This document shows positions 1 through 46,929 of a stretch of DNA of 46,929 nt, one piece after another. Numbering within the stretch: position 1 is the first letter of the stretch; each line of letters begins with the position of its first letter. The notes beneath the pieces are model-generated. The model worked only from the letters and a program-made list of their open reading frames with translations, did not search any database and had not been told where the DNA came from. The stretch lies in the IMG/VR virus record IMGVR_UViG_3300017716_001704, positions 1 to 46,929 of that record, one strand, 5' to 3'. The position numbers and the translations under genes were made by a program. The stretch comes from a virus. Taxonomy: Duplodnaviria; Caudoviricetes.

Positions 1-123
1 ACAGACAGACCCCAGAACACGCCGGTAGCGGCGGCTCCTCCGTACATCGCAGCTTGTCCGGCTGTGTCAACTGTTGAGGTCGGGTTCATTATCGCACGTT
101 CGCTGTTGATGATGCCGCACTGC
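1..123. repeat. 123-bp terminal overlap, identical to 46807-46929 (circular contig)
   Basis: Exact match of the two ends. The holin ORF (46620-46895) and the 1030-aa ORF join across it through a TAATG stop/start overlap. Confidence 0.95.
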
Positions 124-3100
124 CTGTAGCCCACATGCGGATAGCTTCTGCTATCACTTTACGTTGACCCTCAGTTTTTGCAAGTCGGTTGAGCATTTTG
201 TTCACGAACGCTGCATCACGGTTCAGCATGGCCTCCGCGATTGCCTTAGCAGCCTTGCCCGAGATGCCGAAGCTCGTCAGCGAGGCCACGCCGCGCTTGA
301 CCATAGCCGTCACGAAGCCGGGGCCGGGACGTCCGGTCGCGGTCGCGAGGGCTTCCATGGCGAGGCTAAGCTCCTCACCAATCGGGCCGTTGTCCTTGGG
401 CCTCTGCGCAGCCTTGCCGAGGTTTTCGAGTTCCGCACGCTGCGTACGACCGACAGTGCCGAGCGTGTCGGCAGTCTCTTGTCCGGCGACCTTGGCGATG
501 CGCCGCCCGGTGGCGGGCACGGTCAGGTCTTTGATGACGCCGACAGCGTCCGCCGGTGACTGCGCGGCCTTGCCAGCGATGGCTCCACGAGCGACAGCGC
601 CGAGAGGTTCCTGCGAGCCCGCCGTGGCAGCGCCGAACTCCGCTTCCGTCATGGTCATGACTTTCGAGGCGGCGTCGATAGCACGCTGGTTCTTGGACAT
701 GGACGCTTTGATGGCGTCGAGTTGGGCCTTGGCCGCACGCTTCAGTTCCAGCAGACGAGCGGCTTCCTTGTCGGACAGCGCCCGCTTGAAGGTGTCGCGC
801 TGGTCGCTGATCTTGCGTTGTGCAGATGTCGCACGTTCGGTCACGTCCCGCTTCGCCGCGGTGGCGTCGTCAGTGATACGTTGGGTCTGCTGCCGTACGT
901 CGTCGGCAATGCCCTCGCGTGTCGTACGAGCGGCAGCCGTTATGTCGGCAATCTCTTGCTGGATTTTCTTCACGTTCGTCATGGTCGTACGAACGGTGCG
1001 TACCAGCGCCTCGCCTTCCTTGCCAGCGAGTTTGATGATGGCGTCCGCGTTGCGGAGGATGCTGTTGGCGGCTTGCAGGGTCTGTGCGCCGTCCTTGGTC
1101 GTGGCCGCGATGGCTTGCAGAGCAGCGTCCTGCGCGCCCTGCTTGACAGCGAGACGTCCCAGAGCGCCGGGCTGCTGAGCCACAGCGACGTCGAGGTCAG
1201 CCGCGCCGGTCGCAGCGTTCTTGCCCGTGGCAGCCGCCCCCAGTTTACGAGCCTCCAGCCCGGCCTTGGTGGCAGCGAACACGTCGAGGTATTCTGACTT
1301 GTAGGCCGGATGCACTTCGCTGGCGTACTTGGTCAGCGCCCTGCCGATGTCTTTCAGGTTGTAGCGCACGCCTGCGACGTCCACGGGCTTGCTGAGCGCG
1401 CGGCGAAGGCTGTCCACATCGTCCAGTGTCAGCGTCATCGGCCCCGGCTCGCCCGCCTTGGCAGAGAAGCTGTCGATGGCCTTGTTGAGGCGGTCGAGTG
1501 CTTCGCCTTGCGGCAGCGTTTCAGCCTTGGCTTTCAGGACCGCGGTGATGGTCTTGGGGTCGTGCGGGAAATTCTTCTTCACCCAGCCCGACGGAAGCTC
1601 GACAGGCTTGTCGGCCATACCGCCGCTGTACTTGCCGGTGACAGGGTCTTTCACACCGCGGAAGGTGGCGGTGGTCTGCTTGTCGAGGTCCGCGAGCACG
1701 GCCTTGTCGGTCGCGATGCCTTCCGCGCGCTTCTGGAGCGTGCCGGACATGCGAGCGCCCGCAGCGTCGATCTTGGCCTCTTGCCCGGCGATCAGCGCGC
1801 CAGTCTCGTCGCGCACCATGCGCTTGGTCTGGTCGCCTGCCAGTGTGGCGGCGCGTGCCTGCTGCGAGGCAGTGTCGTCAATGCCTTGGGACTGCATGCG
1901 AGCCGCGTCAGCCGTACGACGGGCCGCAGCTTCGGCGCTGTCGTCAATGGAGCGTCCGACGGTTGCGGCCTTGGCCTGTGTCCGTGCGAGGTCGTCAGCG
2001 AGTTGGGCTTCACGTCCGCCGATGGCAGCTTCGCCACGGGCAGCAAGATCGTCCAGTGCGCCGGTGGCAGAGCGTGTGTCGCCCGTGCGCTCGACAGCGG
2101 TGCCGATGCGATCAGGCAGCGCGTTGTAGGTATCTTCCTCGCCCTTGCGGAACACCTGCGCAGCGTCTTTCTTGGCGCGCGACAGCTTGCCGAAAGCTTC
2201 AGCCGTGTCGTCACCGGCGACAGCGAGGATGTTGGCATCGACGCCGTTCGCAGCAACGTACTCGTCTACGCTCTTGCGGACTTCAGCGACGGGCAGTTTG
2301 AGGCGGCTGGAGATGCGGTTGACTTGCGCCACCGACAGCTTGAACTCCTCAGTGTCGCGGACGCGCTTCGGCTTGCCGTTCGGCAGCATTTCCACTTCGC
2401 CAGCGGCGTTCTTGACTTTCTTGCCGCCCTCAAGGGCACGCCCGACGCGCGGCACGATGATGTCGGCAGCCGGTTTGATGATGGCGTCACCAATGCCTTG
2501 CAGGGCCTTGCCGAAGATGGCGCTGTAGACTGCGTCCTCTGCGGCCTTGCCGGGGTCTGTCGGGTTCTCCAGCAGCGAGTGACCGCCAGCGAGGATCGCG
2601 GACTGCGCGCCGACGCCTTTCGTGGTGAGGCCCATGGGGAGCTTGATAGCACCGCTGGCCCGGCCAAGCAGCGCGCCGCCATAGCCGAAGCCCGCCACGT
2701 CGCCAACGGCGGAGGCGAGCGGCTGGTCCTTGCGAAGCTGTTCAGCCTGCTGCTGCGTACGGTCGAACTTCTGGAAGAAGTTCTCTTGGTCGTTGGTCGT
2801 CATCTCGGAAATGCCCGCGATGACAGCGTCGTCTACGGGTCCGAGGAGGTTGGTCGCTGCACGTCCGCTGGCCTGAAACGCTTGCGCCGCGCCGCCGCCG
2901 AAGTCGCTGCGCGCTTGGTCGCCGGTCTTGTTGCCGGTGGACTGATCGCCCATGATGCCCATGCGGCCCATGCCGACAAGGTTGGGCAGCCGGTCGAGGC
3001 CGTTTACGAAGTTGTCGAAGCCGGATTTCTCCGCCTGAACCTGTTCGATCTTCTGCGGGCCAGCGGGCTTAGCCACTGCCGTACGACGGGCGTGTGCTTC

Positions 3101-3181
3101 CGACATGACCTTGTTGATGGTCGCCGCGTCAGTCCCGTCGGGAAACTCCACGCGCAGACCGTTTGGACCCTCGACAATCAT
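89..3181 (-). CDS. Large internal virion / DNA ejection protein
   Basis: 1030 aa, Ala-rich and helical. Last of three genes after the tail genes, the position of podovirus ejection proteins. TAATG coupling at both ends. Confidence 0.7.
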   Translation of the reverse strand: MIVEGPNGLRVEFPDGTDAATINKVMSEAHARRTAVAKPAGPQKIEQVQAEKSGFDNFVNGLDRLPNLVGMGRMGIMGDQSTGNKTGDQARSDFGGGAAQAFQASGRAATNLLGPVDDAVIAGISEMTTNDQENFFQKFDRTQQQAEQLRKDQPLASAVGDVAGFGYGGALLGRASGAIKLPMGLTTKGVGAQSAILAGGHSLLENPTDPGKAAEDAVYSAIFGKALQGIGDAIIKPAADIIVPRVGRALEGGKKVKNAAGEVEMLPNGKPKRVRDTEEFKLSVAQVNRISSRLKLPVAEVRKSVDEYVAANGVDANILAVAGDDTAEAFGKLSRAKKDAAQVFRKGEEDTYNALPDRIGTAVERTGDTRSATGALDDLAARGEAAIGGREAQLADDLARTQAKAATVGRSIDDSAEAAARRTADAARMQSQGIDDTASQQARAATLAGDQTKRMVRDETGALIAGQEAKIDAAGARMSGTLQKRAEGIATDKAVLADLDKQTTATFRGVKDPVTGKYSGGMADKPVELPSGWVKKNFPHDPKTITAVLKAKAETLPQGEALDRLNKAIDSFSAKAGEPGPMTLTLDDVDSLRRALSKPVDVAGVRYNLKDIGRALTKYASEVHPAYKSEYLDVFAATKAGLEARKLGAAATGKNAATGAADLDVAVAQQPGALGRLAVKQGAQDAALQAIAATTKDGAQTLQAANSILRNADAIIKLAGKEGEALVRTVRTTMTNVKKIQQEIADITAAARTTREGIADDVRQQTQRITDDATAAKRDVTERATSAQRKISDQRDTFKRALSDKEAARLLELKRAAKAQLDAIKASMSKNQRAIDAASKVMTMTEAEFGAATAGSQEPLGAVARGAIAGKAAQSPADAVGVIKDLTVPATGRRIAKVAGQETADTLGTVGRTQRAELENLGKAAQRPKDNGPIGEELSLAMEALATATGRPGPGFVTAMVKRGVASLTSFGISGKAAKAIAEAMLNRDAAFVNKMLNRLAKTEGQRKVIAEAIRMWATGSAASSTANVR

Positions 3182-4443
3182 TAGTCAGTTCCCGGTGTCC
3201 ACTGGTAGACGCCGTCAGCCCGCTCTTGCAGGTTGCCCCCGGCGACGGGAGGCTGTTGTGTGGTAGCTCCGCCCGTGGGGGCGTTCGAGACGTCCTCGCG
3301 ACCGAGCCGCGACGGGTCAGCGAGGCGGGCTTCCGCCCAGCGCTGGAACTTGTCGATGGCTGCCCAACGAGCGCCGTACGAGCCGCCGCCGCCGAGCATG
3401 TCACGCCACATCTTTTTCTCGCCTTCGGTATCGAACAGGCGAGACGACATGCCGGGAGCGTTGATGATGTTCGTGAGGAGCATGGTCGTCGTGTCGTCAA
3501 TCGTACGACGCATTTCCTCTTTCTTGTCGCCGGTGAGTGAGCCGATGAACCGCCCGATGGGGTTGTCGCCCGTCCAGAGGTTCGAGATGACGTCGGTGTC
3601 GCTGTTCGGGATCGCGCCGGACTGCACAGCCGTATTCAGTTGGTTGCGCATGTCGTCAATGGTGCTGAACAGAGCCACCTCTTGCGCGGCAGCCTGTTCC
3701 GGCGTGGTCGCGCCGGGCTTGCCGGTGAGACGTTGCACGCCGAGCGCGCGGGTCGCTTCAGCGCTCGCCACAGACAGGCGGTGCGCGTCGTCGGCGGCGC
3801 GCTGGTCAACAGTGCTGAAGCCGGGGATGACGCCAGCCTTGTCGCGGTCGCCTTGGTTGATCGTGATCGGCTTGCCTTGGGCGTCGTACCCGCTGATCGT
3901 GCCGGTGACTTTCTCTTGGCCCATGAAGCCGTCGCGCATGGACTTGAAGAAAGTCGGCATGTCGGGGAACTGCTTCGCCATTTCGAGAAGCTGCGGGAAC
4001 GCCTGCGGGTTGATGCCCAGCGAGGCAGCCATGGACGGCGTGAAGCGCTGCGCGAGGTCAGCGACGTCCTTGGGGTTCAGAGCTTCCATAGCATCTAGGC
4101 CACGGAGCGCGGCGGCGCGCGTCTCGTCGCCAATCTTTTTGGTGGTGTCTACCTTCGTTTCGTCCGTGGTAGCCTTGGTCTGGTCGAGGGTCGCGGCCTG
4201 TTGCGCCAGTTCGCCGGGCTGCTTCTGAGCCTCGAACTGCGTCGTCTGCACCGTGCGCGCGGCGTCCGGGTCGCCAAACTCGACGCCCTTGGCGACAAGC
4301 GCGTTGCGAGCGTCGTTGACACGCTTCAGTTCAGCGTCCTTGTACGGGTCTTCAATCGCCCGACGGTCCGCGATGTAGTTCTGGTTGTTGCTTTCCTGCC
4401 GGGCCGCGCGGCCTGACCGAAAGTCGTCCATCACGTTGTACAT
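3181..4443 (-). CDS. Internal virion / DNA ejection protein
   Basis: 420 aa, middle gene of the ejection trio; assigned by synteny and composition. Confidence 0.65.
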   Translation of the reverse strand: MYNVMDDFRSGRAARQESNNQNYIADRRAIEDPYKDAELKRVNDARNALVAKGVEFGDPDAARTVQTTQFEAQKQPGELAQQAATLDQTKATTDETKVDTTKKIGDETRAAALRGLDAMEALNPKDVADLAQRFTPSMAASLGINPQAFPQLLEMAKQFPDMPTFFKSMRDGFMGQEKVTGTISGYDAQGKPITINQGDRDKAGVIPGFSTVDQRAADDAHRLSVASAEATRALGVQRLTGKPGATTPEQAAAQEVALFSTIDDMRNQLNTAVQSGAIPNSDTDVISNLWTGDNPIGRFIGSLTGDKKEEMRRTIDDTTTMLLTNIINAPGMSSRLFDTEGEKKMWRDMLGGGGSYGARWAAIDKFQRWAEARLADPSRLGREDVSNAPTGGATTQQPPVAGGNLQERADGVYQWTPGTD

Positions 4444-4446
4444 GGC

Positions 4447-5079
4447 TTACCCTTTCGGCGGAACGCCGACGCCAGTCGTAGCGACCACGCCGGTCTGTGT
4501 TTTGGGAGCGCCGCGCATGTCGCCAATCGCGCCTGCGATGTTTGATGCCGCACCGGCGTAGGCTTTCGACGTGGCATCGCCAGCGGCCATCTGCGCGTTC
4601 GCTGCGCCAGCCGCGCCGCCCGTGTACACGTTGGCAAGCGTCTGGTCGGCCTGCATGCCCATGCCGGACTGCTGGTTAAGCTGCTGGATGTAGTTGTTGA
4701 AATACTGTTGCCCGAGGCCCGAGCCGAAGCGTTGAGTAGCCTTGAGGGTCGCGCCGGACTTCAGCATGCCGCGAGCCGCGGCGTTGCTGTTGAGGGCGTC
4801 GATACCGCCCTTCATCTGCGTACGATAGCCTGCGCTGTCGAGGTAGTTCTGGAAGCCTGCTTGGGCCGCTTCCGGGTTCGGTCCGAGGCCGAGGAGGTTC
4901 TGCGCCTGCCCGAAGGCGGCTTGTCCGCCGGGGCTGTACGTGGACTTCAAGCCCGTGTTGGCCTCGACGCGTTTGACACCGGCCTCTTGCGCCGCAGCCG
5001 CCTTTTTCGCGGCCTTGTTGGCAGACATGCCCCCGAGGAGCGATCCGCCGACGCCTACTGCTGCTGCGATCCAAGCCAT
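4447..5079 (-). CDS. DNA ejection (pilot) protein, P22 gp7-like
   Basis: MAWIAAAVGVGGSLLGG N-terminus; 'GY..Q...G..A.NS.AAARG.L.SGATLKA' pattern; Gly/Ala/Gln-rich. Confidence 0.75.
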   Translation of the reverse strand: MAWIAAAVGVGGSLLGGMSANKAAKKAAAAQEAGVKRVEANTGLKSTYSPGGQAAFGQAQNLLGLGPNPEAAQAGFQNYLDSAGYRTQMKGGIDALNSNAAARGMLKSGATLKATQRFGSGLGQQYFNNYIQQLNQQSGMGMQADQTLANVYTGGAAGAANAQMAAGDATSKAYAGAASNIAGAIGDMRGAPKTQTGVVATTGVGVPPKG

Positions 5080-5104
5080 TTTGGGTGCCCTTTCAATGCG
5101 CTAG

Positions 5105-5133
5105 CCCCGCCGTACGTCTTAGGTACGGCGGGG
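5105..5133 (-). terminator. Intergenic hairpin (11-bp stem), possible weak terminator or processing site
   Basis: CCCCGCCGTAC-7nt-GTACGGCGGGG with no clear U-tract. Confidence 0.4.
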
Positions 5134-5144
5134 TGATGCGCAAT

Positions 5145-5399
5145 TTAGCCAGCCACCTTCGGTGCCTGCTTACCCGCCGGGGTCGTGGTGACGAGGCGGA
5201 GAAGAATGTTGACGGCTGCACCGGCCACACCGAGGCCACCGATCAGGGCGTCGATATTCTGGGACAGCATTTCCTGCGTGACGCCGACCGCCTGCGATGC
5301 AGGGATCACGCCAAGCGCGACGAGAACGCCCACCAGCGCCAGCACGGCGTTGATAAGGATGGTCCGGTAGCCTTTGAGGCTGGCAAGAAATTCGGTCAT
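5145..5399 (-). CDS. Small two-TM membrane protein, holin-like
   Basis: 84 aa from ATG 5399. KGYRT followed by two hydrophobic segments and a basic C-terminus. Confidence 0.6.
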   Translation of the reverse strand: MTEFLASLKGYRTILINAVLALVGVLVALGVIPASQAVGVTQEMLSQNIDALIGGLGVAGAAVNILLRLVTTTPAGKQAPKVAG

Positions 5400-5471
5400 G
5401 GCTTTGCTCGCGCTGGGGTGAAATACGTTATCACCCTTGTAAGCTGGCCCGGCCCTCCACGTCAAGCCCGT

Positions 5472-6212
5472 TTACGCGAAGGCGACAATCGAAAATGCGG
5501 CGCTCGTGAGGTTTTGGGCAGACGAGGTGAACACATTCAGTTCGAAGTAATCGCCCGGTGTGACTGCCAAAATGCCGGTGTTTAGTATCTGGCGATCAGC
5601 GCCGGAGGTCAGGGTGCTGTCACCGACGTTCGGCTGGCCGGGGTAGAACGTGACCGCGCCGTTTTTCCAGATTTGGGCGAACTTGTTGCCGGTGGTGTTT
5701 GTCCACAGGATTTGGGCAGACAGCATGACACGTGTAACGCCAGCCGGGATGGTGATCCGTGTCGGTTGCCCAGCGATGTCGATGAACGCCGCGTCGTCGT
5801 ACGTCTCAGCCGTCATGGTGACGCGCGTGTCAGTTGACGCTGCGATAGCCTGTGTGCTCAGCCGGGTAGACATGCCACAGCGCCCGCTGCCGCTTGCTAC
5901 CGCAGTGACGTGCCCTTTGTCGTCCACAGTGATGTTGGGGTTCGTGTAGGTTCCCGGCGTCACGCCGCTGTTGGCGTGAGCGATGGGAGCTATGACGCCA
6001 CCAAGCTGGCCTCCGCCGGTGATGGGCGAGGTGGTCGTGATGGTCTTGGCGGCGAGCGCTTCAGCGTCCGTCGTCAGGCCGGAGTTGTTCTGCCGCTGGC
6101 GCTGCCAGTTCCGCAGGAACGTGTCGGTTGCCGTACCGTCAGGCTTGACGATGACGGTGTCCTTCGTGATGGGGTCCGAGCCGGTAGCCCGGAAGATCGT
6201 ACGACGGGCCAT
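5472..6212 (-). CDS. Tail fibre/spike-like protein
   Basis: ATG 6212 is coupled by TAATG. Contains the 'SGVTPGTY..ITVD.KG.VT' fibre repeat and a beta-rich C-terminal head. Confidence 0.65.
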   Translation of the reverse strand: MARRTIFRATGSDPITKDTVIVKPDGTATDTFLRNWQRQRQNNSGLTTDAEALAAKTITTTSPITGGGQLGGVIAPIAHANSGVTPGTYTNPNITVDDKGHVTAVASGSGRCGMSTRLSTQAIAASTDTRVTMTAETYDDAAFIDIAGQPTRITIPAGVTRVMLSAQILWTNTTGNKFAQIWKNGAVTFYPGQPNVGDSTLTSGADRQILNTGILAVTPGDYFELNVFTSSAQNLTSAAFSIVAFA

Positions 6213-7024
6213 TAGGTTGCCTCGTACGTCGCACGGTCGATGCGTGCCACGCCGCCCCAATCCGAGATGTTAACGATACGTCCCGGCGCTTGGAAGGAGC
6301 CGAGCGACATCCAGTCAAGCTGCTGGTTCTTGTCAGCGTCGAGCACAATGAGGCCGTCTTCCGGGCTCTGCCACGTCTCGCCTTGGTCGTCCGAGAAAGT
6401 GAGTTCGATGGTCGGGGCCGCGCCGCTGGGGCTGCCCACGCTCGCCAGAAGCTGCACGCTGTCGTGCGACACCCATGACCAGCCCGACTGCGGGATGATG
6501 GCTGTGACCGTACGACGGATGTCCTTGAAGCCCTCGTCAATGAAGGTTTCGGGGTCGATTTCCCACACGATAGGGTTCTGGCGGTCGCCAGCGATGATGC
6601 GATCTTCCGAGCCCCAGTTCATGCCCACGTAGGCGTTCCAGCCGGTGTCGAAGCCTTCGGTCTTCCACTCGGACCACTCCTTCGACACAAAGTCGTAAAC
6701 GAACGTGCCCTGCTCCCCGAGGTGCAGGACATAGAAGCGGTGTCCGTCCATGGTGAAGCCCCACGCGCGGAGGCGGTAGTCTTCCGGTGCGCCGGTGCCG
6801 TACACGGCAAGTACGCTGTACTGCTCGATTTCCGGCACATAGTTGTCAGCCGGGGCCTGCGAGATGACGGCCAGCGCCGCGAACTGCGGCGTGAAAGCCG
6901 TTGGCACGTACACGCTGGCGTCAAACGCAGCCATGACCACAAGCTGCGGAGTACTGGCACTGCCCGTACTTTCCGCAGCCATAAGCGCGAGGATTTCCGG
7001 GCTAAAGGCGACTGCCGAGGCCAT
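6212..7024 (-). CDS. Tail hub / DNA stabilisation protein, C-terminal part (P22 gp10-like)
   Basis: 'GH.FYVL....T.VYD....W', 'L..SDD.G.TW' and 'W..LG' motifs typical of the gp10 C-half. Confidence 0.65.
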   Translation of the reverse strand: MASAVAFSPEILALMAAESTGSASTPQLVVMAAFDASVYVPTAFTPQFAALAVISQAPADNYVPEIEQYSVLAVYGTGAPEDYRLRAWGFTMDGHRFYVLHLGEQGTFVYDFVSKEWSEWKTEGFDTGWNAYVGMNWGSEDRIIAGDRQNPIVWEIDPETFIDEGFKDIRRTVTAIIPQSGWSWVSHDSVQLLASVGSPSGAAPTIELTFSDDQGETWQSPEDGLIVLDADKNQQLDWMSLGSFQAPGRIVNISDWGGVARIDRATYEAT

Positions 7025-7036
7025 GGCCTAGCTCCC

Positions 7037-9169
7037 TTATGCCGTACGAGCGAGGCTTACCCTGCCGTTGACGACTGACGTGGGCGTGAGGGCCGCGCTT
7101 GTGCTGGGGTCTTGCTCGAACACGTCGCCGCGGTAGGACGGCGTGATGCCAAGCGGGTTGGCTGCGCCAGCCGCAGAGAAGCCCGACACGACCAGCGATT
7201 TCTGGAGCGTGGCGTTGTCCGATGGGACGTACGACAGGTCAACGACAAACAGGGCGCGAACGCCGGTGGTGGTCGGCGGCAGGGCCGAAACGGTGTACTC
7301 GGACGCTGCCGGGATGTCAGCGCCGCCGGTGAAGGTCGCGCCGTTCTGCCAGACGCCGTTCGCCATGGTTTCCGTCGAGACGATGGTGTTGCCAGCCGCG
7401 CCGTTGACGAGGGCTTGCGCCGTCATGTCGGACACTGTCGGGCCAAGGGCCGCGAAGGCGGAGGCGTTGATGACGGTGCCGGTGCCGTAGCGAACGCCGA
7501 TACCAGCGCCAAGGTTGATGGCGTCGGTGAGGTTCGTGAGGCTGTCAAGCGTCGTCGCGCCGATCAGGATGGAGTTGGCCGCGCCGAGCACGGTGTTGAA
7601 GGTGTAGGTCGTTGCGCCGACACGCACTGTCTCGCCGTTGGTCGGGTTGACCGACGCTTGTAGGATGTTGGTGGCAGGCAGGAACGGTGTCTCGATATAG
7701 CGCTCGTCAAGCGGGTCCAGCGGCTGTGCCGACAGGTAGGCTGCGGAGGCGTCGTTGGGCGTGGAGCGCGCCGCGGTGCCGCGAAGCGCGAGGGTCTTCA
7801 CCGACGTCGTGCTTTCGTCCACCACAGAGTTGTCGAGGCCCCAGATAAGCTGGACGCTCGCGAAGGAGGCATCGCCGCCGCCGCGCGGGAAGGCTGCTGC
7901 CGGAGGCGTGAAGTTGGCCGTGTAGCGCCCGACGCCGACCGTGACGCGGTGCTCGTCAAAGCGAGCGTTGTAGCTCGTGTTGGCTTGGACAGCGGTGCCG
8001 GTGCCGGACATCGTGCCGCCGACGGCGTACTTGGCGTTGGTGGTCGCCGCGAAGTACGTGTTGGCGTCCGCGATGTTGAGGCCGATCTGGATGCCGTTGA
8101 TGAACAGACGCGTGACTGCGCCGGTGCGGCTGATGGCGATGTGGTACCAGCGGCCACGGATCGGAACCCACGGCACTGACGTACGGAAAAGCGTAATCAT
8201 GCCGCCGGTGGTGCCGTCGGTCGAGATTTCGAAGCGGAGTTCGCCGTTGTTCAGCGAGGGTCCGTAATGCACGAGGCGGTAGCTGCGGTTGTTCGTGGCG
8301 GTGTTCCACTTGCCCCAGAGCATCGCTTCCTGTGTGCCCGTGGGCAGGATGTTCGGGCGGAACCAGCCCTCCAGCGTGTACGCGCCAGCGCCAAGGTCGA
8401 AGCCTGCCACAGCCGAACAGTCGAGGGCATCGCCGCTCGACGTCGGGATTTCGAGTTGGCCTGCGCCGTAAAGCTGGAGCGGGCGACCGGGGAAGTTGTT
8501 GACCGGCGCACCGTTGAGTTGCAGGTTCGCCACGCCAGAGATGTTCGGCCAGTTGCTGTTGTACGTGCCCGAGAGGGTGTACGGGACCATGAAGTCCACA
8601 TACCAGTCGGACGATGCCGAGCCCGCCTGATCGGACACGCCGATCTGCGTGGTGTTGCCGGACAGGACAAGGTTCGCGCCGTTGACGCCAGACGAGCCGC
8701 CGATAACGGCCCTGCCGTCCACGCGCACTTCCACAGCGCCGGTCGTGGCGTTGTAGGTCATCTGATACTGGAGCTTGTGCGACGTGCCGGGGAAGAAGCA
8801 GGGGGTCGCCGTGCGCGTTACTTCAACGCTGGCGCTGTTCATGACGCGGATGTTGCCGTCGTTGGTGGCCTCCAAGCTGAACGTGCGCGCGCCGACGCCG
8901 TCGGCCTGTTCAACGATCCGGGCGTTCGCCGCCGGAGGGTAGACGGGGAAGTGGAAGCGCATGGCGCAGCCGAGCGACGTCTGAAGCGAGCCGAGGATGC
9001 GCCGGGCTTGGAAGCCGCCGGTGGCGCTCACGCGGAGCCAACGCTTGCCCGTTACTTCGAAAGCCGGGACGGCCAGCAGGCCACCGCTCCAGAAGCCGCG
9101 TTGCATGTTGGCATCGCCGGAGCCCGCAGGCCCGTAGATGTTGAAGTTGTCAGCCCAGAGGATAGTCAT
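7037..9169 (-). CDS. Virion protein with ConA/LamG-like lectin domains
   Basis: 'YTLEGWF...WYHIAISR....RLFING...FDEHRVT.GVGRY..NFTPP...FP' LamG-like signature. Confidence 0.75.
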   Translation of the reverse strand: MTILWADNFNIYGPAGSGDANMQRGFWSGGLLAVPAFEVTGKRWLRVSATGGFQARRILGSLQTSLGCAMRFHFPVYPPAANARIVEQADGVGARTFSLEATNDGNIRVMNSASVEVTRTATPCFFPGTSHKLQYQMTYNATTGAVEVRVDGRAVIGGSSGVNGANLVLSGNTTQIGVSDQAGSASSDWYVDFMVPYTLSGTYNSNWPNISGVANLQLNGAPVNNFPGRPLQLYGAGQLEIPTSSGDALDCSAVAGFDLGAGAYTLEGWFRPNILPTGTQEAMLWGKWNTATNNRSYRLVHYGPSLNNGELRFEISTDGTTGGMITLFRTSVPWVPIRGRWYHIAISRTGAVTRLFINGIQIGLNIADANTYFAATTNAKYAVGGTMSGTGTAVQANTSYNARFDEHRVTVGVGRYTANFTPPAAAFPRGGGDASFASVQLIWGLDNSVVDESTTSVKTLALRGTAARSTPNDASAAYLSAQPLDPLDERYIETPFLPATNILQASVNPTNGETVRVGATTYTFNTVLGAANSILIGATTLDSLTNLTDAINLGAGIGVRYGTGTVINASAFAALGPTVSDMTAQALVNGAAGNTIVSTETMANGVWQNGATFTGGADIPAASEYTVSALPPTTTGVRALFVVDLSYVPSDNATLQKSLVVSGFSAAGAANPLGITPSYRGDVFEQDPSTSAALTPTSVVNGRVSLARTA

Positions 9170-10419
9170 TACGGGTTCAGCCTTTCTTGCTTCCGGGCTT
9201 TTCTGATACGTTCTTCGATGCCGTGGTTGGAAATACGTTCTTGGCCGTTGCCTCCAACTGCATACACGATGCCGTCGTGTCCGACAACTGCTACTTCCGG
9301 GTCCAGCCGTACGACAGTGCCTTCCAGCGCGCCCTTGGTGAAGCTGCGGCCTTGGAACTGCGCGAACGGCGCGTCACCGTCGCCAGACAGGTAGAATGCG
9401 TCCGTGGACTGCTTGTTGAAGCACCAGAACTGGTCGCCAATCGTCGTCAGGTTTACGCCCTCGTCAGGCAGGCTTTCCGACGAAAAGAAGTCCAGCGGGT
9501 CGATAAGCGTCTCGCCGGGGCGGATGAAGTAAATGACTTGGCTGTTTGCCACGAGGCACAGCAGGAAGCCCCCGAGCACGCACAGCGACACGATGGCGAC
9601 ATCGTCCGGGGTCGGGATGCCTGACAGCGCCAGCGCCGCACCGCCCGACATGGTCGCACCGCCGAACGTGGCGTTCACCATCGTCTCGGTGGTCGTGTAT
9701 GCGTTGCCGACGATGCCGCCGAAGCGCGCATAGAACGTGAGGGTGTAGTTGGGGCCTGCGCCGACAATCTTCGGGTTGAAGTCGCACAGGATGAAAGTGT
9801 TCGGCAGCGTGCCGAGGCCGTACGCCACGCCGATAGTCTCGGGTATGCTGTTGACGGCATCAGCAAGGTTCTGGAGGCTTTCCTCTAGGGAAGACCCGAT
9901 CAGCACAGAGCCCGCGCCGCCGAGCACGGTGTTGAAGGTGTACACGAACCCGTTCAGGGTCACAGTCTCGCCGTTCGAGACAGCGCCGGTGCCGGTCAGG
10001 ATGGCGGTGGCGCGGCTGCCGACGCCGTCAAAGAACTGGAGCGTCGAGCCGTCCGCGATGAACAGGTACTCGTCTGTGCCCGCCATGGAGGGGGTCGAGG
10101 GCGAGTTGTCGATGTTGCCCGGAATGTTGGTCTTCACGCCCGCCTTAGTGTAGCGAAACAACTGGTTCCCAGACACGATGAAAGCGTCACCGTTGAAGGT
10201 GCCTTCCTGCGAGAAAGTGTTGCGAATGGGGCCTTCACCGAAGGCGTTGAGGTCGATGGTGCCGGGCCGCGACAGCAGCGCCACCCCGTCCACGACGTTC
10301 GACGGGTTGTTTTCGAGAAAGCGGTTAATGAGCTTGATTTCCGGCATTTTGCCGTACTGGCGTTTGTACGCGCCAACACCAAGCGGAAGGGGGTTCGGTT
10401 GCGGTGTGTCTTCAGCCAT
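9169..10419 (-). CDS. Tail hub / DNA stabilisation protein, N-terminal part (P22 gp10-like) with inserted domain
   Basis: 'L..RPG','GPIR','DPLDF.S.ES.PD' and 'RIS.H.IE..I' motifs; follows the adaptor gene. Confidence 0.65.
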   Translation of the reverse strand: MAEDTPQPNPLPLGVGAYKRQYGKMPEIKLINRFLENNPSNVVDGVALLSRPGTIDLNAFGEGPIRNTFSQEGTFNGDAFIVSGNQLFRYTKAGVKTNIPGNIDNSPSTPSMAGTDEYLFIADGSTLQFFDGVGSRATAILTGTGAVSNGETVTLNGFVYTFNTVLGGAGSVLIGSSLEESLQNLADAVNSIPETIGVAYGLGTLPNTFILCDFNPKIVGAGPNYTLTFYARFGGIVGNAYTTTETMVNATFGGATMSGGAALALSGIPTPDDVAIVSLCVLGGFLLCLVANSQVIYFIRPGETLIDPLDFFSSESLPDEGVNLTTIGDQFWCFNKQSTDAFYLSGDGDAPFAQFQGRSFTKGALEGTVVRLDPEVAVVGHDGIVYAVGGNGQERISNHGIEERIRKARKQERLNP

Positions 10420-10422
10420 GGC

Positions 10423-11178
10423 TTAGCCCCACGGCTCCCAGCCGGGGCCTCCGTACGACTGATAGCTGTTGAACACAGCCGCGTCGGGGAAGTTGGCGGT
10501 CGGCACTTCCTGCGCGTAGCGGGCCTTGAACTGCTTCATGCCGTTCGTGGCGATGCCCGCCGTGATGGCGTTCGGCTCTTTGCCGTAGAGCGGCGCAAGT
10601 CGTACGGCAAGCAGCGCGACCCAAAAGTCGTCAAAGCTGTCGGGGAACTGCATTTCGTCCGTGCTCGCCAGCGGGAACTCCATGGCGATCCAGTTGGCGA
10701 GGTCCGCCCGGTACAGCCACAGCAGCGGGGCCGTCGGGTTTGTGTTGATGATGATGGACTGCGCGCCTTCGATCAGCCTGCCGTTGCCGGACAGCGTCAG
10801 CGGGTAGGTCGTGAAGTCCGCGCCCACGTTGACGAGGCCCATGCGGGCTCCGTCCGGCGGCACGTTCTGGAAATAGACAGTGAAGGGCTGCGCGAGGTTC
10901 GCGACCAGCAGGCGCGCGTTCGGCGGCGGACCTTGGTAGTCTGTCGCGGACTGCGACGGGTTCGCCGGGTAGAGCGGGAAGCGGTTGTTGATGGTTCCGA
11001 CGTACGGCACATTCCAGTCGAGCAGCAGTTCGCCCTCGTCTGTGCCGAGCATCGACCTGACGAGGCCGTTCAGATAGTCAAGAGCCTCCGTAGCTTGCGC
11101 CACGGAGGGTGTCTTGCCAATCGCGATAAGGTTGTTCTCGCGAAAGCAGCGGTCAACGATACGGCCCGCCGTGGTCAT
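10423..11178 (-). CDS. Head-tail adaptor (P22 gp4-like)
   Basis: 'MTTA..I...........G..P......AL..LN' N-terminus and 'LAVRLAP.YG' motif; synteny. Confidence 0.7.
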   Translation of the reverse strand: MTTAGRIVDRCFRENNLIAIGKTPSVAQATEALDYLNGLVRSMLGTDEGELLLDWNVPYVGTINNRFPLYPANPSQSATDYQGPPPNARLLVANLAQPFTVYFQNVPPDGARMGLVNVGADFTTYPLTLSGNGRLIEGAQSIIINTNPTAPLLWLYRADLANWIAMEFPLASTDEMQFPDSFDDFWVALLAVRLAPLYGKEPNAITAGIATNGMKQFKARYAQEVPTANFPDAAVFNSYQSYGGPGWEPWG

Positions 11179-11181
11179 GGC

Positions 11182-11541
11182 TTACTTCGCCAGTTCAGCG
11201 AGGGCTTCGACCAGTTCTGCGTCCGTCACTTCAGCGTCGATGTCATAGCCCGCTTCTTCAAGCTTGGCGATGGCTGCCGTACGGTCGAAGGTTTCGGCTT
11301 CGGCGGCTACGGCGGTCGCCATGGCAGCTTTCAGCGCGGTTTCTTCCGGGGCCTTTTCGGCTTTCTTGCCGCTTTTCTTCACGACTGGCGCTGCCGGTGC
11401 GCCGACCAGCGACGGGTGCGTGGCGAAGCCTTCGGAAAGGGCCTGCTTGTCTTCATCAGCGTTCGCCACAACGCGCAGCGCGCCGTTCGGGCCATGCCGG
11501 TGGGCGGGATAGGGGTGATCGGCTGGGTTGTAGAGTGCCAT
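11182..11541 (-). CDS. Hypothetical protein
   Basis: 119-aa ORF with RBS (GAGAGGA), between capsid and adaptor genes. Confidence 0.7.
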   Translation of the reverse strand: MALYNPADHPYPAHRHGPNGALRVVANADEDKQALSEGFATHPSLVGAPAAPVVKKSGKKAEKAPEETALKAAMATAVAAEAETFDRTAAIAKLEEAGYDIDAEVTDAELVEALAELAK

Positions 11542-11586
11542 GTGCGTTCCTCTCGGGGGTTTGGCCTTAGATCAGTGAACCTGACA

Positions 11587-11616
11587 CAAAAGAGGCCCGG
11601 TTTCAAGCCGGGCCTC
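11587..11616 (-). terminator. Intrinsic terminator after major capsid gene
   Basis: GAGGCCCGG/CCGGGCCTC stem followed by TTTT on the minus strand. Confidence 0.8.
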
Positions 11617-11637
11617 CCTGTGTTTCGTGGCCTTCGC

Positions 11638-12933
11638 TTAGAAGCCGCTGAAGCGTGTTCCGAGCAGAGGATCGACGTTTTCAGCGCCGTAGATGCAGTC
11701 CCAGCGGTGGATGTGCGCGCCGGTGGCGATGTCAGAGCCGCGCCAGTAGCGGATGCTGATGCCCGTTTCCGGGTCGCTGGCGAAGCTGGAGACGCCGGTG
11801 GCCGGGGTCACAAGCTGGGCCGACACAAGCTGGATGGACGACTTGTGCCATGCGGCGCGCTGGCTGAAGCTGGACGAGGCGTTGCCTGCCCACGACAGAA
11901 CCGCAGCGTTGGCCGGGATGGCCGAGCAGGTCGCGAAGGACGTGTTGACGCGCTGAGTTTGCAGCGAGCCGCCAGTGTTCGGGACGATGATCGGCGGGCT
12001 GATCGTCAGCGTGACTGCGCCAGCGCCGTCGGCAACAGCATCGGCTGCGACCGTGAACTGCATGAGTTCCGCCGAGCCGGTGGAACCAGTGACAGTCTGT
12101 TGCGTACGCGGGTTGATGCGGAACACGTTCGGGATCGTGAACACTTCGCCTTTGCGGAACGTAGCGTTCGCGCCAGCGGAGTTGAGGATCAGGGACTGCG
12201 TCATCGTGTCCTTGACCGTGTCGTAGTTCACGTTCTGGTTCGCGCCGTTGATGGCGGCAGCGGCTGCCTGCGCGCGCGTGCCGGTCGTGAGGACCGACGG
12301 AGACTGCGTGCGGTAGTAGTCGATGTCCGACAGCATCGGAACCTTCGCCTTTTTCATGGCGTTGGCCGCTTCGGTCGTCATGAACTTGTCGATCAGGTTC
12401 GACTGGACGCCAGCGTTGTCGTTGATGGTCATGAAGCCGACACGGTCCGTCGAGGGAACCGCGAGGTTTTCGAGACGGGTCCAGACCGGGATTTCCTGTT
12501 GCACAGTGGACAGAGGCAGGTCGGTAGCGATTGCGCCGGGCGCGTTAACCCACGACGGGAACTTCTGAACGAAGGTGTGCAGGTAACTGTCGATGCCCTG
12601 TGCGAGCGCCGACGCCGCAGACTTCATCGTCTGGGCTTTGATGAGTTCGTTGTAGGACTGGACGTACTGGAGGTCCGTGATCGAGATGTGGACGTTCGAG
12701 TACTGGTCAACGTCGATGGACGTCGAGCCGGTCACGATGTCTTGCAGGTCGAGGTTCGGACCCGAGGTCATTACGAAGCGCGGAGGGCGCTTGACGCTGA
12801 TCTTCAGGCCGTTCTTGTCCGTGACTTGGTTCGTGAACTTCGTGTCCACGAGCTTGCCCATGACGAGGGCGTTTTTGACAAGCAGGAGCATGACGTTCGC
12901 ATACACTTGCTCGTTGAGAAATTGGTTAGCCAT
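11638..12933 (-). CDS. Major capsid protein (P22 coat family)
   Basis: 431 aa, 'MAN.FL...' start, 'GDV/GEVFTI..V..INP.T', C-terminal 'R.D.IYG...V.P.L'. Follows scaffold, ends at a terminator. Confidence 0.9.
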   Translation of the reverse strand: MANQFLNEQVYANVMLLLVKNALVMGKLVDTKFTNQVTDKNGLKISVKRPPRFVMTSGPNLDLQDIVTGSTSIDVDQYSNVHISITDLQYVQSYNELIKAQTMKSAASALAQGIDSYLHTFVQKFPSWVNAPGAIATDLPLSTVQQEIPVWTRLENLAVPSTDRVGFMTINDNAGVQSNLIDKFMTTEAANAMKKAKVPMLSDIDYYRTQSPSVLTTGTRAQAAAAAINGANQNVNYDTVKDTMTQSLILNSAGANATFRKGEVFTIPNVFRINPRTQQTVTGSTGSAELMQFTVAADAVADGAGAVTLTISPPIIVPNTGGSLQTQRVNTSFATCSAIPANAAVLSWAGNASSSFSQRAAWHKSSIQLVSAQLVTPATGVSSFASDPETGISIRYWRGSDIATGAHIHRWDCIYGAENVDPLLGTRFSGF

Positions 12934-12960
12934 AGCTCGATGCCTTTCCGGGGCTGTTTG

Positions 12961-14076
12961 TTACTGGTTTGCTTTCCGTGCAGCGTCTTCAGCCTTCATC
13001 ATGGCTTCGAACGCAGCGAAGTCTTTGGTGCCAGCGTCAGGCTTGAACTGTCCGCCCGCCCCTCGCACTTGCGACATGGGTTTGGGTGCAGACGGCATAT
13101 GCCCTGCCGCTCCGTCCTTGACCCCGCTTTTGGGCTTGTCGCCCGACGGTTGCGAGAACCGAACTTCCAGCTTGCCGAACTCCGCAGCCTGACGGGTGAG
13201 CGGGAGGTCGAAAATCCTTTGGCTTTCCGCAGGATCGCTTGCTAAGTGATAAAGTACGTCATGGCCCACATCACTGTCAACAGCCATTTCCCACATTTGT
13301 TTCGAAAGTTTCCAGTCTGAAGTGGACTTCAGTACCTTATCTTCGAAATCTGCATTAGCAGCCGCGCCTTTTTCGATGGTACCGCCCCAGCGGGTCGTAC
13401 GTTCGGCTTCGACCGCGCGCTCTGCGTCGGCCTGTGTCTTAGCAGCCTCTTTGGCCTCGCGCTTGGCGAGGGTCTGTTCGACGCGCCACTCCACGAGGGC
13501 TTCCTGATAGTTCGGGTCGTACTCGCCAAATTCGAAGTCTTCAGCGCTGGGCTTGCCTTCCGCCGTGACAGGGGCGGGCTGGTCGGTCTTGGGCGCTGCC
13601 TTGGCCGTGGGCTTGCCGCCGTTGGCCTCCAGTTCCGCCGCGCGGGCTTCGGCATCTTCGGCGCGCTGGAGCGCGGCGCGCTCGCGGGCGTCGGCTTCGT
13701 GACGCTGGCGGGTAAGCTCCCCGAGACGGGCTTTCAGGCTGACCTTTTTAGGGCCTTTACCGGCTTCCGCAGCGGCAACTTCCTCGGCTGTAGGCGGGGT
13801 TTCTTCGCCCTCGTCTTCATCTTCCGTGGTCGCGGCAGCAGCAGCCGCGGCTTCCGCAGCCTTGGCCTGATCTTCTATCTGTGACGCCGGGCGCACGCCG
13901 CCGTCGGTTTCGATGGTGGCCGCACCGGCTGTAGGGTTCTCGTCTTTCGACATCTGGGCTTCGAAGTCCGCGAAGCTCGTGAAGCCTGCTTCATCGTTCG
14001 TTGCCGCAGCCGCGCCGGGCGGGACAGTGCCGCCGTCGTTGCCGTTGTTGACAAGTCCTGCTTTTGAAAAGGCCAT
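12961..14076 (-). CDS. Scaffolding protein
   Basis: Acidic, Ala-rich coiled coil between portal and capsid; 'V.YHLA..P.E..RI......QA.E.GKLE' motif. Confidence 0.8.
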   Translation of the reverse strand: MAFSKAGLVNNGNDGGTVPPGAAAATNDEAGFTSFADFEAQMSKDENPTAGAATIETDGGVRPASQIEDQAKAAEAAAAAAATTEDEDEGEETPPTAEEVAAAEAGKGPKKVSLKARLGELTRQRHEADARERAALQRAEDAEARAAELEANGGKPTAKAAPKTDQPAPVTAEGKPSAEDFEFGEYDPNYQEALVEWRVEQTLAKREAKEAAKTQADAERAVEAERTTRWGGTIEKGAAANADFEDKVLKSTSDWKLSKQMWEMAVDSDVGHDVLYHLASDPAESQRIFDLPLTRQAAEFGKLEVRFSQPSGDKPKSGVKDGAAGHMPSAPKPMSQVRGAGGQFKPDAGTKDFAAFEAMMKAEDAARKANQ

Positions 14077-14077
14077 C

Positions 14078-16375
14078 TTATTTCTCCGCTTTGGGTTTCT
14101 TGGGTTCAGGGCGCTCGTGGTCCGGGCCGCTCATGACGACTTCGGCTTCATCGGGCGGGTTCAGTTCGTGCAGCAACTGCGCGATGTTGATGTGGCGCTG
14201 GTCGGTGGCCGCGGCGTTGTCGATCTGCGCGCGCTCGTTCTGGAGACGCTGCGCTTCCAAGTTGCCTTCCATGAGCGGGTCTTCCTCGACCATGCCCACG
14301 GTGCCAATCTCGGCTTCGATCTTGGCCGTTTCCGCGATGGTCTTCTCTGCCGTCATGAGGGTGCCGACCGCCGTAGCGTTGGTGGCTTTCTCTTGGGCTT
14401 TGAGGAGCGCCGTACGTGCCGCGAGTTCCGCGATCTTGTGCGAAATCTCAGCCATTTCAAGCTCTTGCATCTTAAGCTGGAGGGCTTCGGCCATCTGCGC
14501 CTTCTGCTGCGCGGACGCCATAGCCTGCTGTTCCTGCGGCGTGAGGTCGCCGGGGTCCATTTCCTGTGCGGCCAGCGGGTTCGCTTTCTTGAGGCGTTTC
14601 GAGATTGCCTCTGCGCCCGGCCAGTCCATGTTCTCCACCATGAGGTCCAGCGCCGGGGCCATGGCCTCCGGGTTGGCGTTCTGCATCGACATCATGCTTT
14701 CGACAGCCTCGACGCGGCGGGTCGTGTACGACGGGCCGGTCGTGACGGTGATGCCGTACGACCCTTCCTTGACGTCCACACCGCCCTCTTGGTTGATCTT
14801 CTGAACGTCGGCCTTGCCGTCTTCACCGATCACGCGGACGATGCGCGCCGTGTCGTAGAAGTCTGGGAACACCTCGTTGATCGTACGACCCAACTCCTCG
14901 ATAGAGTTGTTCAGGTTCGAGAAATAAATGACCGAGCCAAGCTCAGACACGCGCTGACGGGCGTTTACGGCTTTTCCTGACACTTCGTTGGATGTTTGTC
15001 CGAGTGCCGCCTCGTGCATGTTAAGCACGTCCTTGATATCCTGAGTTGCCATGTTGGCCTCTTGGATCAGGGCGGGCTCGATCTGCGCAGGCTGTACTTC
15101 CTGCGGTTCTTGTCCACTGTCGCCGTTCCACAGCAGCAGCGGGTCGTCTGTCAGGTGGCTGTTGCGCCACTTGCTTTCGAAGCCCTGTACGGCTTCCTTG
15201 GTCGCCTTCCACTTCGCGCGGGGCGACTGCATCAGCTTTTCAACGATGACGGAACGCCAGTAGTTGTGGATGCGCTGCGGGTCTTTGGCGAAGCGGACCA
15301 TGCCGAAACGGTGACGCTCGTCACCAATGAAGATTTCCCAGCCGGGAACCCGGAACACCGGCACGCGCGAGGTGTTCAAGCGTGTGGGGCCTTCTAGGAT
15401 GTTGGTGGCCGACAGCTTGTAGACTTCGCAGTACGGGCGCATGGTTTCGCGCTTGTAGACTTCGTTCGTGACCGGGTTGACGGCGATCTTGCCCTCGTAC
15501 GTCGCAGGGTCTTGGCCGGTGACGTCGATCACCTTGCCGCTTTCCGCGAGCATGATGACGGTGCGCTTTTCGTGGCACATACGGTAGAACTTGGTGATGC
15601 GGACGGTATCGACCGTGTACCAGCCCGTCGCGGTCAACTGCGCGAGGTAGCTCATGTCGCCGCCGAACTCGCCCATCTGCGCCCATGGGTAGGCTTTCTT
15701 GTAGGCTTTGCGGCTGACGCGCTCCTCAACGAAGGCGTGCGCCGCGTCCCGGCCTGTCGGCTCGATAGCGATGTGGTCCCACACGACAGCGGTCGCGTCA
15801 GGGATGCGGACGATTTTCAGGTCTTGGTAGAAGACGTCGTACTTGGCGTAGCAGTGGTCGAGGGCGAAGTTGCCCAAGCCGCCGATGAGGCTGCACTGGA
15901 GGGCTGTGTCGTACGCCTGTTCGGCCTTGGACTGTTTCTCGATGCCGCGGATGATGCCCTGCCGTACGCGGGCCTTTTCCTTGGTGCCGCCCTCGTCAGG
16001 GATGACTTTGATGACGGTTTCGTTGAGCAGGCGGTTGCCCATGACCTGTGCGATGAACGCAGGCAGGCGGTTGATGGTCATGACGGGCTTTTTGGCCGCG
16101 AGCCTGCGGCGCTCCGTGGTCGCGTCCCACTGCTTGCCGATCACGAACCGGGCGTCGTCCACCATAGCTTCCGTGTTCAGGAAGTCTGCGGTGACGTCGT
16201 CGTTGTAGGTCTGGACGGCATACCGGAGGAAGGCTTGCTCGTCGTCAAAGCCCTCGGGGAGCTTGAATTTCGGGGCTTCGGGTACGGGCTTGCCGTCGTC
16301 GTCAACACGCGCGTTTTCGTCCGTCGTGATAACAAAGCTATCGCGGACGATTGGTGTGTTGATTAGCTCTGCCAC
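14078..16375 (-). CDS. Portal protein (P22-like)
   Basis: 765 aa; 'G.QW','TINRL','G.VR.AKDPQR..NYW.S','SGKA..ARQ','GPSY.TRR.E' motifs and a C-terminal coiled-coil barrel. Confidence 0.92.
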   Translation of the reverse strand: MAELINTPIVRDSFVITTDENARVDDDGKPVPEAPKFKLPEGFDDEQAFLRYAVQTYNDDVTADFLNTEAMVDDARFVIGKQWDATTERRRLAAKKPVMTINRLPAFIAQVMGNRLLNETVIKVIPDEGGTKEKARVRQGIIRGIEKQSKAEQAYDTALQCSLIGGLGNFALDHCYAKYDVFYQDLKIVRIPDATAVVWDHIAIEPTGRDAAHAFVEERVSRKAYKKAYPWAQMGEFGGDMSYLAQLTATGWYTVDTVRITKFYRMCHEKRTVIMLAESGKVIDVTGQDPATYEGKIAVNPVTNEVYKRETMRPYCEVYKLSATNILEGPTRLNTSRVPVFRVPGWEIFIGDERHRFGMVRFAKDPQRIHNYWRSVIVEKLMQSPRAKWKATKEAVQGFESKWRNSHLTDDPLLLWNGDSGQEPQEVQPAQIEPALIQEANMATQDIKDVLNMHEAALGQTSNEVSGKAVNARQRVSELGSVIYFSNLNNSIEELGRTINEVFPDFYDTARIVRVIGEDGKADVQKINQEGGVDVKEGSYGITVTTGPSYTTRRVEAVESMMSMQNANPEAMAPALDLMVENMDWPGAEAISKRLKKANPLAAQEMDPGDLTPQEQQAMASAQQKAQMAEALQLKMQELEMAEISHKIAELAARTALLKAQEKATNATAVGTLMTAEKTIAETAKIEAEIGTVGMVEEDPLMEGNLEAQRLQNERAQIDNAAATDQRHINIAQLLHELNPPDEAEVVMSGPDHERPEPKKPKAEK

Positions 16376-18004
16376 TTACAGTCCCATCCATGCATTAGCT
16401 TCGGCGGTGGCGAAAGGGTCCACGACTTCCCCGGTATCGCGCACTTCGACATAGCTGTCAATGATGCCGGGGTCTGGGACAGGCTTCGGCTCCTGCCAAT
16501 TCGAAAAGTACGTTAGGTCAGCAAAGGTTAGCGCTAGGGCGTCCGCCAAGTCTGGCGAGCGCAGGCCCTTGGCGCGCATTTCGGCCTTCGACATGAGTTG
16601 CAGGTCGTTGCTCAGCGTAGGCTTGATCGGGGTTGCCGTAAGGTCAGCCTGCAAGTCATCGCGGTCAGGGATTTGCGGGCCGTCTTCCATCTCCAGCCAC
16701 CGTTTCAGCCGCTCGTGCATCTCGGCCCGGCGGTTGATCGGCCCGGCCACTTTCGGGCGCGCGTGCTTCGCCTGCGACTTGGAACCGAAGTTGACCGCGT
16801 GCGTTACAGTAGCGAACTCCGGCCCCGCCGCGCGGAGGAAGTTGATGAGGTAGCGCCCAATGCCGCCACTGTCGATGTACACAGCCGCTGGCCGGTCGGA
16901 CCTGATGATATCCTTGATCCACTGTAGGGCCTCGGGCTCGCCAATGCCCAAGCGGAAGTCCAGCTTGGTGCACTTGTGACCGCGCCGCCACGCGATAGCG
17001 AAGCGGTCGCCGCCGTCGCCAGCGGGGTCCACGCCTATCACGAGCGGGCCGGAGGCTTCCAGCTTGCGCTTGCGGGCCTTCAGCACAGTCAGTGGCTTGA
17101 TAAGGCTCGATTTGTCGGCAGACTGGAACGCCTCGTCAGGCGTGGCAGGGTACTCCTGCTTGAACTTGCCCATAGAGCCAAGCTCTTGGATTTTGTAACG
17201 CCGCCAGCACATCTGTTCGAGGTCGAGGCCGAACGCTGCTGCGTACTCCGCCTCAGACATCTCGCCTTCCTCAGACGTCACGTCCAGTTCGAAAGCCTCT
17301 GGCAAGGAACGACGGTATTCAGTTGACCAGTACCACGGCACGAAAATTGCTATGTAATCGCCAATCCCAAGGACAGCGTCTTGCCACTTTTTGAAAAATT
17401 CGCCGTCTGTGCCGTTGGCGGTGCTTTCGAGGATTACTTCTGTGCCCGGCAGCAGCGCGACGGTCTGCACGGACGCCGCAAAGTGTTCGGTGTCGGATTT
17501 CCAGAAGGCGACTTCGGAGCCGTGGAACAGGGTGTTGTTCTGGCCGCGGCCCGCGCCTTTAGACCCTGCGGTAGCGACCGCGTACTTGGACTGAAGCTTC
17601 TCGAAAGACAGTTCCTTGACGCTGGAGCGGCCCGTTACAGGCGCGACAGGGTTCCCGCGGTGATAACGGTCCACCATCTGAAAGATGGCGTCGGCGGAGG
17701 CTTGCTCGTGCGACAGGATGAAGGCGTGTTGGTTTTTAAAGAGCGAGGTGCGCCAGTAAAACCGCCCCTCTACGTAGGTCGATACGCCCTGCTGGCGTCC
17801 TTTCAGAACGAGGCATCGGACGTAGCCGCGCTCCGCCTTCTGCTGCTCGATACGCATGTGGACGTATTTCTGCGGCTCGTTTAGCACGAACGGCACGACC
17901 TGCGAGCCCTTGTCGCGGATTTTCAGGCACTGCCTCGCAAACATGGTGAAATCGCTCCGCCAGACGCGGACGCGCTCGATTACCTGTGCGGGTGACATTG
18001 CCAT
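16376..18004 (-). CDS. terL: Terminase large subunit
   Basis: 'LKGRQQGVST' Walker A, 'FHGSEVAFW' Walker B, 'ESTANG', 'GVDPA..G.D' and 'SPD.ADALALTF' nuclease motifs. Confidence 0.95.
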   Translation of the reverse strand: MAMSPAQVIERVRVWRSDFTMFARQCLKIRDKGSQVVPFVLNEPQKYVHMRIEQQKAERGYVRCLVLKGRQQGVSTYVEGRFYWRTSLFKNQHAFILSHEQASADAIFQMVDRYHRGNPVAPVTGRSSVKELSFEKLQSKYAVATAGSKGAGRGQNNTLFHGSEVAFWKSDTEHFAASVQTVALLPGTEVILESTANGTDGEFFKKWQDAVLGIGDYIAIFVPWYWSTEYRRSLPEAFELDVTSEEGEMSEAEYAAAFGLDLEQMCWRRYKIQELGSMGKFKQEYPATPDEAFQSADKSSLIKPLTVLKARKRKLEASGPLVIGVDPAGDGGDRFAIAWRRGHKCTKLDFRLGIGEPEALQWIKDIIRSDRPAAVYIDSGGIGRYLINFLRAAGPEFATVTHAVNFGSKSQAKHARPKVAGPINRRAEMHERLKRWLEMEDGPQIPDRDDLQADLTATPIKPTLSNDLQLMSKAEMRAKGLRSPDLADALALTFADLTYFSNWQEPKPVPDPGIIDSYVEVRDTGEVVDPFATAEANAWMGL

Positions 18005-18318
18005 TAGAAAAACACCACGGCCCCGGTGGCCTCGGGCGGACGCTTTTTAAGCTCCGCACAGTACGTGTAGGGCTCGAATTTGCGCGTGTCCATGAACATT
18101 GCCGCTGCGTCAGCCGGGCCTTTCCACGCGTACCAGTGGCAATCTTTGGGCAACACTGTGACGGGCTCCACGAGGATTTTACCGAAGGTTTCGGCAAGGT
18201 ACTCGTAGGGGTCGAGTATGTCACCCTTTTTCTTCCGTCGTACGGCCTTGCGTTTCTTGACCTTTTTGGCGGGCTCTAGGTCGCTGATCGCGACTGCATT
18301 ATCGAGTTCGTCGCTCAT
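18004..18318 (-). CDS. Hypothetical protein
   Basis: 104 aa, AGGAGG RBS, coupled to terL. Confidence 0.7.
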   Translation of the reverse strand: MSDELDNAVAISDLEPAKKVKKRKAVRRKKKGDILDPYEYLAETFGKILVEPVTVLPKDCHWYAWKGPADAAAMFMDTRKFEPYTYCAELKKRPPEATGAVVFF

Positions 18319-18332
18319 GGTAGTCCTCCTAC

Positions 18333-18374
18333 AAAAAGCAATGGGGCCTGCGCCGGAGGAAACGCAGGCCCCAT
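18333..18374 (-). terminator. Intrinsic terminator
   Basis: 12-bp stem ATGGGGCCTGCG/CGCAGGCCCCAT then TGCTTTTT on the minus strand. Confidence 0.7.
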
Positions 18375-18412
18375 ACGGGCTAGTAAGGACACCAGTTCCC
18401 TGCCCGGAACTG

Positions 18413-19057
18413 TTAGCCGAAGCGCCAGTTGACGCCGTCGGAGAACGCAGGCGTGATGTTCGCGCCGCCGCCGGTGATGGTCGTGCCGACCGTGGCGGAG
18501 GCGAAGGCGGCGGAGGCGTCCGTGACGGTGGCGCGAGCGCCGACGCCAGCAGCCGCAGCCGTGCCGAGGGAGGCGAGAGTGCCTACCGGAACCGCTGGTT
18601 GGACGTCGATCAGGACGTCAACGAGGCCGTTCACGACGGTCTGGGCAGTCAGCGTGACCCCGATGCGGCGGACGCCAGCAGCGGGAAGCGCCACGATCTG
18701 ACCAGCAGCCGCGAGGCCGACTTCGACGCCTTCAGTGATGGCGGCGGAGGCGCGCAGCGTGGCAATCGGGTAGCCTTGCAGGACGATGGCGAACGTGTCG
18801 CCAGCCGAGAACGGTGCGTTGGGGTCTTTGCCGAACGTGGCGTTGTAGAAATCGCCGGGTTCGTAGTTGGCGGATGCGCCGGAGGTGAACTGCGCCGCTT
18901 TGCCGACGAAAAGGTCAGGGCGACCGTTGAGGCCGGTGATTGTCGCGGTCGGAACGTCGCCAACGGCGGTGTTCGACAGCGTGTAGGGGCTGTTGGCGAC
19001 CAGAGCGGCAGCCGGTTTGACCAGAACAATCTGGGGGTAGTACGGGGTCGAGGTCAT
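18413..19057 (-). CDS. Probable virion structural protein (capsid decoration-like)
   Basis: 214 aa, Ala/Thr/Gly/Val-rich beta composition, followed by its own terminator. Confidence 0.5.
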   Translation of the reverse strand: MTSTPYYPQIVLVKPAAALVANSPYTLSNTAVGDVPTATITGLNGRPDLFVGKAAQFTSGASANYEPGDFYNATFGKDPNAPFSAGDTFAIVLQGYPIATLRASAAITEGVEVGLAAAGQIVALPAAGVRRIGVTLTAQTVVNGLVDVLIDVQPAVPVGTLASLGTAAAAGVGARATVTDASAAFASATVGTTITGGGANITPAFSDGVNWRFG

Positions 19058-19120
19058 TTTCGTCTGCCTTTCTGGGCATTAAGTGGGCCAAGCACGCGCG
19101 TTCCCCGGCGGGGTTTTGTG

Positions 19121-19477
19121 CTAATCTTCCTCTAGCATGTCTTGCCGAGTTACGTCAACAACCTCGCCGTCGATAATGTCGATGTAGTCCTCGATACCGC
19201 GCTTGTCGTTGATTTCCACCTGCCGCTCCAGCGTTTTGGCAAAGTGTTTGTTGTAGAACTCGGTCTTGTTCTCGTGCGCCCAAACTGCATAAGCAAGCTC
19301 GCCGCCAAGGGCCTCGAACACGAAATTCACCGACCGGCGCGTGCGCTCGCGGCTGGGCACAAGGTTCGCCTCGGGAATGACGGGCATGGCAAAGTCAAGG
19401 AACTTGCGCTCAAGCTCCGCCGCCGCCGCATTCGAGCGGATAATGGCGATTTCCTCCGGGGTGTAGACATGGGACAT
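19121..19477 (-). CDS. terS: Probable terminase small subunit
   Basis: 118 aa, 'FE.LGG......WA..N..EFY' pattern; upstream of terL. Confidence 0.6.
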   Translation of the reverse strand: MSHVYTPEEIAIIRSNAAAAELERKFLDFAMPVIPEANLVPSRERTRRSVNFVFEALGGELAYAVWAHENKTEFYNKHFAKTLERQVEINDKRGIEDYIDIIDGEVVDVTRQDMLEED

Positions 19478-19483
19478 GCCGGA

Positions 19484-19512
19484 AACGTATTATCACCTGC
19501 GTCGTACGTCAA
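19484..19512 (-). promoter_or_regulatory. Putative sigma70-type promoter for terS (leaderless)
   Basis: TTGACG-N17-TACGTT ending 6 nt before the ATG at 19477; no SD sequence. Confidence 0.5.
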
Positions 19513-19943
19513 GCCAGTTTCACGAACTGGACGCCATAGCCCGAGCAATGGTCGTGTTTGATGGACGATGCCACGGCCTGCCGCGCGGAAGCCCCGAAAG
19601 CCATAGCGCCGAGCGCATAGTCCGCGCCAGAGCCCATGGCGTAGTACGGGGCCTCGAACATGGCCTTGCCGTACCTGTCGTGGTTTTCCACAGTGCCGTC
19701 CGGTCGTACGACCATAATTTGCGAAGCGCTGTCCTCGTCGGTGCCGAGTGTGGGGGCCGTGCCGCGCTCACCGGCCAGAAACCACTCCACCCAGCGCTGA
19801 CACACGGAAACTGTGCCGCAGAAGCCGATCAAGGAACCGTCCGACTTGCGGCGCGTTACCTTGCGGGTAGTTCCGATGTGACCGCCGCCGGAAATGGCGC
19901 GATCAGCGGCCATTACGCCGTCTTTGTACGCAACAGTGGTCAT
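19509..19943 (-). CDS. HslV/proteasome beta-subunit-like Ntn peptidase
   Basis: MTT N-terminus, 'AAD', and 'A.GSG..YALGAM..GASA..AV......D..SG' motif. Confidence 0.8.
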   Translation of the reverse strand: MTTVAYKDGVMAADRAISGGGHIGTTRKVTRRKSDGSLIGFCGTVSVCQRWVEWFLAGERGTAPTLGTDEDSASQIMVVRPDGTVENHDRYGKAMFEAPYYAMGSGADYALGAMAFGASARQAVASSIKHDHCSGYGVQFVKLA

Positions 19944-19972
19944 GTGGCCCCTCCCGACCGCCTAACTGGCCG

Positions 19973-20203
19973 TTATCTGCGTGTGATCTTGGGTACGACG
20001 TTTTCTGCTGCTTTTTGGGCCATGTAGGCGTCGGAACGCTTTTTCGCTGCCGCGTTGGCAGCAATCATGGCCGGGTCTTTCGACGGACCCTGTACAGTCG
20101 TGGATTTGGGCACAGGCTTGCCCTGCACTTGCGTAGGCTTCGCATTCCGGCGGGCCGGTGCCTGCGTGGCCTCTACGATTTTCTTTGCGAGAGGGTTAAA
20201 CAC
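19973..20203 (-). CDS. Hypothetical basic protein
   Basis: 76 aa, GTG start, fills the operon gap. Confidence 0.55.
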   Translation of the reverse strand: MFNPLAKKIVEATQAPARRNAKPTQVQGKPVPKSTTVQGPSKDPAMIAANAAAKKRSDAYMAQKAAENVVPKITRR

Positions 20204-20205
20204 GG

Positions 20206-20511
20206 CTATTTCCCTGTGAACAGATACTTAACGCGGCTCCAGAAGGTCGCTGGATCGTTTTCGAAGACTGATAGCTTAGCATTAGCAGCGTTCAGTTGCG
20301 CTTGCAACTCCAAAGGCTCCGCCACGATGCCAAGACCAAGCTCGACGGCCACGGTCGAGTTCACCTGTTTTTCCGGGCCGACATACTGCGAGCCGTCGTC
20401 GTACGTCGTGATTTCCACGAAATTGACGTGGTAATCCGACACACGCATGGGGTCTGCGGGGTCGAAGATGAAGGCGTAGAAGCTGGTCGGCTGAAGGACT
20501 TTCGTGACCAT
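20206..20511 (-). CDS. Hypothetical protein
   Basis: 101 aa, TAATG-coupled. Confidence 0.7.
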   Translation of the reverse strand: MVTKVLQPTSFYAFIFDPADPMRVSDYHVNFVEITTYDDGSQYVGPEKQVNSTVAVELGLGIVAEPLELQAQLNAANAKLSVFENDPATFWSRVKYLFTGK

Positions 20512-21365
20512 TAGAATATCTCCGTAATGATGATGATGCCGTCGCCGCCACGGCCACCTACGCCCCCTGTCGTGCCGCCGCCCCCGCCTCCGCCGCCCGA
20601 GCCGAGCCCGCCGTTGCCGCCTGCGCCGCCGACGCCTGTGTTGCTGGAGCCGCCGCCCGAGCCACCACTGCCGGTGAGGGGTTTCCAGCCCGTGATGCCT
20701 GCAAAACCGTTGTTCGAGCCTGCTGCGCCGCCGGGAATGAGCGGATGGTAGCCTTGGGCCGTAATCAGCCCGCCTGCAAAGTCAGCCGCCGTTGTGCCTG
20801 CACCGCCAGCGCCGCCGCCGACGAGCCTGTTGGTCGTTGAGGCCGGGCCGATAGCGCCAGCGACGGCTCCGCCAGCCGCACCGGCATGCCCGGCGATGGC
20901 TAGGAAAGGCCCGAGTTGCGAGTAGTACGCGTCTGTGCCGATAGCGCCCGCCGCACCCGCAGCGCCCACTGCCGCGCCAGTACCAGTACCCCCAGCGCCG
21001 CCGCCTGCGGCGGAGTAGATGGCAGTTGCAGCCGCGAAAGCCGCCGGACGCAGGGACAGGAAGCTCGCGCCGCCTGCTGCGCTGGGAGCGCCGCCAAGGC
21101 CGACCGACAAATACAGCGTGTCAGGCAGCAGAAGCGTGGGCAGCGTAAGACGGCATAAGCCGCCCGAGCCACCGCCACCGCCACCTCCGCGGGCTGCCGC
21201 GGCAGCAGCCGAGAACCCTGCGCCACCGCCACCGCCACCGCCGATCATCAGGACTTCAATCGCCACCGCGTTTGGCGGGACGTTGTACGCTTGAAGGTCC
21301 GCACCTTTGGAGGTGAAAACCGTCGTGCGCCTGTCGCTTCGGATGTTGGGCTGCGGCGAGAACAT
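20511..21365 (-). CDS. Glycine-rich domain protein (fibre-associated)
   Basis: 'IGGGGGGG' ... 'GG.GGDG.III' polyglycine-type domain. Confidence 0.75.
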   Translation of the reverse strand: MFSPQPNIRSDRRTTVFTSKGADLQAYNVPPNAVAIEVLMIGGGGGGGAGFSAAAAAARGGGGGGGSGGLCRLTLPTLLLPDTLYLSVGLGGAPSAAGGASFLSLRPAAFAAATAIYSAAGGGAGGTGTGAAVGAAGAAGAIGTDAYYSQLGPFLAIAGHAGAAGGAVAGAIGPASTTNRLVGGGAGGAGTTAADFAGGLITAQGYHPLIPGGAAGSNNGFAGITGWKPLTGSGGSGGGSSNTGVGGAGGNGGLGSGGGGGGGGTTGGVGGRGGDGIIIITEIF

Positions 21366-21775
21366 TAGTAGTCGCCGCCGACCGTCGTGAAGACATAGCC
21401 GCCTGCGACAGCCGTGCCGAGGGCGACGTAGATGCGCCAGCCTGCCGGGAGCGCGATGTTCATCGGGAGTTCGAGGCCGATAATGGACGTCGTCTCGATG
21501 TTGGTCGTGGCCGGGAGGCCGACTTCCTCGTACAGCATGTTGTTCGTGGCCGTGGCCGGTGTCGCGCCGTTGTTGAGGAAGAACCGCGCCACAGTCGCGA
21601 CGTTGGTGCCGCGGGGCCTGATCTTGATCTTCTGCACGAACGCGCCATCAGCGCCTGCCGTGAAAATCAAGTCAGTCGTGCCGGTGCCGTCCTTGGCCGT
21701 GTTGGCGGCAGTGACGCCGTTGACGAACCCGATATTCGGGATGTCGGTGAAGATCGGGTTGACGTTGGCGACCAT
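21365..21775 (-). CDS. Probable virion structural protein
   Basis: 136 aa, beta-rich, ends 'GGDY'; lies between the fibre and glycine-rich genes. Confidence 0.6.
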   Translation of the reverse strand: MVANVNPIFTDIPNIGFVNGVTAANTAKDGTGTTDLIFTAGADGAFVQKIKIRPRGTNVATVARFFLNNGATPATATNNMLYEEVGLPATTNIETTSIIGLELPMNIALPAGWRIYVALGTAVAGGYVFTTVGGDY

Positions 21776-21787
21776 AGAGAATTTCCC

Positions 21788-23248
21788 TTACATGTAGTTC
21801 GAATTGCGAAGGCCGATGTAGACGCCGATGCTCATGCCCGAGCCACCGCCGCCGCCCGGAATGGTCACGTCCACCTGCCCGCCGCCTGCGTTGGTAGCCG
21901 TAACACCAGCGCCGACAAAATTCAAGATCGTCGCGCCTGCCAGCACCGCAACACCCTCGTCATGCACGTCGGCTCCCGGCAGCAGCGTGCCAGCGCCAAT
22001 CAGGTTCCATGTCGTGCCGTCGAACTCGAACTCGCAGTACTGGTTCGCAGCCGTCAGGTTCAGCGTCGTGCCGCCAGCGATAGCCCAGTTGAACGCCCCG
22101 CCGCCGAGGCGCACGAAGCGCGCGCGGTCGCCGTTACGGCAGCCGGTCGTGGATAGGGTCGCAGTGCGGAGGGCTGTGAGGGTTGCGTTGCCGCGGATCG
22201 TCGGCGCGTCGGTCAAGCGCGTCCATGTGAACGTGTGCCCGGCGTCGGTCGCGATAGTCGCGGTGCCGGAGTTGTCCTCGCGCACCCAGCCCGCACCGTC
22301 CGACGACAGCAGGCCCGCGCCGCCGCCAAGGTCCGAGCAATGGATGATACCCGTGGCCGTGACCGTCGGAAGGGTGCCGACAGTGTACGACCGGGGCCGG
22401 AAAATACGGTTGGCGTCAATGACCGGGTTTGCGCCGTACATGCTGATGCCGACGTCGTATTCCCAGCGCATAAACTCGGACAGTGTCACCGCAGCGGGCG
22501 CGCACAGGCTGATCGTAAACCTGCTTTCCATGTCCGTTGCGGAGGGCGTTGCTGCGACGACGGCGGCAGTTATTTGCGCAGAGGTCACGAACCCTGTGCC
22601 GTCGTGCGCCGCAAACACATTTGATCCGATTTGGTCGTTCTGGATAACGACAAGTGGTGCGGCGAGTGTGCCTCGCGCCTTGCGCTGCGTCCAGTTTGGA
22701 CCGCCCGACCCGGTCACATACCGCGTGTAGTTCAGCGTGCCGACGGTGTTGTCAGCGATAAAGTTCCCCATCGCTCCGCCGGTGACGGTCACGTTCAGTC
22801 CGTTGCCGCCTGACTGGAAAATGGCGAGGGCGGGGCCGCTGCCGATCCCTGTAATCTGCTGGTTTGCCGTGAACAGGTTTGCGAGGGCCAGCCCGGCCTT
22901 CTCCGTGTCAAGCTCGTTGATCGCCGCCTGCACCTCGACAGCCGCGATGTTCCCAGCCGGTACGTTGGTGATGAAGTTCGCGGAGTAGTCGCCGCTGACA
23001 GCGCTGATGGCTCCCGTACGACCGAACACGCTCGATACGCCCGTGACGAGCGCGGCGATGTCGCCGTCAAGCTCGTTGATCGCGGCTTGCACGTTGGTCG
23101 AGGAAATCGTGCCCGCGGGCGTGTTGGTGATTTTCACCGCGTTGTAGTCGCCAGCCACCGCCACGACTGCGCCGACGCGACCGAAGACGGAGCTTACCGC
23201 CCCGCCGCCACCACCACCACCGCCACCTGAGAACGTAAACCCACCCAT
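21788..23248 (-). CDS. Fibre-like structural protein
   Basis: Two tandem ~53-aa repeats 'VSSVFGR.GA..A..GDY...VQAAINELD' and Gly linkers. Confidence 0.65.
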   Translation of the reverse strand: MGGFTFSGGGGGGGGGAVSSVFGRVGAVVAVAGDYNAVKITNTPAGTISSTNVQAAINELDGDIAALVTGVSSVFGRTGAISAVSGDYSANFITNVPAGNIAAVEVQAAINELDTEKAGLALANLFTANQQITGIGSGPALAIFQSGGNGLNVTVTGGAMGNFIADNTVGTLNYTRYVTGSGGPNWTQRKARGTLAAPLVVIQNDQIGSNVFAAHDGTGFVTSAQITAAVVAATPSATDMESRFTISLCAPAAVTLSEFMRWEYDVGISMYGANPVIDANRIFRPRSYTVGTLPTVTATGIIHCSDLGGGAGLLSSDGAGWVREDNSGTATIATDAGHTFTWTRLTDAPTIRGNATLTALRTATLSTTGCRNGDRARFVRLGGGAFNWAIAGGTTLNLTAANQYCEFEFDGTTWNLIGAGTLLPGADVHDEGVAVLAGATILNFVGAGVTATNAGGGQVDVTIPGGGGGSGMSIGVYIGLRNSNYM

Positions 23249-23257
23249 GCTGTGACC

Positions 23258-23602
23258 TTACGGCAGTTTGGCGTAGATCACGCCGTCAAGGCCGCTCATC
23301 TGCCAGCCGTACGCGATAACCCCGCCGCTAGGCGGGCGGAGGCGGATAGGCGGGATGGAGGCCGGGGCCTGCCCGTCCGGGCACGCGACGATGTCCACCG
23401 CGAAATCACTGGAGACGTCCACCTTGCGGTGAAGTTCGTCCCGACTGCCGGTGTTGATTAGCGGGTAGGTCGCAGGGTCGTAGACGACGGCGTACGAGGT
23501 GGTCAGGTCGCCCGACGCCACTTCGATGCTGGCCTCCAGCATGCCGACGTTATCGGTGTCGCTGACCGCGCCGCGCTGTCCGACTAGAATTACGCAGGTC
23601 AT
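23258..23602 (-). CDS. Hypothetical protein
   Basis: 114 aa, first ORF of the leftward arm. Confidence 0.55.
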   Translation of the reverse strand: MTCVILVGQRGAVSDTDNVGMLEASIEVASGDLTTSYAVVYDPATYPLINTGSRDELHRKVDVSSDFAVDIVACPDGQAPASIPPIRLRPPSGGVIAYGWQMSGLDGVIYAKLP

Positions 23603-24315
23603 GGGGCTGGCCTATGGAAATGATGATTTCGGTTTGTGCCACGAGGCGGCGTGGGGGTCAAGGCTTTCGTGCAAGTCAAGCCCCTGTAGCGGATAAAATC
23701 GACTTAGCCGCTGCGAGGGCTAAGTGTCAGAAGTTTGTATGCGTATTTCTGACATGATAATGCTTTGCCGCCCCGTGTATGTTAGCACCCAGCTCCAAAA
23801 ATTGATATATTCCGTGCCGCCCCGTTACACAGAACAAACCACTCAGCACCGAAGCACCCCCCCCTATGTCCCAGAGCGGCACAGCCGCCGTGGCACGGAG
23901 CTTGCATAGTGACCCACATTGGCACAGCGACCATGCCGCTACGTCACTCCGTGTCCCACTATGACACAGTGATAATGCAATATGCAATATGCATGCCATG
24001 TAACATAGCCGCGCAGTGGCATGGTTCTTGCTAATGCACAATGTGGCCCAGTGTATTACATTGGCACGTACCATTTCGCTACGCCGCTAAGGTACGAGTG
24101 TACCACAGTGGGGCGATCCATTTCGGCACAGCCGGGGTCGAGTGGGCGCGTGTCCTGTAGTGAGACAACCTGATAAGGTGTCCCATAAGTAAATGAAATA
24201 GGGACATATTATCACGTTATCATAACCTAGGTTCGGAGCGGCCTAGCCACCCGGAACACATCGTTCCCCTTTCCATCGTACGACACGAAGCGGCCAAGTG
24301 TCCCAATTACACACA

Positions 24316-24385
24316 GAACATTTCGAGCACAAAACTCGAACAAATACAGAACATAAGCAGCACAAAAGCGGAACAAACCGTGAAC
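24316..24385 (+). repeat. Array of seven G(A/C)AC half-sites in 11-bp phase (alphaproteobacterial LexA box type)
   Basis: GAAC 24316, GCAC 24327, GAAC 24338, GAAC 24349, GCAC 24360, GAAC 24371, GAAC 24382. Confidence 0.8.
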
Positions 24386-24616
24386 CCTCCCAGATCGCGT
24401 TACACGAGGGCTCTGGTACCCATATGGCCTAGACCGCTAATGCTTATGGGTGAGCTTCCTAGGCCCATTAGCAGCATGTCACCTTTTTCGGCTTAGGCGG
24501 CACTTAGATGCATTACGTTATTGACTGGTTAGCTTATCTGTGTCACGCGCGCGCCGCGTTCTTTTCTCCCTTCACCTGATAATGGACCCGGCAAAGTATT
24601 TTCAAAAAAGATGTAT

Positions 24617-24631
24617 GTTCCGCGTTTGTTC
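24617..24631 (+). promoter_or_regulatory. LexA-type box GTTC-N7-GTTC
   Basis: GTTCcgcgtttGTTC matches the alphaproteobacterial SOS box consensus. Confidence 0.7.
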
Positions 24632-24634
24632 CCG

Positions 24635-24662
24635 TTTACATGCTAAGACAGTGCTGTATGGT
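24635..24662 (+). promoter_or_regulatory. Putative early promoter
   Basis: TTTACA-N16-TATGGT with an A/T tract upstream, about 55 nt before the first early gene. Confidence 0.45.
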
Positions 24663-24715
24663 CATCTTATCGAAGGACGGCAGGGATTGGCCCTGCAAAG
24701 CCGGTGGAGACTAAA

Positions 24716-25489
24716 ATGCTGCAACCTGACCTGCCTGTGTACCCCGTTCCGGCCCTCTGCCCGCCGGTTCCGGCCCTGATCGCCCGCAAGGCTGATCGCC
24801 CGACCGAAGAACAGTACGGCGATTTTCAGGCTGCCTATGACTACTTCAACAAGGCCCTTTTCGGTGGCAAGCTGCCGCAGTGCCTTATCACGCTGGTTCG
24901 CTCGCGCCGGTTCCGTGGCTACTTCCTGACGGAGGGCTTTATCTCCGCCGATGGCGAGGGCCGGAAAACCGATGAAATCGCGATGAACCCGGAAAGCTTT
25001 GAGGGCCGGACCGATAAGGCCATCCTGTCAACGCTGGTTCACGAGATGTGCCACCTGCAACAGTTCCACTTTGGCAAGCCGTCACCGGGCGGCTACCACA
25101 ACAAGCAGTGGGGCGACTACATGAAAGCCGTCGGCCTGTACCCGTCCAACACTGGCCTGCTTATGGGCAAGGAAACGGGCGTTCAGATGACGCACTATGT
25201 GCTTGAGGGTGAGGCGTTCTGCAAGGCGGCTGACGCACTGATTGCCCAAGGGTGGGCGATCCGTTGGCGCACACCGCAGGACATGGCGCTGAGCGCTGCT
25301 GGCGGCTTGTCCGGGTTCGTGCCCCCGAGCATGCCCCTGCTGATGGGCAAGCGCGCAACGGCTAAGCGTCAGTCCAAGACGCGTTACACATGCCCGGTTA
25401 GCGGCGTAGCGGCTTGGGGCAAGCCCGGCCTGACGCTCTACACGGCGGCAGGTGCAGCGCTGATGCTGGCAATGATTGAGGAGGGCTGA
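24716..25489 (+). CDS. SprT-like zinc metalloprotease domain protein
   Basis: 'YDYFN..LF.G.LP.C.ITL', 'STLVHEMCHL' (HExxH), 'YHNK.W...M..VGL.P'; GGAGA RBS. Confidence 0.85.
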   Translation: MLQPDLPVYPVPALCPPVPALIARKADRPTEEQYGDFQAAYDYFNKALFGGKLPQCLITLVRSRRFRGYFLTEGFISADGEGRKTDEIAMNPESFEGRTDKAILSTLVHEMCHLQQFHFGKPSPGGYHNKQWGDYMKAVGLYPSNTGLLMGKETGVQMTHYVLEGEAFCKAADALIAQGWAIRWRTPQDMALSAAGGLSGFVPPSMPLLMGKRATAKRQSKTRYTCPVSGVAAWGKPGLTLYTAAGAALMLAMIEEG

Positions 25490-25496
25490 CCGGCAG

Positions 25497-25520
25497 GGGG
25501 AGCTAGCCACCTAGCTCCCC
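25497..25520 (+). terminator. Hairpin after SprT gene
   Basis: GGGGAGCTAG-CCAC-CTAGCTCCCC with a weak U-tract. Confidence 0.5.
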
Positions 25521-25563
25521 TCCCGTGTCTTTCCATCGTACGACATACAACGGAGTGGCTATC

Positions 25564-25767
25564 ATGTTCGGATTTCTGACTATCTACGTGCCCGACATAG
25601 GCAAGCGCGCGGGGCAGGTGCTGCACGCGGTCTATAGCGAGCCGGACGCAGCGGCGGACAAGGCAAGCCTGTACAGCAAGGCGGCGGCTTATTACACGGG
25701 GCAGGTATGGACTAGCGAGGGCGTAGCGTACGCCGTGGCCCACTTCAAACAAACCCACAAACTGTAG
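25564..25767 (+). CDS. Early hypothetical protein
   Basis: GGAG RBS, ATG 25564. Confidence 0.6.
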   Translation: MFGFLTIYVPDIGKRAGQVLHAVYSEPDAAADKASLYSKAAAYYTGQVWTSEGVAYAVAHFKQTHKL

Positions 25768-25778
25768 GGGATTGACCT

Positions 25779-25922
25779 ATGACCTTTGAACCCACACGAC
25801 CGCTTGTGTCGTACGACCCCAGAGCACAGGCCAAGCGCGAAGCGCTCGCCATGCGCGCACTGGTCAAGCCTGCCCCGCGCGGCCTAGCTGCCCTGTGGGC
25901 CTACGTGAGAGGAGCGACCTAG
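25779..25922 (+). CDS. Early hypothetical protein (47 aa, absent from the ORF track)
   Basis: MTFEPTRPLVSYDPRAQAKREALAMRALVKPAPRGLAALWAYVRGAT read by hand; AGGGGA RBS; fills the gap exactly. Confidence 0.6.
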   Translation: MTFEPTRPLVSYDPRAQAKREALAMRALVKPAPRGLAALWAYVRGAT

Positions 25923-25924
25923 CC

Positions 25925-26140
25925 ATGGCGATCATATCACCCTTCCGCGCTGGCGACCGTGTACTGGTCCCGAGCTTCGATCCCGGCGAGCGCTGGTTTA
26001 TGGCGACAGTCATAACCCCACACCTGAACGGGCAAGTGACCATCGAGCGCGAGGACAACAAGCGGCGCGGCATGGTAGCCAACAAGGACTGCACCCTTTC
26101 ACCTTCTACGCCGTACGGCACAACACTGAGGAGCGCCTAG
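25925..26140 (+). CDS. Early hypothetical protein (SH3/Tudor-like)
   Basis: AGGAG RBS; 'F..GDRVLV......W..ATV' pattern. Confidence 0.6.
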   Translation: MAIISPFRAGDRVLVPSFDPGERWFMATVITPHLNGQVTIEREDNKRRGMVANKDCTLSPSTPYGTTLRSA

Positions 26141-26142
26141 CC

Positions 26143-26532
26143 ATGGCATATCAACACCGCCGCAAGCGCAAGGAAGACCCGAGCACGCTACGCGCGATCA
26201 TGCGCCGGGTAATGCGCCGCAACCCGATACAGCGTGAGGACATGCTGGCCGAGCGGCAGGCCCTACAGCACTCTATCGACCGTCGCGCACAGGGCGGCAT
26301 GGTTCGCCTTGTCGTACGACAGATGGATTGCGACTGTGCGGAGTGGACAAGCTCCAGTCTGCAACCCGCGCGGGCACTGGCCGTCGAGCGCGCAATAAAC
26401 GCGGTCTATGACAATGCAGAGGGCCGCGTTAATTGGTGGTTAGCATCCCCGAGCGAGGCTGTGGAACGTAACGAGCGCGATCATGCGCTTGAAGCTTTCG
26501 AGGAGGGCCATAGCCATGTCATCTACGCGTGA
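26143..26532 (+). CDS. Early hypothetical protein
   Basis: GAGGAG RBS, 129 aa. Confidence 0.7.
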   Translation: MAYQHRRKRKEDPSTLRAIMRRVMRRNPIQREDMLAERQALQHSIDRRAQGGMVRLVVRQMDCDCAEWTSSSLQPARALAVERAINAVYDNAEGRVNWWLASPSEAVERNERDHALEAFEEGHSHVIYA

Positions 26533-26758
26533 AAAGACCATAGCCAAGGCGAACGGCCTGCGAGTTTTCGAATGCACGGATATGGGGCCAGACGACGGCA
26601 ATCGCTTTTTCGTTGAGACGTACGACAAGCGCTATAGCTCCTCCCTGATGTGCGCCTATTGTGAGGGCGAACTGGACGGCGGCAGACACGGCATGAAACA
26701 ACTGAGCGCTGTGCAGGTGGCATGGCTACAGCAGGTAGATGAGGAGCTTGACCAGTGA
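26516..26758 (+). CDS. Early hypothetical protein
   Basis: GGAGG RBS, ATG 26516. Confidence 0.65.
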   Translation: MSSTREKTIAKANGLRVFECTDMGPDDGNRFFVETYDKRYSSSLMCAYCEGELDGGRHGMKQLSAVQVAWLQQVDEELDQ

Positions 26759-27042
26759 CACGCGAACCCTACACGCGCCTGCACTTCAACCGCGACCTAG
26801 CCGATGGCAGGTACGCTTGGCCGGGCGGCTACCCTAAGTATTTCCTCACGTCAGACGGCGAGACTATGTCGTACGACGCGGCGGAGGAGCATGCCGACAT
26901 CATAGCGCAAGCCATAGACGAGCGCGACAGTGGAGGATGGCGCGTCGTGTCCTGCGATATCAACTGGGAGGATGGCGACATGCGCTGCTGTCACACGGGC
27001 CAGCGTATCGAGAGCGCGTATGCAGAGGATGACGCAGCATGA
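26755..27042 (+). CDS. Early hypothetical protein
   Basis: GTGA overlap; 'YAWPGGYP.Y....DG' motif. Confidence 0.7.
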   Translation: MTREPYTRLHFNRDLADGRYAWPGGYPKYFLTSDGETMSYDAAEEHADIIAQAIDERDSGGWRVVSCDINWEDGDMRCCHTGQRIESAYAEDDAA

Positions 27043-27233
27043 TACCGAAGTTCAACCCTAGCTCCCCTGTGGGGCTTGAAGTGAAGGCCATCTTTGCCCC
27101 GGTAGAGCGCAAGCTGAAGCATGCACTGCGAGAGGCAGAGTACGACAGGGCCGACCTTGTGCGCCGTACGACAGACGACTGGCGCGATTACGTGGCACAG
27201 CTTGACCGCGCTGCGGCGCATTTGGAGGACTGA
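27039..27233 (+). CDS. Early hypothetical protein
   Basis: ATGA overlap, 64 aa. Confidence 0.65.
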   Translation: MIPKFNPSSPVGLEVKAIFAPVERKLKHALREAEYDRADLVRRTTDDWRDYVAQLDRAAAHLED

Positions 27234-27236
27234 CCC

Positions 27237-27494
27237 ATGACCAGCTTCAATGGACCCGACGCGGTCAACGTCTACGCCATGACAGTGCTGGCGAGCGGCT
27301 TGCGCATGTACGCGACAACGAAGATGATACCGAACCGCGCCTATACGCCCAAGGCCATGATGGCGGCGGCGGAGAGGCACCTAGGGCGCAAGTTCAAGGC
27401 CCGTGACTATGAGGGCGCAGCAGCAGCGCTACGCGAAGCGGCGCAGACACTGGCGGCTAACCTGCCCGAGGGCAGCAGCATAACGAGGGACTGA
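27237..27494 (+). CDS. Early hypothetical protein
   Basis: GGAGGA RBS, 85 aa. Confidence 0.7.
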   Translation: MTSFNGPDAVNVYAMTVLASGLRMYATTKMIPNRAYTPKAMMAAAERHLGRKFKARDYEGAAAALREAAQTLAANLPEGSSITRD

Positions 27495-27496
27495 CC

Positions 27497-27700
27497 ATGT
27501 CGTACGGCTACAACGTCGAGGCGATAGCTTTCGCCATCAACAAGGTGCGTATGTCGTACGACCCAAAAGACTGGAGCAACCCCGAGGGCGTTGATATGGT
27601 ACATGGAGCCCTCGACCTGTTAGCGCGTGACTTGGCAATAGGTTTGCATCCTGACAAGCAAGAAGCATTTCTCGCCCGATGTGGCACAGTGGAGGACTAA
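27497..27700 (+). CDS. Early hypothetical protein
   Basis: GAGGGA RBS, 67 aa. Confidence 0.65.
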   Translation: MSYGYNVEAIAFAINKVRMSYDPKDWSNPEGVDMVHGALDLLARDLAIGLHPDKQEAFLARCGTVED

Positions 27701-27701
27701 C

Positions 27702-28064
27702 ATGCACGACATCCAGAAGACTGCCCTGACCCGCCTGCTGTCTGTCCTGACCGGACTGAAAGCGGAGTATCGCATCAACCTGCCCGACGGTACGACGTAC
27801 GGCACACTTGAGGTGAAGCCCGCGGTGACACGCGCGACCCCGCGCAAAGCTGCCTATCCGCACGGCGAGCGCTCGACCTACATGCAGGCCATGCTTGGCG
27901 GCATGCAGCCCGGCGACGTTGCCACTATCAGCAATGATCCCTACCCGCAGAAGATCGCAGCGGCGTCGGCATCCTCGACCGCCCACCGCCTGTGGGGCGC
28001 AGGGAACTACATCGTCCAGCGCAACGCTGACGGCATCACAACCGAGGTTCTGCGCACAGCGTAG
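27702..28064 (+). CDS. Early hypothetical protein
   Basis: GGAGGA RBS, ATG 27702. Confidence 0.7.
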   Translation: MHDIQKTALTRLLSVLTGLKAEYRINLPDGTTYGTLEVKPAVTRATPRKAAYPHGERSTYMQAMLGGMQPGDVATISNDPYPQKIAAASASSTAHRLWGAGNYIVQRNADGITTEVLRTA

Positions 28065-28091
28065 GACGTACGACACACTGGAGGACTGACA

Positions 28092-28334
28092 ATGGCTGCA
28101 CCGAAATTCCAACACCGGCACTATGCCCCGCTTGCGGAGCTTCTGCACCGGCACAGCGTCTCGTATCAGAGGCAGGACAACACGGCGGCGCTGAGCGCTG
28201 TCGCGTCACTGGCAGGCGAGCTTGAAGGCTTGTTCGCACGGGACAACGAGCACTTCGACCGCGAGCGCTGGCGCGAGGCTTGGACCGGCCACCCGTCCAA
28301 GAAAGACGCCCGTACGGCAGCAAAGGCCCTCTAG
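28092..28334 (+). CDS. Early hypothetical protein
   Basis: GGAGGA RBS; 'F..RHY..LA...F..DN..FD.ER...A' small phage family pattern. Confidence 0.7.
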   Translation: MAAPKFQHRHYAPLAELLHRHSVSYQRQDNTAALSAVASLAGELEGLFARDNEHFDRERWREAWTGHPSKKDARTAAKAL

Positions 28335-28336
28335 CC

Positions 28337-28552
28337 ATGAACACTCGCGAAATCGCGGCGCGCATCGCCATCCACATCATCTATGCGGACCTTGACGGCG
28401 ACGAAAAGGGTGTTAGTGCGCTGGCCCACCTTGCCAACGTGCTAGGCCGTGACTTCGCGAGAGCCGACCCTAACTTCTGTACGAAGGAGTGGGAGCGCCG
28501 GTGGCAGCCCGAGGAATACAAGCAACGTCGTACGACAAAGCGGAGAGCGTGA
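28337..28552 (+). CDS. Early hypothetical protein, probable paralogue of the preceding gene
   Basis: 'ALAHLANVLGRDFARADPNF' resembles 'AVASLAGELEGLFARDNEHF'. Confidence 0.6.
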   Translation: MNTREIAARIAIHIIYADLDGDEKGVSALAHLANVLGRDFARADPNFCTKEWERRWQPEEYKQRRTTKRRA

Positions 28553-28755
28553 TGGTAGCGTTTACGGCATTCAAGCCCGGCACATACGACGTGCTTCTGT
28601 CGGACACCGTCCACGAGGAATGGTGCTGGATACGCAAGCAGGACGGCAAGACCCTGCACAAGCTGGGACTGGCCCACCCCGGCGAAGGCGGCTATACGCT
28701 GGCCGACGGCGTCACATGGGTTCAGGTGGAGGACGCTCTGTGCTTAAGCGAATAG
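28552..28755 (+). CDS. Early hypothetical protein
   Basis: TGATG coupling, GGAGA RBS. Confidence 0.6.
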   Translation: MVAFTAFKPGTYDVLLSDTVHEEWCWIRKQDGKTLHKLGLAHPGEGGYTLADGVTWVQVEDALCLSE

Positions 28756-29294
28756 TCATGGGACTGCCACGGAGCGGCACGACATGGGCGGCTAACTGGC
28801 TGACGTACGGCGGCGAGGTGTGCGTACACGACCCGCTGTACTACACGCACTATAACGACTGGGATGCGTCGTACGACAGCGTCTCATGCACGGGTATTTA
28901 CGACTGGCCCGAGTTCATCGCTGTGCAGGAATGCCCTGTGCTCGTGCTCCACAGGCCCGTCGGTGAGGTGCGCGCGAGCCTGATGGACTTCGACACGCAC
29001 CGGCAAGGCGCATGGCTGGACTGGGACGCGGATCGTAGGCTGGCCGATATCACAGCGCCCAACGTGCTGCATGTGAACTGGTCCGCCATGTTCACGCCCT
29101 CCAAGGCGGCGCTGATCTGGCGCTTCCTGCACATGCCATCGCAGTTTGATGCCGTACGACACGCGCAGTTGGTTCGCATGCGGATACAGCCCGCGTTCAC
29201 TCACCCCGAGGACGCCGACATGCAGTTGCATTCCCGGCTTATGGCTGAGTTGCGTGCTCGCAAGGCGCGTGATAAGGCGGAGGCTGGAGGCTAG
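28740..29294 (+). CDS. Sulfotransferase-fold (P-loop) protein
   Basis: GTG 28740 after GGAGGA; 'GLPRSGTTW.AN.L......HDP' and 'VLHRP..EV..SL' motifs. Confidence 0.65.
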   Translation: MLKRIVMGLPRSGTTWAANWLTYGGEVCVHDPLYYTHYNDWDASYDSVSCTGIYDWPEFIAVQECPVLVLHRPVGEVRASLMDFDTHRQGAWLDWDADRRLADITAPNVLHVNWSAMFTPSKAALIWRFLHMPSQFDAVRHAQLVRMRIQPAFTHPEDADMQLHSRLMAELRARKARDKAEAGG

Positions 29295-29297
29295 ACC

Positions 29298-29942
29298 ATG
29301 GGCAGAGCGCACAGCAAAGCACACATCCGCTGGCCCGCAGAGATTGCGGAGCATGGGCGCACAATTCTGGACTGGGCACTGACAAACAGCGCTGGCGATA
29401 TGGAGCGCTCGCCAATGACGGCGGCGTGTGCCCTGATCCTGTCCAACCTGCGCGAGGATATCAAGGAAACCACGGAGGCCAAGCCTGACGGTCGTACGGT
29501 GAAATACGGCGTACGAATGGCGGCAGTGCATCCACAGACCGGCGACTTCCTCGCCTTCTACCCGTGGCAGTTCGACGTCGCGGGCATGGACAGCGTGTGG
29601 CGCTTCGTGAGCGAGAACGGCTGGCAGCTATTCGACGGGCTTGACGTGATGCCTCTGGAGCTAACGCTGGCCGACCTGATCGACCGTACGAACACAGCCC
29701 GCGTGGCTATGTCCCGGCGCGCTGACGGCATCGCCATCATACGCGTGCGGTTCCAGTGGCAGAAGAAACGTGAGCGGCGCAATCTGCGGCGTGACGCAGA
29801 CCCGGACGATGTCAAGGTGTCATGGGATACGTGCGATGCACAGCTTAACGTGTGGATCGGGCCGAACGAAGCGGCCAAGGAACTGGAAGCGAAAGAGATT
29901 GCCGTACGACATCCTCTGTCGGGGCTGACACAACAGGCGTAG
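29298..29942 (+). CDS. Hypothetical protein
   Basis: GGAGG RBS, 214 aa. Confidence 0.7.
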   Translation: MGRAHSKAHIRWPAEIAEHGRTILDWALTNSAGDMERSPMTAACALILSNLREDIKETTEAKPDGRTVKYGVRMAAVHPQTGDFLAFYPWQFDVAGMDSVWRFVSENGWQLFDGLDVMPLELTLADLIDRTNTARVAMSRRADGIAIIRVRFQWQKKRERRNLRRDADPDDVKVSWDTCDAQLNVWIGPNEAAKELEAKEIAVRHPLSGLTQQA

Positions 29943-30008
29943 AGTTTGCATGGTACTGGCCGGGTTAGTTGTTGCGCTCATTCTGGCGCATATCGTGAGG
30001 GACTGACA

Positions 30009-30146
30009 ATGCTGAACAATCTGAAGACGTGGCTGAAACTCATCGCCCTCTGGAGCGCGGTCTACGTAGCCATGGGCATCGTCGCGGTGATGGTGCTGAT
30101 GTCTGTGCTGGCCGACATGGGCTTCCGGTGGGGCACGCTCGCGTGA
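30009..30146 (+). CDS. Small membrane protein
   Basis: GAGGGA RBS, one hydrophobic segment, 45 aa. Confidence 0.6.
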   Translation: MLNNLKTWLKLIALWSAVYVAMGIVAVMVLMSVLADMGFRWGTLA

Positions 30147-30277
30147 TACGCATCCTGCCCGTGCGCGACCTAGAGGGAATGTTCCTAGGGTTCAGCGTCG
30201 AGGGGCCGGACGGCACGACATTCCACAAGACACTGTTCGCCGCCTTTAAGGCGTACGACATACGGAGGGCAGCATGA
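30143..30277 (+). CDS. Small hypothetical protein
   Basis: GTGA and ATGA overlaps on either side. Confidence 0.5.
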   Translation: MIRILPVRDLEGMFLGFSVEGPDGTTFHKTLFAAFKAYDIRRAA

Positions 30278-30750
30278 CCACACCAATCGAAGTGAAGACA
30301 GGCGACAAATGCCTGATCGTTCTGAAGGACTACAACGGCGGCGATGCCTACGAGGCTTCTGTCGTACGCGTGACACCGAGCGGCCAACTGCGCGTCGGGT
30401 TCGAGCGCCAAGGCCGCAAGGTCGAACTGAGCTTCTACAGACCCAAGTGGGGCGGAAACTTCCGCGAGGTCGGCGGCAACTCGTCGTATCGCTCGTCAAG
30501 CTGGTATCTCTACTTCGGAGAGGACGCCGAGGCGCAGCGCAAGATCACAGCCGAGCACACGGAGCAGCGGCTGATCTACTTCGCGCTGAACGCTGCACTG
30601 GGTGGCATGCCTACCGGCTGGGGCCGTAGCGTGCCCAAGAACACCGACATCGCAGACCTGCGCAACAAACTTGCGAAGGTCATCGGCGCGCTGAACGAGG
30701 CCGAGCGCTGGAACAACAAGCAGGCCCTACAGGAGGCAAACAATGCGTGA
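30274..30750 (+). CDS. Hypothetical protein
   Basis: GGAGG RBS, 158 aa. Confidence 0.7.
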   Translation: MTTPIEVKTGDKCLIVLKDYNGGDAYEASVVRVTPSGQLRVGFERQGRKVELSFYRPKWGGNFREVGGNSSYRSSSWYLYFGEDAEAQRKITAEHTEQRLIYFALNAALGGMPTGWGRSVPKNTDIADLRNKLAKVIGALNEAERWNNKQALQEANNA

Positions 30751-30958
30751 CATGGTCGCCCACAAGTGGCGGATGAAAGAGCGGCGCGAGCGCCAGTTAG
30801 ATCGTACGGCGAACTGTTCACCGTTTGGTCGCAAGATGGTTCGCGTACAGATCACCGGCAAATCTGGTGCGCCCGAGACAATCCTGATCGGCGTCGAGCG
30901 CATGGACGAGCAGGGCGCGTACCGCAAGGAACACTGGGGCAGCCATGAGCGTGCTTAG
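30743..30958 (+). CDS. Hypothetical protein
   Basis: AGGAGG RBS, 71 aa. Confidence 0.6.
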   Translation: MRDMVAHKWRMKERRERQLDRTANCSPFGRKMVRVQITGKSGAPETILIGVERMDEQGAYRKEHWGSHERA

Positions 30959-31199
30959 CGTCTGCAAGAACGTCATCGCGGCCAACAACAAGCGCGGCTG
31001 GCAATGCCCCGAGCCTGCCATACGAATCAGTCGTACGGCATCAGGCAAGGCCACCGAGCGCGGCCACATCGTCGCTATCAAGGACAAGGACGGCAACGTG
31101 GTGGCGCGCATCATCTCCTCACAGGACGGCAAGCCCGTCATCAAATGCGGTGCCAAGGTGGGCATCGTCACGGTCTACCCGGTAGAGGTGGAGGCATGA
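30945..31199 (+). CDS. Hypothetical protein
   Basis: 84 aa, 'N.I.AN.K.G...P.I ... P...CGAKV.I.T' small phage family pattern. Confidence 0.65.
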   Translation: MSVLSVCKNVIAANNKRGWQCPEPAIRISRTASGKATERGHIVAIKDKDGNVVARIISSQDGKPVIKCGAKVGIVTVYPVEVEA

Positions 31200-31750
31200 C
31201 TGACTATCTGACCATAGGCTTTGGCATTGTAAGCGTCTGCGCAGTGCTTGCGGCCATCGTATCCGAGCAGCGGCGCATGGACGCCGTACGGCTCATGAAT
31301 AGGCAGGTCGGCGTGTGGAAAGAGCTTCACGGGGCTGTCGTCTCTGCCAACGAAGAAATCAGCTACCAGCTTAACATCGTACGACGCGACCTGTCGGCGG
31401 AGACACGCAGGGCGGCGGAGATAGTGCGCGAGAACGAGCGGCTGGCCGAACTGGTAGAGCGTGACGGTCGCATACATCGTCTGCGCGCCTTCGACGCCTA
31501 CCGCATGCTGGCGAGCCGTGACCACGACTATGCGAGCAGCATGTCCGAGCAGATCGTCACCTTCCGCGTCAAGCCAACCCGTGAGTTTGCGTTCCAGTAC
31601 CTTATGCCGTGGGACATCGAGCGCGCGCGTCGGGAGTGGCCCCACACATCGCGCGCCATGGCCCGAAAGTTTGCGCGTGAGATATACGCCCTGACTGTGG
31701 CGGAGTGGGAGGAGCAGGTCGTACGACACTTAGCTCCGATGCAGCCATGA
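31196..31750 (+). CDS. Membrane-anchored coiled-coil protein
   Basis: ATG 31196 after GGAGG; N-terminal TM helix. Confidence 0.65.
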   Translation: MTDYLTIGFGIVSVCAVLAAIVSEQRRMDAVRLMNRQVGVWKELHGAVVSANEEISYQLNIVRRDLSAETRRAAEIVRENERLAELVERDGRIHRLRAFDAYRMLASRDHDYASSMSEQIVTFRVKPTREFAFQYLMPWDIERARREWPHTSRAMARKFAREIYALTVAEWEEQVVRHLAPMQP

Positions 31751-32076
31751 AGCCCGCCGAAGCAGCCCGCCTACTGGGGCTCAACCTGCCGACGACGGAG
31801 GAGGCCGTGCAGACGGCGTTCCGAGGCGTGGTGAAGTTCTGCCACCCTGACCATGGGCTCGCGACGTGGCCGTACGACCTAGGCCCTCCGCCGAGCATTG
31901 ACGACATAAAGCTGGCACGCTCTGTGCTGCTGGTGCACGTGAGTGGAGTGAAGCCAGCGTGTAATGTCTGCGGCAGCAGAGGTGTCGTACGCTCGAAAAG
32001 CTTCAAGCTCGTGCCCTGTCCCAAGGGCTGCAAGGTGAAGCCGTTGACACGCCCGCCTGCGCGACGTAAGAGCTAG
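31747..32076 (+). CDS. J-domain (DnaJ-like) protein with CxxC zinc finger
   Basis: 'LLGL.......V..AFR......HPD' and 'C..C.S.G........PC'. Confidence 0.75.
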   Translation: MKPAEAARLLGLNLPTTEEAVQTAFRGVVKFCHPDHGLATWPYDLGPPPSIDDIKLARSVLLVHVSGVKPACNVCGSRGVVRSKSFKLVPCPKGCKVKPLTRPPARRKS

Positions 32077-32102
32077 ACCCTTTCCTACATGCCGGAGCGC
32101 GT

Positions 32103-34358
32103 ATGGACCCCCGCTATATTGCCGACCTTGAGCGCAGCGGCATATCCCTCGCTGACGCAGAGGCGTCGGGCATCTTCTACGTAGACAACGCGGCCACCAT
32201 CTTCCCCGAGTTCAAAGCTCTGCCTGCTGTCGTACTCCCGTACTACCACCACACCGACAAGGACGAGAACGGCCTGCTGCCCCTTATGTTCCGGCGCGGC
32301 GGCGTAGAATATCAGTTCGCCCGCGTGCGCTACCTGCGTCTGCCACCGGCTCCCAAGGGCACGAAGCAGCAGCGCTATGACCAGCCGTGGGGCTCTGGCG
32401 TGCAAGCGTACTTCGCGCCGTTCCTCGACTGGCAGCAGGTGTTCGACATCCCGAAGGAGCCTATCTTCATCACCGAGGGCGAGAAGAAAGCCGTCATGGC
32501 GTGCGCGCTGGGATACCCTGTCATCGGACTGGGCGGCGTGTCCAACTTCCGCGACAAGGGCGCTGGCAACGAGCTTCTGCCGATCCTCGCGAGCATACCG
32601 TGGGCCGGTCGTACGGTCTACATCGTGTACGATAGCGACTACAAAACCAACCCTGACGTACGACTTGCTGCCGACCGCCTCGCCGCGGAACTGAGCTTGA
32701 AGCGCGGGGCTAGCGTGAAGCTGATTATGCTCCCGTTCGGCCCGCCCGGACCTGACGGCAAGCCTTCTAAAATGGGCCTTGACGACTTCATCCTCGCGCA
32801 CGGCATCGACGCGCTGGAGGAGCTTATCAAGACCGCGCCGGACCTGCGCAAGAGTGACGCGGAAGTGCTGGCGCTGAATGATAAGGTGGCTTTCATCGAG
32901 AGTGACAACGTCCTGTACGACTTCACAACGCGCGCCTATCTCGACAAGGCGGCGTTCCTGTCCGGGTCCGAGTTCGCGAAGCTGAAGATCACGCAGGCCA
33001 GCGCACAGGGCAACAAGGTCAAGACCACGTCCCTAGCGGCGGAGTGGATGACGCACGAGGCGCACCGTGTCTATCGGGACACATGCTTCGACCCGACAAC
33101 CCTCGACCGTACGGTGCAACGCGAGCAGGGCGGCGTAGCGCTGAACCTGTGGGAGGGCTTGCCCGAGAGTTCGCCCGGCGACGTCAAGCCTTTCCTCGAC
33201 CTGACTGAGTATGTGTTCTCGCTGCTGCCCGAGCAGGACCGCGACCTAGCTATCAAGCTGCTGATTTGGAAGTATCAGAACCCCGACAAGCTGCTGGGTA
33301 TCGCGATCACCCTTATCGGCGTGGGCTTGCAGGGCTCTGGTAAATCCCTGTGGGCCAAGATCGCCAAGGAATGCTTTGGGTCGTACGGCGTAAGCATCCC
33401 TAGTTCCTCGCTGGAGAGTGAGTTCAACCCGTGGCTGGAGCAATGCCTGTTCGTACTGTTTGACGAGGCCGAGCCCAAATATGTGTCGTCCAAGTCTGGA
33501 TCATCGAACCTCAAGGGCTACATCACAGACGCAGACCAGCAGCTTCGCGACCTGTACCGTAAGGGCAGGCAGATCAAGAACCGCTGCATGGTGGTGCTGA
33601 CGTCCAACCACCCCGAGGTGGGCAACCACGAGGAAGGCGACCGCCGCATGTTCGTGGTATCGAGCCCGGCAGCACACCCGGAAGGCGCGGCGTTCTATGA
33701 CCGCGTGCTGGACTGGCGCGACCGCGGCGGCATCAAACACCTCCGGCACTGGCTGCTGTCGTACGACCTAAAGGGCTGGCGTCCGCCGCCGCGCGCACCG
33801 ATGACGGCAGAGAAGCGCATGGCTGCCGCGGAGGGCCGCTCGACCATCGAACGTATCGGCATGCAGATGAAAGAGGCGCACGGCAACTACATCTTATCCA
33901 TGCTCGACCAGATGCGTATCTGGGCTGACAACAACGAGACGAGCAACAACCCGGACCGCGCCGCGCGCGCCCGAGAGATTGGCGACTTCATCCTTAACTG
34001 GCCGATCAGGCCGTACTACACACCTGACGAGCTTGCCATCATGCTGCCCGAGATTGCGGTGTCTCTGGGGTACGGCAGACAACAGGGCGGCACAGTGTCG
34101 GGCCAGATCAGCCGCGACCTGCGCAAGGCACAGATAACGTACTTGCTCAACAAGGATCACCCCGAGGGCTTTCTGTACCAAGGCTACCGCCAACAATTCC
34201 TTGTCGTCTCAGAGTTTGACGAGTACAAGCATAAGCCGATTTCGCAGGCTGACTTTGATCGCATGGCGGGGCAGTGGCCGACGTACGGCCAACACCGGCT
34301 GAAGTCTGGCGAGGCGGCACGAGGATTGCAGATTAGACGGAAACAAGCGGAGGCTTAG
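32103..34358 (+). CDS. Primase-helicase (DUF3854-type Toprim plus P-loop helicase domain)
   Basis: 'ITEGEKKA','GLGGV','IVYDSD','GLDDF' Toprim motifs; 'QGSGKS' Walker A, 'LFDEA', 'TSNH', 'DRR'. Confidence 0.88.
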   Translation: MDPRYIADLERSGISLADAEASGIFYVDNAATIFPEFKALPAVVLPYYHHTDKDENGLLPLMFRRGGVEYQFARVRYLRLPPAPKGTKQQRYDQPWGSGVQAYFAPFLDWQQVFDIPKEPIFITEGEKKAVMACALGYPVIGLGGVSNFRDKGAGNELLPILASIPWAGRTVYIVYDSDYKTNPDVRLAADRLAAELSLKRGASVKLIMLPFGPPGPDGKPSKMGLDDFILAHGIDALEELIKTAPDLRKSDAEVLALNDKVAFIESDNVLYDFTTRAYLDKAAFLSGSEFAKLKITQASAQGNKVKTTSLAAEWMTHEAHRVYRDTCFDPTTLDRTVQREQGGVALNLWEGLPESSPGDVKPFLDLTEYVFSLLPEQDRDLAIKLLIWKYQNPDKLLGIAITLIGVGLQGSGKSLWAKIAKECFGSYGVSIPSSSLESEFNPWLEQCLFVLFDEAEPKYVSSKSGSSNLKGYITDADQQLRDLYRKGRQIKNRCMVVLTSNHPEVGNHEEGDRRMFVVSSPAAHPEGAAFYDRVLDWRDRGGIKHLRHWLLSYDLKGWRPPPRAPMTAEKRMAAAEGRSTIERIGMQMKEAHGNYILSMLDQMRIWADNNETSNNPDRAARAREIGDFILNWPIRPYYTPDELAIMLPEIAVSLGYGRQQGGTVSGQISRDLRKAQITYLLNKDHPEGFLYQGYRQQFLVVSEFDEYKHKPISQADFDRMAGQWPTYGQHRLKSGEAARGLQIRRKQAEA

Positions 34359-34775
34359 ATGTCATTTCGACCCAACAAACCCGGCGACCCCATTCCTGAA
34401 AGCATGGGCGCTGTCGCAGACGAGTACGCGCAGACGCGCAACTTCCGGCTCGCCATGGAGAAAGTGGTGGAGCCCGTTCAGTCGCGCGAAAGCGAACTGC
34501 GCGAGCACATGGTCCGCAACCTTGAAAAGAGCCGCGCGGACGGAAAAGACACCGGCGCGGCTGGGCGGCTCTACCGTGTCCAGATCAAGGACAAGGAAAT
34601 TCCGAAGGTCAACGACTGGAACAAGTTCTGGGACTTCATCGCTGTCAACCGGCGTTTTGACTTGCTTCAGAAGCGCACTTCGGATAAGGCAGTCATGGAC
34701 ATGGTGGAGGCCGACCAGATGCCTCCGGGCATAGAGACGGTGCTGATACCGGACGTCTCGGTCACAAAGGTCTAG
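34359..34775 (+). CDS. Conserved replication-module hypothetical protein
   Basis: 'P.V.DW..F..FI.....DLLQKR.......  .....PPG' pattern. Confidence 0.7.
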   Translation: MSFRPNKPGDPIPESMGAVADEYAQTRNFRLAMEKVVEPVQSRESELREHMVRNLEKSRADGKDTGAAGRLYRVQIKDKEIPKVNDWNKFWDFIAVNRRFDLLQKRTSDKAVMDMVEADQMPPGIETVLIPDVSVTKV

Positions 34776-34784
34776 GAGGGCCAC

Positions 34785-35591
34785 ATGACGCACAACCTTA
34801 TCACGAACCAGCCCGGCACTGCCGTCGCCCTCAACAGCGACAAGTGGGCCGCAGCGGCCAAGGACTTCCGCCAGCACGAGCCCGAGACGACGACGTCTTA
34901 CTTCTCAACGCGCGGCGGCGTGTTCCGCGTTGGCGACGACGAGCTTGGCACGGAAATCTGTGTCGTCATCATCGACGCCGTTCGCGAGAACACCTTCTAC
35001 GAGGGCCGCTACAACCCCGAGGAACAGAACGCGCCAGTGTGCTATGCGTTCGGTCGCTCTGACGAGGACATGGTGCCCCACGAGACGATGCAGAACCACC
35101 CGGAATATTTTGTTCCGCAGGCCGAGGGCTGCAACGTCTGCCCTCACAACCAGTGGGGCTCTGCCGCGCAAGGCAAGGGCAAGGCGTGCCAGAACCGTCG
35201 CCGTCTCGCGATGCTGCCCGCCGGTGTCTACGGCGAGGACGAAAGCGGTCGTACGCTCGACCTGTACGATACCCCGGAGCATTACGCGGCTGCCGATCAG
35301 GTGACGCTGAAGCTGCCGGTGACGTCGGTCAAGAACTGGACGAAGTATGTCAACAAGATCGCTGACACGCTGGGTCGTCCGCCGTACGGCGTAGTCACGC
35401 GCGTCTTCCTTGTGCCGGACGCACAGGACCAGTTCCACCTCAACTTCGAAATGGTGGAAGCGCTGCCGGACGAACTGTTCGACACCATCCAAGCCCGGCA
35501 CGAGCAGATCGCGCCGACCATGGCTAAACCCTACTCACCTCCGTCAGCCGACGGCGGACCACAACGCGGCAAAGGCATCCGCCGCCGCTAA
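34785..35591 (+). CDS. Probable single-stranded DNA-binding/annealing protein with Cys cluster
   Basis: 'P.C','C..CP.NQWGS....GKAC.N.RRLA','LP.TS.KN' motifs; located in the replication module. Confidence 0.65.
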   Translation: MTHNLITNQPGTAVALNSDKWAAAAKDFRQHEPETTTSYFSTRGGVFRVGDDELGTEICVVIIDAVRENTFYEGRYNPEEQNAPVCYAFGRSDEDMVPHETMQNHPEYFVPQAEGCNVCPHNQWGSAAQGKGKACQNRRRLAMLPAGVYGEDESGRTLDLYDTPEHYAAADQVTLKLPVTSVKNWTKYVNKIADTLGRPPYGVVTRVFLVPDAQDQFHLNFEMVEALPDELFDTIQARHEQIAPTMAKPYSPPSADGGPQRGKGIRRR

Positions 35592-35605
35592 CCGGAGGAC
35601 TACTC

Positions 35606-35968
35606 GTGACTGAAGAAACCCAACTCGACGCCACGGAAACTCCGGCTGCTACCGCCGAAGTTAGCGAGGCAATCAAGGCGCTGTACGAAGTCTTCGTGCA
35701 GGGCGCTGTCGCTCACACCGCGACCAACACGACCGTCGCGCAGGCCGCTATCCTGATGCTGTCGGACGCGCTGGCGAACATGGCCGGGGCCTACAAGCTC
35801 CCGCAGGACCAGTTCAACGAGGTAGTGGGCGAGATGCTGCACTACTTCGAACAGGTGGCGATGAACCTGTCGCATGACGTCGCTGGCGTCGTGGAGAGCC
35901 TTATCAACCCGCCGCCGGAGCAGCAAGTTGTCAGCGCTGCCGACGCCGACGTGAACGTGGAGAACTAA
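35606..35968 (+). CDS. Hypothetical protein
   Basis: GGAGGA RBS, GTG start. Confidence 0.7.
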   Translation: MTEETQLDATETPAATAEVSEAIKALYEVFVQGAVAHTATNTTVAQAAILMLSDALANMAGAYKLPQDQFNEVVGEMLHYFEQVAMNLSHDVAGVVESLINPPPEQQVVSAADADVNVEN

Positions 35969-35969
35969 C

Positions 35970-36236
35970 ATGGCCGACATCGGTCACAACTCAGTCGGCA
36001 TGCAGCAGGCCGCTATCGACAAGCTGCGCTCGCTCGCCGCCAACATCGTGGACTGTGAAGACCGCGCTGCTGAAGTGGCCGAGGAGAAGCGTGCCTACTT
36101 CAAGGAAGCCAAGTCCGCGGGCTATGACGCTGCTGCCCTGCGGCAGGCCATATCGTTCCTCAAGGACGAGGCCGGTCGTACGGAGCAAGAGCAAATCCGC
36201 GACCTGTATATCGAGGCGCTGCGCGAGCGGGGCTAG
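35970..36236 (+). CDS. gapR: GapR/DUF2312-family nucleoid-associated protein
   Basis: 'IGHNS', 'LRS....I...E.......E....F.EAK..GYD...LRQ.I' and 'LY..AL' signature. Confidence 0.8.
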   Translation: MADIGHNSVGMQQAAIDKLRSLAANIVDCEDRAAEVAEEKRAYFKEAKSAGYDAAALRQAISFLKDEAGRTEQEQIRDLYIEALRERG

Positions 36237-36243
36237 AGCTATC

Positions 36244-36319
36244 GGCGGAAGGCTGCATGGGCAGGTTGACCGTTTCCACCGCGGTCATCGGGTCCGGTTC
36301 AAATCCGGTGCCGCCGTCA
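36244..36319 (+). tRNA. Atypical or degenerate tRNA-like element, anticodon CCA (Trp-like)
   Basis: GGCGG/CCGCC acceptor stem, CTGC/GCAG D-stem, TGACCG/CGGTCA anticodon stem, CCGG-TTCAAAT-CCGG T-arm; several non-canonical features. Confidence 0.5.
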
Positions 36320-36461
36320 AATACACCTGCGAAAGCCATGACCCTTAGTCTCCGTTGCGGGAGTTGGGACATGGCGGAGGGCGGGACCGGAGGCTGGGGT
36401 AAGTCGGCGCAGCGCAACTGTTCGCCGTAGGCTCCAGCCTCTTATGTTTCGGGAGGGACAT

Positions 36462-36644
36462 ATGCCGCGCACTGAGTTCGAGACGTTCTTCGAAGACACC
36501 TTCAACCCCCTGCTGGAAAAGCTTGCGACGTACGACAGCGGTGTCGTGTTCAGCGATGGTGGCACGATAAATGAAGCGAGTTGGGACCGCAAAGCGGCTT
36601 ATCTCGTGTGGATGATCGCCAACGGTATGGATGCTCCAGAATGA
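36462..36644 (+). CDS. Hypothetical protein
   Basis: GGAGG RBS; ATGA overlap with the polymerase gene. Confidence 0.65.
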   Translation: MPRTEFETFFEDTFNPLLEKLATYDSGVVFSDGGTINEASWDRKAAYLVWMIANGMDAPE

Positions 36645-38587
36645 TCCCACGTTGCGCCGTAGTAGACTTCGAAACACACCCCATTGACGAGGACATAGCG
36701 TGGAAGCCGCCGGTGCCGGTGGGCGTCGTGCTGAAGATGCCGGGCAACGTGTCGCTGTATCTGCGCTGGGGCCACCCGAGCGGCAACAACACGACGTACG
36801 ACGCAGCCAAAAAGGTTCTGGAGACGCTGTGGGCAAGCACGCTGCCGATGCTGTTCCACAACGCGAAGTTTGACCTGTCGGTGGCCCGGTATCATTTCGG
36901 GCTGGAGGTGCCGGACTGGACCCGCATCCACGATACGATGTTTCTGGGCTACCTCGACAACCCGCACAACAGGCGCATGGGCCTGAAAGAAATGTGCGCC
37001 GACATGTTGAACTGGCCCGCTGACGAGAAGGACGCCGTGGGCGAATGGCTCTGGATCAACCGCGCCTACGTCTACAAGCACACCGGACGTCGCCTGAACC
37101 GCAGCGCTGGCAAGGTCACGAAGCAGGGCGAGTTCTACTGGCTCGTGCCCGGCGACATTCTTGAGCCGTACGCCGTAGGCGACACCGACCGTACGGAGGC
37201 ACTGTTCGAGCACCTGTACGCCAGCGTGTTGGCAGAAGGCATGGGTCCGGCGTACGACAGAGAGCGCCAACTTCTGCCGATCCTTATGGAGAACGAGCGC
37301 GACGGCATCGCCATCGACGGGCCGCGCCTACAGACCGACATCGTTACCTACACGCTGGCGTTCGACAAAGCCGAGGATTGGCTGCGCGAGTATCTGAAAG
37401 CGCCGGGGCTCAACTTCGACGCTGACGCTGACGTGGGCCAAGCGCTTATCCACGCCGACGCGCTGCAAGGCAGTCTGACGCTGACCAAGGACGGCGACCT
37501 GTCCATTAGCAAGGTCAACCTGCTGCCCGAGAACTATCGTGACGTACGACTGTTTCAGGTGCTGGGCTACCGCAACAGGTTGAAGACCTGTCTGGAAATG
37601 TTCATGAAGCCGTGGCTGGCACAGGCCATGCGGCGACCGGACGGGCGCATCTCGACCAACTGGAACCAGACACGAGGCGGCGAAGGTGGCACACGAACTG
37701 GACGGCCAAGCACGACCAACCCCAACTTCCTCAACATTTCCAAAGACTTTGAAGGACGCCCTGACGGCTACACCCATCCAGATTTTCTGGGCGTTCCATC
37801 ACTCCCTCTCGTGCGGCAGTATATCCTGCCCGATAAGGGTCACGTCTTTCTGCACCGAGACTTCGACGGCCAAGAGCTAAGGGTCTTCGGTCACTTCGAA
37901 AGCGGCAAGCTGCACGCGGCCTATCTGGCAGACCCGAGCCTCGACGTTCACACGCTGGTCATGGGCGAAATCCAGAGGCTTAGCCCGAACACGAAGCTCG
38001 ACCGTACGAAGGTGAAGATCATCAACTTCCGTACGATCTACGGCTCCGGCGTGCCCGGCCTGTCCGAGGCGCTGAACTGCAACCGCGACACGGCGAAAGA
38101 GTTCAAGGACGTCCACGCCAAGGCTCTGCCGGGCATGAAAATCCTGAACGACGAAATCAAGCGGCTCGTCGGGCGCAAGCTGCCGATCATCACATGGGGC
38201 GGACGCCGCTACCATCCCGAGCCGCCGAAGCGCGACAAGGACACAGGGCAGTGGAAGGATTATGTCTACAAGCTGCTGAACTATCTCGTACAGGGCAGCG
38301 CCGCGGACCTGACCAAGCAGGCCATCATCGAGTGGTACCACGACCCCCGCCGCGACCCGCGCACGCGCTTTCTTGTTACCGTATACGATGAAATCAATAT
38401 CAGTTGTCCAATAGAATGCGCTCTGGAGCAAATGCTTTTACTGAAAGAGGTAATGGGCCGTCAGCGTCTTACCGTGCCTATGCTTTCTGCCGGTAAGTGG
38501 GGCTGGTCATGGGGCGATGCTGTGAAGCCCGGCAAGGGCGAGACTGAGGAGGAGGCACTTACCAAATGGCTGAAACTCGCCGCCTAA
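36641..38587 (+). CDS. DNA polymerase family A with 3'-5' exonuclease
   Basis: ExoI DFET, ExoII HNAKFD, ExoIII YAVGD; TGRPS..NPNF.NI; motif A DFDGQELR; motif B K..NF...YG; motif C YDE. Confidence 0.95.
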   Translation: MIPRCAVVDFETHPIDEDIAWKPPVPVGVVLKMPGNVSLYLRWGHPSGNNTTYDAAKKVLETLWASTLPMLFHNAKFDLSVARYHFGLEVPDWTRIHDTMFLGYLDNPHNRRMGLKEMCADMLNWPADEKDAVGEWLWINRAYVYKHTGRRLNRSAGKVTKQGEFYWLVPGDILEPYAVGDTDRTEALFEHLYASVLAEGMGPAYDRERQLLPILMENERDGIAIDGPRLQTDIVTYTLAFDKAEDWLREYLKAPGLNFDADADVGQALIHADALQGSLTLTKDGDLSISKVNLLPENYRDVRLFQVLGYRNRLKTCLEMFMKPWLAQAMRRPDGRISTNWNQTRGGEGGTRTGRPSTTNPNFLNISKDFEGRPDGYTHPDFLGVPSLPLVRQYILPDKGHVFLHRDFDGQELRVFGHFESGKLHAAYLADPSLDVHTLVMGEIQRLSPNTKLDRTKVKIINFRTIYGSGVPGLSEALNCNRDTAKEFKDVHAKALPGMKILNDEIKRLVGRKLPIITWGGRRYHPEPPKRDKDTGQWKDYVYKLLNYLVQGSAADLTKQAIIEWYHDPRRDPRTRFLVTVYDEINISCPIECALEQMLLLKEVMGRQRLTVPMLSAGKWGWSWGDAVKPGKGETEEEALTKWLKLAA

Positions 38588-38880
38588 CCATCTTCGACAA
38601 GGTCATGAAGCGCGTCCTGATAAGGGACATGGGCTGGAAGACGCCGTGCTGGATGTGGACTGGTCCGCACTCCGGCAAGGGCCGTGGCGGTGGCTATGGC
38701 AGGATGTGCCTCGACGGACAGACTGTTGCCGTCCACCTCGTCATGTTCACACATTTCTTCGGCTTCATACCGGGCAAGAAACAAGTCGATCACTTGTGCA
38801 AGGTCCGGCTTTGCTGTAACCCTGACCACCTCGAACTGACTACGCACAAGCAGAACATGCGCCGGAGGGACGCCAAATGA
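38566..38880 (+). CDS. HNH endonuclease
   Basis: 'CW.WTG','GYG','DHLC..R.CCNP.HLE..T...N'. Confidence 0.9.
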   Translation: MAETRRLTIFDKVMKRVLIRDMGWKTPCWMWTGPHSGKGRGGGYGRMCLDGQTVAVHLVMFTHFFGFIPGKKQVDHLCKVRLCCNPDHLELTTHKQNMRRRDAK

Positions 38881-39122
38881 TCGAGACTACCCCGTCACGC
38901 CGCGGCTTCCTAAAGCTGGTCGGCATGGGCGTGGGTGTCGCGGCAACTGCGCCGTACGTCAAACTCCTACCCGTGGCGGCTGCGCCGGTGGTGGAGGCCG
39001 CACCTGTAGTGGCCGTGGCGGCGTCGGGCAGTCAGTTTATCGGCGCGCAAGAGTACGCGAACATTATGCTTAAGCTCGTCAAGGAAAACCTGATGATGGC
39101 ACAGTACGTGGTGAAACAATGA
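38877..39122 (+). CDS. Small protein: twin-arginine signal plus capsid N-arm-like C-terminus
   Basis: SRRGFLK followed by a hydrophobic stretch; GGAGG RBS; ATGA overlaps at both ends. Confidence 0.75.
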   Translation: MIETTPSRRGFLKLVGMGVGVAATAPYVKLLPVAAAPVVEAAPVVAVAASGSQFIGAQEYANIMLKLVKENLMMAQYVVKQ

Positions 39123-39835
39123 ACATTCTCGGATACTCTGCGACGTACGACAACAAGCCGCTGAAGCTGCCGGACGCATGGAGCTACAGCCGCCTCGCGG
39201 ACTATGAAATGTGCCCGGCGCGGTTCGCCTACAAGTACATCATCAAAATTCCCGAGGGCGAGAACGAAGCCTTCGTACGGGGCAACGCGGTCCACAAGCT
39301 CGCTGAGAAGTTCGTGTGCAACGAGCTAGGCTCTGAAGTGCCGCGCGAGCTTGCCACCTTCGCTGACCTGTTCCAGTTGCTGCGCAAGAACCCCGAGGGC
39401 GTGTTCACCGAGCAGCAGTGGGCGTTCACCGATCAGTGGCAGGTGACAGGCTGGTTTGCCAAGCCGCCGAAGGCTGCATGGGTCCGCAACATCGTGGATT
39501 TGGGCATCAACCACGGCGACGGCCACATGGCGCTGATCGACCACAAGACCGGCAAGAAGTACGACACCAACGAGGAGCAGGTAGAGCAGTTCGGCATGAG
39601 CGCGTTCCTCCGCTTCCCCGACATCCAGACCGTCGAGACGCGTCTCTGGTATCTCGACAGCGGCGAGGAGGTCGTACGACACATGAAGCGCGACAGCCTG
39701 CCGACGCTGAAGGCCAAGTGGAAGCTCCGCGTCGAGCCCATGTTCTTCGACAAGCACTTCGCGCCGCGCAAGAACAGCAAGTGCAAGTGGTGCCCTTTCA
39801 GCGGCAGCAGTGGTGGCCCGTGTCTCGTCGGCTAA
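39119..39835 (+). CDS. PD-(D/E)XK exonuclease (RecB/Cas4-like)
   Basis: 'WSYSRL..Y..CP','RG..VH','D...IDHKTGK', C-terminal 'C.WCPF......C'. Confidence 0.88.
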   Translation: MNILGYSATYDNKPLKLPDAWSYSRLADYEMCPARFAYKYIIKIPEGENEAFVRGNAVHKLAEKFVCNELGSEVPRELATFADLFQLLRKNPEGVFTEQQWAFTDQWQVTGWFAKPPKAAWVRNIVDLGINHGDGHMALIDHKTGKKYDTNEEQVEQFGMSAFLRFPDIQTVETRLWYLDSGEEVVRHMKRDSLPTLKAKWKLRVEPMFFDKHFAPRKNSKCKWCPFSGSSGGPCLVG

Positions 39836-40158
39836 CTGAGAAGCAGGTCCGCGACCCTGTTGTGGCGTGGCACAAGACCCACGGCGGGCTGCACGAGCGC
39901 AACCACAAGGGCAAGGGTGCGGCGACCGGCTGGCCTGACGACAGGTTTTACTTCGGTTCCGGCCACTGCTACATGGTGGAGTTCAAGTCGAGCGATGGCC
40001 CGACTAGTGCAAGGCAAGAGTACATCATCAATCTTCTGAAGGCCGCAGGGCATGACGTGGACATCCACAACGAGCCAAACGAAGCGATTAGCGCCCTCGC
40101 ACAACGTCTGGATACCTTCGGCGGGGCAGGCATCGGCGGTCGAACACCTCATCCGTAA
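39820..40158 (+). CDS. VRR-NUC domain nuclease
   Basis: GTG 39820; 'E..V','GWPD','VEFK.......Q' motifs. Confidence 0.8.
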   Translation: MSRRLTEKQVRDPVVAWHKTHGGLHERNHKGKGAATGWPDDRFYFGSGHCYMVEFKSSDGPTSARQEYIINLLKAAGHDVDIHNEPNEAISALAQRLDTFGGAGIGGRTPHP

Positions 40159-42211
40159 TGGAGCAGCGGTACTATGGGCGGACGTCGGCGCGGGCAAGAC
40201 TTCTATATCGTTGACGGCATTCACGGAGCTTCAGAAAGCTGGTGTCGCCAAGCGTGGCTTGGTGATGGCGACGGTTCGTATCTGCCAACTTACATGGAAG
40301 CAGGAAGCGGCGAAGTGGTCGCACACGAAGCACCTGAAAATCGAGTTCCTGCACGGCCCCAACAAGGACAAGCTGCTAGCCGACGGTATGCGGTTGCAAC
40401 CCGGTCTAGGCGGTGTGGACTTGTTTCTCATCAACTACGAGGGCTTGCCATGGCTATGCGGCAAGTACGCTGGCAAGGGCGGGCTGCCCTTTGACACCAT
40501 CATCGCGGACGAACTGACCAAGCTCAAGAACGCCACCGGCATCCGCTTCAAGGCTCTGAAGAAAGCCACCATTCGTACGGCGCGCAAGTGGGGCCTGACC
40601 GGCACGCCAGCGCCGAACGGCTACCTCGACCTGTTCGGGCAGTTCCTCTGGATCGACGGCGGCGCATCGCTAGGCCCGTTCTACAGCCACTACCGCGACA
40701 ACTATTTCCAGCCTGACTTTGACGGCTTCAACTACAAGATACAGAAGGGCGGCGAGGCCCGCATCAAAGAGCGTATCAAGAACATCGTCTACCGGCTGGA
40801 GTACACCGACCTTCCGGCGAGCCGCGACAACGACATCTTCATCGAACTGGGCAGCAAGGCACGTAAGACGTACGACACAATGCGGAAGGAGATGCTGATC
40901 CAGATCGAGGGCAGCGTCATCACCGCGGGCAACGCGGCGGCTGTGTATGCCAAGCTGAAGCAGATGGCGAACGGCGCAGTCTACACCGCCGAGATACCGG
41001 GCAAGAAACGCGAGTACGTCGTCATCCACGAGGACAAGATCGACGCGCTGGTGGAGTTGGTAGAGAGCTTGCAAGGCCAACCCTTGCTCGTGGCCTACCA
41101 GTACCACCACGACCTTGAACGCATCCAGCAGCGGCTTAAGAAAGAGTTCGGCTGGGACGTCCCGTATATGGGCAGCGGTGTGTCCGAGAAAGACGCCATC
41201 CGCCTGCAAGACGAGTGGAACGCCAACAAGCTGCCGGTCATGCTCTGCCAGCCGCAGTCGGTCGGCCACGGCCTTAACTTCCAAGAGGGCGGCGCAGGAC
41301 ACCTGTGCTGGTTCTCGTCAGACTTCAACCTTGAGACGTACAACCAGTTCATCGGTCGCATCCGTCGTAAGGGCAACACAAGCGAGCGCGTCGTCATTCA
41401 CCGGCTTATCGTCAAGGACAGTATTGACGAGGTCGTGTTCGCGGCGTTAGAAGACAAGGATACCACGCAGGTCCGTCTCTTGCAGGGACTGCGACAGGTG
41501 CTCCACGGTGAGCCAACAACGCGCCCGACGGCTTCGGGTACTGATACGGAGGACGACATGACCCAACTTCGCAGACTGCCAGCACAGGGCGCGGCTCCGC
41601 CGCCTCCGGCACAGCCTACACAACAACGCGCCGCCGCACCGGCAGCGCCCGCAGCGGCTCCCGCTCCGCCTCCGGCACGCGTCGTACCGCGCGGCTGGGG
41701 CCAGCAGGCTTCCGCCACACAAGCCGCGCCGCCTGCCAACCCGCAGGCCGCTGCCATCCAAGGCAAGCTGCAAGGCGCTGGTTCGTACGTCGCACCGGCG
41801 GCTGAGCCGGAAGTCGAGCAGGAAGTCGAGGAGGTGTCTGTTGCTGACGCTGCTGCCGACCACATCAACGCCGCTATGGGGCTCGCTATCCAGAGTGACG
41901 CTGACGGCGATCCGAACACACCACCGGCTCCGCCAGTGGAAACTGCCGCCCCCGCACCCAAGGCAACACGCGCACGTCGTACGGCAGCAGCTACGCCTAG
42001 CGCGCCGAACGCCATGGACATGCACGCCCACGCAGAAAAGACTGCTACCACGGCACTGCCGCCGGTCGCCGTCAACGCACAGGCCATCCGTCCGGCGTCG
42101 GAAGGCGAGGCGCAAGTGACCATCAACTTCTACGGCTCGCCGTCGGCGGTCGCACAAGCCATGATGACGCTGATAACGTCCTTCAAGGACATGACGCACG
42201 ATTACTCTTAG
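40052..42211 (+). CDS. SNF2-family helicase with long Pro/Ala-rich C-terminal extension
   Basis: 'GAGKT','INYE','IADE...LKN','LTGTP.PN','GHGLNFQ','Q..GRI.R.G'. Confidence 0.88.
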   Translation: MTWTSTTSQTKRLAPSHNVWIPSAGQASAVEHLIRNGAAVLWADVGAGKTSISLTAFTELQKAGVAKRGLVMATVRICQLTWKQEAAKWSHTKHLKIEFLHGPNKDKLLADGMRLQPGLGGVDLFLINYEGLPWLCGKYAGKGGLPFDTIIADELTKLKNATGIRFKALKKATIRTARKWGLTGTPAPNGYLDLFGQFLWIDGGASLGPFYSHYRDNYFQPDFDGFNYKIQKGGEARIKERIKNIVYRLEYTDLPASRDNDIFIELGSKARKTYDTMRKEMLIQIEGSVITAGNAAAVYAKLKQMANGAVYTAEIPGKKREYVVIHEDKIDALVELVESLQGQPLLVAYQYHHDLERIQQRLKKEFGWDVPYMGSGVSEKDAIRLQDEWNANKLPVMLCQPQSVGHGLNFQEGGAGHLCWFSSDFNLETYNQFIGRIRRKGNTSERVVIHRLIVKDSIDEVVFAALEDKDTTQVRLLQGLRQVLHGEPTTRPTASGTDTEDDMTQLRRLPAQGAAPPPPAQPTQQRAAAPAAPAAAPAPPPARVVPRGWGQQASATQAAPPANPQAAAIQGKLQGAGSYVAPAAEPEVEQEVEEVSVADAAADHINAAMGLAIQSDADGDPNTPPAPPVETAAPAPKATRARRTAAATPSAPNAMDMHAHAEKTATTALPPVAVNAQAIRPASEGEAQVTINFYGSPSAVAQAMMTLITSFKDMTHDYS

Positions 42212-42216
42212 CACTA

Positions 42217-42245
42217 TTGACCACGCCTCCACCGGCGCGTAACTT
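42217..42245 (+). promoter_or_regulatory. Putative promoter for the lysis genes
   Basis: TTGACC-N17-TAACTT in the intergenic gap. Confidence 0.6.
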
Positions 42246-42279
42246 GGGGCCTTCCTAACCGGGGAGGCCCCTTTTGTTT
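42246..42279 (+). terminator. Intrinsic terminator overlapping the endolysin RBS
   Basis: GGGGCCTTCC/GGGAGGCCCC stem followed by TTTTGTTT. Confidence 0.75.
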
Positions 42280-42747
42280 GCCACTGAACACTTCCGCATG
42301 GCTGAGTTCCTGAAATCCGACACCGCGCTGCGGCTAGGCATTCCGAACATGCCGAGCAAAGAGCACGAGAAGAACCTCCGTCGTACGATGAAGTACATGG
42401 AGGTCGTACGGCAGATGGGCCACGGCCCTATCAAGATCACCTCCGGCTACCGCTGCCCTGTCCTGAACAAGGCCGTCGGCGGCGTGCCTGACAGCGACCA
42501 CGCGCTAGGCTTCGCCTGTGACTTTCTGTTCCCCAAGTGGGCCACGCGCTTCGCCGCGCCGGAGCTTGCCACGGCCCTAGTGGGGCATCCTGACCTGTGG
42601 GTGCCCTTCGACCAGTTCATTCTGGAGGAAGACCGCGGCGTCATGCACATCAGCTTTCACCCCCGCCACCGCCGCCAGATCAAGACGCAGGTCGGCGGGC
42701 CGGGCTCGCCAATCATAGAGGGTATCAAATGGTCTGGAGTGACATAG
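42274..42747 (+). CDS. Endolysin, peptidase M15 family
   Basis: 'ITSGYRC..LN.AVGG...S.H..G.A.D' and 'HISF'; TTG start after GGGGAGG. Confidence 0.88.
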   Translation: MFATEHFRMAEFLKSDTALRLGIPNMPSKEHEKNLRRTMKYMEVVRQMGHGPIKITSGYRCPVLNKAVGGVPDSDHALGFACDFLFPKWATRFAAPELATALVGHPDLWVPFDQFILEEDRGVMHISFHPRHRRQIKTQVGGPGSPIIEGIKWSGVT

Positions 42748-42992
42748 TCGTACGCAGCGTCATCGCTGCCATCATCGCCCTAGCGGGCTTCCTCATCCTG
42801 CGCGCCGCGCGCACCGCAGGTAAGACTGAGGCCGAACTGCGAGCACAACTGGCCGGGTCTAAGACCAAGGCCGAGATAGCGGACAAGTCCAATGAAAGCG
42901 CTGAAGCTGCTGCTGCCCGCAGCGATCCTAGCCTTCACGATGTTCCTGACATCGTGCGCGGCGATGCCCTCCCCAGTTGGCTTAAACGCTGA
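42729..42992 (+). CDS. Inner-membrane spanin (Rz-like)
   Basis: N-terminal TM helix then a short helical region; directly follows the endolysin. Confidence 0.65.
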   Translation: MVWSDIVVRSVIAAIIALAGFLILRAARTAGKTEAELRAQLAGSKTKAEIADKSNESAEAAAARSDPSLHDVPDIVRGDALPSWLKR

Positions 42993-43269
42993 CGACTACC
43001 TCACGAAGTCTGCCGTACGGCGCATGTACCCGCCGATCCTGCTGGCCGACGGTGACGTGCTGACGTACGGCTCTGCCTGTCAGATCGTGGAGCACAACGT
43101 CACCTTCTATTGCGAAAACCCCGGCAGTCGCCCGCCGGGGTTTCCAGTCCGTCTGTGTGAGGCCGATCCTACTTCCGTTTGCGAGCAGGTTTTGGGGTCG
43201 CCCGCTTCTTCCGCCGCGCCGGTTTCTTCGCCACCTCCGCGCGCCCTTTCGGTGTCAGTTCGAAGCTAG
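42892..43269 (+). CDS. Outer-membrane spanin lipoprotein (Rz1-like)
   Basis: Signal peptide with lipobox LTSC; overlaps the Rz-like gene in another frame. Confidence 0.65.
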   Translation: MKALKLLLPAAILAFTMFLTSCAAMPSPVGLNADDYLTKSAVRRMYPPILLADGDVLTYGSACQIVEHNVTFYCENPGSRPPGFPVRLCEADPTSVCEQVLGSPASSAAPVSSPPPRALSVSVRS

Positions 43270-43879
43270 GCTCGTCGGCCACGACCCGTACGTCATAGTC
43301 GCCGCTGTAGAACTTCGCCACGTCGGCGGGGCTTACGCCGCACGTCGGCAGCTTGTTGAACGACAGAGGCTGAGCGTGCTTGTGACCGCGCGCCTTCGCC
43401 AGATCGTCCAGCCCCTGTTCGACCCACTGTGAGCCGTGCAGGAACAGCTTGTCCTTGTACCACGTCGCTATGGCAGAGCGGTCGCCGCCCGGTGAAGCAA
43501 GGTCCACGCCAATGTGAAGCTCCTCGGGGAACCGTGAGCCACGGCCCGGCGACATGCCCTCTGCCTCAAGCTCCTCTTGCAGCAGCGCCAGAGCGCGCCA
43601 CGCCAGAGCGGCGGAGTGGCGGACCTTGTACTCCTCGCCGTTGTACGTGACGTACTCGAACGTGCCGCGGTCAACGACGTGTCGTACGATGCAGTCTGCG
43701 TGGTCAGACGAGTTGCCCCGTGACCAGTGCAGGGGCAGGCCGGGGTTATGCTTCTCGTTTCCGATGAAGCTGTGCTCTGCGACGGCTGCCAGAGCCGCCG
43801 GGAAGTAGTCCAGCAGCCCCGCCGCCATGGGCGTGCGCTTTCGCTGGGCCGTATCTTGGGAAATGTAGTTCTCGGTCAT
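43169..43879 (-). CDS. DUF5664-type (dATP/dGTP diphosphohydrolase-like) domain protein with basic tail
   Basis: ATG 43879 after GGAGG; 'P.AL..VA..S..G..KH......W........D...RH ... H.A..AWRALA.LQ'. Confidence 0.7.
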   Translation of the reverse strand: MTENYISQDTAQRKRTPMAAGLLDYFPAALAAVAEHSFIGNEKHNPGLPLHWSRGNSSDHADCIVRHVVDRGTFEYVTYNGEEYKVRHSAALAWRALALLQEELEAEGMSPGRGSRFPEELHIGVDLASPGGDRSAIATWYKDKLFLHGSQWVEQGLDDLAKARGHKHAQPLSFNKLPTCGVSPADVAKFYSGDYDVRVVADEPSFELTPKGRAEVAKKPARRKKRATPKPARKRK

Positions 43880-43932
43880 TAGAGCCTCCGTGGTGCGTTT
43901 GGACCGTTTATGGGACGTGGGTAGCAGACAGG

Positions 43933-44634
43933 TTAGGCGATGCAGTTGTACGGCGACGTGACGCCGAAGTTGTAGACCGGCAGCGGCTTGGCAAATGCCT
44001 TGGCGAGCACAGCATAGGCGTCGAGCAGGTTCAGCCATTCTTTCTTCGCCGTACGCCAGTGTTTCTCCTCGAACAGACTTGGCGGCAGGTCGGGGATGGG
44101 TTCGAAGCCCTCCATGCCGTACCACGGCTGGTCAGCCGGACGCATGACGAAGGTGCGCTCGTTGGCGATGATGCGGCGGTCGTACGCGCGAACGATGTCG
44201 CTCTCGACCAGAGGCACGTCGATGTCGTAGACGCGCATGGCGAGCCGCAGCGCCGCGCTGATCGGGCGGGCCATGGCGCGGAACTCCGGGCAGCGGTCCT
44301 TGATAGGCGTGCGCAGGTCGCCGGTGAAGGCTTCCTCCGCGTCGTGGAACAGAGCGTCGAGGCACAGTACCGGATCGTGTGTGGCGTCCCAGATCGCGAC
44401 CGACAGGGCGACAGAGTGCTGTGCTACGCTGTAGGGGTAGATGGCCGCGCCGCCGTAGCGGTTGATCGTGGCGAGGTGGTGCGCGATGTCTTCCAGAAAG
44501 TAGGGGTTCGTTTCGGCGCTGCCCTCGTTGTAGTAGAACGCCGCGCCGCTATAGGTCTGGCTCCAGTAGTTCGCGTCGGCTGGTTTTTTCTGATCGGCAT
44601 CGAGCTTGTCGATAAGAGTTTTCGTATCCGTCAC
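43933..44634 (-). CDS. HD-domain phosphohydrolase (YfdR/YfbR-like 5'-deoxynucleotidase)
   Basis: 'EDIAH.L....RY.G.....YSVAQHS','ALFHDA.EA..GD..TP.K'; GTG 44634 after GGGAGG. Confidence 0.85.
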   Translation of the reverse strand: MTDTKTLIDKLDADQKKPADANYWSQTYSGAAFYYNEGSAETNPYFLEDIAHHLATINRYGGAAIYPYSVAQHSVALSVAIWDATHDPVLCLDALFHDAEEAFTGDLRTPIKDRCPEFRAMARPISAALRLAMRVYDIDVPLVESDIVRAYDRRIIANERTFVMRPADQPWYGMEGFEPIPDLPPSLFEEKHWRTAKKEWLNLLDAYAVLAKAFAKPLPVYNFGVTSPYNCIA

Positions 44635-44792
44635 CGTGGCCTCCCCGGCTTGGGGTTCGCGTGGTACTCGCGCCCCTGTTTCAGAAACCACCGTGTCCGG
44701 CGGCGCGAGTAGTTCGCTTGCAATTTCTTTGCCGCTGCGCGGAACGCCGCTAGCTCCTCCGGGGTTAGCTCATCAGGAGGAGTATCAAGCAT
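44631..44792 (-). CDS. Small hypothetical protein (53 aa, absent from the ORF track)
   Basis: MLDTPPDELTPEELAAFRAAAKKLQANYSRRRTRWFLKQGREYHANPKPGRPR read by hand; overlaps both neighbours. Confidence 0.5.
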   Translation of the reverse strand: MLDTPPDELTPEELAAFRAAAKKLQANYSRRRTRWFLKQGREYHANPKPGRPR

Positions 44793-46575
44793 GCCATTTT
44801 CCATCGAACACCGTCAGCATTTGCCGCTTACCGTTCTCGTGAATGACGCAGAAGGAAATCGACCAATTCCCCGGCGAGCCCATGGCGTACTCAAGCTCAA
44901 GTACCATGACCCCGACCTGCCATGCGCCGTTGATTATGCCCGCCCCGTGTCCGTGGCCTATGACCACCTTACGCCCGAGGTTCGACAGGTTCTTGAGGCT
45001 GCCACGCGAGCCGCCCGGACCCTGATCGCCATGGAAGCCAAGCTCGATGCCGCCGCCGTCGTTCTTGCAGACGACGTACGACTGGCCGGGCGCGAGCCAC
45101 AGCGTTTCTTTGATGCCGCCGCCATTGATATACTCCACCGCGCACTGCATCGCGTTGAAGCTTACGTCCTGCCGGAGCGCCCGGAGATACGCTAGGTGGA
45201 TGTGTCCGCAGAACTCTGCGTTGTCTAGGTCGAAGCGCCAGTCCACCTCGCGCAGGTAGCGTTCGAAGTGGCGGTCGTGGTTCGAGTTGACGATGACGTC
45301 CTCGACACCCTTGCGGTGGCCGGACTTGAGGAAGTTAAGCGTCGAGGCGTACTCCGTCTCGATACTCTTGCCCTTCACCACACGCAGCGAGAACATTTTG
45401 TAGGGGTCGCGGCGGTTGTGGTGGCCGAACTCGAAATCCGCAAGGTCGTGGTAGACCTGCCGCTTCGGGTTCAGCGTATCGAGCGCGCCGTGTGCGCCCC
45501 AGCACAGGTCGCGTATCTGCTGTGTGAGGTGTATCTCGTGGATGTCGCCCCAGATGACGCTGTCGGTCCCTTTGGGCCGTACGACACGGTCAGCGTAGAA
45601 CGCGATGGGGCCGTCCGGCGTCACGTCGTAGATGCCGCCAGCATTGTCGGTGTTCAACTGCCGGACCCACCAATGGCCCTTGTCGTTCACCTCCACGAGG
45701 AGCCCGCCGTAGATGTGGTCGAACTCCGCCTTCTGCCCGGCCTTGCGCTGGATGTAGTTGCGCTTAGTGACGGTCCCGGTCGTGTACTGGAGCTTCGCCG
45801 CGTCGGAAGGCGACGTCGGGATGCTGAGCATGTGCTGCCGTACGTGCGGGAAGATGGAGGAGTTGCGGAAGTTGTAGTTGGCGAGGCCGGACAGCGGCTC
45901 GCTCGCGGTCGGCCAGTTGTTGAAGTTGCCGTTCCAGATCAGGCCCTTGCCAAGCTGGATCATGGCGTCAGCCACGAAGGGCTCGATACGGTCGTCGTAC
46001 CACTGGTCGTCGCCGTCGCTGGCCTTTTTCGAGCCGCGCTTGCCGGAGCCGTCGCGGGTCTTGCTGTACGTGAACGTGGACACCATGAGTTCCGCGCCAT
46101 AGTGGTCGGCGCAGGTCTGCAAGGCCAGCCACGTCGGCTCGTGTAGCAGCGTGTTGTTCTGGGCGCAGGTGAGGATGTAGCGCGCGATCTTGCCCTTCTC
46201 AGGCAGCGGTCGTACGACAGGCTTCGTGGCGTCGTTCGAGCCTGTCACCGTAGCGGCCACGCCGCGCTGTTCCGCAGCCTTCAGACGTTTCGAAAACGCG
46301 GCAGCAGAGATACCTGCGGCATCCGCAGCGGCTGCAATCGTGCCGAAGATCGAGAGTTGGTTCTGCGCGTCACGCAGTTCCTGATCGGTCAGCTTTACCC
46401 CGCCAGCCTTGGGACGGTCGGGGCGTATCTTGATTTCAGGGAAATGTTCGCGGGCTTCGGCTAGCCGCTTGCGCATGTAGCGAAGGGTGATGCCCAACTC
46501 CGCCGCAGCGTCTTCTGCTTTTTCGTGCTTGTTGTAGGAACTAACCGTGCGCTGTAGGAGTTTCTTAGTGGTCAC
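44785..46575 (-). CDS. Metallophosphoesterase/nuclease with N-terminal HTH, T5 A1-like
   Basis: 'GDIH','HDL.D','SNHD','HGD.G','GHGH' metal-binding motifs; 'AQNNT' and 'NYIQRKAGQKA' recalled from A1-like proteins. Confidence 0.7.
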   Translation of the reverse strand: MTTKKLLQRTVSSYNKHEKAEDAAAELGITLRYMRKRLAEAREHFPEIKIRPDRPKAGGVKLTDQELRDAQNQLSIFGTIAAAADAAGISAAAFSKRLKAAEQRGVAATVTGSNDATKPVVRPLPEKGKIARYILTCAQNNTLLHEPTWLALQTCADHYGAELMVSTFTYSKTRDGSGKRGSKKASDGDDQWYDDRIEPFVADAMIQLGKGLIWNGNFNNWPTASEPLSGLANYNFRNSSIFPHVRQHMLSIPTSPSDAAKLQYTTGTVTKRNYIQRKAGQKAEFDHIYGGLLVEVNDKGHWWVRQLNTDNAGGIYDVTPDGPIAFYADRVVRPKGTDSVIWGDIHEIHLTQQIRDLCWGAHGALDTLNPKRQVYHDLADFEFGHHNRRDPYKMFSLRVVKGKSIETEYASTLNFLKSGHRKGVEDVIVNSNHDRHFERYLREVDWRFDLDNAEFCGHIHLAYLRALRQDVSFNAMQCAVEYINGGGIKETLWLAPGQSYVVCKNDGGGIELGFHGDQGPGGSRGSLKNLSNLGRKVVIGHGHGAGIINGAWQVGVMVLELEYAMGSPGNWSISFCVIHENGKRQMLTVFDGKWHA

Positions 46576-46619
46576 GTCTGTCTCCGCTGTTCCGCTTCCA
46601 TAGAGCGCTACAGCAAGAC

Positions 46620-46895
46620 CTATGCCTCGTCAACGCGCTCGTTGCGTGCCTGTAGACTATCAAGCTGGACGTGCGTGGTCGCGCCCGACGCCATCAGAGC
46701 GGCGTGGCGCTCCATTTCGCGACGGTCCTTACGGATCGTGGCCCATGCGTGGACAATGAAGCCGAGCACAGCAACGACCATGGACATGATGACGGCGACA
46801 TCAGGCACAGACAGACCCCAGAACACGCCGGTAGCGGCGGCTCCTCCGTACATCGCAGCTTGTCCGGCTGTGTCAACTGTTGAGGTCGGGTTCAT
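46620..46895 (-). CDS. Holin-like membrane protein
   Basis: 91 aa, hydrophobic helices then a charged 'RKDRRE..RH' tail. Confidence 0.65.
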   Translation of the reverse strand: MNPTSTVDTAGQAAMYGGAAATGVFWGLSVPDVAVIMSMVVAVLGFIVHAWATIRKDRREMERHAALMASGATTHVQLDSLQARNERVDEA

Positions 46896-46929
46896 TATCG
46901 CACGTTCGCTGTTGATGATGCCGCACTGC
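46807..46929. repeat. Terminal overlap, copy of 1-123
   Basis: Exact match to the window start. Confidence 0.95.

Follow-up and report, generated by a model that had tools for sequence, protein, structure and literature searches.

An iterated CGTACG palindrome in a lytic phage genome and a SprT-like metalloprotease as its likely reader

The genome and its palindromic sites

The window, by which we mean the whole 46,929-nt stretch of DNA analysed here, is the genome of a lytic phage with a GC content of 62.0% and a coding fraction of 0.94. A scan of its 72 ORFs gave no match to an integrase or a repressor, and no methyltransferase gene was found among them, in agreement with a preliminary description; the sole methyltransferase label was a weak partial PHROG match on the helicase. 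The left half drew zero matches in a megablast search against 50,697 phage records, the portal and polymerase are at most 35% and 38% identical to their counterparts among the matches listed, and a scan of viral contigs with the primase returned nothing. A GapR-like gene (PF10073; 35970..36236, + strand) offers a clue to an alphaproteobacterial host. Twenty six-base palindromes are absent from the window, as are CCWGG and nearly all GANTC, and CGATCG occurs 0 times against 29.6 expected. Removal of short palindromes is familiar in phages; the present phage has removed twenty and hoards one.

The hoarded word forms 108 dispersed sites of consensus TNNGY-CGTACG-RCNNA between 443 and 46218, on neither strand in particular, which were characterized through counts, codon nulls and flank analysis. 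The preliminary description had estimated about 108 copies of CGTACG, and exactly that number was counted, from 443 to 46211; the 11 perfect 10-mers (GTCGTACGAC) that it had placed along the genome were all recovered in position, and the degenerate form GYCGTACGRC accounts for 31 of the 108 sites. Its expectation of about 16 CGTACG proved too low, as an order-2 Markov model gives 30.5, but the excess holds, and for GTCGTACGAC the expectation is indeed far below one (0.17, against 11 observed). Codon nulls were generated from 59 CDS with 300 shuffles of each kind. The 95 CGTACG copies in these CDS compare with 24.2 under synonymous shuffling within genes, 21.6 under genome-wide synonymous shuffling, 29.9 when the next base was kept and 20.7 when codon order was shuffled, the maximum in any codon shuffle being 43. 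The excess thus persists under the Markov and codon-shuffle tests that had been proposed for it (95 against 21–30 in genes), and CGTACG is about four times as frequent as the phage's proteins allow by chance. Out of 157 synonymous opportunities for the word, 95 are used. Sites fall in all reading frames (35/35/25) and draw on GTA and CGA codons, which are uncommon elsewhere (8.6% of Val and 3.1% of Arg codons outside sites), as had been suspected by eye; the earlier view that selection acts on the DNA itself is borne out by these nulls and by conservation in relatives.

The site is a 16-bp palindrome with a strict core and soft flank preferences, namely G at -2, T or C at -1 and T at -5, so that the unit is wider than the 10-mer and its flanks are informative to five bases on either side. 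A DriD-type spaced dyad has the half-sites ACGAC and GTCGT with a spacer between them; spacers of 1–15 bases were unenriched in either orientation and only the zero-gap palindrome is enriched. Inter-site spacing is random overall in the window (CV 0.98, null 0.98), with gaps of less than 100 bp slightly few (15 versus 21.9, p 0.04), and no helical phasing of the sites was found in it. The preliminary description had placed about 30 sites at 24.3–32 kb, and 30 were counted; the early-region peak is real, but arises in part because more sites can be encoded by the proteins there (5.8 versus 3.3 per kb). The share of encodable sites used is no lower in replication genes (24/33) than in early genes (26/39).

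Given that so many palindromes have been purged along with CCWGG and nearly all GANTC, the excess might be regarded as a functionless by-product of restriction avoidance or of biased repair. Such an origin is scarcely credible and is largely refuted here: the excess outlasts the codon nulls, the informative flanks extend well past the core, conservation exceeds that of control words, and in the palindrome-avoiding relatives beyond the CGTACG genomes the word is not enriched.

The SprT-like gene and the fate of the word in relatives

The first early gene of the window (24716..25489, + strand) encodes a 257-aa SprT-like zinc metalloprotease, matching Pfam PF10263 over ORF residues 43–144 with an e-value of 6e-10 and 39.4 bits against a curated cut-off of 25.6. 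Homolog alignments locate its zinc-binding HExxH motif (H109, E110 and H113) at 25040..25054 (+ strand), and this motif is invariant in 35 aligned homologs, which were chosen for carrying it. The protein ends in a basic, zinc-ribbon-like tail (KRQSKTRYTCP...AWGK; 25352..25450, + strand), delineated by homolog alignment and by tracking of tails against words. C226 and K236 are invariant in the 35 homologs, which keep C226, C229, C243 and C246 at 90% or more, with the window tail retaining C226 only. We infer this tail to be the DNA-reading part of the protein. The gene is bracketed by two non-coding sites in the shared context TTTCC-ATCGTACGAC, one 439 bp upstream (24272..24287, no strand), which is a candidate ancestral operator, and one just downstream (25532..25547, no strand); the word ATCGTACG flanks the gene here.

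As the preliminary description had proposed, the motif was sought in related phages, and it was found to be kept in three complete relatives (G002, G003 and G005) and lost in a fourth, G006, which is nested inside the CGTACG clade with a support of 1.0 in two trees. At positions where a site is still encodable, retention is 55/61 in G002 (0.55 for control words), 41/50 in G003, 16/23 in G005 and 0/15 in G006. Across the 20 genomes or fragments compared, the four CGTACG genomes and G006 carry an SprT of type A, and the two CTTTAAAG genomes one of type B. HExxH is intact in the window, G002 and G005 and degenerate in G003 and G006, the SprT of G006 having lost it together with a change in the tail. 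G003 has the most sites of all (128) despite its degenerate HExxH, a point against selection for cleavage in that genome; cutting may hence be dispensable.

Besides SprT, four genes are present in all four CGTACG genomes and absent from G006: a P-loop gene at 28758, a 158-aa gene at 30274, the GapR-like gene and the endolysin. A different phage protein could be proposed to read the sites, be it the GapR-like or P-loop product, both missing from G006, or a 214-aa orphan encoded upstream of the primase module (29298..29942, + strand), whose conserved basic RVxMSR segment is altered in the CTTTAAAG phage and, in G006, degenerate. The orphan family comprises 14 clusters; its model (pLDDT 72.9) reached a best VIA Z of 4.4, Foldseek searches of PDB and BFVD gave no match at E 0.001, and there was neither a PDB sequence match nor a useful Atlas match. 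Its members occur across the phage family, including in genomes that lack the word, and in G425, a genome that also bears CTTTAAAG, the protein has diverged strongly. Since the family fails to follow the word, the orphan was dropped as a candidate. The GapR-like protein is not favoured, such genes being present in word-less genomes too, and G425 gave no match to the P-loop gene. As none of the three accounts for the sites that precede SprT genes in phages of other lineages (see below), another phage gene as the reader is quite improbable.

Words beside SprT-like genes in other phages, and the host background

Type-A SprT genes also occur in unrelated phages that have 0–2 genes in common with the window. 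In these phages the 400 bp upstream of the SprT gene contain ATCGTACG at 20 of 30 loci against 2.2 expected, the two locus sets giving 10/14 (1.3 expected) and 10/16 (0.9 expected). Six loci in which ATCGTACG is individually enriched show the flank consensus TGCAT-CGTACG, matching the window in having T at both -5 and -1. Pooled counts of ATCGTACG at type-A loci are 51 versus 8.6 and 29 versus 8.8, the D.SKVK count among them not being independent, as that pool was the source from which ATCGTACG was chosen; 119 control loci gave 18 versus 38.4. Most type-A loci come without a genome-wide word: CGTACG is strongly enriched in only the window's two relatives out of 59, and Mel-JY33 has 22 CGTACG against 28 expected alongside 8 ATCGTACG against 2.2. 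A 14-base scan of viral contigs recovered 65 loci; of these, L237 alone showed enrichment.

The type-B subfamily pairs with a different word, GTKTAAAC, at 37 of 48 loci versus 1 of 173 controls, many of the SprT loci being kin (29 of these 48 form one cluster). Elsewhere type-B SprT pairs with CTTTAAAG, the word following the tail sequence, and a pairing of SprT with GTTTAAAC was likewise seen on comparison of SprT loci across phages. Upstream excess is absent in type B (9/46 versus 10.7 expected). Cultured phages with SprT include Floof, VroomVroom and R5C. Searches of an open-access library turned up no paper that ties SprT-like proteins to a sequence word; the text of bioRxiv 2025.05.26.655371 mentions repeats near its SprT gene and does not display them.

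These upstream sites raise the question of transcription control. A stoperator is a site at which a bound protein stops transcription elongation. The SprT-like reader could be a repressor of operator/stoperator type, or a roadblock, that sets the timing of early genes or keeps out superinfecting kin, with the protease domain as a switch or a relic. In addition to the sites just upstream of type-A SprT genes, 10 of the 18 GTGTAAAC sites in VroomVroom, read by hand, are intergenic, and in G003 a dead protease goes with full site density; stoperators are the known precedent (PMC9283540). In the window, however, sites are enriched neither at gene starts (19 versus 17.5) nor intergenically (102 of the 108 lie in CDS, at the coding fraction given above), they fill replication and virion genes in a genome whose 72 ORFs yielded no integrase or repressor, and HExxH is invariant across homologs, albeit ones selected for it. 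We regard transcription control as a possible but unlikely function.

A host protein, such as a defence sensor, methyltransferase or regulator, might instead read the sites and be lured or satisfied by them, SprT merely marking phages of the same host. CGTACG does recur in another phage lineage (G416; 32 copies in 16.6 kb, evenly spaced with CV 0.55, p 0.0006), where no SprT was matched within the 44% of the genome covered, and G005, unlike G006, has early genes and avoided words in common with the window. G416 also counts against SprT as the reader, as do G423 (GGATCC, 76 versus 25) and G417 (GTTAAC, 14 versus 1.1), where palindromes are enriched without an SprT match; asymmetric words enriched in G008, G009, G418 and G426 were rejected as clustered short-period repeats rather than dispersed sites. 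Against a host reader, the word is rare in the hosts sampled. Across 401 genomes from the probable host class, GTCGTACGAC never exceeds 18 per 4.6 Mb, and the palindrome is consequently unlikely to be host background; CGTACG itself stands at 0.08–0.29 per kb in five genomes versus 2.3 per kb in the phage, and CTTTAAAG at no more than about 0.07 per kb in 251 order-level genomes versus 0.9 in the phages that carry it. The unpublished genomes G255 and G466 were counted only in these tallies. The candidate-host comparison that had been suggested thus gave no host-wide match among the genomes sampled, and no HIP-like genome appeared among the 401 class-level, the five 6-mer-checked or the 251 order-level (CTTTAAAG) genomes. 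Of the earlier readings, a recognition code for a DNA-binding protein is supported and self-marking or protection may hold, but those of a host background or a HIP1-like word are not supported, there being no sampled host at that density. Furthermore, Caulobacter phage Jess A likewise avoids GANTC yet is unenriched (12 versus 16), the CTTTAAAG phage avoids similar words but bears a different tag, and the pairing of SprT with words spans host phyla. A host reader is hence improbable.

A proposed protein coat and its relation to known systems

By sequence comparison, related words adjoin or accompany SprT-like genes in phages of other lineages, and a different tail goes with a different word. 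This suggests that the SprT-like first early gene, which the preliminary description did not name, is the likely reader of the CGTACG sites. Direct binding of the protein is, on these grounds, quite probable; if it binds, the prospects that it shields the genome appear evenly balanced. Taken together, we consider it somewhat probable that the palindromes are docking sites for the phage's own SprT-like protease, which would coat and likely shield the genome. The zinc-ribbon-like basic tail, as a dimer, would likely read the CGTACG core, and the protein would cover the phage genome at one site per ~430 bp, the coat likely blocking or cutting host proteins that load on phage DNA. The sites may have begun as an operator beside the SprT-like gene and then spread genome-wide in this clade.

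More tentatively, the enzyme could be a programmable, sequence-specific, DNA-tethered protease: the tail would set the palindrome, the genome would be rewritten with that word every few hundred bases as a self mark, and the protease would patrol self DNA only, destroying any host protein for restriction, silencing or sensing that settles on it. Tail and word would have co-evolved into a recognition code spanning CGTACG, GTKTAAAC, CTTTAAAG, GTGTACAC, CCTGTGGA and CCTAGG. Should the SprT-like protein prove to be the reader, a phage gene that is common yet unexplained would acquire a target on DNA together with a small code linking tail to word; a protease directed by DNA sequence would, if real, represent a novel principle of counter-defence and also a compact, programmable module for binding DNA.

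The operator/stoperator arrays of Cluster A mycobacteriophages, as described in PMC9283540 and PMC6550527, similarly comprise many sites genome-wide for one phage-coded protein, both near promoters and within genes. In those arrays the site is asymmetric and a monomeric immunity repressor binds it, whereas the present site is palindromic, in about 100 copies, and its likely reader has a metalloprotease domain in a phage without a detected repressor or integrase. In SPRTN/Spartan and phage SprT-like proteases, too, a small domain with predicted DNA binding follows the HExxH domain at the C-terminus (PMC5127644, bioRxiv 2025.05.26.655371, PMC7824862), and crosslink repair or host-protein cleavage has been proposed for SprT-like proteases (bioRxiv 2025.05.26.655371, PMC7824862). 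The passages of the latter two papers that discuss these proteases mention no sequence-specific site, whereas in the present case the gene is accompanied by a palindrome specific to its tail. In cyanobacteria, HIP1 (GCGATCGC) is a word of the whole host chromosome with no known function (PMC5861425), and like CGTACG it is a hyper-abundant short palindrome that selection maintains within genes in every frame. Unlike HIP1, the window word has neither GCGATCGC nor the CGATCG core, is confined to phages and rare in sampled hosts, and switches between relatives; it also comes with a candidate reader gene, which HIP1, as a hyper-iterated palindrome, still lacks.

CGTACG sites in the phage genome and its relatives

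An exact count in the window (46,929 bp, 62.0% GC) yielded 108 copies of CGTACG, the figure that the preliminary description had reached by eye, and the same 11 perfect copies of GTCGTACGAC (at 19703, 25808, 26311, 26868, 27553, 28527, 28868, 31718, 33758, 39671 and 46209). An order-2 Markov model predicts 30.5 and 0.17 copies respectively, the former replacing the earlier estimate of about 16. Codon shuffling of 59 coding sequences (four shuffle types, 300 shuffles each) gave means of 20.7–29.9 and a maximum of 43 versus the 95 coding sites present, which bears out the initial claim that selection acts on the DNA; these sites fall in all reading frames (35/35/25), as first described, and occupy 95 of 157 protein-permitted places. 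The 441 sites pooled from four genomes have a strict core, the excess being lost on a single change at any of its first five positions, and soft flank preferences for T or C at -1, G at -2 and T at -5; the site consensus is TNNGY-CGTACG-RCNNA. Sites occur on average once per 430 bp; their number within genes follows coding length, and they are not concentrated near gene starts. Their overall spacing is random, with no helical phasing found in the spacing analysis. The palindrome array is real and under selection.

Comparison with related phages and candidate hosts had been proposed from the outset. CGTACG is present in 107, 128 and 98 copies in the complete relatives G002, G003 and G005, which retain 55 of 61, 41 of 50 and 16 of 23 window sites at still-encodable positions. 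Control words are retained at a mean rate of 0.55, 0.50 and 0.44 in the same genomes, where 10 out of 202, 12 out of 151 and 4 out of 47 of them, respectively, did no worse than CGTACG. The word is lost in G006, a relative placed inside the CGTACG group with support of 1.0 in both virion-gene and replication-gene trees: it retains none of 15 window sites and has 5 copies in all versus 23 expected. Another relative bears a different word, CTTTAAAG (14 versus 0.2 expected in L098 and 13 versus 0.1 in L256, loci of one phage), which also has 38 copies in the 42 kb of G425, more distant from the window. A motif scan recovered, as one of 65 loci, G416, a phage of another lineage whose compared DNA, a 16.6-kb fragment lacking the early region (L255, 1-16612), holds 32 CGTACG sites with a spacing more regular than chance would give (CV 0.55). 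Among sampled host genomes, which perhaps do not include the true host, the window's density of 2.3 CGTACG per kb was not matched: GTCGTACGAC peaks at 18 copies per 4.6 Mb across 401 genomes from the class to which a Brevundimonas bin belongs, CGTACG ranges from 0.08 to 0.29 per kb in five genomes, and in 251 genomes sampled at order level CTTTAAAG does not exceed about 0.07 per kb.

Gene content, avoided words and host

The window is a podovirus-type genome with ends matching over 123 bp. It encodes a P22-like portal and coat, a family A polymerase, a primase and an SNF2 helicase, together with GapR-like, HD and dGTP-diphosphohydrolase genes. No methyltransferase (as already stated in the preliminary description), integrase or repressor was found among its 72 ORFs, and neither megablast of phage records nor portal and polymerase searches found a close cultured relative. 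Twenty six-base palindromes other than CGTACG are absent, as are GCGWCGC, TCGSCGA, CTCGAAG and CATCAAG; CCWGG occurs 0 times versus 141 expected and GANTC once versus 120. G003 lacks 30 palindromes and G005 lacks 34. The words absent from the window may point to host restriction motifs. Homologs of the GapR-like protein come mostly from phages of Alphaproteobacteria, and Caulobacter phage Jess A similarly avoids GANTC (1 versus 96 expected); we infer an alphaproteobacterial host.

A minus-strand cluster (43169-46575) combines a dGTP/dATP diphosphohydrolase, a YfbR-like HD phosphohydrolase and a 596-aa protein with a helix-turn-helix-like N-terminus; no modified-base synthase to accompany it was found among the ORFs scanned. 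A sulfotransferase-like P-loop protein (28758-29294), with cultured homologs mostly in Pseudomonas phages, is present only in the four CGTACG genomes, its gene lying among virion genes in G005. The small ORF at 38877-39122, amid replication genes, matches the coat-protein start over its C-terminal 27–30 residues in relatives (50–55%).

SprT-like proteins and their words

The first early gene (24716-25489, plus strand, 257 aa) codes for a SprT-like metalloprotease that has an HExxH motif and ends in a basic tail resembling a zinc ribbon. In a set of 20 genomes and fragments, its subfamily (type A) is restricted to the four CGTACG genomes plus G006, whose copy has lost HExxH and has an altered tail. 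A second subfamily, type B, is confined to the two CTTTAAAG genomes of this set, and neither type occurs in Jess A, the G416 fragment or the other eleven genomes of the family, three of which are incomplete. Within the clade, four other genes are distributed in the same way. A 214-aa orphan (29298-29942) was dropped as the reader, the protein presumed to bind the word, because it occurs across the phage family whatever the word and structure searches with its predicted model found no fold match. This orphan family, encoded upstream of the primase throughout, has a conserved basic RVxMSR segment; in G006 the gene is duplicated and degenerate. The SprT-like protein fits the reader role better than the orphan, and the phage's own SprT-like protein is quite probably what would bind the CGTACG sites.

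Enriched words were sought in six named genomes that encode SprT homologs: R5C has GTTTAAAC (9 versus 0.3 expected), Floof and VroomVroom GTGTAAAC (16 versus 0.4; 18 versus 0.7), OP947159 and MW202777 CCTGTGGA (14 versus 1.4; 13 versus 1.6), and Mel-JY33 no clear word. A wider sample drew on viral contigs, starting from the 80 top-ranking loci for each subfamily; it came down to 59 type-A and 55 type-B loci after removal of L256, of any locus shorter than 5 kb and of those duplicated over the final 70 residues. In type B, QxTR[ML] tails accompany GTKTAAAC (336 versus 36 expected), significant in 37 of 48 loci versus 1 of 173 SprT-free controls; these 48 form 12 gene-content clusters, one of 29 loci, and 10 clusters contain a significant locus. 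TYLLK tails go with CTTTAAAG (28 versus 1 expected, both loci), found also in four control loci that are short portal fragments, and the TRYLK tail with GTGTACAC (6 versus 0.2). In type A, CCTGTGGA occurs in 3 of 4 SKRTKY loci, and L330 (1-20597), with a QGKRAKY tail, has the densest word seen, CCTAGG (60 versus 13 expected in 20 kb). D.SKVK tails accompany ATCGTACG (51 versus 8.6, the word being chosen from the same pool), SKTK[FY] tails show a weaker excess (29 versus 8.8), and controls are depleted (18 versus 38.4, 119 loci). Six individually enriched loci, with 0–2 genes in common with the window, have the flank consensus TGCAT-CGTACG, with T at -5 and -1 as in the window. Most type-A phages lack a genome-wide word.

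Where a type-A locus has one or more sites and sufficient DNA ahead of the SprT gene, a site precedes that gene (start approximated) by no more than about 400 bp in 10 of 14 D.SKVK and 10 of 16 SKTK[FY] cases (expected 1.3 and 0.9); type B shows no upstream excess (9 of 46 loci versus 10.7 expected). In the window two non-coding sites, at 24277 and 25537, flank the gene, both reading TTTCC-ATCGTACGAC. The first site ahead of the gene is 439 bp away, the corresponding distances being 144, 49 and 600 bp in G002, G003 and G005.

In VroomVroom, an Arthrobacter phage (L284, OQ938592), there are also six copies of TTCACGTGAA and twelve of TCACGTGAAA; this sequence resembles the parS consensus and may be another iterated site. 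Enriched palindromes with no SprT match in the compared DNA are GTTAAC in L038 (G417; 14 versus 1.1), GAGCTC in L042 (25 versus 5.3), CTCGAG in L010 (16 versus 1.8) and GGATCC in G423 (76 versus 25). L180, a portal-bearing region of the Astrobacterium formosum genome, has GTTTAAAC (4 versus 0.1) and no SprT match in 21.8 kb.

Possible function and comparison with known systems

We suggest that type-A SprT proteins would read, presumably as dimers, a CGTACG-core palindrome which, by default, would be an operator adjoining their own gene, and that in the window clade this site would have spread to its present density. The SprT-like protein, produced ahead of the others, would coat the phage genome, and host proteins loading there would be blocked or cut. 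Shielding by this putative reader has somewhat better than even chances of being the function of the array; a more tentative proposal is a protease defence of a new type, aimed by DNA. G003, with the most sites of the clade yet a broken HExxH, argues against cutting as the selected function. A simple SprT-word rule is opposed by the majority of type-A phages being devoid of a genome-wide word, the SprT-free G416 fragment, the G423 and G417 palindromes and the four co-distributed genes. Coating or shielding is favoured over promoter control because the sites follow coding length rather than gene starts.

The same distribution weighs against the main rival, a stoperator-like role, which would agree better with VroomVroom, where 10 of 18 GTGTAAAC sites are intergenic. 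Stoperator arrays, in the available portion of PMC9283540, have a layout similar to these dispersed sites, but combine an asymmetric site with a repressor, and the window departs from them in its palindromic site and in that no repressor was found among its 72 ORFs. Phage SprT peptidases have been suggested to cleave host proteins (PMC7824862, in its available part); no paper pairing SprT with a DNA word was found in the open literature, subscription journals lying mostly outside the search. HIP1, as presented in the accessible text of PMC5861425, had been named the nearest analogue: the statistical likeness holds, whereas the window word is phage-confined among the genomes sampled and rare in the sampled hosts.

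Follow-up and report, generated by a model that had tools for sequence, protein, structure and literature searches.

A conserved chain of seven phased half-sites between the early and late genes of a podophage is probably an operator chain for host LexA

A chain of seven GAAC-like half-sites in exact 11-bp phase lies in the gene-free gap between the early and late blocks of the phage genome. The array is genuine, far beyond chance, is under selection among related phages, and probably forms a chain of operators for the LexA protein of the host. Sequence comparisons make binding of LexA to the array in some role fairly likely. The specific role favoured here, a gate borrowed from the host and set on the early and origin region, has about an even chance of being correct.

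The window (the whole stretch of DNA analysed, 46,929 nucleotides) is a complete 46.9-kb phage record, and the phage is a podophage. The late block, running leftward from 23602, is structural: its portal, coat and ejection proteins fall into P22-like families in PHROGs and Pfam. The early and replication block runs rightward from 24704 and encodes a SprT-like protease, a primase-helicase, a family A polymerase, a SNF2-type helicase and an endolysin. The array site is the 1.1-kb gap separating these divergent blocks (Table 1). Searches of 66 ORFs in PHROGs and 30 ORFs in Pfam found no integrase, repressor or helix-turn-helix family, which bears out the first-pass annotation in its failure to find a repressor or integrase; many small early ORFs have no assigned family. 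The nearest isolated phages are distant (polymerase ≤38% and TerL ≤41% identity). A small conserved ORF with a weak DnaJ-domain match (31705-32076, E 0.14) immediately precedes the primase gene. A dATP/dGTP diphosphohydrolase domain gene (43169-44691, minus strand) adjoins an HD-type nucleotide phosphatase gene, and this pair may serve nucleotide-pool editing or base modification. Relatives were found via SprT and TerL; the four complete genomes are the window (G000), G001, G002 and G006, and L021 is a close partial contig. A pattern scan returned no viral-contig relatives for the first late gene or the primase; orthologues exist, and the scan is therefore insensitive.

Table 1 Positions of the gap elements and of selected genes in the window
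Feature	Position	Strand	Remarks
Poly-C motif	23851..23864	+	Kept in G002 and G006; similar runs by eye in G001 and L020
Three sigma-54-type (-24/-12) sites	23891, 23984, 24017 (span 23891..24031)	+, -, +	The only three exact matches in the genome
AT-richest 60-mer of the genome	24165..24224	.	Bounded by an inverted repeat; candidate origin unwinding element
Fixed left flank	24299..24315	.	16-base core identical in the window, L021, G002 and G006
Seven GAAC/GCAC half-sites, exact 11-bp phase	24316..24385	+	Three non-overlapping LexA-type dimer sites possible: 24316, 24338 or 24349, 24371
Fixed right flank	24386..24405	.	Contains GATC; partly retained in G001 beside its single box
Third perfect GAAC-N7-GAAC box	24617..24631	-	Ends 3 bp before the early-promoter -35
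Predicted sigma-70 early promoter	24635..24662	+	-35 and -10 hexamers 9/12 consensus; consensus match only
SprT-like metalloprotease (PF10263)	24716..25489	+	First early gene; Pfam
Primase-helicase (DUF3854 + DUF5906/VapE)	32103..34358	+	PHROGs, Pfam; candidate binder if the repeats are iterons
GapR-like protein (PF10073)	35970..36236	+	Among replication genes; in all four complete genomes
M15 endolysin	42274..42747	+	Closest bacterial relatives alphaproteobacterial; host marker

Stacking of the sequence in 11-bp register from 24316 reproduced the half-site order given by the first-pass annotation (GAAC, GCAC, GAAC, GAAC, GCAC, GAAC, GAAC) with the spacers as quoted there, and a box search recovered its two perfect GAAC-N7-GAAC boxes at 24338 and 24371. 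The GATC one period further on, which had been counted as a possible eighth unit, was rejected as a half-site: it reads CATC in two of three relatives and is part of the fixed right flank. Two further candidates in this flank were discarded, a small ORF whose frame is not kept between G001 and the window and an EcfG-type promoter with the wrong spacing. The earlier suggestion that the half-sites occupy one face of the helix holds only approximately, since the 11-bp phasing accumulates, by arithmetic, a drift of ~100 degrees over six steps relative to a 10.5-bp helix. The longest period-11 chain of GAAC-like words (at most one mismatch) in the window has 8 units, and the runners-up have 3 on the plus strand and 4 on the minus strand. 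Under an array rule accepting any 4-mer at a period of 8-14, with at least 5 of 7 words identical and all within one mismatch, dinucleotide-shuffling the gap 2000 times, and shuffling the window 20 times, never produced a comparable array. A second feature of the window satisfies this rule: within a tail gene, GCCG recurs with a period of 9 at 20574. The window contains 4 perfect GAAC-N7-GAAC boxes against 1.6 expected, a mild enrichment that 7 of 100 shuffles reach, and three of the four fall in this gap.

Alignment to the window covered 79% at 77% identity for G002, 55% at 74% for G006 and 34% at 70% for G001. Conservation in related phages, named as a check by the first-pass annotation, was observed: the array is kept in L021, G002 and G006, and G001 keeps one strong box. 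The arrays of the window and these three relatives all comprise seven half-sites at 11-bp phase between the same flanks, exactly 81 bp apart. One unit has been lost at the left and one gained at the right in G002, where the total is still seven, and within the gap of G006 nothing but the array aligns (77%). G001 shows the right flank and one near-perfect box, with no chain. The 28 half-sites of the four arrays comprise 18 GAAC, 7 GCAC, 2 CAAC and 1 GCTC, 27 of them within one mismatch of GAAC, and one GCAC-first unit is invariant in all four. Because 18 of the 24 spacers are distinct while 27 of 28 half-sites and the 81-bp distance hold, words and geometry are both conserved. The CAAC and GCTC half-sites are found in G002, which has neither a perfect box nor the box near the promoter. 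The early genes of G006 differ from those of the window, with the array retained; an AAA ATPase and vWA-like gene pair, identified by reading the sequence, precedes its diverged SprT gene (L026 3032-5060).

The alphaproteobacterial LexA box is defined as GTTC-N7-GTTC (PMC3323433), and a LexA matrix was counted by hand from 32 Caulobacter boxes (PMC12700426, S6 table), a single reference species. Scored on the spacers alone, the window array has a mean of 3.30 bits, compared with 3.33 bits expected for real boxes. Within-spacer shuffles of the window average -0.4 bits and reach 3.30 at p ~1e-4. The 18 distinct spacers of the family, which are homologous and thus non-independent, average 2.63 bits, a value reached in none of 20000 shuffles; the mean for 7-mers that follow GAAC elsewhere in the window is -4.0 bits. 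In each complete genome the array or its remnant contains the highest-scoring full box (20.3, 20.7, 16.1 and 22.5 vs. 19.5 expected). The best sites in G002 score 15-16, and two sites elsewhere in that genome are nearly equal (15.5 and 14.9). Relaxed matching found five boxes in the window genome, all between 24316 and 24631, and the control gave none. The direct repeat that characterizes the alphaproteobacterial operator is present in perfect form twice in the chain and once at the promoter. Both GCAC and GAAA occur as second half-sites among the Caulobacter boxes (PMC12700426, S6), whereas CAAC and GCTC, and GCAC as a first half-site, are absent from that list. Three alphaproteobacterial genomes showed more matches to the strict pattern than to its control (12 vs. 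3, 22 vs. 0 and 19 vs. 2); outside this class the counts were 6 vs. 12 in a Pseudomonas and 15 vs. 8, a mild excess, in a Burkholderia. The exact 24371 box was found in none of 301 alpha-class and none of 301 gamma-class genomes. One site in a Sphingomonas genome has the same sequence as the 24338 box and was not counted, as it precedes a YD/RHS-repeat gene and no known SOS gene; among the 11 sites followed in that genome, others lie ahead of uvrA, a radical-SAM gene and a YozE gene.

A marker gene, the protein identity of the endolysin to bacterial relatives and CtrA-type sites in G006 indicate indirectly that the host is likely an alphaproteobacterium. The GapR-like protein scores above the Pfam cut-off in all four complete phages. 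Of the 41 genomes of the Sphingomonas class, 31 carried the GapR family, compared with none of 41 of the Pseudomonas class, and among 14 controls it occurred in Caulobacter only; one of the 31 positive genomes (G057) is unpublished, and the result is independent of it. A GapR protein in a phage has a precedent (PMC12185513). Among the best 30 of 80 listed relatives of the endolysin, 29 are titled Alphaproteobacteria, at 43-50% identity. TerL had no prophage relative in the genome collection, protein-cluster look-ups yielded almost no host names, and the Atlas search with the tail fibre yielded none. The LexA identity proposed by the first-pass annotation is strengthened by the spacer profile, the top-scoring site genome-wide, the likely host and the conservation, with replication iterons staying in contention as an improbable alternative.

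The other elements of the gap place the array in a regulatory setting. The third perfect box, overlooked by the first-pass annotation, is oriented opposite to the chain. It is kept in L021 with three of seven spacer bases changed, weak in G006 and absent from G001 and G002; the conservation of eight of eight half-site bases is by itself non-significant at 77% background identity. Left of the array, sigma-54-type sites are concentrated in the gap: all 3 matches of the G000 genome lie there, as do 5 of 9 in G001 and 4 of 7 in G002. They form clusters of 3-5 sites (also at L001 4979-5220 and L006 649-800). The phage ORFs yielded no family of enhancer-binding proteins, and the clusters may act as decoys, as roadblocks or as silent docking sites for the holoenzyme. 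CtrA-type sites replace the sigma-54-type sites in G006 (L026 1781-2133), where 3 of 3 near-perfect genome matches lie in the gap. This exchange suggests that the gap serves as a panel of sites for host regulators. In G000, G002 and G006 the AT-richest 60-mer is found 80-160 bp to the left of the array, and in G001 ~300 bp to the right of the remnant. The sequence of its inverted repeat differs among relatives with a constant layout (L006 462-568 and L026 2040-2100), and the inverted repeat of G002 has near-perfect arms of ~20 bp. Since this stretch with its inverted repeats adjoins the array in three genomes, the gap probably contains a replication origin.

In the favoured mechanism, the host SOS repressor would stand in for a repressor of the phage's own. 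Up to three host LexA dimers on the seven half-sites would hold the early control region and the probable origin region shut, and the gate would open when LexA is cleaved or outnumbered. Release could be triggered by host DNA damage, by RecA activation through phage replication or by rising genome copy number. In the window and L021, LexA on the separate inverted box may repress the early promoter, and the upstream chain may cooperate with this box through cooperative loading or looping over ~240 bp. Alternatively, the chain may cover an element beside the AT-rich stretch. Counting against the gate, the end of the chain is ~240 bp from the sole predicted promoter, with no promoter predicted inside the chain, and the promoter box is present in only two of the five phages compared. 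The G002 array without a perfect box, the frequency of iterons among 11-bp GAAC chains, the single box of most Caulobacter SOS promoters and the missing cluster in 15 isolated phages also weigh against it.

The strongest competing explanation, which we regard as rather unlikely, is that the repeats are replication-origin iterons. A phage protein, most likely the primase-helicase, would follow a P4-alpha-like logic in binding the chain and melting the adjacent AT-rich stretch bounded by inverted repeats, and the likeness to LexA boxes would be convergent. Viral stretches with four GAAC words at 11-bp phase number ~1700 by estimate and range from 24 to 73% GC. The first 80 of 123 such loci were scanned through their spanning or flanking ORFs (106 proteins in Pfam and 75 in PHROGs), and at 35 of the 80 the array lies inside an ORF matching O-like, DnaD-like or primosomal initiator families. 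Phase and GAAC alone therefore often mean iterons. DUF6291 was matched at 4 more of the 80 loci, and DUF1376 ORFs bear such arrays too. At one locus, L103, the array comes after a primase that shares its PHROG with the primase of the window, and the fixed geometry of the present family is compatible with an origin. The helically phased direct repeats and the adjacent AT-rich element of an iteron origin are both seen here (the latter at 24165, and also in G002 and G006), whereas no cognate initiator holds or adjoins the repeats: 8 kb separate the array from the primase, and O-like or DnaD-like initiators are absent from the PHROGs and Pfam scans. A single-sequence fold of the primase C-terminus had a mean pLDDT of 41.9 and was unusable. 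On the LexA spacer matrix the generic arrays average -2.4 bits, compared with 1.7-3.3 bits in this family, and only 5 of 121 reach the score of the window. Moreover, G001 has an orthologous primase (42%) yet carries one near-perfect LexA box and no chain, and the lone inverted box at the -35 suits an operator better. The two readings can be combined, with LexA on the chain beside an origin.

The first-pass annotation offered titration of LexA on an equal footing with a borrowed repressor. As a sponge, the sites would soak up LexA in trans during amplification of the phage genome and turn on SOS functions of the host, which seems improbable. The array has more sites than a normal SOS promoter and is located away from the promoter. 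In addition, five other phage contigs (G008-G012; L036, L056/L057, L100, L129 and L130), selected by score, carry 9, 7, 7, 10 and 5 perfect boxes, with controls of 0, 0, 0, 0 and 1. These are unrelated phages, their boxes mostly cluster in gene-free gaps, and two of the clusters lie upstream of terminase. G011 has two chains in a duplicated context ~660 bp apart. The nearest TerL isolates for the two contigs tested (≤39% and ≤48%) include many alphaproteobacterial phages. However, the five contigs were chosen by score. The box cluster was found in none of 15 isolated phages tested, 11 of which have alphaproteobacterial hosts; SIO1 has no box, and only chance matches were obtained when the array and the L036 cluster were compared with isolated phages by BLAST. 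A sponge would be expected to drift toward more and better sites, whereas each chain takes at most three dimers, several half-sites are suboptimal, the number is fixed at seven in all four arrays and G001 has one box. The fixed count, the suboptimal words and the one-box relative thus appear to fit a gate acting in cis better than a sponge, and the titration claim is weakened in favour of the borrowed repressor.

A genome-end or packaging element, in which the small terminase binds phased repeats near the physical ends in a gene-free gap, is very unlikely. In cobaviruses the terminal repeats are found in an ORF-free stretch that separates two modules and start with a G+C-rich tract (PMC6775973). 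A conserved poly-C motif, itself a candidate genome-end or packaging signal by analogy, is located 450 bp left of the array, on the upstream side of the late block. The G009 and G010 clusters upstream of terminase are near contig ends, and 2 of 80 generic arrays precede terS-like genes. However, the candidate terS (19121-19477, assigned by position and conservation) is ~5 kb from the array, and the LexA spacer profile would be left unexplained. The more distant contig L020, whose TerL is 66% identical, has a poly-C run flanked by short tandem repeats (1888-1905) and, on reading, no chain. The four genomes are contigs only, and their terminal overlaps of 114-123 bp, each beginning at a different gene, resemble assembly overlaps. 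Least probable is another host or phage protein reading direct repeats, or an intrinsic bend from phased A-tracts: the spacers begin A-rich and several small early ORFs lack a family, but the GAAC/GCAC words are better conserved than the A-tracts and the scans yielded no helix-turn-helix protein.

Beyond the borrowed LexA gate itself, a broader picture can be proposed, although it is doubtful as a whole. In a lytic-type family of alphaproteobacterial phages, a polymer of LexA dimers would plug the early promoter and the origin, and replication would be licensed by the SOS repressor, as a damage-gated lytic deferment or a copy-number timer. The gap would be a swappable sensor panel for LexA, sigma-54 and CtrA, and chained direct-repeat SOS boxes, found again in unrelated phages, would represent a class of control element not yet described. 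LexA control of temperate phages and clustered host-regulator sites for CtrA are already documented. A literature search, with most subscription journals outside its coverage, found no report of alphaproteobacterial LexA boxes arranged as a chain in a phage. If true, a chained direct-repeat SOS array in phages where no repressor or integrase was found would extend the sensing of host state to apparently lytic phages. The array is also a ready substrate for the question of whether an alphaproteobacterial LexA that reads direct repeats polymerises along phased half-sites.

Comparisons with known systems show partial likenesses, the closest precedents being temperate phages under LexA control and CtrA clusters in gap regions. 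Phage origin iterons of the lambda O-like and DnaD-like kinds and of P4 alpha, among which GAAC at 11 bp is common, share helically phased direct repeats beside an AT-rich stretch, whereas the present array is neither in nor beside an initiator gene and its spacers are variable and LexA-like. The LexA boxes of Vibrio CTX-phi are palindromic. In Bacillus tectivirus GIL01 (PMC4551915) and CTX-phi (via PMC9437464), host LexA acts at the phage control region, replacing the phage repressor or working beside it. Those phages are temperate, with palindromic boxes at promoters, whereas the chain here consists of direct repeats in a podophage with its own DNA polymerase and no integrase found; no gp7-like helper was identified in this phage. 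Clusters of CtrA sites in gap or terminal-repeat regions of alphaproteobacterial phages are associated with "lytic deferment" and have EMSA support (PMC9437464). They are likewise host-regulator sites in a ~1-kb gap between divergent blocks with gain and loss among relatives. The present sites differ in being of LexA type with sigma-54-type neighbours, and G006 has CtrA-type sites in the same gap. The sites themselves resemble those of the LexA regulon of Caulobacter crescentus (PMC12700426, PMC3323433), which shares the half-sites, the 7-bp spacer, its base profile and two variant half-sites. Host promoters mostly have one box (~97% of Caulobacter SOS promoters carry a single one, PMC12700426), whereas the phage has seven chained half-sites between fixed flanks, at a distance from its predicted promoter.

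Follow-up and report, generated by a model that had tools for sequence, protein, structure and literature searches.

A phage gene that joins a twin-arginine leader to a capsid N-arm homologue, and what it may do

Why would a phage carry, in the middle of its replication genes, a short protein that begins like an export signal and ends like the start of a capsid protein? The question is raised by an 81-residue open reading frame (ORF) in IMG/VR record IMGVR_UViG_3300017716_001704, which was analysed over its whole length of 46,929 nucleotides (hereafter the window). The initial annotation had read this ORF as a twin-arginine (Tat) signal peptide fused to a copy of the phage's own capsid N-arm and had proposed several roles for an exported or membrane-tethered capsid mimic.

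Anatomy and setting of the fusion ORF

The record represents a complete phage genome of 46.9 kb with direct terminal repeats. Pfam and PHROG matches identified a P22-like portal, scaffold and coat on the minus-strand arm, and the plus-strand arm carries a primase-like gene, a family A polymerase, a PD-(D/E)XK nuclease and an SNF2 helicase. Three runs that contain DNA related to this phage were labelled freshwater metagenome, one of which may be its source, and a gene for a GapR-like DNA-binding protein (PF10073, 35970-36236, plus strand) is taken by us as a hint at an alphaproteobacterial host. The fusion ORF, termed P0001, and its neighbours were laid out as follows, where P0122 is a homologue, G001 the nearest relative and X2 an independent run, all described below.

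36581..38587 (+), family A DNA polymerase (PF00476), upstream of the fusion ORF in the same gene run
38566..38880 (+), HNH endonuclease gene (PF13392), separately optional, using the ATG at which the nuclease begins in G001
38864..38868 (+), Shine-Dalgarno-like GGAGG, 8 nt before the ATG of the fusion ORF
38877..39122 (+), Tat-leader::capsid-N-arm fusion ORF (P0001), 81 aa, ATG start
38895..38915 (+), twin-arginine motif S7-K13 (SRRGFLK; TIGR01409), unchanged in P0122 and in the X2 allele
38916..38960 (+), hydrophobic h-region L14-V28, read from the sequence, following the twin-arginine motif
38961..39032 (+), Ala/Pro/Val linker K29-S52, predicted disordered and containing candidate cleavage sites of AxA type
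39033..39110 (+), capsid N-arm homologue Q53-V78, predicted helix, 14 of 26 residues identical to the phage's own capsid
39119..39835 (+), PD-(D/E)XK nuclease (PF12705), downstream neighbour of the fusion ORF

The leader scored 20.3 bits against TIGR01409 (cut-off 16.7), with the HMM match spanning residues 7-30, and was the sole match to this model in the genome. The Tat motif, hydrophobic stretch and Ala/Pro/Val linker that had been read by eye were borne out. AxA-like sites are visible by eye in the leaders of both P0001 and P0122. P0001 had no Pfam or PHROG match, and the full HK97 fold, made up of the P, A and I domains, is missing from it. When the fusion was modelled, at low confidence (two-sequence alignment, pLDDT 58), the model contained two helices only, a leader helix and a tail helix at residues 57-80 (block pLDDT 71-90), with a disordered linker (pLDDT below 50 over residues 17-51). 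A transmembrane role for the tail was ruled out by its best 19-residue hydropathy of 0.77.

The GGAGG element suggests that the ORF is translated, and ATGA overlaps couple it to the HNH gene upstream and to the PD-(D/E)XK nuclease downstream. The polymerase-helicase gene run that contains it ends at a terminator-like hairpin (42246-42271), and no promoter-like site stood above chance. The ribosome-binding site, the coupling on both sides and the location in the replication operon thus hold as first described. However, in the haplotype without the fusion ORF the same ribosome-binding site and ATG serve the nuclease, so they provide no evidence of selection on the fusion ORF. Its position in the gene run points to early expression.

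Several other genes of the phage were recorded. An SprT-like metalloprotease (24704-25489, plus strand) is the first long gene of the plus-strand arm, and the SNF2 helicase (40052-42211, plus strand) has an Ala/Pro/Gln-rich C-terminal extension of more than 200 aa that is also present in G001. A minus-strand cluster (43169-46575) encodes a dATP/dGTP diphosphohydrolase N-terminal domain, a YfbR-like HD protein and a 596-aa protein with a weak HTH match only; a role in nucleotide metabolism or base modification is possible. In the packaging arm, a 144-aa protein (19509-19943, minus strand) had a weak proteasome-subunit match below the cut-off (PF00227, E 0.0011).

Source of the capsid-like tail

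The tail was compared with the head genes of the minus-strand arm.

11638..12933 (-), major capsid protein of the P22/Sf6 type, 431 aa (PF11651, phrog_283)
12847..12924 (-), capsid N-arm matching the tail (residues 4-29 of the major capsid protein), with model helices at 8-22 and 25-28
12961..14076 (-), scaffolding protein (phrog_8865), whose conserved C-terminal motif is a candidate coat-binding site

Residues 53-78 of the fusion ORF aligned without gaps to capsid residues 4-29, with 14 of 26 residues and 52 of 78 nucleotides identical. The local score of the tail against the capsid was 68, which was reached by none of 500 shuffled tails scored against the six-frame window (mean 33, maximum 47) and by none of 200 shuffles of the whole ORF (maximum 60). 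The likeness, on whose significance the first proposal had been made to depend, is therefore beyond chance. The coat was modelled with AlphaFold (90-sequence alignment, pLDDT 86.6), and the top Foldseek matches of the model were Sf6, CUS-3 and P22. The N-arm of the P22 coat comprises residues 2-30 and holds the scaffold-binding helix, which acts through D14, E15 and E18 (PMC9965877, partial text); this agrees with the initial description of the arm as the scaffold-binding site. As the coat-model helices coincide with this range, the copied stretch was identified as the N-arm. The motif at the scaffold C-terminus was conserved across an alignment of 10 C-termini. A similar short acidic-aromatic motif was also seen near both the N- and the C-terminus of the scaffold, likewise in several relatives, and the two are possibly two coat-binding sites. 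When the tail (residues 48-81) was co-folded with the C-terminus of the scaffold, the score was 0.02, which carries no weight as evidence.

The tail is not closest to the phage's own capsid. Among the best 120 of 736 coat homologues, the own capsid ranked 70th by similarity to the tail, 22 capsids were more identical, and P0027 had the highest identity with 17 of 26. In a per-position consensus of 119 capsids (one truncated homologue was left out), the tail holds the consensus residues A8 (98 of 119) and E10 (83 of 119), where the own capsid has E and V. The claim of a copy of the own capsid thus survives in part: the tail is a genuine N-arm homologue, but a recent duplication of the phage's own capsid start is ruled out by the rank and by A8 and E10, and the expected tracking of the cognate capsid was not seen. 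Given that rank, the tail is most simply read as an old copy that stems from this broad capsid lineage and would have kept ancestral or family-consensus residues. Synonymous sites alone, noisy over 26 codons, would point to the phage's own clade as the source: for 10 of 11 arms (L039 was dropped, as its anchor motif is missing), dS of the tail was 0.66 to G001, 0.91 to the own arm, 1.01 to L004 and 1.05 to saturated for the seven others. In run X2, a contig with a loose end before 39044 has a match of about 40 nt to the tail and further upstream reads like the beginning of a P0027-type coat gene; the contig may represent such a coat gene or another fusion allele.

A phmmer search over 1.84 billion representatives returned one relative, P0122 (84 aa, E 1.7e-10), on a 516-nt contig. 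It is 59% identical to P0001 and has the same motif, linker and tail, while its TIGR01409 score of 10.8 bits is below the cut-off of 16.7. The two tails share 18 of 26 residues and the two h-regions 6 of 16 (P=0.059 for the difference). At 13 of 26 positions both tails have the family-consensus residue, and both are closest to P0027, with 16 of 22 and 18 of 22 identities. Both also carry changes at three positions that hardly vary among capsids, namely 6, 21 and 26 (N21 in 119 of 119, G26 in 117 of 119), and these shared changes together with the common closeness to P0027 point to one origin.

Further homologues were sought by several routes. A word search with P0001 recovered P0001 itself as the only hit among 381 candidates and missed P0122, so its sensitivity is limited. 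The 20 matches of a profile search comprised P0001, P0122, 17 capsid N-terminal fragments and one Tat-only protein. Viral scans gave 0 of 74 and, in a second scan, 2 of 54, both Tat-only; a metagenome scan gave 2 of 161, namely the phage's own record L030 and one chance match. No full-length homologue and four Tat-only proteins were present among the 600 matches listed in a genome scan, tblastn searches of phages, and of plasmids with P0122, gave no match, and the ESM Atlas returned generic Tat clusters or nothing usable. With two proteins among 1.84 billion representatives, the fusion family is very rare.

Optional occurrence, selection and a parallel case

In G001, the nearest relative (coat 87% identical, aligned blocks about 70-82% identical in nucleotides), the polymerase abuts the nuclease, and both the HNH gene and the fusion ORF are missing. 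Contigs of run X2 contained three states of the locus. In the first, both genes are absent (joint 38572 to 39141); in the second, HNH is present alone and the fusion ORF is precisely removed (joints 38875 to 39118 and 38880 to 39124); in the third, an allele of the 5' part of the fusion ORF (32 codons) has the RR motif unchanged. The joints are supporting rather than firm, since they come from single contigs of depth 2-5.7 that were matched at 80% likeness, with shorter sides of 26 and 31 nt at the two ORF joints. Gaps in contig cover over the fusion ORF in runs X2 and X3 were not counted as absence. The HNH-only haplotype rules out that the fusion ORF is a passenger of the HNH gene. The fusion was found neither in the P0027-like complete phage G006 nor in G008, and none of five related phages of at least 90% completeness had a TIGR01409 match, which makes a core role in procapsid assembly, among the roles first proposed, unlikely. 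On the genomes and contigs compared, the absence from G001, the X2 haplotypes and the five relatives mark the fusion ORF as an accessory gene, a precise optional insertion that appears to move independently of the HNH gene.

Signs of selection were mixed and came from small samples either way. The codon evidence is weak: dN/dS between the tail and the own arm was 0.40, against about 0.09-0.2 between capsids where dS could be estimated, and the X2 leader allele had three synonymous and seven non-synonymous changes in 32 codons (pN 0.10, pS 0.11, pN/pS about 0.9). If the tail branch is short, drift could yield an identity of 14 of 26 (P=0.56-0.11 for d=0.3-0.45), whereas 17 of 26 to the best capsid had P=0.008 at d=0.45, an optimistic value as it is the best of 120. 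Selection would be favoured by the open frames, the unchanged RR, mostly conservative changes (four in the h-region of the X2 allele relative to P0001), tails that are more alike than the h-regions, and recurrence of the design.

This recurrence came from one of three DNA-pattern scans of viral contigs for a leader combined with a capsid motif. The leader with YANxML gave 0 of 9 real cases, the leader with L[KE]N 0 of 74, and the leader with ITR 1 of 12, a 92-aa protein (L129:9895-10173, minus strand) in the unrelated complete phage G011, with a TIGR01409 score of 16.7, at the cut-off. Its residues 49-68 match residues 18-37 of the phage's own major head protein at 10 of 20 positions (0 of 500 shuffles), although the ITR pattern itself fixed about four of these ten identities and five lie beyond it. 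That head protein (336 aa, phrog_9953) belongs to a different family from the P22/Sf6-type coat, and we infer that the stretch copied from it is also an N-arm. At the level of sequence, the combination of a Tat leader with a capsid fragment was thus confirmed in two separate capsid families, and the separate example in G011 argues that the design was selected. Some phage Tat-leader proteins appear to be of another kind: two members of a family of about 145-aa proteins (L019:8738-9175 and L020:7558-7722), 68% identical, had no capsid or other second match in their own records, which are 80% and 51% complete. The L019 gene adjoins a small-terminase-like gene.

Possible functions and known systems

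The preferred reading, held tentatively and at somewhat less than even probability, is that the fusion ORF encodes an addressed bait. The protein would be made early, before the real capsid accumulates; its capsid-like helix would attach to a host protein able to recognise the phage capsid, and the leader would take the complex to the Tat translocase and out of the cytoplasm. The Tat route is favoured because Tat transports folded proteins along with bound partners, known as hitchhiker export. Bait and export together would account for the Tat leader, the repeated choice of capsid N-termini, the early-type location and the dispensability of the gene. The broader proposal, that phages have repeatedly built such chimeras as counter-defence, expelling a captured host capsid sensor or a rival scaffold through Tat, is rather unlikely.

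The bait would be in keeping with a fusion that exceeds chance and with the copied helix being a partner-binding surface in P22 (PMC9965877, partial text), and the retention of both modules in P0122 and the recurrence in G011 argue in the same direction. Gain and loss as a precise unit would be expected of an accessory gene in an arms race. Thoeris, CapRel and other defences respond to capsid proteins (PMC13728456, partial text), in line with the initial remark that several defence systems sense them, and Tat tolerates small unfolded substrates without exposed hydrophobic stretches (PMC13673990, partial text). Against the bait, capsid triggers in one screen required oligomerisation (PMC13728456, section 31), and a single helix may therefore escape recognition. 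The weak codon signal, the drift-compatible identity, the TIGR01409 scores of P0122 and G011, below and at the cut-off, and the rarity of the family would also weigh against it. We know of no sensor of the N-arm helix. A free capsid peptide can activate a sensor, as the T4 Gol peptide does with Lit, where a capsid-derived sequence is read by a host sensor.

The main rival, an unlikely one, places the scaffold in the role of the bound partner: the helix would bind the coat-binding motif of a co-infecting phage, of a CpmB-like satellite mimic or of the phage's own scaffold, and the leader would sequester it, blocking competitors or timing assembly. In P22 the scaffold binds at the N-arm (PMC9965877, partial text), the scaffolds of the clade share the conserved C-terminal motif, SaPI CpmB occupies the scaffold's binding site on the coat (PMC6893505, partial text), and related phages co-occur in run X2. 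Consensus residues retained in the tail but changed in the own capsid could spare self. However, binding to the own scaffold would harm the phage, both tails have changed N21 and G26, and the P22 site also uses R101, which lies outside the arm (PMC9965877, partial text).

A non-adaptive origin is quite unlikely. A small Tat-leader ORF would have picked up the beginning (5' end) of a capsid gene and would now be drifting as a passenger between coupled genes, which fits a rare and patchy gene, a leader allele with no purifying signal and a weak one in the tail, and a ribosome-binding site that pre-exists for the nuclease. Yet the frames are open in P0001, P0122 and the 32 X2 codons with the RR motif unchanged, the identity to the best capsid is improbable under drift by the optimistic estimate above, and the design arose separately in G011.

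An envelope effector is decidedly unlikely. The protein would stall or saturate Tat, or act in the membrane or periplasm in superinfection block or lysis timing, with the capsid part as a merely convenient amphipathic helix. The tail helices are indeed more amphipathic (hydrophobic moment 1.09 and 1.04, against 0.40 for the own arm), translocation ends late for unfolded substrates whose hydrophobic regions are exposed, and growth is impaired (PMC13673990, partial text), and L019 and L020, within their incomplete records, exemplify phage Tat leaders with no second match. Interrupted translocation does not, however, block the translocon according to the same partial text, and the use of capsid N-termini by separate phages is left unexplained. 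A membrane tether for procapsid assembly, with an uncleaved leader and a helix that swaps into a capsid subunit or binds scaffold, is very improbable: uncleaved class III Tat anchors exist (PMC13673990, partial text) and the tail covers the whole N-arm, but the gene is absent from G001 despite its similar capsid, it lies outside the head genes and no tracking of the own capsid by its tail was seen. Fewer points are accounted for by jamming of the translocon or by tethering than by bait and export.

If the bait reading holds, the parts of the capsid that are read by host defences or rival elements can be recognised from the copied fragments, and each such gene is a ready-made probe for its sensor; if drift does, the locus is still an example of a recurrent way in which new small genes arise in phages. 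With two separable modules in 81 residues, the gene is easy to test.

The fusion ORF is a real, rare, optional gene of undescribed design. No phage protein joining a structural-protein fragment to Tat was found in a literature search of titles and abstract openings that covered few subscription journals and no supplements, and a separate export-tagged capsid decoy is not described in the available parts of PMC13728456 or PMC13673990. With Tat substrates (PMC13673990, partial text) it shares the Z-R-R-x-hydrophobic motif, here S-R-R-G-F-L-K, the h-region and candidate AxA sites; it differs from classes I and III in being phage-encoded and in its passenger, a disordered linker and one capsid-derived helix instead of a folded domain. 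With the N-arm of the P22 coat family (PF11651; gp5 residues 2-30, PMC9965877, partial text) it shares a homologous helix of the same extent, but has only these 26 residues, without the HK97 fold, fused to a leader and changed at positions 6, 21 and 26. The triggers of Thoeris and CapRel SJ46 (PMC13728456, partial text) are capsid-derived sequence read by a host sensor, as the fusion would be under the bait reading, but are activators within the capsid protein, unlike a separate export-tagged fusion. SaPI CpmB, a scaffold mimic, and Ccm, with capsid homology (PMC6893505, partial text), are likewise accessory proteins that copy a head-assembly part. They are satellite-encoded and act inside assembly without an export signal, whereas the fusion ORF belongs to a complete phage that has head genes of its own, and where CpmB copies the scaffold side, the fusion copies the coat side.
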